This document shows, one piece after another, positions 1-33,914 of a stretch of 33,914 bases of DNA (positions within the stretch are counted from its first letter, which is position 1; each line of letters starts with the position of its first letter). The stretch spans positions 2,251-36,164 of the forward strand of contig CAZRBF010000003.1 in the NCBI GenBank assembly GCA_964598195.1, given 5' to 3'. Below the pieces are notes generated by a model that was not told the origin of the DNA, made no database searches, and worked only from the letters and a program-made list of their open reading frames with translations. A program made the position numbers and the translations under genes. Origin of the DNA: an uncultured Candidatus Peribacteria bacterium (GTDB lineage Bacteria > Patescibacteriota > Gracilibacteria > BD1-5 > UBA2023).

Positions 1-575
1 TCGGGGATGAGGTGTGAGAAAATGAGGGAGCTCAGTTCCTGAGAAAAGAAAACCTCAACGGAAAATATATCCTCTGTGTATGAGAACTCCGAGAATACAA
101 AAATATCCCACGTCTGCTCACAGCATACAATCTGCTCGTGAAAGAAGATAAGACAGACATTGATCTCATACTTATCTGAAAAGAGGATCCATCATATCAT
201 GAGATACGCTCGACTCTCATAGCGCTCGGACTTCAAAGTCGTGTGCATATATACAATGTGCTCGACGATGAGAAAATTGGACTCCTCTATCAAAATGCTT
301 CTCTCTATGTTCTACCATCGCTCTATGAGGGATCAGAACAGGCTATTCTCGAACCACTCTCATACAATATTCCTATTGCAAGTGCATCGCTTCCGAGCAT
401 CACCTCCATCCTCACTAAAGATGATGCGCTATTCTTCCGTCCGATGAGCGTTTCAGATATTCGTGATGCCCTAAAAAAAGGCCTTTCAAATCCCATGAAA
501 AAAGATATAATAAGAGATATGTCCAGACATGACGTATCGAATATAAGTAGGCAAATACTCAAAACTTTTTCTTAA
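1..575 (+). CDS. Glycosyltransferase family 1 (GT4-like), C-terminal part; 5' end is outside the window
   Basis: Frame 3 is open from the window edge if TGA at 15-17, 81-83 and 177-179 is read as Gly: ...KYILCV-G-ELREYKNIPRLLTAYNLL...DLILI-G-KEDPSYHEI...LYVLPSLYEGSEQAILEPLSYNIPIASAS. This is the GT-B sugar-nucleotide binding half. TAA stop at 573-575. Track ORF 243..575 is only the tail. Confidence 0.8.
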
Positions 576-595
576 TTCATTATTTTTCTTAACCC

Positions 596-1954
596 ATGGA
601 AACAAATATCATTTTCTCACTCTTTATAGCAACTGTCCTCGGAGGACTTGTGGGATTGGAACGAGAAATGTCTGGAAAAACATACTCCAATGAGACGCAC
701 GATATACACTTCTGAGGGGTGAGATCATACGCACTGATAAGCCTCCTTGGGGCACTTTGTGCATGGATAGACACACTGTATTCTACCCATCTTTTTGTGC
801 TCGCATGAATGGGACTCAGTGCGCTACTTATAGTCATTTCGTACGCCTACACAGCTTTTCAAAGAGATTCCATAGGAGTAACAAGTGAGTATGCCGCATT
901 TATCGTCTATTTTCTGGGGATCATAGCCATGATGGGAAATTATATCCTTTCTGTTGTGCTTACTATTTTTCTCATGGTCATCCTCTCTTCAAAAGAGCAT
1001 TTTCAAACCATTCAATCAAAGATTACTCGGGAAGAGTTTCAGAATGCCATCAAGTTCGGAGTTATCGCCTTCATCATACTCCCCCTTCTTCCCAGTGCAA
1101 AATTTTCTTTTAGTGATATAGCAACATTTTTTGGTATAGCCACATCATTTGACTTTCGACTCTGGACGATGGATTTCTTTAATCCTTATGGAATCTGGTT
1201 CTTCGTTGTTGCTATGTCTGCTATCGAATTCATCGCCTACATTCTCTCAAAGGTTCTTGGGGATCGAGGTGGTATCATAATATCCTGAGCTGTTTGAGGA
1301 CTGGTATCATCAACAGCCGTTACGGCAACCATGACACAAAAAAGTAAAGACTCACCAAAAAATCGATCTTCCTATATAGTTGGAACTCTCGTGGCAACTT
1401 CTATAATGCTTATTCGAGTTATCCTCATCACTGCTGTTTTTGCTTTTGCCCTCCTAAAAACAATAGCCGTTCCCATGCTACTCATGTTGGTAGTAATGAT
1501 CAGCTTTATCGTATACCACTTTATCCGAGCCAAAAGCGAGACAAACGAAGTGGCAGTTCATATGGAAGAGGAGCTCAAAAGTCCATTTGAAGTGCTTCCT
1601 GCTATGAAATTCGCTCTTCTTATTCTTCTCATCAAATTCCTCTCTGCCATCGGAGTCACCTACAAAGATGTATTTGATCCCCAGATTCTCTATTATGTGC
1701 TCTGAATGGTCTCCTGACTTGCTGATGTAGATGCCATTACTCAAGACATGACTCAAAAAGCAAGTGAAAACGCGATTGCACCGCTCGTAGCAACCGTCAC
1801 CATTCTCATAGCTGTTATCTCCAATAACCTCGTAAAAGCCAGTATTGCATGGAGGCTTGGCGAACCGATCTACGGAAAAAAGGTCATGACCGCTTTTGCA
1901 TTTTCCATATTTGCTGGAGTGCTTGGAATTACAGGAATGTGGATAATGGGATAA
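596..1954 (+). CDS. MgtC/SapB-family membrane protein with DUF4010 domain
   Basis: ATG at 596. Track ORFs 809.., 1331.. and 1748.. share one frame and join through six in-frame TGA (713, 806, 1286, 1295, 1703, 1712). Motifs: GGLVGLEREMSGK, GVRSYALISLLGA, SGAVGGLVSSTAVTATM, VSGLADVDAITQDM. I checked codon by codon from 596 to 809 and found no TAA/TAG. TAA stop at 1952-1954. Confidence 0.75.
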
Positions 1955-1967
1955 TTACAAGAGTATT

Positions 1968-2603
1968 TTATTTTTTACATCCACATCCCTTATCCGTAAA
2001 AAATGGAACTTCTGGTGCATTGCATGCAAATTTAATATTGCTACACATATTGGCATCTCGGCTAATATAGCGCATTCCCGCTACTTCATCGGTCAAGTAG
2101 GATATATCGGTTTGGACAAGATTTTGAAGAAAGAGAAGTGCATATTTCATGCGGTCATTCATCATCTCCTGTGTAAGTGTCTTTGGAATCGCCCCATTCA
2201 GAGAAAGAGTATTCAATCGGGTAACTATTCGATCATTGAGCGCATTCAATCGTGCAAGTCGATCACTGGCAGTAAATCCAGCAATACGAACGATAAACAC
2301 GTCATACTGTCGTTTCAGTGAATTCTGGAGTCTCTCCGAAAGAACGGCTGAGGATCACTCCTCTGTAGCCTTACATTCACCATCATGAGCAAATGTCGCA
2401 GCGCTTTCCTGCGTCATGACACACATGTTAGAAAAGGTCTTATAAATCGGATAGCAAGGCGCTCGTATACACTGCACCTGCACTTTGGCACACACCGGTG
2501 TGTAGTCCATAGTACACATCATCAGGTCCGAAGTCGCTGCTGAAACCGAAGATGTCACCAAATAACCCGCAAGAGCCAATAAAAAAAGAAAAAAGTGTTT
2601 CAT
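1968..2603 (-). CDS. Secreted cysteine-rich protein with Kazal-like domain
   Basis: Track ORFs 2355..2603 and 1968..2300 are in the same frame and are separated only by TGA at 2355-2357, giving 211 aa. Signal peptide MKHFFLFLLALAGYLVTSSVSA. Six-Cys module C-x7-C...YTPVC...KTFSNMC...HDGEC resembles Kazal YxPVCG/TYxNxC/HxGxC. A second Cys cluster sits at the C-terminus (CSNIKFACNAPEVPFFTDKGCGCKK). TAA stop at 1968-1970. Confidence 0.6.
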
Positions 2604-2757
2604 ATGGGATAAATATAAAAAATAAGCTCAGTCTACCTCTTTAAAACGAATGCCAAGCAAAAAAGTGACAAGAATCTTTTTTTCCTCGCTAAATAACGCA
2701 TTTCTATTTGGCTTTTCTCTGTCTAGAGCGAGTAACAATCCTAATTTAAAAAAAATT

Positions 2758-2785
2758 TTGCAATTACGAGTTTTTTCCATATACT
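2758..2785 (+). promoter_or_regulatory. Sigma-70-like promoter upstream of tRNA-Arg
   Basis: TTGCAA (2758-2763), 16-nt spacer, TATACT (2780-2785), about 30 nt before the tRNA 5' end. Sequence pattern only. Confidence 0.4.
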
Positions 2786-2816
2786 GCGTCGGCTTTCTCT
2801 GGAAAGAGATGTATTT

Positions 2817-2893
2817 GCATCCATAGCTCAACTGGATAGAGTAGCGGTCTTCGAAGCCGTTGGTTGTAGGTTCGACTCCTACTGGGTGCACCA
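2817..2893 (+). tRNA. tRNA-Arg (anticodon TCG)
   Basis: Hand-folded cloverleaf. Acceptor GCATCCA/TGGGTGC, D arm GCTC..GAGT with A20, anticodon stem GCGGT/GCCGT, loop CTTCGAA (anticodon 2851-2853). T arm GTAGG-TTCGACT-CCTAC, discriminator A, encoded CCA. Confidence 0.9.
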
Positions 2894-2983
2894 TTAAAGT
2901 ATATACAAACTCGAAATTTTAGCTTAAATCTCCGTTTTTTCGATCGCTGTACTCTATCGTACAGCTTCCTCAAAATACTCGAT

Positions 2984-3012
2984 TTGCACTCAAATTTCAT
3001 CGCTTCTATACA
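2984..3012 (+). promoter_or_regulatory. Sigma-70-like promoter upstream of tRNA-Leu
   Basis: TTGCAC (2984-2989), 17-nt spacer, TATACA (3007-3012), about 48 nt before the tRNA. Sequence pattern only. Confidence 0.35.
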
Positions 3013-3060
3013 CTTTACAGGATTTAGATAACCTCAAAGAAAAGAAACTTTTTTACACCC

Positions 3061-3144
3061 GCCCGGGTGGTGGAATGGTAGACACGTACGCTTGAGGTGC
3101 GTATGCCGAAAGGTGTGTGGGTTCAAGTCCCATCTCGGGCACCA
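3061..3144 (+). tRNA. tRNA-Leu (anticodon GAG), class II with long variable arm
   Basis: Acceptor GCCCGGG/CTCGGGC, 3-bp D stem GTG/CAC, anticodon stem TACGC/GCGTA, loop TTGAGGT (anticodon 3094-3096). Long variable arm, T arm GTGGG-TTCAAGT-CCCAT, discriminator A, encoded CCA. Confidence 0.9.
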
Positions 3145-3159
3145 AAGAAAACCAAACAA

Positions 3160-3187
3160 CTCACGTGAAAACGTGGGTTTTTGTTTT
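3160..3187 (+). terminator. Intrinsic terminator after tRNA-Leu
   Basis: CTCACGT-GAAA-ACGTGGG hairpin with a GAAA tetraloop, followed by TTTTTGTTTT. Confidence 0.6.
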
Positions 3188-3204
3188 CTTTGTGCACGTT
3201 AGAT

Positions 3205-3365
3205 GATGGGACTTGAAGCCGTAGCGACACCTCCAAGCTCGAAGAGCGAGGAGGGAAAAACGTGCCCAAAGGCACGTTTCGTCGCAAGGAGTTCTGAAGT
3301 ACGAGTATCCGCGTCCGAATGGACCGGTACGACATTCTGAAGAAAAAGTCCCATCTCGGGCACCA
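3205..3365 (+). ncRNA. Candidate structured RNA element E1 (unclassified), ending in a copy of the tRNA-Leu 3' end with CCA
   Basis: GATGGGACTT (3205-3214) pairs with AAGTCCCATC (3346-3355). Internal helices: GCGAC/GTCGC, CCTCC..GGAGG (with inner GCTC-GAA-GAGC), AAACGTGCC-CAAA-GGCACGTTT and GTCC-GAAT-GGAC. The same architecture recurs in E2 with compensatory changes. A terminator follows. Strand is inferred from the downstream T-runs. I did not recognise a family. Confidence 0.45.
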
Positions 3366-3366
3366 A
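3346..3366 (+). repeat. Perfect 21-nt direct repeat of the tRNA-Leu 3' end (att-like)
   Basis: AAGTCCCATCTCGGGCACCAA at 3346-3366 is identical to 3125-3145 (T-loop end, T-stem 3' strand, acceptor 3' strand, CCA plus one nt). Confidence 0.85.
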
Positions 3367-3378
3367 TTTGATAAAAAC

Positions 3379-3409
3379 ATATCCTTCGTGAAAACGAGGG
3401 ATATTTTTT
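3379..3409 (+). terminator. Intrinsic terminator after element E1
   Basis: ATATCCTTCGT-GAAA-ACGAGGGATAT hairpin followed by a T-run. Same GAAA-loop design as the tRNA-Leu terminator. Confidence 0.6.
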
Positions 3410-3430
3410 AGCAAAAAGATACAAGAGAGA

Positions 3431-3584
3431 GATGGGACCTGAAGCCGTAGCAACCCTATCGACGAAGGAGATAGGTAAATATGCCTTGAATGGCATATTT
3501 TGTTGCAAGGAGTTTTCTGAAGCGAGAGTTCGTTTGAAAAACGAAATCGACACTGAAGAAAAAAAGTCCCATCTCTCTCCCCAA
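3431..3584 (+). ncRNA. Candidate structured RNA element E2 (diverged paralogue of E1) with degenerate tRNA-3'-end tail
   Basis: GATGGGACCT (3431-3440) pairs with AAGTCCCATC (3564-3573). Helices: GCAAC/GTTGC, CCTATC..GATAGG, AAATATGCC-TTGAA-TGGCATATTT and TTCGTT-TGAAA-AACGAA. Conserved joints CAAGGAGTTTTCTGAAG and CGACACTGAAGAAAAAAA. The tail TCTCTCCCCAA is a decayed version of TCGGGCACCAA. Confidence 0.4.
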
Positions 3585-3600
3585 TAAACACTATTATTTT

Positions 3601-3628
3601 TTGATTTTGATGAAAATCTCCCTACACT
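3601..3628 (+). promoter_or_regulatory. Possible promoter of the RhuM gene
   Basis: TTGATT (3601-3606), 16-nt spacer, TACACT (3623-3628), 40 nt before the ATG at 3668. Pattern only. Confidence 0.3.
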
Positions 3629-3667
3629 ATGACTTTGTGAGTTCTAAAAAATTTCCAAATTTCTCCT

Positions 3668-4693
3668 ATGCAAACCATTGTTTATACCGATCCATCAACG
3701 AATCTTAATGTCTCTGATGTTATATTTTTCCACGACACCATCTGGATGACTCAGACACAGATGTCCAAACTTTATAATACTGATGCGAGTGGTATTTCTC
3801 GGCATATTACAAAAATCTATACTGATGGCGAGCTTGATGAACTCAAGACTTGTACTGATGACAGTAAATTGCAAAAAATGCAAAATACGCAAAATAGCTT
3901 CAAGAAGCCAAAAAAGTACTATAATCTTCAAATGATTATCGCAATTGGATTTAAGGTGAATTCTCCTCAGGCAACCAGTTTTCGTACCTGGGCAAATACT
4001 ATAATCGATGAATATTCACGGACTGGGTATGCGCTTGATGATGACCGTCTCAGATGAGGTCAAACTTTCTCTCCGAAGAGAGACTACGACCGACTCATGG
4101 AACGAATTCGAGCCATCAGATTTGATGAAAGAAATATTTATGAGAAAATCAAAAATCTTTTCACGACCGCCAGTGATTATGATAAAACGAGTAGCCGAGC
4201 TATTGAATTTTTTCAAACAATCCAAAATAAGTTCCACTACGCAATTGTTGGTATGACTTCCCCAGAGATTCTTATGGATCGTGTGAATAGCAATAAGCCA
4301 GCTCTCGGGATGGTACATCACACAAAGAAAAATATAACTCTCTCGGAAGCAACTATAGGGAAAAATTATCTGCTGGAGGGAGAATTACGTAAACTGTATC
4401 TTCTTTGTGAACAATTCTTCGCATTCGCAGAGCTTCAGTATGCCTATGAAAGGGATTTGACTATGCAAGACTGGGTAACTTATCTCGATGAACTTTTACG
4501 AATGAACAAGCTTGAAATACTCCCGGGAAAATGAAATGTTAGTCGAGAAAAAGCAGAAGAATATGTGAAAAAACAAATGGCAGAATACCAGCAAAAATGG
4601 GGATCACTCGAAGTATATATCGAATGAGCAGAGTATTTAATAGACCGGGGAAATGTAAAAAATCTGAGTGATCATATGAAGCTAATTATTTAA
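3668..4693 (+). CDS. RhuM-family (virulence-associated) protein
   Basis: Track ORFs 3668..4057 and 4097..4534 are in frame. In-frame TGA at 4055, 4532 and 4625 extend the gene to TAA at 4691-4693 (341 aa). RhuM-like motifs: IWMTQTQMSKLYNTDASGISRHITKIYTDGELDE, YYNLQMIIAIGFKVNSPQATSFRTWAN, GYALDDDRLRGG, HYAIVGMTSPEIL, LEILPGKGNVSREKAEEYV. Confidence 0.8.
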
Positions 4694-4810
4694 CCTTTAC
4701 TATGCAGTAAACGCACTGTCTATTATCCAATCCTATATAGATTTCTTTTGTTCTCTTAAATAGACAAATCGTTTATCTAGAATTCAACTTTGAGAAAGAT
4801 AAGACTAGGG

Positions 4811-4839
4811 AAAAAACTGCATGAAAATTGCAGTTTTTT
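4811..4839. terminator. Hairpin terminator flanked by A- and T-runs (can act in both directions)
   Basis: AAAAAACTGCA-TGAAAAT-TGCAGTTTTTT, followed by a tandem CACATTTTTT x2. Confidence 0.5.
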
Positions 4840-4929
4840 CACATTTTTTCACATTTTTTTCCGTTTTTAAAAGTTCTCCCTATAATCAAAACCATTCGTA
4901 ATATTTTTACCTCTTAAGTTTTCGTTTCT

Positions 4930-5703
4930 ATGAAAAAAATTTCAGTTCTCGTTATATGTACTCTACTTCTTGTCTCCTGTGGTCAGAAAGAAGTAGTAGT
5001 ATCACCTCCTCCATTAAAAACAGGAACTGGAGCTCCTGTTTCGAAAATAGAAAGCGCTTCAGTTGTTGAGAAACAAAGTAATACAAAAGAGTTTTGACCT
5101 TATCGATATATAGAGGACTTTACATATTCCCCAGACTGAAAAAGCCTTGCTTTTATGGCTGAAAATGATTGAAAACAATTTGATTTTAATAATGAATGAA
5201 AAAGTTTCATCGTAAAGGATGGGATTGAGATAAAAAATTATGATTCTTTAAGATACCCTACCTATTCACCAGATGGTAAAAGCTTTGCTTTTCGAGCTAA
5301 GAAAGATGGGAAATATTTCATAATAAAAGATGGAGTTGAGAGTAGCAAGAAATACGGCTACATTGACGAACTTACTTATTCACCGGATGGTAAAAGCTTC
5401 GCTTTTATGGCAGAAAATGATTGACAACAACTGAATGACTGAAAAAGTTTCATAATAAAGGATGGGGTTGAGAGCGAAAAATATGAATTTATATACCAAC
5501 CTAAATTTTCACCAGATGGTAAAAATTTTGTATTTACAGCGACGAAAAACTGAAAAACATTTATTATAAAAAATGGAATTGAATTAACTGTGTATGATTC
5601 TGCGAGTGAACCTATATTTTCACCAGATGGGAAAAATATGGTATTTGTAAATTGAAATGATCAACAAAGACTGATTGTCTATTCATTAGAAACTGAAAAA
5701 TAA
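4930..5703 (+). CDS. Lipoprotein with TolB/PD40-like beta-propeller repeats
   Basis: The track has no ORF here. It is one open frame of 257 codons if eight in-frame TGA are read as Gly; I checked it codon by codon. Lipobox MKKISVLVICTLLLVSC. Five to six repeats of Y/F-SPDGK-x-FAF...DGK-x-F-I-I-KDG-V-E. TAA stop at 5701-5703. Confidence 0.75.
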
Positions 5704-5821
5704 CATTTCTCCCCTCTTGACATAATTCCTTTATTTTCCCATCCACAATGGAACACTTAATATAAGGCCTGCTCGAAAAATGAAATGAAGACATTCACTA
5801 TTGACTGTCAATCTCACATTT

Positions 5822-6604
5822 TTAATCCACTAGATTCTTGCACTTTGGTAGCAATGGAAAAAATATGCTGGTTTTTTTCTTGTATGCCTCAAAATCAGGA
5901 CGTCATGCGTATTTTTTCTCGAGAAGTGGTACTCAAGAAACAAAGAGTATAAGAATAGTAATCGTCAGGGATCAAAGGAGTCCCCATGGCTCTTGGGTGC
6001 TCAGTGAAACAATACCCACTCACCACCAGAGGACAACTTCACCAAAATAGTTTGGATGACGACTATACTTCCATAAACCCGTTTGCATGAGCTTGCCTCT
6101 GTTTTCGGGATGTTTTAAAAAATTTTGGAGCTCTGAATCGGCAATCATCTCAAAGAAGAAACCAAATAATCAGATTATGACGCCGAGAAAAAAGAGACCA
6201 CGAGATTGGATAGTCTGATTTGCATTAATGAGTAGAACAGGGAGAGAAACCAAAAACAACAAGACTCATTGAAGTATGAAAACCTGGAAATACGATCGCA
6301 CATAAAACCATTTCTTGTTCCAAGCACTACGCCATACGCCATAACGCGCATCTTCTGGTTTGTGTCGATGCCGATTAAATATATGCCAAGCGAGACGTAT
6401 TCACCAAACCGTCACAAAGATATTTATGAGCAATCATTGCCAAGTATGTACTTGAGCGAGCCAATATGAAAGCCAGGATATCATGACAAATCAGAGGCCC
6501 CAGGCGACATCAGCAACATCGTTTCTAGATTGGATGACTGATACTATGAACCAAGCGGTCATATACAACCAGACTACAAGAATTAGAGTCGAGAGATCGT
6601 TCAT
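5822..6604 (-). CDS. DUF1295 / steroid 5-alpha-reductase-like membrane protein
   Basis: 260 codons, open when nine in-frame TGA are read as Gly; all triplets checked. Polytopic membrane protein with the C-terminal hallmark [19 protein letters not shown]. An alternative start at Met15 (6562) is possible. TAA stop at 5822-5824. Confidence 0.75.
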
Positions 6605-6999
6605 ACTCAGATTTTTATGGCTATAAAATAGGTCAAAACTGACACAAGAGCACCGAGAGTTATACCCCATGAGAGATCAACTATAGTGACCAAAAGTGGC
6701 CAGTTTTTCAGAGTTGCAAGATTCGTCAAATCATATGTTGCATAAGTGATACCACCAAAAAATGCCCCATAAACGAGAGCGTGCAGAGGTGAGTTCTTTT
6801 CTACAGCAGGTTGTATCACAAAAGATACAAGTCCGAATATAAATACGAGATAAAAAGTGATAGCTGCCCACCAATTGATATCCACTTTCATAAGAGATCC
6901 TATCTGAGCACGATAGAAGTTCTTGGCAATAAGTCCGAGCCAGATCATGTCGATAGCAAAAAAAACGGGGAGCGCTATACAATACAGCTTGAAGAGCAT
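6583..6999 (-). CDS. DUF2177-family small membrane protein
   Basis: Track ORF 6607..6999 (MLFKLYCIALPVFFAIDMIWLGLIAKNFY...YGAFFGGITYATYDLTN). Its TGA at 6607-6609 and a second at 6601-6603 are sense codons in table 25. The first real stop is TAA at 6583-6585. Confidence 0.7.
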
Positions 7000-7000
7000 A

Positions 7001-7147
7001 TTATTTATTGAGATATGTGATAGAAAATTGTAAAACTGTAGCGATTAAAACCCATGTAAGATACGGGATTTGTATATAGGTGATCCAGGGTGTATATCGA
7101 TACATAGCAATCATCGCCCAAATAAGTGAGGAAAGTACAACAACTCA
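7001..7147 (-). pseudogene. TspO/MBR-family remnant (C-terminal helix only)
   Basis: One frame reads ...LIWAMIAMYRYTPWITYIQIPYLTWVLIATVLQFSITYLNK then TAA (7001-7003), which matches the TspO C-terminal PYLxWVxFAxxLNxxI motif. It is blocked upstream by TAA at 7148-7150. A TspO-like FWIMSILYIMS piece lies in another frame at 7140-7175. There is too little room (243 bp) for an intact 150-aa gene. Confidence 0.4.
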
Positions 7148-7242
7148 TTATATACAAGATCGACATAATCCAAAAAGATTTACTTATCTCGAAAAAGCCG
7201 AAAAGTCTACAGTCAAGTCAAATTTATATTGTCAATCTCGTT

Positions 7243-8073
7243 TTACTGGCATAATTTTCCCCTATCCAGCTCCTCAAATGCTTTATTCAACTCCTCCTGC
7301 GTATTCATCACAATCGGTCCACCCCAGGCGATGGGTTCGTGGAGGGGTCGAGCCATGAAGAGGAGAAAACGAATCCCCTCCTTTCATGACTGAACATGAA
7401 TAGTATCACCTGACTCAAAAAGGACAGCGTGTTTATGATCGATATCACCCTCGCCAAAATCCCCAGCTCCAGAGACGATGTAGACAAATACCGTAGCTTC
7501 TGGATCGGTCAAGAAAGTCCAAGATTGTCAGGCGAATACTTCGATCTCAAGCGAGGTCATCTGAATATGATTTCCGCTTGTTGCTCCATGAATTCCATCG
7601 TATGACCCAGAGATAATCCGCGTACGTGAGGCACTCGTTTCGACAACAGGAATAGTATCATGACGGATATCACGATAGGTGGGCACTGTCATTTTATCAC
7701 TCGCCGGAAGGTTCAGCCAGAGCTGAACTCCGAGCATATGAGGGCTCGTATGAGGCATTTCCTGGTGGATAATCCCTGATCCGGCAGTCATCCATTGACA
7801 GTCTCCTGATGAGATAATTCCCGAGTTTCAGAGGCTATCGCGATGCTCGATTTCTCACTTTATGAGGTACGTGATAGTCTCGATTCCGCGGTGCGGATGA
7901 AAAGGAAACCCCTGAATATAATCGTCAGGATTAGTTGAGTCAAAAGCATCAAGCATGAGAAATGGATCAAAATAAGCAGTATCATGAAATCCGACGACTC
8001 GTGTTAGTCGTACTCCAGCACCATCGGTGGCAGATTTTCCTCTGATTATTTTCTTGATAGAACGTATGGTCAT
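7243..8073 (-). CDS. Pirin-family protein
   Basis: Track ORFs 7855..8073 and 7528..7791 plus the C-terminal piece are in one frame, joined by four in-frame TGA (276 aa). Motifs: [68 protein letters not shown]. TAA stop at 7243-7245. Confidence 0.85.
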
Positions 8074-8205
8074 ATATAGAAAGGATTATAGAACAAAGAT
8101 CTGTTTATTATCCTAAAACCCGCAAAAAAATCAAATAAAAAAAATTGACAAAGACGTATTTCCGAATAAAACAATAGGGCATTTCAAATTAATAAGGAGA
8201 TAAAA

Positions 8206-8589
8206 ATGCGAGACAATGGAACATATCTGATAAAATCAGATGGGCAAGTTATTTTCGGGACAAAACAAAGACCGACTGATGGTAAATTACTGGTAATTAT
8301 CCCACAATTTGACATAAGTGAGCATGATGAAAGTTTGCGTGAGAAGTACTTGAAAGGTATAAATCAAACTGCAAGACTTCGTCATAAAAACGGACATGAG
8401 GAGGGTATGGAGAAAGCTCTTGGTGCTAATGCTAACTCCAGGGTTATGCTAATAGGGGATGACACTATCATTCCCCTAGACCAAGAAATAGCAACAAAAC
8501 TCTTGAAACAGGGTTTGCCATTGCTTCCATTAGCAAGATCTGTCGCTATTTCGGGGGCTGTCACTGTTTCAGAATCTGTCACTGTTTAA
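8206..8589 (+). CDS. Hypothetical protein (127 aa)
   Basis: Intact ORF with no TGA. It has a strong SD (AAGGAG, 7 nt before the ATG), a TTGACA box at 8145-8150, a TAA stop and a downstream hairpin terminator. I recognised no motif. Confidence 0.55.
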   Translation: MRDNGTYLIKSDGQVIFGTKQRPTDGKLLVIIPQFDISEHDESLREKYLKGINQTARLRHKNGHEEGMEKALGANANSRVMLIGDDTIIPLDQEIATKLLKQGLPLLPLARSVAISGAVTVSESVTV

Positions 8590-8609
8590 AAAAGGGGTGG
8601 GGACATATG

Positions 8610-8636
8610 AAAACGGCTTATTTATAGGCCGTTTTT
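8610..8636 (+). terminator. Intrinsic terminator
   Basis: AAAACGGC...GCCGTTTTT hairpin with a T-run, 21 nt after the stop of the 8206 ORF. Confidence 0.5.
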
Positions 8637-8650
8637 ACTTTCTTAAAATA

Positions 8651-8683
8651 TTTACATACGCCGAGTATCATTATAATGATACT
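8651..8683 (+). promoter_or_regulatory. Distal promoter-like boxes overlapped by a perfect 20-bp palindrome upstream of recA
   Basis: TTTACA (8651-8656), 15-nt spacer, TATAAT (8672-8677). AGTATCATTATAATGATACT (8664-8683) equals its own reverse complement and contains the -10 box. Confidence 0.35.
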
Positions 8684-8726
8684 ATTTTACAAAAATAACA
8701 AATTCTGTAAAAGTATGAAAAAAGAT

Positions 8727-8754
8727 TTGCAATTAAAATAAAATTCCATATACT
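8727..8754 (+). promoter_or_regulatory. Proximal recA promoter
   Basis: TTGCAA (8727-8732), 16-nt spacer, TATACT (8749-8754), 34 nt before the ATG. Boxes and spacer length are the same as at tRNA-Arg. Confidence 0.4.
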
Positions 8755-8787
8755 TATCCTTGTAATATTTCTTCACAACAATATTTT

Positions 8788-9771
8788 ATGGTAGATAATA
8801 AAAAGGAAGCGTTGAATGCAGCACTGGCGATGATCGAGAAACAATTTGGAGCCGGTTCTGTTATGAAACTTGGTGATCAACAGGCGATCAAGGTTGAGAT
8901 GATTGGATCTGGATCCATAGCTCTCGATGCAGCACTAGGTGGTGGGTATCCAAAGGGGCGAATTGTCGAGATTTATGGACCAGAATCATCTGGAAAGACC
9001 ACTCTCACACTTCACGCTATCGCTGAGGTTCAAAAAATCGGAGGAACGGCTGCTTTTATCGATGCAGAACACGCTCTCGATCCTGAGTATGCAAAAAAGA
9101 TCTGAGTAAATGTTGATGAACTTATCATATCTCAGCCCGATTATGGAGAACAAGCACTCGAGATCGTTGATGCCCTTGTTCGATCAAATGCTGTTGATCT
9201 CATAGTTGTTGATTCTGTTGCGGCGCTTGTCCCAAAGGCAGAAATCGAGGGAAATATGGGGGACTCTTTCATGGGACTTCAGGCACGCCTCATGAGCCAA
9301 GCTCTTCGCAAGATTACCGGAGCTATCTCTAAATCTAATTGTACCGTTATTTTCATCAACCAGATTCGTATGAAGATCTGAGTAATGTTCGGAAGTCCCG
9401 AGACCACAACAGGAGGAAATGCTCTCAAATTCTATGCTTCGCAACGTCTTGATATTCGCCGAAAAGAAAAACTCGAGAGTGGGGCCTGAGATGATAAAGA
9501 AACTACCGGGAATAAAGTGAAAGTAAAAGTAGTAAAAAATAAAATTGCACCACCCTTCAAAGAAGTCGAAATTGATGTTCTTTTCAACGAAGGAATATCC
9601 CTTGAAGGAGAGATTGTCGATATAGGAACCGAGAAAGAGATTATCAAAAAATCTGGTGCCTTCTATTCATACGGAGATATCAAACTTGGTCAAGGTCGCG
9701 AGAATGCACGACAATTTTTGAAAGAAAATACCGCAATCGCCGACGAAATCGAAAAGAAAATTCGAGCATAA
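8788..9771 (+). CDS. recA: Recombinase RecA
   Basis: Track ORFs 8788..9105 and 9517..9771 are in one frame, continuous through TGA at 9103, 9379 and 9487 (327 aa). Motifs: [81 protein letters not shown] stop. Confidence 0.95.
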
Positions 9772-9828
9772 TTTGCTTTTTAAAGTGTTCGTGGTATAAT
9801 CAGGGTCGTATTTCAAATTTCCTTTATT

Positions 9829-10107
9829 ATGTCCGAAGACAAATCACCCTTATCTACAAATCAACCAACTCCTGATGAGGTAGTTATGCCTCCTGAAATT
9901 GCTGCTATTTTAGAGAATACTAACCTATGAGCAATTGATGCTGTCGAGTTTAAATCAAGAGAAACAAATCTTGTTCGTTATTTTAGTCGAGAATTATTAG
10001 GAATTATGGGAAAGGTAGATCCCGAAAAACTTTCAGGAACTGTTATCTCCTTGCAGGAAATTCGAAAACAAGAAGCAGCTAAAGAATCTTTTAAAAAAGC
10101 TGCCTAA
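9829..10107 (+). CDS. Hypothetical small protein (92 aa)
   Basis: ATG at 9829, one in-frame TGA, TAA at 10105-10107. It fills the recA to oxidoreductase gap on the same strand. No recognisable motif. Confidence 0.4.
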
Positions 10108-10127
10108 ATTACACTATCCATACAATA

Positions 10128-10802
10128 ATGCAACAACTTCCATTTACACTCATGCAAAAAAATAAGCTCACACACGACGTGTATGAGCTTATTTTTACTA
10201 CAGCAGAAAAAGTTCAGGTAGAACCAGGACAATATACCCTCTTCATTCTTCCAAAATCAAAACTCCGCCGAGCGTACTCTATCGGATATACCGATGGTCA
10301 GACTTTTACTTTTATCATTAAACAGCTCGACGGTGGAGCTGGAAGCACCGAGATCTGTTTTCTTGAAATAGGAGAAAACATTATGGGAATGGTGCCACTT
10401 GGCCACTTTGTCCTCAAATCCAATGCGACTCCGAAGCTCTTTATTGGAACAGGGACAGGGTTTGCACCACTCTATTTTCAGATTCGAGCCATGATGGATT
10501 CAGGGATAAAAACCTCACTCAAATATATTTTCGGAATACGAACACGGGCTGATATTTTCTATATCGATGAACTCAATCGTATGAAGAAAGAGTATCCTCT
10601 GTTTGATTACCAGATATTTTTGAGTCAGGAAGACAGTGAAAACACCACCCGAGGACGTGTCACAGATTTTCTCACAAAGGAAAACATAGAGAGCTACGGT
10701 GAATTCTATCTCTGTGGAAGTCCGGCAATGGTAAAAGAGGCCCGAGAGAAGCTCGAAAATATTGGAATCGAAAAAGAGAAGGTGTTTTTTGAACAGTATT
10801 AA
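10128..10802 (+). CDS. FAD/NAD(P)-binding oxidoreductase (ferredoxin-NADP reductase-like fold)
   Basis: Intact 224-aa ORF without TGA. RAYSIG (the RxYS FAD motif), GGAGST, and FIGTGTGFAPLY (NAD(P) binding GTGxAP). C-terminal YLCGSPAMV. Confidence 0.8.
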   Translation: MQQLPFTLMQKNKLTHDVYELIFTTAEKVQVEPGQYTLFILPKSKLRRAYSIGYTDGQTFTFIIKQLDGGAGSTEICFLEIGENIMGMVPLGHFVLKSNATPKLFIGTGTGFAPLYFQIRAMMDSGIKTSLKYIFGIRTRADIFYIDELNRMKKEYPLFDYQIFLSQEDSENTTRGRVTDFLTKENIESYGEFYLCGSPAMVKEAREKLENIGIEKEKVFFEQY

Positions 10803-10803
10803 G

Positions 10804-10841
10804 AAAAATCTCTCACCGGAGTACTCCGGTGAGAGATTTTT
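10804..10841. terminator. Bidirectional intrinsic terminator between convergent genes
   Basis: AAAAATCTCTCACCGGAG-TA-CTCCGGTGAGAGATTTTT, a perfect long stem flanked by A- and T-runs. Confidence 0.65.
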
Positions 10842-10851
10842 GAATATAGAT

Positions 10852-12114
10852 TTATAGCACTGTTTTTCCTCCCATGTAATTCTGCAATACTTTCGGAATT
10901 CTCACGGTCATATCCTCATTTTGATAATTTTCTATAACAGCAATAAGACATCGAGAGAAGGCAATGACAGTACCGTTGAGGGTGTGAACATAGTCACTCA
11001 CTCCTTCGGAATTTCTGTATTTAATAGCAAGTCTGCGCGATTGGAATGATCCAACATTGGAACAACTGGTCACTTCACGGTATTTCTCCTGTCCAGGCAT
11101 CCAGGCTTCAAGATCATGTTTTTTCATAGCTGGATTTCCGAGATCTCCAGAACAGACGTTGAGTTTCTGATAGGGAATTCCAAGAGATTGCCAAATCTCT
11201 TCTTCGAGTGCGACCATTTCGTCATGAAGTTTCTCAGATTCCTCTGGTTTACAGAAACATACCATCTCAATTTTGTCGAATTGATGTCCTCGAAGAATCC
11301 CTTTCATATCCTTTCCATAAGTTCCCGCTTCTCGTCTAAAACACGAAGAGTACCCTACGTATTTAATCGGAGTAGTAACATCAATGGTTTCTTCCATATG
11401 GTAGCTCGTCAAAGGAACCTCAGAGGTTCCGATCAAAAAGAGATCATCTTCTCCTGGATTAACACTATAGATCTGCCCTTTATCTGCTGGGAAGAACCCA
11501 GTTCCAAACATCGCTTTTTCGCGTACAAGATATGGTGGAATTACTGGCACAAAACCTTTTTCTCCCATTTTTGCCATCACATAATTCATAATAGCAAATT
11601 GAAGAAGGACCAGATCTCCTTTCAAATACCAGAATCTCGCTCCGGAAACCTCTGCACCTTTTTCTATATCAATCCAATCGCGTGCCTCTCCTATCTCAAA
11701 ATGTGTCTTTGGTATAAAAGAAAATTTAGTTGGTTCGCTAAATTTTGATACAACTACATTCTCTTCATCAGTTTTCCCAATAGCTGCGGTTGGGGAGAGA
11801 AAATTTGGAACACTATAAAGCAGCCCATAATACTCTTCATCACTTTCTAAGAGTTCTTTTTCAATACACGAAATATCATCACCGAGAACTCGCATCGAGG
11901 TTACTTTTTCTTGTTTTTCTATAGAATCCTTAATGGTTGGGATTTCTTTGGAGGTTTTATTACGAATAGCCTGAAGATCATTGAGCTTCTTTTGGAGAGT
12001 AAGTCGTACACCATCCAATGTCAAGAGATGCTCAAGATCGAGTTTAAGATTTCGTTTTTCTATAGAATCACGAACCAATTCTGGATTACTTCGGAGGATT
12101 TTAATATCGATCAT
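10852..12114 (-). CDS. serS: Seryl-tRNA synthetase
   Basis: Intact 420-aa ORF without TGA. N-terminal coiled-coil (MIDIKILRSNPELVRDSIEKR), class II motifs GARFWYLKG, FRREAG, TLNGT. TAA stop. Confidence 0.95.
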   Translation of the reverse strand: MIDIKILRSNPELVRDSIEKRNLKLDLEHLLTLDGVRLTLQKKLNDLQAIRNKTSKEIPTIKDSIEKQEKVTSMRVLGDDISCIEKELLESDEEYYGLLYSVPNFLSPTAAIGKTDEENVVVSKFSEPTKFSFIPKTHFEIGEARDWIDIEKGAEVSGARFWYLKGDLVLLQFAIMNYVMAKMGEKGFVPVIPPYLVREKAMFGTGFFPADKGQIYSVNPGEDDLFLIGTSEVPLTSYHMEETIDVTTPIKYVGYSSCFRREAGTYGKDMKGILRGHQFDKIEMVCFCKPEESEKLHDEMVALEEEIWQSLGIPYQKLNVCSGDLGNPAMKKHDLEAWMPGQEKYREVTSCSNVGSFQSRRLAIKYRNSEGVSDYVHTLNGTVIAFSRCLIAVIENYQNEDMTVRIPKVLQNYMGGKTVL

Positions 12115-12175
12115 AAAAAAGAGTGAAATAGGATAATATGGCGCTTATTATAGAGAAAAACCTAAGAATGCAAGG

Positions 12176-12751
12176 TTATTTGGAGAAAATAATCGAAGCG
12201 AGTTCTTCGAGAGTTTGCTCAAGAGTAGTATTGATAATCTTATGATCATAATAATTTTGCTTCTCTATCTCGTCTTGGGCATTAGTGAGACGGAGTTCTA
12301 AGTGACTTGATTGCTCTGTCCCTCGTCCTGAGAGTCGCGTTCGAAGTTCATCAATAGAGGGGGGAAGAAGAAAAAAGGTCTGAACTGAATAAGATCTTTT
12401 TTGTAAAATATGCTTTAGATGAATCATTCCCTGAGGATCGACGATATAGAGAGGATACTTCCCAAGGTCTACGATTCTTTGTAATTCAGCAAGAGTTGAT
12501 CCATAATAGTTTTCGTGCACAAGAGCAAATTCTATCATATCACCGGAATCCATACGCGATTCAAATTCTTCGCGCGAAAGAAAATAATAATGCTGTCCTT
12601 CAATCTCTCCCTCGCGCATTGGCCGAGTCGTCGTGGTAATAATCTTCTCGAGTCGATCAGCATATTGTACGTGGAGCGCTTCCCAAACAGTTGTTTTTCC
12701 AACTCCCGAGGGTCATGAAAGAATAAGTACATGGGAAGATGGTGAATTCAT
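12176..12751 (-). CDS. gmk: Guanylate kinase
   Basis: Track ORF 12176..12619 extends upstream through TGA at 12713-12715 to ATG at 12749-12751 (191 aa). This restores the P-loop: MNSPSSHVLILS-G-PSGVGKTTVWEAL...TTTTRPMREGEIEGQHYYF. Confidence 0.9.
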
Positions 12752-12947
12752 AGATGGAATAAAAAGATATATTCGAGGATTATAAAGAAAATATACAAAA
12801 AGGGAAATCTGAATAAATAAATCCCAGGAAAAAGAAGCAAATTTCAGGACTTTCAAAAAAAACCGAGAAAAAACACACTTATTTTTGCTTATATGAGAGA
12901 TATGTGATATCCTCAATGGAGTTCCTATTAATATTTTCATCTCATCT

Positions 12948-14135
12948 ATGAATTTTCTTCTCCGTAATCTTTTTTTTATCTTTGTACTGGCTTTCTTAAT
13001 CGTAGACAGTCTTTTCCTCTTTAGTGGTACTTCAACCATGCCAGAAGAGCTCAATATAATCATTCGCTCATATATTATATATATTCCGATTGTTGCGATT
13101 TTGCAGGTCTTAGTACTTTCGGGTCTCGCCTACCTTACCTCCATTAAGCCTATTCGTAGTCTGAAGAAAGAAATAGCTTTTTTTCTCACGGGGTCTAAAC
13201 AGTGAACCCCTCTTGCAGTTGGAAATATGAATCCTGATGTACGATTCGTTATCAACTTTTTTAACAAGAGTCTCGAGATTCTTAAAAACTTTAAAGAAGA
13301 GTTTAAGGCAGGTCGTATTCTCAAATCTGAAGTAGAATTTGCCTCAGAAATCCAGCGCCATGTTTTGAAAAAACCAACGGTTGTTGTGCCATCGATCGAC
13401 ATCGTTGCCGATTCAAAATCTGCCACTGAAGTAGGAGGTGATAGCTATGATATCATTCGACAAAATGACAATTATTATATCTATATCGGGGATGTAACCG
13501 GACATGGGGTGGCATCTGGATTCGTCATGATGATAGTTAATGCGCTTATCTCTGGATTCTCCAAAATCCTCGAAAGCTCTGCAGAAATCCTTGCACGAAC
13601 GAATGAGATCGTAAAGCCTCGTGTAAAGTCTAATATGCTCATGTCCCTGCTTATGGTTCGCTGGAATGAGCAAGAAAAAAAGATGTATATGACTGGAGCT
13701 GGGCATGAATACCTTATTGTCTACAAGGCATCACAAAAAAAGGCATTTAAGCTCAAATCTGGATGAGTGGCCCTTGGTATGACCAAAGATATCTCCAAGA
13801 TCCTCAAAGAAACACAGATTTCTGTTGAGAAAGATGATATGATCGTTCTCTATACCGATGGTATTACTGAAGCTCGCAATGGGAAAAATGAGAGTGACAT
13901 GATGCTTGGGATCGATCGACTGGTAGATATCATTGAGAAGACTCCAACAAAAACTGCACAATGAGTATTCAATAACATCACTATAGAACTCTCTCGATTT
14001 ATGGGGTATGGCCATAAACAGTTTGATGACATCACACTCATTGCTATGCATTATAAAGGCGATAAAAAAATTGATAACGATGTTGCCGCACTTATTCCAG
14101 CACAATTTATAACAGAATGGAACTGGAGAGACTAA
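12948..14135 (+). CDS. Membrane-anchored SpoIIE/PP2C-family serine phosphatase (RsbU-like) with HAMP-like linker
   Basis: Track ORFs 12948.., 13227.. and 13767.. are in one frame, joined by TGA at 13203, 13764 and 13962 (395 aa). Two N-terminal TM helices. EVEFASEIQRHVL, GGDSYD, IGDVTGHGVASG, YTDGITEA, DDITLIAM. TAA at 14133-14135. Confidence 0.8.
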
Positions 14136-14184
14136 TACTCTTGTAAAAAATCTTTTTTCTATATAATATCAACATTCGGAATTT

Positions 14185-14215
14185 GATTCCGGTTCTCTAA
14201 AAAGGTACCGGAATC
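14185..14215. promoter_or_regulatory. 9-bp inverted repeat upstream of the VirB4-like gene
   Basis: GATTCCGGT (14185-14193), 13 nt, ACCGGAATC (14207-14215). A third half-site-like TTCGGAAT lies at 14175-14182. No T-run follows, so a terminator role is not favoured. Confidence 0.3.
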
Positions 14216-14252
14216 TAACAATTAAAACCTATCTTTAGAAAATACTTTTTTT

Positions 14253-16226
14253 ATGGCCAATCAAGCACTTCTCGAACTTATCGCAAAAAACTACACGGGC
14301 GATGCAGGGTGATACGAACAAGATCTTTTAAAACAAAAAGATGTGTCCATTGTTGAGGTGGCCCCTCCAGGAAATACTATTTCCAATATTTCAGAGGAAA
14401 TAACGCCTCATCCGATAGAACCAATCTCAACCCAAGAAGCATCCACCGATGATACTACATCCAAGAAGCTCACCAAACAAGAAGCAGACGAGATCCGTCA
14501 GGGTGAGAAAGAATATCGCGAAGCGCTCGCTTTTGTAAAAGACGCGATTGCTCCTTCTATGATGAAGATCGATGCCTCCAAGCTTCAGATCGGAGACACA
14601 TATATTCGCACATTTTTTACGTACGCTTACCCCGACTTTCTCGAAGGAAACTGGCTTGGACCACTGATTAACTGGGATGTAAAGTTCGACATGTCCATGT
14701 TTATCTATCCGGTTGAGTCGGCATATATTATGAAGTACCTTCGAAAGCGTCTCACAGAGCTCAATTCTGAGAGAAGTCTCAACGCTGATCGTGGACTTAT
14801 AAACGATCCCGCGCTCGATGCTCAGGTACAAGACGTTGAGGAACTTCGCGCGAGTCTTACTCGAGGTCAGGAACGGTATTTTCATTTCTCTATATACATC
14901 AGCATCTACGGGGAATCAGAAGAACAGATCAAGAAGCTCTCGAATACGCTCGACACCCTTCTCTCTGGACGCAATATCCTGACAAAACAGGCATTTCTCC
15001 GATCAGAACAAGGGTTTGTTGCGACAGGCCCATTTGCTCGAGATGAAGTCGGAGTATATAGAAATATCTCGACAAAGGGACTTTCGACCACTTTCCCATT
15101 CACATCCAACTCACTTTCGCAAGATGATGGGATTCTCTATGGAATCAATACTCACAATAACTCCCTCATAATATTTGACCGATTTCGCACAGAAAATGCC
15201 AATATGGTCGTATTTGCGAAGTCCGGATGAGGAAAGTCTTTTGCGGTCAAGCTCGAAATACTCCGATCACTCATGCTCGGGACCGATGTTATAGTCCTCG
15301 ATCCAGAAAATGAATACAAAACTCTCGTCGATACTGTTGGTGGAACGTACGTCAATATCAACCTCAATTCCAATGAACGGATCAATCCATTTGATCTGCC
15401 AAGAGCTCTCAAGGATACAGAAAGTAAACCTGGAGATCTTTTGCGTGGTGCGGTTATCAATCTTCTCGGTCTCATGAATCTCATGCTCGGTAAGTGTACG
15501 CCATCCGAAGCGTCTATTCTAGAAAAAGCCATTATCACCACCTATTCCCTCAAGGGGATCACCATGAGTGATGATGATATTTCTGGAAAAGAAGTTCCGA
15601 TCATGAAGGACCTCTACTCGGTACTCGAAACCATGGACGGAGCAAAAGGGGTTTGTGAACGACTCGAAAAGTATGTCACTGGTATATTTGCCGGAGTATT
15701 CTCAGAACCAACCAATATTAATCTCACTGACGGACTCGTCGTGTTCTCGGTTCGTGATCTCGATGATATTCTTCGTCCGATCGCCATGTATATGCTCCTA
15801 GGGTATGTATGGAATGTCACTCGAAGCTCTCTTAGAAAACGTGTTCTCGTCGTGGATGAAGCATGGAATATTATGCAACACGAAGACAGTGCCAAGTTCC
15901 TCTTTGGTCTCGTAAAACGCGCTCGTAAATACGGCCTCGGAGTCACCACTATTACTCAGGATGTTGAGGACTTCATGGGAAGTTCCGAAGGAAAGGCTAT
16001 CGTTACCAACTCCTCGATTCAGCTTCTCTTGAAGCAATCACCCGCATCCATCGATGTGCTCCAAAATGTTTTCAAACTGACAGAGCAGGAAAAATATATC
16101 CTCCTCAATTCTGCTGTTGGACAAGGCCTCTTCTTTGCTGGAACTGAACACGTCGGAATCCAGGTTCTCGCATCATACTTTGAAGAGCAGGTTATCACCA
16201 CAAATCCAAATACTCCTAAAACATAA
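14253..16226 (+). CDS. VirB4/TraC-like type IV secretion-family ATPase (DUF87/AAA-like)
   Basis: ATG at 14253. Track ORFs 14343..15230 and 15273..16226 are in one frame, joined by TGA at 14310 and 15228 (657 aa). The second TGA lies inside Walker A: VVFAKSG-G-GKSFAVK. Walker B region VLVVDEAWNIM. TTITQDVEDF. TAA stop. Confidence 0.8.
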
Positions 16227-16231
16227 AAATC

Positions 16232-16438
16232 ATGAAAACATTCACACTCACAACCGAATACATCGAAATGAACAAGCTCATGAAGCTCTTACAGCTCACA
16301 GAAACTGGTGGGCAAGCAAAAATTGCTATCTCACAAGGACTCGTAACAGTCAATGACGAGATAGAACTTCGCCTCCGACGAAAGCTCAGAAAATGAGACA
16401 AAGTCGATTTTGATGGAGTGAAAGTGGAAATTATGTAA
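16232..16438 (+). CDS. S4-domain RNA-binding protein (YaaA-like)
   Basis: 68 aa: MKTFTLTTEYIEMNKLMKLLQLTETGGQAKIAISQGLVTVNDEIELRLRRKLRK-G-DKVDFDGVKVEIM. The one in-frame TGA is at the conserved RxGD glycine. TAA stop. It starts 6 nt after the VirB4-like stop. Confidence 0.65.
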
Positions 16439-16463
16439 CATATTTATTATTTATTTTTCTCAT

Positions 16464-17846
16464 ATGAAAAAATCATACCTTGGAATATTTGGACTCATCC
16501 TTACTATCGGACTTAGTGCCTGCAGCAACCCATTTTCTAAGCCTCTCACATTTGAGCAGGCATATGAAGCCCTTATGGTGAATAATAGTTCATCATCTCT
16601 GTTTAAGAGTTTTCAGGACATGAAAACAACAGAGCAAACAACAAAAATGAATGCCTCATTTACAAGCGGGATCGGAAGTGGGAGTGTAGTACTTGATTTC
16701 TCTGGAAAAGGAACCGTATGATCAGGACTTCTGGACTCCGTCTCAGACGGAACGGTAGGTTTTTCTGCAGATGTCAATGCGCCCATTATGGGAGGAACCC
16801 CAGAGAATGTCAAAGCCGGAGGAAAGATCGATTTCAAGATGGTCAATGGGAAAATCTATGTACGTGTAGCCGATATAAAGGCATCATCACCCAACACGAC
16901 ACTGAGTGACCAGATTGGTGCAGGAGTTGGCATGGTCAATGGGACACTCTGAGGAAAGTGGATTGTTATAGATATCGCTAAATACGAGTCTATGATGGGA
17001 AGCGGTGCCATGAATTCTCTCACGATCAGTGAATATTATCAGCTGCAAAAAACAGGAGCAGCTCTCATAAAGAAGTATCCTATCCTCAAAAATAATGGAG
17101 AAACCGCTGAGGGTGACAAGAAAGGATATGCCGTGAGCCTCAATAATGAAAACATTCTCAGTATATATTCTGAACTGACAAAAGATCCAGTGATTTTGAA
17201 GCTTTTACAGTCACCAAAAGAGGAAGATCTGAAGGAGATCAGATCAGGACTCGAAGAGACCCTCAAAACTCTACAACTCTCAGGAAAACTCTTCTCTGAA
17301 GGAAGTGATAGTATAATTCTCACAGTAGATTCACTCAAGTTTTCGCCTGAAGCAAATATGACTGGGACCATTGTCAAAAAGAATGGGATAAGCACTGCGA
17401 AACTTACTATCTCCAATACGACTCCTAACTGGAGTGGAAGTGGTATAGATACAGGAAAATTCATCATCGATATAACTGGGAATGCCCTCTCTATGACGGG
17501 AAAACTCGATGTTGTAGAAAATGAAAAAACACTCTTCACCGTACATGGAGGCCTTCGATCAAAACTTGATAAAAATACCATCAATCTTACCGGTGATATC
17601 CGTGTAACTGGGGACGTTCCAGGATCTGAGGGAATCTCCTCAAAAGGCGAATTTCAACTTCAGTTTGAGCAATCAATCAAAGCTATTCCCAGCTTCAATA
17701 TCGAAATCCCAGAATGAGCTCGCTCTATCGAAGAAATCATGAAGAGCTTTGATCTCGGAAATCCATCATGAAAACGAGCTCCCACCATAGAAGGAGAAGA
17801 AGAAGCTGAAGGTGTAGACTACACCCTTCCAGAAGGAGCGAAATAG
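16464..17846 (+). CDS. Lipoprotein, function unknown (460 aa)
   Basis: Lipobox LTIGLSAC. Track ORFs 16464.. and 16992.. are in one frame, joined by four in-frame TGA. TAG stop at 17844-17846. Acidic C-terminal tail. No recognised domain. Confidence 0.6.
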
Positions 17847-17865
17847 AGAAACTTTGTCACAAAAG

Positions 17866-17897
17866 AAAACCCGACTATACGTCGGGTTTTTGTTTTT
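17866..17897 (+). terminator. Intrinsic terminator
   Basis: AAAACCCGAC-TATAC-GTCGGGTTTTTGTTTTT. Confidence 0.65.
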
Positions 17898-17972
17898 CCC
17901 CTCTTTCTTTTGACTTTTTCCCCTTTTTTTGTAGCATACAAGGCATATACATACTAATTTTCACTATATATT

Positions 17973-19553
17973 ATGACAACACATGCCGACGAAGTACAGA
18001 CTCGAATCGCAAAAGTAGAGCGGATGAAGGCTCTCGGGGTTATTCCTTATGCTGCATCTTTTGATAAGAAACATTCTATCCAATCACTTGCGAGTTTCTC
18101 AACAAATGCTTTTCGGGAGATAGAAACCGTTATAGCTGCTCCTATTAATAATGTTAAAACTGCGGGGCGGGTGACCCTCTATCGGAGTTTTGGAAAGATC
18201 TCATTTGCTAAGATCCAGGATTCGACTGGAGAAATCCAGATTATGTTTTCGAGAGAAAATTGTTCTATCATGAAATGAGAGACCGGTCTCAAGGAACTGA
18301 GACCGGTCTCAGAATGAGAGGAAATTTCTGCCTATAAGTTCATGGAGAAACTGGTAGATATGGGCGATTTCATAGGTATCGAGGGGGAATTATTTCTCAC
18401 TCATAAAGGAGAACTTACCGTATTTGTTTCTGCTTTTACCTTTCTCTCCAAGGCCATTCGACCACTTCCCGAGAAATTCCATGGGATCAAGGACGAAGAA
18501 ACGCTTTACAGACAGCGTTATCTCGACCTTATCTCCAATGATGAGACATATAACCGATTCCTTCTGCGATCAAAGTTCATAAAAGTCATGCGTGATTTTT
18601 ATGAAGAAGAGGGGTTTATCGAGCTTGAAACCCCAATTCTTGGAAATGCTGCATCTGGAGCCGCTGCTGCGCCATTTATCACGCATCATAACGATTATGA
18701 TTTGGACGTATTTCTCCGAATCTCCCCAGAAACTGCCCTCAAGAAAGCCACCGTTGGGCGATTCGAGCGGGTATTTGAGATCGCTCGCGACTTTCGAAAC
18801 GAAGGATCCGATCCTTCGCATTTGCAAGAATTTACCATGGTTGAACACTACGCCGCTTACTGGAATTATGAGGATAATATGCGATTCATAGAGAAGATGA
18901 TTAATAGTCTCTTTGAGCGATTAAAACTCGAAAAGACCGTGAAAATTAAGGATCGTGACGGAGTAGTTCAGGATGTCAATTTTGGTGCCACTTGGGAACG
19001 CATTGATTATATGAAACGCATTCAAGAGGTTACAGGAATCGACATTAGTAAGTACGAACCTGGTGATGAGGTAGTGTTTCAGAAGATCCTCAAAGAACAG
19101 AAAATTGTTATCGAGGGGATGGAAAAAATGGGGCTTACTACGCTCATTGACTATTTTTATAAGAAACTCGTACGACCAAAAATTGTTGGACCAGCTTTTC
19201 TGTATAATTACCCAAAATACATGCAACCGCTCGCTCGTGCTTCTGACGAGTTTCCAAGTATCGTAGAGCAGTTCCAGGTTGTCGTGAACGGATGGGAGAT
19301 TATCAAATCATACAGTGAACTCGTCGACCCTATCGATCAGAGAGCTCGGTTTGAAGAACAAGCAAAAGCAGCTGCCGCTGGAGATGAGGAGGCCACTTCT
19401 GCTGACTACGATTTCGTCCTTGCTATGGAATATGCTATGCCTCCGCAATCTGGTCTCGGATTTGGAATCGATCGATTCCTGACACTCATTACCGGACAGG
19501 AAAATCTTCGAGATGTCGTACTCTTTCCTCTTGTAAAACCAAAAGATATGTAG
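17973..19553 (+). CDS. lysS: Lysyl-tRNA synthetase, class II
   Basis: Track ORFs 17973..18278 and 18342..19553 are in one frame, joined by TGA at 18276 and 18315 (526 aa). OB-fold GRVTLYRSFGKISFAKIQDSTGEIQ. Class II core RQRYLDLI, LETPIL, FRNEG, GLGFGIDRFLTLITG. TAG stop. Confidence 0.95.
18279..18311. repeat. Two copies of the 12-bp palindrome GAGACCGGTCTC inside lysS
   Basis: GAGACCGGTCTCA at 18279-18291 and again at 18299-18311. Each copy is self-complementary, so the two can also pair with each other (12-bp stem, 8-nt loop). Confidence 0.8.
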
Positions 19554-19584
19554 AAATCTTCGAGAGTCCTTAACTTTCACCATT

Positions 19585-20688
19585 ATGGACAAGAAACAAT
19601 TTCTGGAGAGTTTTGTCTCTCTCTTGCCAGATAATTCTGGTCACCGAATGGATTCACTTGAAAAGATTCAAGAGGTACTATCTGGACTCAAATCCTCTAT
19701 CTCCAGCGCAAGTCTACTCGGAGAATTTGAAAAGATTGAAAAAGAGATACTCTGTCACGCTTGGATGTTTGAGCAGGTGTGCAACGGAAGGCTCTCTGGT
19801 CAGGAAGAAAGCACCGTATCATGACCCCTGATTGTCATATCTGTAGGACACGAGATATTGTTTGTAAATAGATCATACTGCTTGGTTAGTGGCCTTTCTC
19901 CATCGGAAATTCAACTTCGCTCAAAAGAAAAAACGCTCTATGAGAAAATCTACAATCCAACTGATGCCACTCAAGCAAATGAAGCTATTTCACGACTCCA
20001 TATAGGAAAAGGCTATAAACAACTGGAGCTCTGTATGTTGCACTCTCGTCGACGATTTACCTGGAATTCATATGGATGAGTTGGGGGATCATTGGAGATC
20101 CGGTCATGAAAAGAGATATTTCACGAAAATGACCAGAAAAAAGAACGAGAAAAATTCTATCGCGGAAGCATTATGAGTACTGCTCGACTCATTGAAAAAC
20201 TCTATCAAGTAATTATCCATGAACCCTTGTCGGAAGAGGGTGAACAAAAACTCGTATGGATACAAGAATTTCTTGCTATGTTTGACTTCCTTTGGAATCA
20301 CAGTGATTTCTTCATGGAGATAATCGACATACCCACAGTCAAAGAGGGGAAAATTTATGGATTTTACAATACTATCTATGCCCAGTTTTTTCGATCATCA
20401 TTTAACGAAAAAATAAAATTTAAAGATATTATTACTATGGCCCATGGGGGAAATATAACGAATTTCTTTGCAGTGAGACATCTAAGCAAAGCCCCGTCAA
20501 CAGGTGAATTTATATTTCACAAATGCAATAAGGTCCCTGTGGCAAAAATTCACTGGCAATATTGCATATATCCACACGAACTCTCCCCTTGATACAATAG
20601 ACTATTTAGTGTAGGTGTACTGGTACAAAAAATTCAGACAAAAAATATATTTTCACGAATATTTCATTTTCTTTTTAAGAAAAATTAA
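19585..20688 (+). CDS. PAS-domain protein, no recognisable output domain
   Basis: Track ORFs 19585.., 19858.. and 20173.. are in one frame, joined by TGA at 19822, 20077 and 20107. A fourth TGA at 20590 carries the frame to TAA at 20686-20688 (367 aa). PAS-like PLIVISVGHEILFVNRSYCLVSGLSPSEI. Confidence 0.55.
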
Positions 20689-20717
20689 AAATACTATTAT
20701 CAACTTACTATTCCTCC

Positions 20718-22034
20718 ATGTCTTTTTTTCGCTCACTCGTAGCTCTCGACTCGCCTATACGGGTATTTTACCATTACCTCCGTGGTGCTATAGCCTTTCG
20801 CCTCTACTGAAACCCTGCCCGTGATATGATTGTCATAGGTATAACGGGGAGCAAGTGAAAAACAACGGTAACCAATCTGGTGGCTCGTGGACTCGAACAT
20901 GCTGGAAAAAAGGTGTTCATGTTCTCAACTGCAAACTACTCGATCAATGGTCAGTGGTCAGAGAATAATATGAAAATGACTTCCCCTTCTCCTTTTGTCC
21001 TGCAACGACTCCTCCTGGAAGCGAAAAAAGCTGGGTGTGAATATGCGGTCATCGAGACCTCCAGTCATTCGATTTTCTATAATCGAAACTATGGGATAGA
21101 CTACGATGTCGCAGTTCTGACGAATATATCACAAGACCATCTCGATCTTCATAAGACTATGGATAACTATGCAGCAACGAAGTTGCAACTTTTTACCAAT
21201 CTCGTTACCTATCGTAGAAAGCCCTGAGTCAAAAAAGTGACCGTTATCAACATCGATTCAGATTATGCCAGCATGTTTCTCTCTGAGCCAACACCAGACA
21301 CTATGTATAGTTATGGGATGGCAGCCAATGCACAAATCCGCCCTCAGAATATCCACTACCTCAAACATGGTACGGAATTTGAGATTAAGATGCCCTCCAA
21401 TATCGTTGCTATCAAAACAAAGCTTCGTGGAAAGTTCAATGTGAGCAACATCCTCGCAGCTGTGAGTGTACTTATCTCCCAGAAAATCGATATACCCACT
21501 ATTGTTGCAGCCATCGAATCGGTAGAAGTGATCCCAGGACGACTCGAAGAGATAGAAAACAATCGGGGACTGACTATCTTTGTAGACTATGCCCACACAG
21601 AAGACAGTCTCAGAAATGTTCTCGAAACTCTCAAACAGATGGAGGGGATCGGAAAGATTATCACTGTATTCGGTGCAACCGGTGATCGTGACACCATAAA
21701 ACGTCCAAAGATGGGACGAGTAGCCGACACCCTGAGTGATGTCGTAATCCTCACCGAGGATGATAATTACACCGAAAATAGCCTGAAGATTCTCAAAGAG
21801 GTATCCATGGGGATCAAGCGTAAAGAAGGGGAAGGATTCTGGATTATTCCATCCCGTATGGATGCTATACGCACAGCCCTTGTAATGGCAGAAAAAGAGG
21901 ACGTGGTAATCATCGCCGGAAAATGAGCAGAGACGAGCCAGGTAACCAACTCTGGATCTATCGCCTGGGATGATCGTGCTGTAACCAGAAAGATCCTCAA
22001 GGAGATAGATGAGAATGAAATAGTACTTGGGTAA
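20718..22034 (+). CDS. murE: Mur ligase, MurE-like (UDP-MurNAc-tripeptide synthetase) with short N-terminal region
   Basis: ATG at 20718. Pieces 20880.. and 21237.. are in one frame with four in-frame TGA (438 aa). P-loop VIGITGSK-G-KTTVT (TGA 20856), IETSSH, NISQDHLDLH, GKFNVSNILAAV, VDYAHTEDSL, GATGDRDTIKRPKMG, IIAGK-G-AE. TAA at 22032-22034. Confidence 0.85.
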
Positions 22035-22445
22035 TTACCTCCCCTCCTTCTCTATATCATCAAACATCGTATCGATATCTTTCGTGATGCGTTGAACTTC
22101 TGGGTCTTTTTCCATATCATTTGTGGAATTAGTCTGAGTACTGATACCTGTTCCAACGGATACTCCATTGCTTCAGGCAGTCATAGTATCATCACCCTGA
22201 GTCATGGTGGCACCATTGCCTCCGGCGGTAATGGTTCCTGAGCCATTGGTCATCTGGATACTTCCATCATTACTCACGGAAACACCACCACTGTCTTGAC
22301 TCACGGAAACACCCGAGTCAGAAATCTGTACTCATCCGACATTGATATCTCCTGCATTTTTTACCGAAATATTCTCATTCGGAGTTACAGAAGAGCCACA
22401 TGATATAAGTCCGAAGACCAAAAAACTCATAAAAAAATATTTCAT
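22035..22445 (-). CDS. Small Gly/Ser/Thr-rich lipoprotein
   Basis: Start chosen at Met 22443-22445, which gives MKYFFMSFLVFGLISCGSS (lipobox). Two in-frame TGA. GVSVS-type low-complexity repeats, acidic C-terminus. The TAA stop at 22035-22037 abuts the murE stop (TAATTA). An upstream ATG at 22532 is possible but would place 29 aa ahead of the signal peptide. Confidence 0.5.
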
Positions 22446-22572
22446 AAAAAAGGATTTTAGCGAATAAATACCCTGAAAGTATAGGGATATTTTCTTATAA
22501 ATCAAAAAATCTTTTGACTTTAACTTTTTCATCCCTATCCTCGGACCTAATTATCCCATTTTCACTCCATTC

Positions 22573-24780
22573 ATGAAAAATCTCGTCATCGTCGAATCTC
22601 CAGCCAAAGGAAAAACTATCGAGAAATTTCTCGGGAAGGACTTTGTTGTGAAGGCTTCGTTTGGACACATTCGCGATCTTGCCAAGAAAGACCTCTGAAT
22701 CGATATAGAAAATAATTTCACCCCTACATATATAGTATCTGATGAAAAGAAAAAAACAGTGACCGAACTCAAAAAACTCGTAAAAGAAGCTGAGAAGGTA
22801 TGGATAGCAACGGACGAAGACCGAGAAGGAGAAGCTATCGGATGGCATCTTTGTGAGGCTCTGGGAGTAGATGCAAAAACTGTTTCTCGAATAGTATTTC
22901 ATGAGATTACTAAGCCGGCGATTGAGGCAGCGATTGCGAGTCCTCGCCATATTGACATGGATCTCGTAAATGCACAACAGGCTCGGAGAATTCTCGATCG
23001 ACTGGTGGGGTTTAAGGTCTCTCCAGTTCTTTGGCAGAAAATCCGTACTGGACTCTCAGCTGGACGTGTACAATCTGTTGCGGTCAAGCTTATCGTCGAA
23101 CGGGAGCGTGAGATCAAGGATTTCAAGCCAGAAGAGAGCTGGAAACTCCGAGTTGAAGCGGAAGCTAAGTGAGTAAAATTTGGAATCGATTTCGCGAAAA
23201 TTTCTGGAAAAGTAAAAAAACTCAAAAATACAGAGGATATCCAAAAACTTCTGTCCACTTTAGGACTCGTCGTATCTACTCTTGTCGAAAAAACAGACAA
23301 GAAGGGGAATAAGTTCTACGAAGCAGTGACAACGCTCGAATTTACTCTCGATGACGCAGACAAGAAGAATACTACGAGACTTCCTGGAGCTCCATTCACG
23401 ACATCTACCCTCCAGCAGGAAGCTTCTCGAAAACTTGGCTTCTCGGTAGCACAAACTATGACCGTGGCACAAGGACTCTATCAGAATGGATTTATCACCT
23501 ATATGCGAACCGATTCCGTGAATCTTTCGACGCTCGCCATGGATGCCTGTCGAGTATATATCGACACAACTTTCGGGAAAGAGTACTCTATAGCCGGTGG
23601 ACGGAAATACAAAACAAAACAGGCCAATGCACAGGAAGCACACGAAGCGATTCGTCCCGCGTACATTGACAAAACCCCTGATACTATCGGTCTGGAAGGT
23701 GGTGAACTTCGACTCTACCGACTGATCTGGGAGCGAACCGTTGCTTCTCAGATGCAAGAAGCCAAAATCGAGACAACTACTTTCACATTTTCTCCAACAG
23801 TTGCTGCTGATCAAGAGTGGATTTCCAAAGGAGAAGTCATTAAGTTCCCCGGGTTTATGAAGCTCTATGTCGAAGGGAATGATGATGAGGAGAGTGAAGA
23901 TGGAGCAGGTCCAACCACTCTTCCAGATCTCAAAGTCGGAGAAACAGCCCTTGCAACAAAACTGCTCGGATCTCAGACATTCTCTCGACCACCGAGTCGA
24001 TATACAGAAGCTATGCTCGTCAAGAAGCTTGAATCCGAAGGAATTGGTCGTCCATCTACCTATGCTCCGACCATTGGAACCATCGTCGAGCGAGGATATG
24101 TGGAAAAGATAGACAAGAAGCTCGCCCCGACCGATATCGCCTTTACGGTGAATGATTTCCTCGAGTCCAAATTTCCAGAACTTATGGATTATAAATTCAC
24201 CGCCAAAGTCGAGGAAGAATTCGATACCGTTGCCACTGGAGAGCTCGAGTGGACCAATATGCTCGGGACTTTCTACACAAAATTTAGCACTTATCTCATC
24301 GCTGCCATGGAAGAAAAAGGAAAAGTTCAGGAAAAAGTCGGACGCGCTTGTCCTAAGTGCGATTCAGAACTCGTGTATAAATTCTCAAAAAATGGTCGAT
24401 TTATCGGATGTTCCAACTACCCAACCTGTGATTTTCTTGAGAATATCACCACCCCCGAAGCAGAAGGACATCTTGCTGAACTAAAGGCTGAGCACGAAGG
24501 CAAACCATGTCCAGCCGGAGGAACGATCGTTGTCAAAACCGGTCGATTTGGACCATTTCTTGCGAGTTCTCTCTATCCAGAAGTAAAATGGATCGGAAAG
24601 ATTCAAGATAAAAAACTCTCGGCCCTCGAAGAAAAACATGGTGGAGGAACCTGCGATAAGTGTGGCGAAGGGATCATGCACGTGAAAAGCTCGAAACGTG
24701 GACCGTTTCTCGCCTGCTCTGCCTATCCAGAGTGTAAGAATGCCAAAAATCTTCCAAAAGAAGAACCAGGAGAAGAGTAA
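22573..24780 (+). CDS. topA: DNA topoisomerase I (type IA)
   Basis: ATG at 22573. Pieces 22759.. and 23326.. are in one frame, joined by TGA at 22696 and 23170 (735 aa). Toprim [32 protein letters not shown]. Active-site region [11 protein letters not shown]-terminal Cys4 zinc ribbons (CPKCDSE...CSNYPTCDF; CDKCGEG...CSAYPEC). TAA stop. Confidence 0.95.
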
Positions 24781-24811
24781 AAATATGCTATAGATCTAAC
24801 CTTTTTAAATT

Positions 24812-25333
24812 ATGTTCAAACTCGTAGAATTTCTTCAAAAGCGCCCAAAAGATCGGACCATCCTCATGGGACGGGTAGTATTTGGTGTTATTATTGCCAT
24901 TCTTTTAGGGCTCAATCTTAACAATATCACACTTCACCTTCCAAGCGCACTTCAGTCCTACGAAAATATAGCCATATATGGACTCTTTATTCTCGCTATT
25001 ATTCCATTTTTTATGGGAGTAAGTGGTCTTTGTATTGCGAAGCGAAAATATATTCGTATTATGCAGATATCTTTCGGGGTTATCCTCTTTATTGTAGGAA
25101 ACTGGTTTGTTGATGTAAAAACTGCACCAACCACCACCCCTACAATTCCGACCCAAAGTGGTTCACTCGACTACAATGCACTCTCCGAATCAAAAACCCC
25201 TTCCAAGCCTGTCAATGTCGGTTTTTGGCTCGCTCTCCTCGGGATTCTCCCACTCATAGCAGGCATAAGTGGAAAATGTATCACCAGTAAATGTTTAAAA
25301 TACGGGGAAGTTATTAAAAAAATACGGGTATAG
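24812..25333 (+). CDS. Membrane protein, DUF2892/YgaP-like (tentative)
   Basis: Intact 173-aa ORF without TGA. Four hydrophobic helices. GVSGLCIAKR and GISGKCITSKC motifs recall DUF2892. Thr/Pro linker. TAG stop. Confidence 0.5.
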   Translation: MFKLVEFLQKRPKDRTILMGRVVFGVIIAILLGLNLNNITLHLPSALQSYENIAIYGLFILAIIPFFMGVSGLCIAKRKYIRIMQISFGVILFIVGNWFVDVKTAPTTTPTIPTQSGSLDYNALSESKTPSKPVNVGFWLALLGILPLIAGISGKCITSKCLKYGEVIKKIRV

Positions 25334-25351
25334 TCCCCTATTCAAAGGGTG

Positions 25352-25379
25352 TTGATTTTTGAAAATTTTTGGATATACT
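25352..25379 (+). promoter_or_regulatory. Possible htpX promoter
   Basis: TTGATT (25352-25357), 16-nt spacer, TATACT (25374-25379), 27 nt before the ATG at 25406. Confidence 0.35.
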
Positions 25380-25405
25380 TGTGCACGTATATCTTATTAT
25401 TCTCT

Positions 25406-26320
25406 ATGAACTTCCTTAAACGAGTATCACTCTTTCTTCTCACAAATATTGCTATTATCCTGGTGATAAGCGCATTGATATTTGTTTTTGAGCGTTATTT
25501 TGGCATTCATATAACCTCAGGAACTACGAATGGGTATCAGGGGTTATTTCTTTTTTCTCTTATATTTGGTTTTTCTGGAGCTCTTTTAAGCCTGGCCATT
25601 TCTCGATGGATGGCAAAAAGCACCTACGATATCAAGCTCCTTTCAGAGAGTCGTCTTATGGACTATGACCAGAAAACACAGCTCGTGTATACTACAGTTG
25701 CAAATATTGCCTGAAGAAATAGTATCAACATGCCCGAGGTTGGCGTATATGTGAGCGACGATCCAAATGCCTTTGCTACGGGTCCTTCCAAGAATCAAGC
25801 ACTTGTGGCGGTTTCTACCGGACTCTTGCAAAATATGACTTCCGCAGAGGTAGAAGGAGTTATCGCCCATGAGATGAGCCACATCCTCAATGGAGACATG
25901 GTTACTATGACACTCCTTCAAGGAATTCTCAATACTTTTGTGATCTTCTTCGCTCGTATTATCGGAAATATCATCGACAACGCCATTTTTAAGAATAGGG
26001 AAGGGAATGGTTGGGGGTACTATATCTCAGTTGTTATCCTAGAAGCCATGTTTGGAATTCTTGCCTCTCTCGTGCTTATGGCATTTTCACGTCATAGGGA
26101 ATATCGGGCTGACGAGGGAAGTTCCCGTCTTGTGGGAAAAGACAAGATGATACTGGCATTGAAACGTCTCGAGCATATTGTAACAAGCAAAGAGATTGTT
26201 GATGACGGCAAGCTCGCAACATTCAAAATCCACTCCGAATCAGGATTTCTGAGTCTTCTCATGTCACATCCGAGTCTCGAGGATCGTATTAAAAATCTTG
26301 AAAATAATTACCAATTATAA
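25406..26320 (+). CDS. htpX: Zinc metalloprotease HtpX (M48)
   Basis: Start taken at MNFLKRVSLFLLTNIAIILV, the HtpX-like N-terminus. The track start at 25349 is a GTG inside the promoter. One in-frame TGA at 25712 joins ORFs 25349.. and 25730... HEMSHILNGD zinc motif, second motif REYRADEGS. TAA stop. Confidence 0.9.
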
Positions 26321-26322
26321 CT

Positions 26323-27084
26323 ATGCTCCGAGCAAACCCCCATGTTTTCTCTCTTGGAGAAAAACAGTACACTATTCATAATGAAGAAGAACTAGCACTC
26401 GTGCTGGAGCTTATTGCTTCGTCAAAAAATGGATTCACCCTCCATAGACATATCATCATGACACTCGATGAAAAGCTCATGGATATTATAGTATCCTATA
26501 AAGGATTGATCCTTTGTATGAAACAATTAGAGTTTAAGAATCGCTTTTTACTTCTCATAAAAATTGGAGATACCCTTTCTCAGGTTATTGGTAAATCAGA
26601 ACAACTTGGAAGTATTCTCGCTGGTATTCCCGAGGAGGCCGACAAGATTCGTATTATCAAGAGTATTCGTACCAAAGGGCTTATTCGTATGATTCACACC
26701 CCAGATGATCTCTGAAATATTCTCGAATGGATATTTGGACCTGGAGAGAGGTTGGTTTTTGAGATGCTTGGAAAAACATTTCTCGAGTCACTTTTTGCAT
26801 ACGGAACAGATATATATAAAGTTTTTCACTTTCTCTCTGATGAGAACAAAAATATTCTCGCAGATCTTCTTACTCTTACCTTTATCAAGGCTCATATATA
26901 CACTGCAAATGATTTCTTTTATGTACTGAAGGCTCTGAGTAATGAAAAAGCTAGTGAATTTATACCCATTTTTAACCCAGAAGAAATACGTACAATTATC
27001 TGAGATAACGACACTCTTCATCATTTTCTTCCAAAAATTACCAAAGAAAAAGAATTCACTCTCTTACAACATATAAAAATTTAA
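26323..27084 (+). CDS. Hypothetical protein (253 aa), helical
   Basis: Track ORFs 26323.. and 26752.. are in one frame, joined by TGA at 26713. TGA at 27001 extends the gene to TAA at 27082-27084. No recognised motif. Confidence 0.5.
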
Positions 27085-27087
27085 ATT

Positions 27088-28152
27088 ATGCTTCATGAAT
27101 CTATCCTTATCGGATTAAATAATACTCAGATAGAAAACATAGTTCAGACAGGAAACACTGCTCTTGAGCCTCTTGCTGGATCGAGGTACCCTATGATCGA
27201 TACTCATGTTCATGCGGTCAACTTTCTCCAAGAAACACCAGGATTCGAGAATCTGATCATCCACATGAATCAATCCAATATACAAAAGGCAGTAGTTTTT
27301 TGACTTCCTGTTACCAAGCAGTGGTCCGAATATGAACGCGAAGCACCAGAATACTACCTCGATGATGATAGTGAATGTTACTACTATAGTGCGACCGATA
27401 CGATCGTTGCAGAAGAGTACAAAAATCTCTCTCCAGAGAATCAAAAACGCATCTACCCACTTATTTGTGGATTCAATCCTGCTGACAAACATGCCATCAA
27501 ACACATAGAACGAATGTATCGACTCTATCCAAATGTTTGGAGTGGCATCGGAGAGATTCTTCTCAGGCACGATGACCTCACTCTCCTTACCAACGGAGAT
27601 ATGCCTCGCATTAACAATAAAGCCCTCTATCCGATTTTTCAATTCGCAGATAACTACGATCTGCCAGTTTCTGTACACAATAATATTTCTACCACTTGGA
27701 TAGCTGATCGTCCGAAGTATCTCCATGAACTCGAAGAAATACTGCGAGAATTCCCGCGTGTAAAGATGATATTTTGTCACTGTGGAATCTCCAGACGTGT
27801 TTATGCACCGTTCTACAAAAAGATGATCGAACGACTCTTGCTCCAGTATCCAGGCCTTCATGTGGATTATTCATGGATTATCTTCGATGAAATTATCTGT
27901 AAAAATGGGGTTCCTGATCCTGAATGGATAGAACTCACCGAACGCTTTTCTACGAGAATCCTCATCGGATCTGATGTTATCGGGAACTTTCATAAAATCG
28001 GGGTTATCAACCATCGCTACGATGTATTTCTCGAGCGACTGAGCGAAGAAACCAGACAGAACATCTGCATGAACAATGCGGAAAGACTCTTTTCAAAAAC
28101 GCGATGAGTGGTTGAAAACGGCGAAAAAAGAGTGTATCCAGATGTTTTATAA
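27088..28152 (+). CDS. Metal-dependent amidohydrolase (TIM-barrel, amidohydrolase-2-like)
   Basis: Track ORFs 27088.. and 27514.. are in one frame, joined by TGA at 27301. TGA at 28105 extends the gene to TAA at 28150-28152 (354 aa). MIDTHVHAVNF metal-binding start, VSVHNN, FCHCG, LIGSDV. Confidence 0.7.
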
Positions 28153-28185
28153 TGAGCATGCCATATTTTTTAAACTGCAGTAGTT

Positions 28186-29043
28186 ATGGAAGAACTTTCC
28201 CTGGCCAGGATAAAAGGCTTTCTATGAAATACTCCTCCAGAGACGAAAAAAACACTCCAGGACTTTGATGTATTTCTTAAAGGTGAGTTAAAGAAAATCG
28301 ATTACGATCAAGAAAAAAGACTCGAGGTACTTTTCTATCTCCTCATCACAAAACTGCAACTCTCTCCCATGGAGACACCCGAAATTCGTGGGTATTTTTA
28401 CGAATTTTTAGAAGAGATGAAAAAGATTACCGTTTCTCTTACCAATGAAAATCACAAAAACTCAAAAAGTAAATTACTCCTTCATAGTATCTGACGTGCA
28501 TTTAAAGGTATTAGTTATCGACATAAAATTCTTTCAAACAAGGTACGGATAAATCAAATTCGAGCATATTTTCAACTCTGTGAGTATTACATTCATTTTC
28601 TTGAGCGGGTTTACAAAGATTTGAGCATGTCGGATCGAGTAATGGAACTCTACGTAGTACGCATGAACATAAAGCGAGATGCTCATTTTTTTTATCAGCG
28701 TTTTTGGCTCTACACTGGATTCACTATTTTTAAATGAATATCATTGTATGGAACAAGTTTTGGTCGTCTGGCTATTACCTGTTTTTCATCGATTATCCTC
28801 TTCTGAAGCATCTATTGGTTTGCAGATTTTTTTGCTCCATCCAATCTCCGAATGATTAAAGATCTTCATGATTATTCTAGCTATCTTTTTAATTCACTCA
28901 CCACGATATCTGGGCTCGGTATTGACGCAAGTCCTGCCACTTGACTCCAGCGTCTTGCTATGGGAATTAATACTATCTATGGTATGGTTGTTTTTGGCAT
29001 GCTTTTCAATGTCATTTCGACCAAACTCAGTATGAATAACTAG
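28186..29043 (+). CDS. Two-TM ion-channel-like protein with non-canonical pore signature
   Basis: No ORF of 60 aa or more appears in the track. The frame is open with five in-frame TGA (285 aa), TAG at 29041-29043. A soluble N-terminal region of about 170 aa, then TM1 (FGRLAITCFSSIILFGSIYWF), a pore-helix-like SYLFNSLTTISGLGIDASPAT-G-LQR and TM2 (INTIYGMVVFGMLFNVI). Confidence 0.5.
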
Positions 29044-29073
29044 TAATTTTTACGATATATTCAAGGGCAATAT

Positions 29074-29113
29074 AAAATAATCTCCAAAAAGTATACTTTT
29101 TGGAGATTATTTT
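29074..29113. terminator. Perfect 40-bp palindrome / hairpin terminator
   Basis: AAAATAATCTCCAAAAAGTA|TACTTTTTGGAGATTATTTT, A/T-flanked, 31 nt after the channel gene stop. Confidence 0.6.
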
Positions 29114-29184
29114 AACAAAAAAACTTGCCATATCACACATTATCGCTATAGTCAAATAATATTATATATGTAATAACTAATTAT

Positions 29185-30474
29185 ATGTCAATTAATCAAT
29201 ATTTTGTTCCAGAAGAAGCCACAAAAACAACGGGGCATTTTTATAGTAACCGCAATTCTTCTCCCATAGATATCATGGAAACACGTCTCTATGATTATAT
29301 GCAGAAGGCCCAATACCATCTTGTAAGTGAAGGTTTTATCTTTTCTGATGAAGATTTTCGTATCATTCAAAATTCATCAGCTTTTCTTGACTCTATCTTC
29401 AAAAATCAAACTCCGTGAGAAGAGGCAAATTTCTTTCCAAAAATCGTACCCTGACATCATGTTGTTAATGTTTTTTACAAAAAACCGGGGTCTGACGTGT
29501 TTACGCTTCAATTTGCAAATGCCGCATATCTCGATAAATTAGGTAAAAATCTTCCTGATGTTGTCGGTATTCGAGAAGATGATCTCATGAATCAACTCTA
29601 CAAATCAGATACAATAGATTCTATTAGACAAGCATCTAAACAGTGATACACGGCAAAATTCATAGAAATGGATAATATCAGCCTTAGTAAAGACGAAGAT
29701 ATTCCAGCTTTCTTTTGGTTTACTACAACTTATCCGTGCCCAAATAATTGCGGAACTTTGATGGTACGTATTGGAATGAATGGAACAGGTCTTAATCTGG
29801 AACAAAAAACAAAACTTACAAATCTCTACAAGCTCACCGATAGGCTCAGAAATGACTACATGAATGTCGTAAGCTATGCAAATCCATCTTCAGCATTACT
29901 CGTTCAACGTATTAATCAAAAATTGATGTGCACACTGGATGATGATTGTGCACCACTATTCTCCCTCATGGACATGACTGTCAAACTTTCTGAACTTATT
30001 ATGAACTTTAGTCCGCTTCCTGCTTCTATGGTAGATAAATCAGGAAAGATAACTCATATTAGCCCGGCATATGCCGCTGCTGTGGGATATAAAGAAAGTC
30101 AAATTAGGGATGAGCATTTTTTTGATAAAATATATCCAGGGGTCGAGGGAAGGCTTGTAAAAGAAAGCATTGCCGCATATATGAAAAATTGATACTATCC
30201 AGAAGGCTCGTCATTCATGCTCACTCGCGGAAAAGCATTTCGTCGACTAGAAGAACACATGGGAATTCCTCCTATTGATTGATTGGAACTTATACCAAAT
30301 ATTTATTCATTTATTGGTGGTGCTGCTCGATTAAATACAGTACGTCCATTGGCCCCAATCTCTTGATTTGGCAACCTTGCGGATACCCGTCCTATGGAGT
30401 ACTTTCCTGAAACAGAACCATCACCGCTTGAGAATAGGGCAGTGGCAGAATGGCTTAAGAATCAAAATTTATAA
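29185..30474 (+). CDS. PAS-domain protein (probably tandem PAS), no output domain
   Basis: Track ORFs 29185.. and 29668.. are in one frame with six in-frame TGA (429 aa). PAS-like SPLPASMVDKSGKITHISPAYAAAVGYKESQIRDEHFFDKIYPG. TAA at 30472-30474. Confidence 0.5.
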
Positions 30475-30515
30475 TAAATAGCACTGGATATTTTGTATGC
30501 TTAGAAAGAGGGGGG

Positions 30516-32582
30516 ATGTATCCCGATTCACGAAAAAACCGAATTAATAATAATTATCAATCAAGTCCCATGAAACAATTCCTTTCTTCATCAGTCCTTG
30601 CTACCGCCCTCACCATATCGTCTCCAAGCATGGGAAAAACCCCCGAGAGCATCCCTGGTACTCTCGGGGATAATCAGTCTACCACCCTTGTGGACAATAC
30701 GAACCAGAGAACAACACATACCTTGCGCGCAATGCCCGACTATTCGTCATTGGGATCACTCTGATTTGAAAAAAACTACACTGAAGTCCCTTCCAGAGAA
30801 GAACAAAAAGTTGCCATCGAATCAGGAGTGAGCAAGGCACAAGATATTCTCACTCACATGGAAAAAAAATGAGTGATTACTTCTGATGAAACTATTCTGG
30901 AAGAAGTTTTTCGCCAAGGAAAAGAACAGTCGACTCGTATTTTCCATAATCTTGACACACGTGAAGCTGGATCAAAGGAATGGTGGAAGGCACTCATAGA
31001 ATTGTTTGCTATCGTTAACTTCTTTACCCTGCTTCCATGGGCATATGGCCAAACTATTGCTGGAGCTAAAGATGGTACGGGGACTAAGGGTATTACTTTT
31101 GTTGCTTTTTCAGGATCAAACCTTGTGGGAATGGTTGCATCATTTCTCTCATGATCACCGCTCCTTGGGAGTGGATATGCTGTAGCCTTTGTCTCTGCGA
31201 TTAGAACGGTAAATGCACTTTCAAATAGAAAACAACTGAATGTGAGCTTGGCCATTGAACTAGAAGAAGCAAAACGAACTATCCAGGAGCTGACACAAAA
31301 AATGGCACATCAGGGCTTTACTATCATGGATGAAAATGGAAAACCGAGTTTTACAGTTCCGTATGAATACTTTACAAACAATATTCTGTTTTCAATATAT
31401 AACGAAGAATGAGAGCCACTATTTTTCTCTGATGCCTATCTCAAAGAGCTCAATTATACCATGAATGAGATTAGGGATTATTACAAAAAACATGGGGAGG
31501 TAAATTCTTTATTTTATCCAGAACCAGAAGCATTAGAACATGTAAAAGAACGTCTCGAGACCCTAAAGGATAAACCTGAGGGGTATACTGCGGATTTTCG
31601 ACCGAGACCAAAATGATGGGATCCAAAGAAAAAGAATGATAATGAGCTAGTATTGAGATTTCATACTGGTGCTCAAAAAATTTATCCAATAAATCCATTA
31701 TCACATCCAATTTATATTCGTCGTGCAGTAAATGTGAGTCAAGAATATAAGGAGCGTGCTGCTCAATGAATTGATGCTCTTACTGGTGAGGCAAATCGTA
31801 CTGGTTTTGAGGCATATTTTAACCAAAAAGTTCAGTGTATTGAACAAAGAAAATCAAACCTACAAACATTTCCCAAAAAAATAGCACTGGCATTTGGGGA
31901 TATAGACTTTTTCAAAAGAGTTAACGATTTATACCTTCATACGAATGCCGATATTATTCTCCGAGAGCTTGCTGCTTGTTTCCGTAGAAATCTCTATCCA
32001 GAAGATTGTGTTGCTCGTATTGGAGGAGATGAGTTTGGTGTTATCTGCGAATGAGCAACAAAAGAAAATCTCGCAAAAAAACTTACAGACATACGGAAGG
32101 AGTTCTCTTCTCTTGTTTTTCAAATAGAAAATGGGGTCATGACCAATATGATTTCCTGCAAAGATAAAAATGAAGCACAAAAGTTTGCTGATGCAATTAA
32201 TACCTTTGAATCTAAAAACGCTGGACGTTGTTTTATTTGAGGTATCTCATTTACTATGGGGGTAACAGGAATAGAAACCAAAGGCATAAATAGCAATGAG
32301 GATGCTTCTCTGTTACGAGCTAAACTCGAATTTGAAGCGGATACCGCTCTTAGTTACAGTAAAAAATTAAGGGATATTTTTCCGGAATGTGATTCGAGAA
32401 ATGCTGTTGCTTATTCTGAATTTAATAAAGATGGTAAGCTCTTAAGGATTAAAGTTCTCTATCATACAGGAGAAACAAAGATTATTGAATGACACGAAAC
32501 ATTTTCTAAGGCGGAAGAAAACATCGAAAAAAGTGTAAAAAAATCACTAGAGGAACGATACAATCAAGAAAAAGGGTCGTAA
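30516..32582 (+). CDS. Membrane-associated diguanylate cyclase (GGDEF domain)
   Basis: ATG at 30516 behind a GAGGGGGG SD. Track pieces 30516.., 30873.. and 32256.. are in one frame, joined by nine in-frame TGA (688 aa). Hydrophobic helices at about 30970-31200. GGDEF domain: IDALTGEANRTGFEAYF, ALAFGDIDFFKRVNDLY, ARIGGDEFGVICE. TAA at 32580-32582. An alternative start is Met at 30570. Confidence 0.8.
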
Positions 32583-32695
32583 TATTCGGTTTTACGGATA
32601 GGAGAAATATTTTCTCGAGTCTTTGGATCGAAAAATTTTGGATTTTTGCCTAAGATCGATATACTCATACATATCTCATCTTTTTTTCTCTGGAA

Positions 32696-33914
32696 ATGGC
32701 ACTTTACCAAACATACAGACCCAAAGATTTTCACTCGCTTTTCGGACAAACTTTTGTTCGAGAGGTTTTGCAGAATGCTCTTTTGCAAAACCGTACGGTT
32801 GGTGCCTATTTGTTTCATGGATCTCGAGGAACCGGAAAGACGACTGTCGCACGTATACTCGCAAAGTGAGTCAATTGTTTGTCACTTACCGTAGATGGAA
32901 ACCCGTGTGGAGAGTGTCAAAATTGTCGCGCATTTGATGATGGCAGTCTTCTTGATGTTATCGAGATCGATGCTGCTTCCAATACAGGAGTGGATAATAT
33001 CCGTGACATGATCGAGCGTGCCCAATTTCAGCCCACTCAAGCACCCTACAAGGTGTACATTATCGACGAGGTCCACATGCTTTCAAAGGGGGCTTTTAAT
33101 GCACTGCTGAAAACCTTGGAAGAACCACCAAAACACGTGAAGTTCATCCTCGCAACAACCGAAATTCACAAAATTCCCGATACGATCATCTCCCGTTCGC
33201 AAAGATTCGATTTCAAGAGAATTAAAAATGATGACATCATCACCCAACTCCACGCCATTGCTCACGCAGAAAAAATAGAGGTTGAGGAAGCAGGACTTGA
33301 GCTCATCGCAAGACTCGCAAAATGAGGGATGCGAGATGCTATAACCCTCTTTGAGCAGTATTCTGTCTGAGGAACTCTCAAACGAAAATATATCGAGGAG
33401 AACCTCGAACTCATTGGAGATGATTTTCTCTCCGATTTTGTCGAATCTCTTGTTTCAAGAAATAGTGACCGAGCGCTCAAAAATCTTGCGTTTCTTCGTG
33501 AAAAAAGCCTCGATGTACGACTCTTTCTCGAGCAGCTTCTCTTTTTTCTCCGCGATCAAATGAAGGAGTCTCTCAAAAAACCTACATTTGGCGGTTATGC
33601 ACACCTTTTCGAGACATTTGAAGGAATTTACGGACGACTCAAATACTCCCCAGATCCATTTCTCCTCTTAGAAACAAGTGTTTTCCGATGCATTGCATCT
33701 CATGACATTAAAGTGGCAAAGAATTTTCCTGAAGATGAAAAAAATGGCGCAGTAGCCACTCGTAATACCCCAAAAAAAGAAGAAAAAATAGATATTCCTC
33801 AATCTGTTCAAAAAACAGAGGAAAAAGCTTCCGAAGAAAAACCGACTACCGCATTTGACTTCAGTCGATTTGTTGAGCATATTCGAACGGTTCCAAAACG
33901 CTCTTTTGTCTGAC
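32696..33914 (+). CDS. dnaX: DNA polymerase III subunit gamma/tau; 3' end is outside the window
   Basis: ATG at 32696. Pieces 32879.. and 33560.. are in one frame with in-frame TGA at 32866, 33323, 33368 and 33911. YRPKDFHSLFGQ, LFHGSRGTGKTTVARILAK-G-VNC, Zn module CGECQNC, IIDEVHMLS, SRSQRFDF, LAK-G-GMRDAITL. Confidence 0.9.

Follow-up and report, generated by a model that had tools for sequence, protein, structure and literature searches.

The window (the whole 33,914-nucleotide stretch of DNA analysed here) is very probably (about 0.95) a chromosomal fragment of Gracilibacteria/BD1-5 type (Candidate Phyla Radiation, Patescibacteria) using NCBI translation table 25, in which the sense codon UGA would specify glycine, leaving termination to UAA and UAG alone. 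The initial annotation had proposed this code, and its proposal was borne out by TGAs on glycine columns, TGA/GGN interchange in relatives and continuous genes; all tests applied pointed to glycine, against tryptophan (table 4) or a stop. Release factor 2 recognises UGA. From the literature on this lineage (PMC8629427; gTranslate preprint 10.64898/2026.05.24.727570), a tRNA-Gly of its own (anticodon UCA) would decode UGA, and loss of release factor 2 would mean that UGA no longer terminates; neither prfB nor a tRNA with anticodon UCA lies within the window, and such a tRNA was likewise not found when related loci were scanned. The recoding is already known for this lineage, as previously noted (PMC8629427, PMC4032931), and the main importance of the locus is that annotation under the standard code, or with TGA as tryptophan, gets these genes wrong.

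Thirty tightly packed CDS were resolved in the window (GC 40%) once stops were restricted to TAA and TAG, spurious N-terminal extensions and wrong-frame ORFs being trimmed before TGAs were counted. They are listed below with the two tRNA genes (TGA positions in parentheses).

3..575, plus strand: glycosyltransferase group 1 CDS, truncated at its 5' end by the window edge; 3 TGA (15, 81, 177); stop TAA; Pfam PF00534 (E = 1.4e-17), match crosses the TGAs
596..1954, plus strand: MgtC/DUF4010 membrane protein CDS; 6 TGA (713, 806, 1286, 1295, 1703, 1715); Pfam
1968..2603, minus strand: hypothetical secreted protein CDS; 1 TGA (2355); signal-peptide-like start; Pfam search without match
2817..2893, plus strand: tRNA-Arg(UCG); ARAGORN and Rfam
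3061..3144, plus strand: tRNA-Leu(GAG); ARAGORN and Rfam
3668..4693, plus strand: RhuM-family CDS; 3 TGA (4055, 4532, 4625); Pfam PF13310 (E = 2e-73), match crosses the TGAs
4930..5703, plus strand: PD40-repeat lipoprotein CDS; 8 TGA; five internal repeats
5822..6604, minus strand: DUF1295/steroid-reductase-like membrane protein CDS; 9 TGA
7243..8073, minus strand: Pirin CDS; 4 TGA (7855, 7828, 7528, 7384); Pfam
8206..8589, plus strand: hypothetical 127-aa CDS; no TGA; ORF call, gene also called in a second assembly (L084)
8788..9771, plus strand: RecA CDS; 3 TGA (9103, 9379, 9487)
9829..10107, plus strand: hypothetical 92-aa CDS; 1 TGA (9928); ORF call alone
10128..10802, plus strand: FNR-like oxidoreductase CDS; no TGA; Pfam
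10852..12114, minus strand: seryl-tRNA synthetase CDS; no TGA; Pfam
12176..12751, minus strand: guanylate kinase (Gmk) CDS; 1 TGA (12713) at the first P-loop residue (x-PSGVGKT); Pfam PF00625
12948..14135, plus strand: SpoIIE/PP2C phosphatase CDS; 3 TGA; Pfam PF07228, match crosses the TGAs
14253..16226, plus strand: VirB4/TraG-like ATPase CDS; 2 TGA (14310; 15228 in Walker A, AKSG-x-GKS); Pfam
16268..16438, plus strand: small S4-domain (YbcJ-like) CDS, 56 aa; 1 TGA (16394)
16464..17846, plus strand: hypothetical lipoprotein CDS; 4 TGA; stop TAG; ORF call
17973..19553, plus strand: lysyl-tRNA synthetase (LysRS) CDS; 2 TGA (18276, 18315), both within a variable OB-domain insertion; Pfam
19585..20688, plus strand: hypothetical 367-aa CDS; 4 TGA; ORF call
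20718..22034, plus strand: MurE CDS; 4 TGA (20808, 20856, 21225, 21924)
22035..22445, minus strand: hypothetical secreted protein CDS; 2 TGA; ORF call
22573..24780, plus strand: DNA topoisomerase I (TopA) CDS; 2 TGA (22696, 23170)
24812..25333, plus strand: hypothetical membrane protein CDS; no TGA; stop TAG; ORF call, identical protein on an NCBI contig
25406..26320, plus strand: HtpX/M48 protease CDS; 1 TGA (25712); Pfam PF01435
26323..27084, plus strand: hypothetical 253-aa CDS; 2 TGA; ORF call
27088..28152, plus strand: amidohydrolase CDS; 2 TGA; Pfam PF04909
28186..29043, plus strand: hypothetical membrane protein CDS; 5 TGA; stop TAG; ORF call
29185..30474, plus strand: hypothetical 429-aa CDS; 6 TGA; ORF call
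30516..32582, plus strand: GGDEF-domain protein CDS; 9 TGA; Pfam PF00990
32696..33913, plus strand: DnaX (clamp-loader tau/gamma) CDS, truncated at its 3' end by the window edge; 4 TGA (32867, 33323, 33368, 33911)

These CDS contained 92 in-frame TGAs in 10,030 codons (the initial annotation had counted about 90), which were distributed over 26 of the 30 genes and made up about 13% of all glycine codons (92 of 700). The 29 complete CDS ended in TAA (25) or TAG (4) and none needed TGA as a stop; one CDS, the 30th of the set, ran past the window edge. The earlier tally was 26 TAA and 4 TAG ends.

Coding density (non-overlapping) increased from 57.3% under table 11 to 91.9% with TGA open, the median ORF being 142 aa in the first case and 354 aa in the second, a comparison between codes proposed in the initial annotation; opening TAG or TAA instead of TGA gave only about 64%. 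GC-matched control loci using the standard code (31-44% GC) had densities of 84-94% under table 11 and showed no increase on opening TGA. Two related loci behaved like the window (45% to 82% for L001, 33% to 92% for L081). Pfam domains crossed TGAs in RecA, MurE, TopA, LysRS, DnaX, Gmk, Pirin, DUF1295, MgtC and others, and homology ran on both sides at every TGA tested.

Thirty-five of the 92 TGAs could be aligned to homologues, the remainder being located in lineage-specific proteins. About 25 of the 35 were at positions with a glycine majority, or with glycine in at least one compared sequence, about 9 were at variable or indel positions (orthologues with H/E/D, A, K, N or S) and thus uninformative, and one was on a conserved tryptophan column; the earlier statement, which put TGA on an invariant or typical glycine in every recognisable family, went too far. 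The predicted enrichment for glycine was clear in the deep alignments, where 17 of 18 TGA columns had a glycine majority. Mean composition at the TGA columns of RecA and DUF1295 was G 0.83, W 0.09 and A 0.03, compared with glycine fractions of 0.83 at GGA columns and 0.84 at GGT columns, and a tryptophan fraction of 0.72 at TGG columns. Columns at least 80% conserved for glycine were encoded in the window by GGN (35), TGA (10) or other codons (3), and conserved tryptophan columns by TGG (11) or TGA (1). At codon level, 16 sites were compared with orthologues from two related recoded genomes (RecA vs. L001, MgtC vs. L081): 13 pairs were TGA/GGN, one TGA/TGA, one TGA/GAG, one TGA/ACC, and none TGA/TGG.

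The three TGAs of RecA were inside its Pfam match (residues 8-271). Both solved structures compared, from E. coli and Herbaspirillum, have glycine at residues 106 and 198, as do 31 of 31 orthologues, and the codon of residue 234 was GGT, GGT and GGG in L001, L002 and L032, respectively. Eight of the nine TGAs of DUF1295 were on glycine columns, with glycine in 119/119 homologues at residues 38, 68, 113 and 224, 118/119 at 195, 112/119 at 211, 87/119 at 234 and 60/119 at 57. All six TGA columns of MgtC had a glycine majority (120 homologues), in an alignment not fully independent, as some homologues were of the same lineage and translated under an assumed code; the evidence from RecA, DUF1295 and the PDB was independent. 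The MgtC orthologue in L081, 70% identical, carried GGA, GGG or GGT at all six sites. The minority tryptophan in these columns was traced to homologues with 5-8% tryptophan content, and may correspond to TGA codons of the relatives translated as tryptophan. Among the PD40 repeats, the “SPD-G-K” position was GGN in four repeats and TGA in one, and the next “D/N-G-K” position GGN in one and TGA in four.

Further comparisons were made with solved structures. MurE residues 47 (P-loop GxxGKT) and 399 were glycine in 4/4 MurE structures, residues 31 and 169 being variable; DnaX residues 58 and 210 were glycine in E. coli DnaX and residue 226 aspartate; TopA residue 42 was glycine in E. coli TopA and serine in 6ozw, residue 200 being variable; and the two LysRS positions corresponded to one gap and one aspartate, both uninformative. 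Pirin residue 73 was glycine in both pirins of the PDB alignments, residues 82 and 182 were glycine in human pirin, and residue 230 was variable. The S4 protein with an “RK-G-D” motif mentioned previously was present, and its TGA aligned with a glycine of E. coli YbcJ (1p9k), the alignment running on past the TGA. The Gmk position was glycine in yeast Gmk and serine in 3lnc. A TGA was indeed located in the Walker A motif of VirB4, as reported, but the only solved homologue (PDB 4ag5) has alanine there, so that this is a site for small residues and not an invariant glycine. Five of six earlier TGA coordinates (9103, 9379, 12713 on the minus strand, 20856 and 15228) were exact; that of DnaX is 32867-32869, not 32866-32868.

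The single TGA on a tryptophan column, DUF1295 residue 145 (6170-6172; tryptophan in 116/119 homologues, 97%, and phenylalanine in 3/119), raises the question of ambiguous decoding, with UGA read mainly as glycine and in a minor fraction as tryptophan by near-cognate tRNA-Trp(CCA), tolerated or exploited at such sites. This TGA was also present in the second assembly, and proteomics of a BD1-5 bacterium detected 3 peptides unique to UGA as tryptophan vs. 97 unique to glycine (1 vs. 40 at the highest stringency; PMC4032931). Nevertheless, such a refinement seems improbable: this was one site among 35 aligned, a TGG-to-TGA transition with substitution of tryptophan by glycine explains it equally well, the two assemblies may come from related samples, and single peptides also matched alanine, lysine and aspartate in the same proteomics, suggesting noise (PMC4032931).

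Reading of TGA wholly as tryptophan (table 4) is very improbable. Table 4 is used by Mycoplasmatales, Entomoplasmatales and several insect endosymbionts, in which, as here, UGA is a sense codon and coding density recovers with TGA open. It is indistinguishable from table 25 in gene boundaries and coding density, it accommodates DUF1295 residue 145, and it was used for these genes in a public protein collection, whose entry P0001 is this organism's DUF1295 protein with tryptophan at all TGA positions. It was contradicted by the column counts: besides the glycine majorities in the deep alignments, tryptophan was absent from 10 of the 11 RecA and DUF1295 columns, whose homologues were not translated under an assumed code, and TGA was paired with GGN 13 times in relatives, never with TGG. 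As the initial annotation had argued for P-loops, tryptophan would enter those of MurE and Gmk; it would also fall on invariant glycines of RecA and DnaX. Table 4 would place tryptophan at 92 glycine positions, more than doubling its apparent share of codons (from 0.79% to 1.70%).

The standard code, with TGAs as real stops (pseudogenes), selenocysteine, programmed read-through or sequencing errors, is hardly credible, being favoured by nothing specific (four TGA-free genes are intact under any code) and contradicted by homology, density and the second assembly: it would interrupt 26 of 30 genes, splitting them into up to 10 pieces, including essential single-copy genes (RecA, TopA, LysRS, MurE, DnaX, Gmk), despite homology being continuous around every tested TGA; densities under table 11 were 84-94% in controls of the same GC vs. 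57% here; cysteine-majority TGA columns, expected at selenocysteine sites, were absent from the RecA, DUF1295 and MgtC deep alignments; and the second NCBI assembly, located via the seryl-tRNA synthetase gene, was 99.995% identical over 21.3 kb with a single mismatch not at a TGA, so that the TGAs were not assembly noise.

The warning that standard-code annotation of this locus is largely wrong was well founded: the table 11 ORF list splits Gmk and other genes into fragments, and the P0001 entry carries tryptophan.

Compared with known systems, the table 25 reading showed no difference in kind from the SR1/Gracilibacteria code (UGA as glycine), which was reported by Campbell et al. 2013 and by Rinke et al. 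2013 (as cited in PMC8629427) and which proteomics of a BD1-5 bacterium has validated (PMC4032931). In-frame TGAs were present in most genes, on glycine columns and interchangeable with GGN, stops were TAA and TAG only, and GC was inside the reported range (0.21-0.53). Candidatus Gracilibacteria is the name borne by the closest relatives: the best RecA match (81% identity) was from a MAG of that name with the same coding-density signature, and many MgtC homologues carry this NCBI name.

Absconditabacteria (SR1) share UGA as glycine, but also read CGA and CGG as tryptophan (Shulgina and Eddy 2021, PMC8629427). In contrast, CGA was the most-used arginine codon in the window (142 codons, 142 per 10,000), matching the presence of a tRNA-Arg(UCG) gene, and those of the 29 CGG codons that could be aligned were on arginine positions: arginine in 118/119 homologues for DUF1295, arginine (90) or lysine (26) for MgtC, and arginine in the solved homologues of Gmk, LysRS and TopA. 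Neither arginine codon is thus reassigned here, as expected of BD1-5/Gracilibacteria but not of Absconditabacterales.

The initial annotation had proposed that TGA encodes glycine throughout the window (translation table 25). The observation was confirmed, and the interpretation was supported by column, codon and structure evidence: UGA was used as a sense codon in the manner of a Gly codon, and UAA and UAG terminated. Three features that define table 25 were found, namely in-frame UGA inside continuous conserved genes, UGA on Gly positions of homologues, and UAA plus UAG as stops. In the window (33,914 nt, GC 40.1%), only 6 ORFs of at least 300 aa were obtained with TAA, TAG and TGA as stops, vs. 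28 with TAA and TAG only. A greedy call with these two stops yielded 30 ORFs that contained 113 in-frame TGA codons; about 20 of these codons were discarded, as they belonged to spurious N-terminal extensions, to an ORF antisense to tRNA-Leu, or to a wrong-frame ORF masking Gmk. ORFs were curated by six-frame inspection, and Pfam envelopes and signal-peptide-like starts guided the manual trimming. The resulting 30 CDS occupied 89% of the window and contained 92 in-frame TGA codons (of 10,030 codons) in 26 genes, close to the “about 90” estimated initially. Twenty-nine CDS were complete, ending in TAA (25) or TAG (4), and the remaining one ran past the window end. Pfam matches and PDB alignments were continuous across the in-frame TGA codons. 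Five of six TGA coordinates listed in the initial annotation were exact and that of DnaX was one base off (the codon is 32867-32869), while its “S4 protein” was found to be a 56-aa YbcJ-like ORF (16268-16438). The features most used below were:

596-1954, plus strand, MgtC/DUF4010 CDS
2817-2893, tRNA-Arg(UCG)
3061-3144, tRNA-Leu(GAG)
5822-6604, minus strand, DUF1295 CDS
8788-9771, plus strand, RecA CDS

Genes were re-called under alternative codes and compared by non-overlapping coding density (ORFs of at least 100 aa). Coding density and median ORF length were 57.3% and 142 aa under the standard code (table 11), and jumped to 91.9% and 354 aa once TGA was open; opening TAG or TAA in place of TGA gave just 64-65%. 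The change in total ORF length on opening TGA, taken as a ratio, was abandoned: GC content confounds it, as high-GC loci with the standard code also show a gain. Non-overlapping coding density with GC-matched controls took its place. These controls (Pseudoalteromonas, Methyloprofundus, Legionella, Saccharimonadales and Rickettsiales loci, 31-44% GC) had densities of 84-94% under table 11 and zero gain with TGA open. Two relatives of the window, L001 (a locus fetched via RecA) and L081 (a locus from the side of the MgtC relatives), rose from 45% to 82% and from 33% to 92%, respectively.

The amino acid identity of TGA was judged by three independent kinds of evidence: deep alignments, codon-level comparison and solved structures. 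In the deep alignments, Gly was the majority residue at 17 of 18 TGA columns, the exception being a Trp column. In DUF1295 (119 homologues, up to 57% identity), Gly prevailed at all TGA columns but one (8 of 9), and was invariant or nearly so at five (118-119 of 119); in RecA, residues 106 and 198 were Gly in all 31 orthologues from standard-code genomes; and in MgtC/DUF4010 all 6 TGA columns had a Gly majority. The minority Trp at the MgtC columns came from homologues with abnormally high Trp content (5-8%), and would most simply represent the relatives' own TGA codons, translated as Trp in the databases. Averaged over RecA and DUF1295, TGA columns (G 0.83, W 0.09, A 0.03) were indistinguishable from GGA (G 0.83) and GGT (G 0.84) columns; TGG columns had W 0.72. 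Where Gly conservation reached 80% or more, the window had 35 GGN codons, 10 TGA codons and 3 others; conserved Trp columns were occupied by 11 TGG codons and one TGA.

Codon-level comparison was confined to two genes, given the limited synteny with the relatives (RecA and the next gene in L001, MgtC only in L081): RecA against L001 (80% identity) and MgtC against L081 (70%). Sixteen sites had TGA in either partner, and were TGA/GGN (13), TGA/TGA (1), TGA/GAG (1) or TGA/ACC (1), never TGA/TGG. The third RecA TGA, at residue 234, lay where distant orthologues have indels, and was matched by GGT, GGT and GGG in L001 and two further RecA loci, L002 and L032, respectively. The same exchange was seen inside a single gene, a PD40-repeat lipoprotein (4930-5703) in which TGA encoded 8 of the Gly positions. 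The “SPD-G-K” position of its five PD40-like repeats was GGN in 4 and TGA in 1, and the next conserved Gly had the reverse ratio; this alternation of TGA and GGN at equivalent positions demonstrates the code compactly, inside one gene.

In solved structures, the MurE TGA codons aligned to the P-loop Gly (GxxGKT) and to Gly399 in 4 of 4 structures each, those of RecA to Gly of the E. coli and Herbaspirillum structures, those of DnaX to the Gly of LAK-G-LNC and AAE-G-SLRDA, that of Pirin to Gly73, and that of the YbcJ-like ORF to the YbcJ Gly. The first P-loop residue of Gmk and residue 42 of TopA were Gly in 1 of 2 compared sequences each. About nine TGA codons lay at variable or indel positions and were uninformative (MurE 31 and 169; Pirin 82, 182 and 230; DnaX 226; LysRS 101 and 115; TopA 200); the two LysRS codons among them belonged to an insertion specific to the lineage, which left them unscored. 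The Walker A position of the VirB4-like ATPase, listed as a Gly example in the initial annotation, was Ala in the only solved homologue, and is a small-residue site rather than an invariant Gly.

The rival table 4 (UGA as Trp) failed on every column and codon test except for one DUF1295 site. There, the TGA at 6170-6172 (minus strand, residue 145, LGVII-x-LFGFFFE) fell on a column that was Trp in 116 and Phe in 3 of the 119 homologues; this was the only Trp-majority column of the 18. TGA/TGG exchanges with relatives were completely lacking. The same codon was present in a second assembly (GCA_020049755.1, contig JAHZTO010004003.1), and its simplest reading would be a TGG-to-TGA transition causing a Trp-to-Gly substitution. 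It is highly improbable that UGA is partly decoded as Trp by a near-cognate tRNA-Trp at this or other sites, and a single site is insufficient for a claim of dual decoding. If true, code 25 would contain a naturally ambiguous Gly/Trp codon, with the ambiguity tolerated or used. Proteomics of a BD1-5 bacterium found 97 peptides unique to UGA as Gly vs. 3 unique to UGA as Trp, and single peptides matched other amino acids too (PMC4032931). The residue 145 codon is the sole unexplained item of this analysis.

The standard code, with the TGA codons attributed to pseudogenes, selenocysteine, read-through or sequencing errors, also failed. It would leave 26 of the 30 genes broken, essential ones included; homology carried on beyond each TGA tested, no TGA column was rich in Cys, and the second assembly agreed with the window. 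Selenocysteine insertion, expected as rare UGA aligned to Cys or Sec, was rejected: TGA codons numbered 92, spread over 26 genes, and Cys was the majority residue at no column. The Absconditabacteria variant, in which CGA and CGG encode Trp, was discarded, since both codons would be rare and located on Trp columns: CGA was the most-used Arg codon (142 codons vs. 70 for AGA; 142 per 10,000) with columns of R 0.76 and K 0.18, and CGG (29 codons, 29 per 10,000) fell on Arg wherever alignable (DUF1295 and MgtC, both at conserved, deep columns, and Gmk, LysRS and TopA). The reassignment of CGA and CGG to Trp reported for Absconditabacteria, and that of CGG reported for some Gracilibacteria, were absent in the window's lineage, which lacks this further step.

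In table-25 organisms, the identity elements of tRNA-Gly(UCA) are G1:C72, C2:G71, G3:C70 and U73. A tRNA with anticodon UCA was not found in the window, in the six RecA loci (L001, L002, L021, L028, L032 and L075), or in L081 and L082, fragments too short for this to be informative; nor was a release-factor gene of any kind found in the 33.9-kb window, and only a complete genome could show the absence of prfB. As described for the clade, UGA would be decoded by tRNA-Gly(UCA), and RF2 would have been lost (PMC8629427; preprint 10.64898/2026.05.24.727570).

The near-identity of two NCBI contigs to the window indicates that its organism is present in both assemblies: L084, the JAHZTO010004003.1 contig of GCA_020049755.1 (24,470 nt), was 99.995% identical over 21,263 nt, with a single mismatch located away from the DUF1295 residue 145 codon, and L083 (GCA_020047435.1) had 99.63% identity over 2,149 nt. 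In a large public protein collection, the DUF1295 protein of this organism (P0001) had Trp at all 9 TGA positions, that is, a table-4 translation, and the gene lengths given for L084 were the read-through lengths found here. Table 4 therefore sets the gene boundaries right but introduces 92 wrong residues in the window alone. These Trp-for-Gly errors hit critical glycines, such as those of P-loops, and would make homology searches, structure predictions and composition statistics less reliable. Table 4 and table 25 look alike to the coding-density heuristics of common pipelines, which is a known limitation (gTranslate preprint 10.64898/2026.05.24.727570). The initial warning that a standard-code annotation of this locus is largely wrong was justified: table 11 fragmented 26 of the 30 genes and would cut essential genes into 2-10 pieces each, e.g. 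RecA into 105, 91, 35 and 93 aa and DUF1295 into ten pieces, and its ORF list reduced Gmk to a 147-aa fragment starting at an internal ATG. In Gracilibacteria and Absconditabacteria, UGA as Gly has been on record since 2013, with support from proteomics, and Codetta-type tools detect it routinely. The phenomenon is already known and the window adds a further example of it; its practical value, though real, is local.

The table-25 clade comprises Gracilibacteria (BD1-5) and Absconditabacteria (GTDB class JAEDAM01). The retention of CGA and CGG as Arg codons, together with tRNA-Arg(UCG), points to an organism probably on the BD1-5/Gracilibacteria side. In a collection of species-level genomes, RecA was matched best (81% identity) by that of a Candidatus Gracilibacteria MAG, itself with this recoding signature, and many MgtC homologues bear this NCBI name; rRNA and ribosomal-protein markers were absent from the window. 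According to published reports, the standard code is kept by some of the bacteria that NCBI calls “Gracilibacteria” (PMC8629427; gTranslate preprint), and L032 (DATDAE010000152.1, “Candidatus Gracilibacteria bacterium SMAG_U88”) agreed with this: coding density was 87.7% under table 11 and 87.9% with TGA open, there was no TGA-recoding signature, and the three RecA positions with TGA in the window all had GGN. L002 (JAYELJ010000060.1, “Patescibacteria group bacterium MAG111”), an unclassified Patescibacteria MAG, rose from 79.6% to 93.5% on opening TGA and may use recoded TGA, with a RecA free of in-frame TGA.

Two stretches without a convincing ORF were unusually long for this tightly packed window: 3145-3667 (523 nt, between tRNA-Leu and the RhuM gene) and 6605-7242 (638 nt, upstream of DUF1295). 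Rfam at gathering score detected no family in the whole window besides the two tRNAs, and a search of both apparently non-coding stretches at a permissive threshold gave nothing credible. RhuM-family genes are common on prophages and genomic islands. The region 2817-4693, in which tRNA-Arg(UCG) and tRNA-Leu(GAG) are followed by the first of these gaps and then by the RhuM-family gene, may be the edge of an element integrated at a tRNA gene.

The region 14253-16438 contained a VirB4/TraG-like P-loop ATPase (657 aa; 4ag5-like, E = 3.5e-44) and, directly after it, the small S4/YbcJ-like gene; further components of type IV secretion were not recognised in the vicinity. L081 (a 65-kb Logan SRR24928213 contig) belonged to a related recoded genome, with an MgtC 70% identical to that of the window in a wholly different neighbourhood (1-20771). 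Z1-domain, N6_N4 methyltransferase, ResIII helicase, TnsA-like and reverse-transcriptase gene fragments were found there, all split, as was MgtC, by table-11 calling, and their combination suggests a defence or mobile-element island.

What the first reader, a model, noticed from the sequence alone, without database searches (positions are those of the whole stretch)
3146..3584. Two diverged tandem ~220-bp units 3' of tRNA-Leu, each containing a ~150-nt element with compensatory stem changes: candidate new structured RNA
Unit A (3146-3366) and unit B (3367-3584) have the same layout. Each has a GAAA-loop hairpin plus T-run, then an element starting GATGGGACYTGAAGCCGTAGC and ending CTGAAGAAAAA(AA)GTCCCATC, then a tRNA-3'-end-like tail. 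The 10-nt element ends are complementary and form a closing helix. Three internal helices are kept in both copies although their sequences differ. These are GCGAC/GTCGC vs GCAAC/GTTGC, CCTCC..GGAGG vs CCTATC..GATAGG, and AAACGTGCC-CAAA-GGCACGTTT vs AAATATGCC-TTGAA-TGGCATATTT. The unpaired joints, CAAGGAGTTYTCTGAAG and CGACA(Y)(T)CTGAAGAAAAA, are conserved in sequence. Conserved joints with covarying stems are typical of a functional RNA fold rather than decaying duplicated DNA. I could not match it to the conserved cores I know for tmRNA, RNase P, SRP, 6S, or the hammerhead CUGANGA..GAAA core. Each copy is followed by its own terminator. I did not find a convincing promoter, so the elements may be processed from tRNA-Leu read-through transcripts.
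Basis: seen in the sequence. Interest (0 to 1): 0.8.

Follow-up and report, generated by a model that had tools for sequence, protein, structure and literature searches.

The report
Folded repeat element capped by tRNA tail
Behind a tRNA-Leu gene of a Gracilibacteria-type bacterium lie two copies of a roughly 150-base non-coding element with a well-supported fold, each ending in a copy of that tRNA's 3' end; the element matches no known RNA or mobile-element family and differs in copy number, order and position between related genomes.

Summary
Units A and B each hold an intrinsic terminator, a ~150-nt element (E1 3205-3355, E2 3425-3579) and a tRNA-Leu 3'-end copy.

I found five more copies in three related Gracilibacteria data sets. 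All seven share one fold: a closing helix, a three-way junction and an irregular hairpin. Three G.A/A.G tandem mismatches are invariant. 22 of 52 pairs change on both sides, against 10.6 +/- 2.2 in shuffles (0/500). Wobble pairs point to the + strand. Rfam, ARAGORN, phage and plasmid searches gave nothing.

- The tail is an exact 20-nt repeat of the tRNA's T-loop-to-CCA segment, and the element's 5' arm is its inverted copy.
- A sister element, F, does the same at tRNA-Arg in a relative.
- Copy number, order and location differ between genomes.
- A ~60-nt sub-domain is swapped between otherwise near-identical copies.
- There is no promoter, and no recombinase gene in the window.

Best reading (0.45): a new structured RNA carried in tRNA-operon trailers, in cassettes that spread by recombination at tRNA 3'-end repeats. 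A folded-DNA recombination site is the main rival. Function is unknown.

The parts
3061..3144 (+). tRNA-Leu(GAG). Its last 20 nt (3125-3144, AAGTCCCATCTCGGGCACCA) are the sequence repeated at the end of unit A.
   Evidence: ARAGORN; Rfam tRNA; repeat family D1
3145..3204 (+). X1: A-rich spacer, GAAA-loop terminator hairpin (3158-3179), T-run, and a short 5' flank of E1 (GTGC at 3192-3195 can pair with GCAC of the tail).
   Evidence: terminator scan; I3, I5; sequence
3205..3355 (+). E1 (alpha type). P1 is 3205-3212 with 3348-3355. The junction segment TTGAAGCCGTA is at 3213-3223. The helix CTGAAG 3294-3299 with CTGAAG 3337-3342 holds a G.A tandem. A CGAG/CGACA internal loop and a distal hairpin follow.
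3224..3285 (+). Hypervariable P2 three-way-junction domain of E1 (P2 GCGAC/GTCGC, P2a CCTCC/GGAGG, P2b AAACGTGCC/GGCACGTTT).
3346..3365 (+). Exact direct repeat of the tRNA-Leu 3' end (T-loop 3' part, T-stem 3' strand, acceptor 3' strand, ACCA). It overlaps the P1 3' strand of E1.
   Evidence: D1
3366..3424 (+). X2: spacer, GAAA-loop terminator hairpin (3379-3404), T-run. The same X2 directly follows tRNA-Leu in L003 and L041.
3425..3579 (+). E2 (beta type). The extended closing helix is 3425-3438 with 3566-3579 (14/14 bp). The P2 domain is 3450-3506. The helix TTCTGAAG (3515-3522) pairs with CTGAAGAA (3553-3560).
   Evidence: I4
3574..3583 (+). Diverged tail of unit B (TCTCTCCCCA instead of TCGGGCACCA). 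Its first six bases pair with GAGAGA at 3425-3430.

Best explanation
E1 and E2 belong to a previously undescribed, lineage-restricted family of structured non-coding elements. The functional strand is the + strand, the same as the tRNAs.

**Fold (shown).**
- A closing helix P1 leads into a three-way junction.
- One arm is a hypervariable sub-junction (P2, P2a, P2b).
- The other arm is an irregular hairpin. Its base is the helix (UU)CUGAAG/CUGAAG(AA), which contains a sheared G.A tandem. A second G.A tandem lies in the CGAG/CGACA loop.

**Most likely mode of action (inferred).** The element is expressed as RNA without its own promoter. Transcription would come from co-transcription or terminator read-through from the tRNA-Arg/tRNA-Leu promoter. 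The invariant purine-rich junctions and G.A tandems would act as a binding platform for a protein or another RNA, and the swappable P2 domain would set specificity.

**Role of the tRNA tail (partly shown, partly inferred).** The tRNA 3'-end copy and its inverted partner are primarily a DNA-level feature. Each cassette (terminator + element + 20-nt tRNA 3' end) is bounded by repeats of the T-loop-to-CCA segment of the adjacent tRNA. Cassettes are gained, lost, reordered and recombined between genomes by recombination at these repeats. Once a copy is no longer next to the tRNA, its tail evolves to lengthen P1 instead (E2, E5). The repeat boundaries and the variation between genomes are shown; recombination at the repeats as the cause is inferred. 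The same tail could also supply a tRNA-type 3'-processing signal, which is inferred.
For: **Structure.**
- Seven copies were aligned to a covariance model.
- 22 of 52 pairs change on both sides, against 10.6 +/- 2.2 in shuffles (0/500). The covariation score is 0.359 against 0.165. Slid controls reach at most 45% paired, against 81% for the real structure.
- RNAalifold independently predicts 46 pairs, 20 of them with compensatory changes.
- In my hand-fitted alignment, 96.7% of cells are canonical in the 53 non-G.A pairs, 23 pairs change on both sides, and 6 G.A/A.G positions are invariant.

**Specific compensations in the CUGAAG helix.**
- E6 has CUGAGG with CCGAAG, so A-U becomes G-C.
- E7 has UCUCGAAG with CUGAGAGA, so U-A becomes C-G.
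- Beta copies have a UU insertion matched by an AA insertion.

**Strand.** There are 12 G.U cells against 1 A.C cell. The terminators and tRNAs are on the same strand.

**Not a known family.**

**Cassette behaviour.**
- L003 has tRNA-Leu | X2-E3-tail | X1'.
- L025 has two units with other terminators.
- L043 has one unit, plus element F ending in the tRNA-Arg 3' end. F is inserted exactly between tRNA-Arg and the sequence that follows tRNA-Arg in the window.
- L010 has X3-E4 at a non-tRNA site.
- E2's tail pairs 14/14 with its 5' flank.
Against: - No transcript evidence is available.
- No promoter-like site precedes either element, and each is preceded by a good intrinsic terminator. Expression may therefore be low.
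- Much of the variation in P2a/P2b is module replacement. Copies that are 94-99% identical elsewhere are only 26-44% identical there. Part of the pair-change count is therefore not independent stepwise compensation.
- The seven sequences are related and partly mosaic, so the shuffle statistics overstate significance.
- The alignments were fitted to the structure.
- Only about four source genomes or populations are known. The strict pattern scan found one species among the GTDB representatives.
- Sheared G.A tandems and C-GAA-G mini-hairpins are also stable in single-stranded DNA (my own knowledge). The fold could therefore act at the DNA level.
- E5 is a chimera with a broken P2, and E3 has two mismatches in P1.
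Confidence: 0.45

Rival explanations
1. The fold acts as DNA. The element would be a folded single-strand recombination site, comparable to an integron attC site or the folded attP of CTX-type phages. Its stem (5' arm plus tail) rebuilds a double-stranded copy of the tRNA 3'-end target. The 200-220 bp units would be minimal cassettes, inserted and excised at tRNA 3' ends by a tyrosine recombinase encoded elsewhere.
For: - Each unit is bounded by a 19-20 nt direct repeat running from the tRNA T-loop to CCA, for two different tRNAs.
- The 5' arm is the inverted copy of that core (I1, I2, I4; for F). L049 has TGGTGCCC right after the terminator.
- Cassette order is permuted between genomes: X2-E is first in L003 and second in the window.
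- X3-E occurs as a unit at two different sites.
- Structure is conserved while the central part is variable, as in attC.
- Many contigs break at this locus.
Against: - No integrase, transposase or Rep gene is in the 34-kb window or next to any copy.
- The attC signature sequences (RYYYAAC / GTTRRRY) are absent.
- The cassettes carry no cargo other than a terminator.
- About 45 junction and loop bases are invariant, including three G.A tandems. That is more than known folded-DNA sites need.
- The distal copies (E2, E5) lack the tRNA core to the right of GTCCCATCTC.
Confidence: 0.25
2. The element is a selfish palindromic repeat of the MITE, REP/BIME or BOX type, with no function of its own. Hairpin potential would come from its inverted-repeat origin and from templated correction of quasi-palindromes. 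The modular make-up would come from recombination among copies.
For: - It has a terminal inverted repeat of 8-14 bp.
- It has a modular mosaic structure, with alpha/beta 3' halves combined with four P2 domain types.
- Presence or absence varies between relatives, and there is a second genomic site.
Against: - No short target-site duplication is present.
- There are only 2 copies in 34 kb and 7 in 103 kb of related DNA searched with the model.
- Non-palindromic junction sequences are invariant, while the neighbouring terminators and spacers differ almost completely between loci.
- Compensatory changes occur in the CUGAAG helix, which is not part of a simple palindrome.
- Orientation is always that of the tRNA operon.
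Confidence: 0.15
3. The element is a new self-cleaving or self-processing ribozyme that cuts tandem or read-through transcripts into unit-length RNAs, as hammerheads do in satellite and retrozyme repeats.
For: - It has a compact three-way junction with invariant purine-rich strands (GAAG, AG, A-run) and G.A tandems next to the junction.
- It has a CUGAAGA...GAAG arrangement around P1 that superficially recalls a type II hammerhead.
- It occurs in tandem repeats.
Against: - No hammerhead, twister, pistol, hatchet or other ribozyme model matches even at E <= 10.
- Mapping onto the hammerhead core fails. The CUGAAG needed for the core is engaged in a covarying helix. Position 15.1-16.1 would be G/A rather than A-U, and position 17 would be G.
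- No candidate cleavage site is conserved.
Confidence: 0.07
4. The units are non-functional debris: decaying scars of repeated integration of larger elements, or of unequal crossing-over, at tRNA-Leu.
For: - Partial tRNA 3' ends downstream of tRNA genes are the classical scars of integrase-mediated integration (my own knowledge).
- The region downstream of the array differs between genomes. The RhuM gene is present only in the window, and the flanks of L003, L043, L050 and L052 are unrelated.
Against: - The beta 3' halves are 95-99% identical in three or more genomes whose flanking non-coding DNA is 70-90% identical.
- Helices are maintained by paired changes.
- No remnants of phage or island genes lie within any unit.
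Confidence: 0.05

Closest known systems
Genomic islands and prophages integrated by tyrosine integrases into tRNA genes (T-loop class of att sites)
   Same: There is a direct repeat of the tRNA segment from the T-loop to the 3' end on the far side of the insert. Tandem arrays form at one tRNA, the downstream region is variable, and two different tRNAs are used (Leu and Arg).
   Different: The whole unit is 170-220 bp, with no integrase or any other gene. The insert carries an inverted copy of the core and a conserved multi-helix fold. The distal copies lack the core's right half.
Integron attC sites and folded attP of CTX-type phages (single-stranded DNA recombination sites)
   Same: Inverse-core and core repeats flank a structured, sequence-variable centre. 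Structure is more conserved than sequence. Cassettes sit in one orientation next to a fixed primary site, their order is permuted, and occasional secondary sites are used.
   Different: No IntI or Xer gene is nearby, and there are no RYYYAAC/GTTRRRY or dif-like motifs. The cassettes carry no ORF. The element has far more invariant unpaired bases than an attC site.
Hammerhead ribozyme (type II topology) and other three-way-junction ribozymes
   Same: It is a three-way junction closed by the 5'/3' helix, with purine-rich junction strands, G.A tandems, CUGAAGA next to P1, and occurrence in tandem repeats.
   Different: The core does not map and no Rfam hit was found. CUGAAG pairs with a second CUGAAG, and no UH cleavage site is present.
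tRNA-linked or tRNA-like small RNAs matured by tRNA-processing enzymes (mascRNA from MALAT1, bacterial YrlA, 3'ETS-leuZ trailer RNA)
   Same: It lies in a tRNA transcription unit without its own promoter. Its 3' end is identical to a tRNA acceptor 3' strand plus CCA. E2 and F form 13-14 bp stems followed by NCCA.
   Different: It has no cloverleaf, D-arm or T-loop mimic. The acceptor-like pairing is incomplete in E1, E3, E6 and E7. Neither ARAGORN nor the Rfam tRNA-clan models match the element itself.
Modular bacterial intergenic repeats (BOX, Correia/NEMIS, REP/BIME)
   Same: It is small and non-coding, with a modular mosaic make-up, terminal inverted repeats and stable predicted RNA structure. 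It is present or absent between strains.
   Different: Copy number is very low. It is restricted to tRNA 3' ends (one exception), has no short target duplication, and has long invariant non-palindromic junctions.

Membership tests
Any Rfam 15 family (including hammerhead, twister, pistol, hatchet, tmRNA, SRP, 6S, RNase P, YrlA, HEARO) | Covariance-model score at or near the family's gathering threshold | tested here: not met
   Only the two tRNAs pass. The best other hits score 26 bits or less against thresholds of 40-114 bits and lie on the terminator region.
Hammerhead ribozyme | CUGANGA and GAAA core strands flanking stem II, an A15.1-U16.1 pair, and a UH cleavage site between stems III and I | tested here: not met
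   I mapped the core by hand on the sequence. CUGAAGA and GAAG flank P1, but 15.1/16.1 would be G/A and position 17 would be G. The CUGAAG is engaged in a helix with compensatory changes.
tRNA / tmRNA / tRNA-like gene | Cloverleaf or tRNA-like domain with paired acceptor stem, T-arm and T-loop | tested here: not met
   ARAGORN finds only tRNA-Arg and tRNA-Leu. The elements hold only the 3' strands of the T-stem and acceptor. The 5' acceptor strand is absent in E1. E2 has a 14-bp stem plus CCCA but no T-loop.
Integrase-type integrative element at a tRNA gene | Direct repeat of the tRNA 3' segment at the distal end of the insert | tested here: met
   There is a 20-nt exact repeat at 3125-3144 and 3346-3365. 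The same holds for tRNA-Arg in L043, at 2841 and 3014.
Integrase-type integrative element at a tRNA gene | Integrase (tyrosine or serine recombinase) gene inside or beside the element | tested here: not met
   The units are 170-220 bp with no ORF. Pfam scans of the window proteins scanned (10 of about 30, including all those without obvious function) show no recombinase, transposase or RT. None is listed among the precomputed Pfam families for the called genes of L039-L049. A gene elsewhere in the genome cannot be excluded.
Integron gene cassette / attC site | R'' RYYYAAC and R' GTTRRRY boxes, an imperfect palindrome, and an adjacent intI with attI | tested here: not met
   The ends are GATGGGAC / GTCCCATC. 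No intI is in the window. Only the general architecture (inverse core, structured centre, core) is shared.
MITE | Terminal inverted repeats plus a short target-site duplication, and many dispersed copies | tested here: inconclusive
   An inverted repeat of 8-14 bp is present. No 2-10 bp duplication flanks any copy. There are 2 copies in the window, and the model finds 7 copies in 103 kb of related DNA. One non-tRNA site is known. Whole-genome copy number is not testable here.
Retron msr-msd / type III toxin-antitoxin RNA array / IS200-IS605 omega RNA | Adjacent RT, ToxN-type toxin, or TnpB/IscB gene | tested here: not met
   Neighbours differ between loci: RhuM, a PD40 lipoprotein, a conserved Patescibacteria hypothetical protein, and a glycosyltransferase. 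None belongs to these families.

The most novel reading that the evidence does not exclude
These would be a new kind of mobile non-coding cassette that targets tRNA 3' ends. Its conserved fold, as RNA or as folded single-stranded DNA, would itself be the active part of the insertion machinery. For example, it could present a copy of the tRNA target to a host recombinase or guide recombination. The swappable P2 domain would set specificity. Elements E (tRNA-Leu) and F (tRNA-Arg) would be two members retargeted to different tRNAs.
Probability: 0.2. Interest if true: 0.85.

Novelty: categorically new. Interest (0 to 1): 0.62.

Why it matters
Gracilibacteria and their relatives have ~1 Mb genomes with very little non-coding DNA, and no lineage-specific structured RNA or mobile element has been characterised in them to my knowledge.

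This is a ~150-nt element with an intricate, well-supported fold, three invariant G.A tandems and a hypervariable exchangeable sub-domain. It is always tied to the 3' end of a tRNA gene and matches no known family.

If it is an RNA, it is a new class produced from tRNA operons without a promoter of its own. If it acts as DNA, it would be a gene-free cassette system that uses tRNA 3' ends as its docking site. That would extend the folded-DNA recombination principle known from integrons and CTX phage to a new target and phylum.

Either outcome is directly testable with RNA-seq, read-level population analysis and simple in-vitro assays.

Limits on its importance: it is known from only a few closely related genomes, and no function is established.

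Tried and rejected
**Searches that found nothing.**
- Rfam found only the two tRNAs, at gathering thresholds and at E <= 10.
- IMG/VR pattern scans for the junction motifs, the 3' half, the tRNA-Leu core and the P2b hairpin gave only chance hits in coding or high-GC DNA.
- blastn against the phage and plasmid collections gave no match.
- The genome and metagenome pattern scans also gave 1 + 30 chance hits in coding DNA (L002 and 30 of the 33 loci L004-L036; all except L010, L015 and L025), which I discarded by inspection.
- I searched the protein database with a six-frame pseudo-protein of E1 and E2, hoping to catch spurious ORF calls across other copies. Nothing was found.
- Exact-protein look-ups of window genes gave only short contigs that do not reach the locus, or no record.

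**Readings considered and rejected.**
- Small ORF behind the AAGGAG motif: the reading frames of E1 and E2 are not conserved, and there is no AUG (by inspection).
- Origin of the element body from tRNA-Leu or tRNA-Arg: apart from the tail, local alignments are not better than shuffles (17-102 of 300 shuffles reach the score). GAAGCCGT is shared with the tRNA-Arg anticodon arm.
- P2 domains as guides against other loci: no complementary targets were found in the DNA held.
- Hammerhead mapping: rejected (see the membership test).
- Synteny through the gene downstream of E7: relatives (L050-L052) have neither tRNAs nor the element there.
Full report
**Setting.** The window has 40% G+C. It carries about 2.6 times more ORF length when UGA is read as a sense codon (18,077 vs 7,009 aa in ORFs of at least 100 aa). 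The RhuM-family gene at 3668-4693 needs UGA = Gly. The closest public DNA is a Candidatus Gracilibacteria MAG. It is an ordinary chromosomal stretch with RecA, aminoacyl-tRNA synthetase, TopA and DnaX genes. tRNA-Arg(TCG) lies at 2817-2893 and tRNA-Leu(GAG) at 3061-3144.

**Checking the observation.**
- The two ~220-bp units exist as described.
- Each has an A-rich spacer, a GAAA-loop hairpin with a T-run (3158-3179 and 3379-3404, both called by the terminator scan), and a ~150-nt element.
- E1 runs 3205-3355 and E2 runs 3425-3579.
- A tail follows each element.
- Both elements fold much better than shuffles (z = -5.4 and -8.1).
- Nothing in Rfam 15 matches, even at E <= 10.

Three things had to be corrected or added:
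1. Unit A's tail is an exact 20-nt copy of the end of tRNA-Leu (AAGTCCCATCTCGGGCACCA, 3125-3144 = 3346-3365). This is the stretch from the last bases of the T-loop to CCA. Unit B's copy has diverged after GTCCCATCTC (D1).
2. The 5' end of each element is the reverse complement of the same tRNA region (GATGGGACTTGAAGCC vs GGGTTCAAGTCCCATC, 94%, I2). The 'closing helix' is therefore an inverted repeat of the tRNA core.
3. The terminators precede the elements. No terminator was found after E2 and no promoter-like site before either element.

**Homologues.**
- One scan each of the GTDB species representatives and of the JGI metagenomes used junction-motif patterns. They returned the Gracilibacteria MAG UBA9566 (L003, identical to L015) and two contigs from sister metagenomes (L010, L025). 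The other hits were chance matches in coding DNA.
- A second route went through homologues of the glycosyltransferase gene upstream of tRNA-Arg. It gave more tRNA-Arg/tRNA-Leu loci, among them L043 with a more divergent copy (E7).
- In total there are seven copies (E1-E7).
- A covariance model built from them finds only these seven in 103 kb of related DNA, and only E1 and E2 in the window.
- Nothing was found in IMG/VR, phage or plasmid collections.

**The fold.** All copies share the same architecture:
- P1 (GAUGGGAC/GUCCCAUC) closes the element.
- A junction strand YU-GAAG leads to a short CC/GG helix.
- That helix opens into a three-way sub-junction: P2, P2a and P2b.
- An AAGGAG segment follows.
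- Next comes an internal loop CGAG/CGACA with a second G.A tandem, then a distal hairpin.
- An A-run leads back to P1.

The CUGAAG helix is supported by independent compensations:
- CUGAGG/CCGAAG in E6 (A-U to G-C).
- UCUCGAAG/CUGAGAGA in E7 (U-A to C-G plus added pairs).
- A UU insertion matched by an AA insertion in all beta copies.

The pair statistics are as follows:

| Measure | Observed | Control |
|---|---|---|
| Pairs changed on both sides, model-fitted alignment | 22 of 52 | 10.6 +/- 2.2 in shuffles, 0/500 reach it |
| Covariation score | 0.359 | 0.165 in shuffles |
| Cells paired | 81% | 34-45% in slid structures |
| Canonical cells in the 53 non-G.A pairs, hand alignment | 96.7% | 83.4% in shuffles |
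| G.U cells vs A.C cells | 12 | 1 |

The wobble-pair bias means the + strand is the folded one.

Caveats: there are only seven related, partly mosaic sequences, and both alignments were fitted to the structure.

**A hypervariable, exchangeable sub-domain.**
- Outside the P2 domain, copies fall into alpha (E1, E6), beta (E2-E5, identical 3' halves) and E7 types.
- Within a type the scaffold is 94-99% identical, yet the ~60-nt P2 domain is only 26-44% identical.
- The same P2 domain occurs on different scaffolds (E6 alpha and E3 beta, 90.6% over 53 nt).
- E5 is a chimera of two types with a broken P2.
- The P2b hairpin AAAGCCAACGATTTGGCTTT is shared by E4, E5, E7 and the tRNA-Arg element F.
- Part of the 'covariation' is therefore module replacement. 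The replacements always restore a helix, two hairpins and, in three types, a G.A-flanked GAA loop. I cannot explain this domain. It found no complementary target in the DNA held.

**Cassette behaviour at tRNA 3' ends.**

| Locus | Arrangement |
|---|---|
| Window | tRNA-Leu, X1-E1(alpha)-tail, X2-E2(beta)-diverged tail |
| L003 | tRNA-Leu, X2-E3(beta)-tail, X1'-like terminator, unrelated genes |
| L025 | tRNA-Leu, X4-E6(alpha)-tail, X3-E5(beta), no tRNA tail |
| L043 | tRNA-Leu, X4-E7-tail, own terminator |
| L041 | tRNA-Leu, X2, then about 30 nt without an element before the contig ends |
| L010 | X3-E4 directly after a segment homologous to window 5725-5805; in the window that site is empty |

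- In L043 a different 172-bp insert (F) separates tRNA-Arg from the sequence that follows tRNA-Arg directly in the window.
- F ends in an exact 19-20 nt copy of the tRNA-Arg 3' end.
- Its 5' arm (CACCTGTAGGAGT) is the inverted copy of that end.
- It folds into a 13-bp stem closing two or three hairpins (z = -4.7).
- The architecture 'inverted core, structured body, core = tRNA 3' end' is thus reused at two tRNAs.
- In the more distant L049, the terminator of tRNA-Leu is followed by TGGTGCCC, again the inverted 3' end, before the contig stops.
- Seven contigs start or end at or just after tRNA-Leu or inside an element. This fits repeats or strain heterogeneity there.
- The DNA beyond the array is not syntenic between genomes. 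The RhuM gene, window 3576-4842, is absent from L025. Relatives found through the gene downstream of E7 have no tRNA or element.
- No recombinase, transposase, reverse transcriptase or Rep gene was found in the window or beside any copy.

**What the tail is.**
- The tRNA-proximal or single copies (E1, E3, E6, E7, F) keep an exact tRNA 3' end, but their 5' flanks pair with it only partly.
- The distal copies (E2, E5) have lost the tRNA sequence to the right of GTCCCATCTC. Their tails instead pair with their own 5' flanks (E2: 14/14 bp).
- I read this as follows. The exact tail is maintained by DNA-level events (insertion, duplication or conversion at the tRNA repeat). What is selected in the element itself is a long closing helix.
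- A uniform tRNA-minihelix mimic is not maintained, which weakens the idea that the tail is primarily an RNA-level tRNA mimic.

**Interpretation.**
- *Shown:* a selected fold on the + strand, no match to known families, and cassette-like variation bounded by tRNA 3'-end repeats at two tRNAs.
- *Inferred, best (0.45):* a new structured RNA expressed from the tRNA operon by co-transcription (F) or terminator read-through (E). The G.A-rich junctions would be a binding platform and P2 a specificity module. The RNA is carried in cassettes that spread by recombination at the tRNA repeats.
- *Main rival (0.25):* the fold works as single-stranded DNA, as in attC sites or the CTX attP. The stem would rebuild the tRNA target for a recombinase encoded elsewhere. 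This explains the inverted core, the permuted order and the secondary site. It has no recombinase, no cargo and too many invariant unpaired bases.
- *Lesser rivals:* a function-less palindromic repeat (0.15), a new self-cleaving ribozyme (0.07; the hammerhead core does not map), or integration debris (0.05).

**Comparison and verdict.**
- The element shares single features with tRNA-targeting integrative elements, attC/CTX-type folded sites, three-way-junction ribozymes, tRNA-linked small RNAs and modular intergenic repeats.
- It fails a tested defining feature of each (see the membership table).
- I therefore rate it as lying outside known kinds.
- The claim is moderated by the narrow distribution (a handful of closely related Gracilibacteria), the lack of expression data and the unknown function.

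Noticed in passing
L043 2859-3032: Element F is a 172-bp insert between tRNA-Arg and its usual downstream sequence. It ends in an exact copy of the tRNA-Arg 3' end, has an inverted copy as its 5' arm, and shares a 20-nt hairpin with E4, E5 and E7. It is absent at tRNA-Arg in the window, L025, L041, L046, L048 and L049.
   Followed up: partly
window 3576-4842: The RhuM-family gene (3668-4693, in-frame UGA codons), together with a second copy of a promoter-like stretch (3590-3625 resembles 4850-4890), is absent from L025. There E5 abuts the homologue of window 4843-4908. This is a gene-sized insertion or deletion right behind the array.
   Followed up: partly
window 5725-5805: An ~80-nt intergenic module is 81% identical in L010, where it lies downstream of an unrelated gene and is immediately followed by the X3-E4 cassette. 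In the window it is followed by the small palindrome TTGACTGTCAA. Its nature is unknown.
   Followed up: partly
window 596-2748: An MgtC-like membrane protein gene and adjacent DNA lie between the glycosyltransferase gene and tRNA-Arg. They are absent from L025, where the glycosyltransferase gene is followed directly by tRNA-Arg.
   Followed up: no
window 3027-3060 (also L025, L041, L043, L046, L048): A conserved ~33-nt leader, GATAACCTCAAAGAAAAGAAACTTTTTTACACCC, precedes tRNA-Leu in all close relatives, whatever the distance to tRNA-Arg. It may be a processing or promoter element.
   Followed up: no
window 2853-2860, 3215-3222, 3441-3448: The octamer GAAGCCGT occurs in the window only in the tRNA-Arg anticodon arm and in the 5' junction of E1 and E2; it is also in F. 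The wider alignment to tRNA-Arg is not significant (about 7% of shuffles reach the score).
   Followed up: yes
L049 5115-5175: In a more distant relative with a different tRNA-Leu T-stem, the tRNA-Leu terminator is followed by TGGTGCCC. This is the inverted copy of the tRNA's last 8 nt. The contig then ends.
   Followed up: no
window, whole: UGA is used as a sense codon (probably Gly, genetic code 25). ORF content more than doubles under table 25. Standard table-11 gene calls fragment most genes, which also blocked exact-protein look-ups.
   Followed up: yes
window 14253-16226: There is a VirB4/TraG-like P-loop ATPase gene (Pfam P-loop_TraG, AAA_10), as in the type IV secretion or competence-like systems common in Patescibacteria. 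It is not linked to the element.
   Followed up: no
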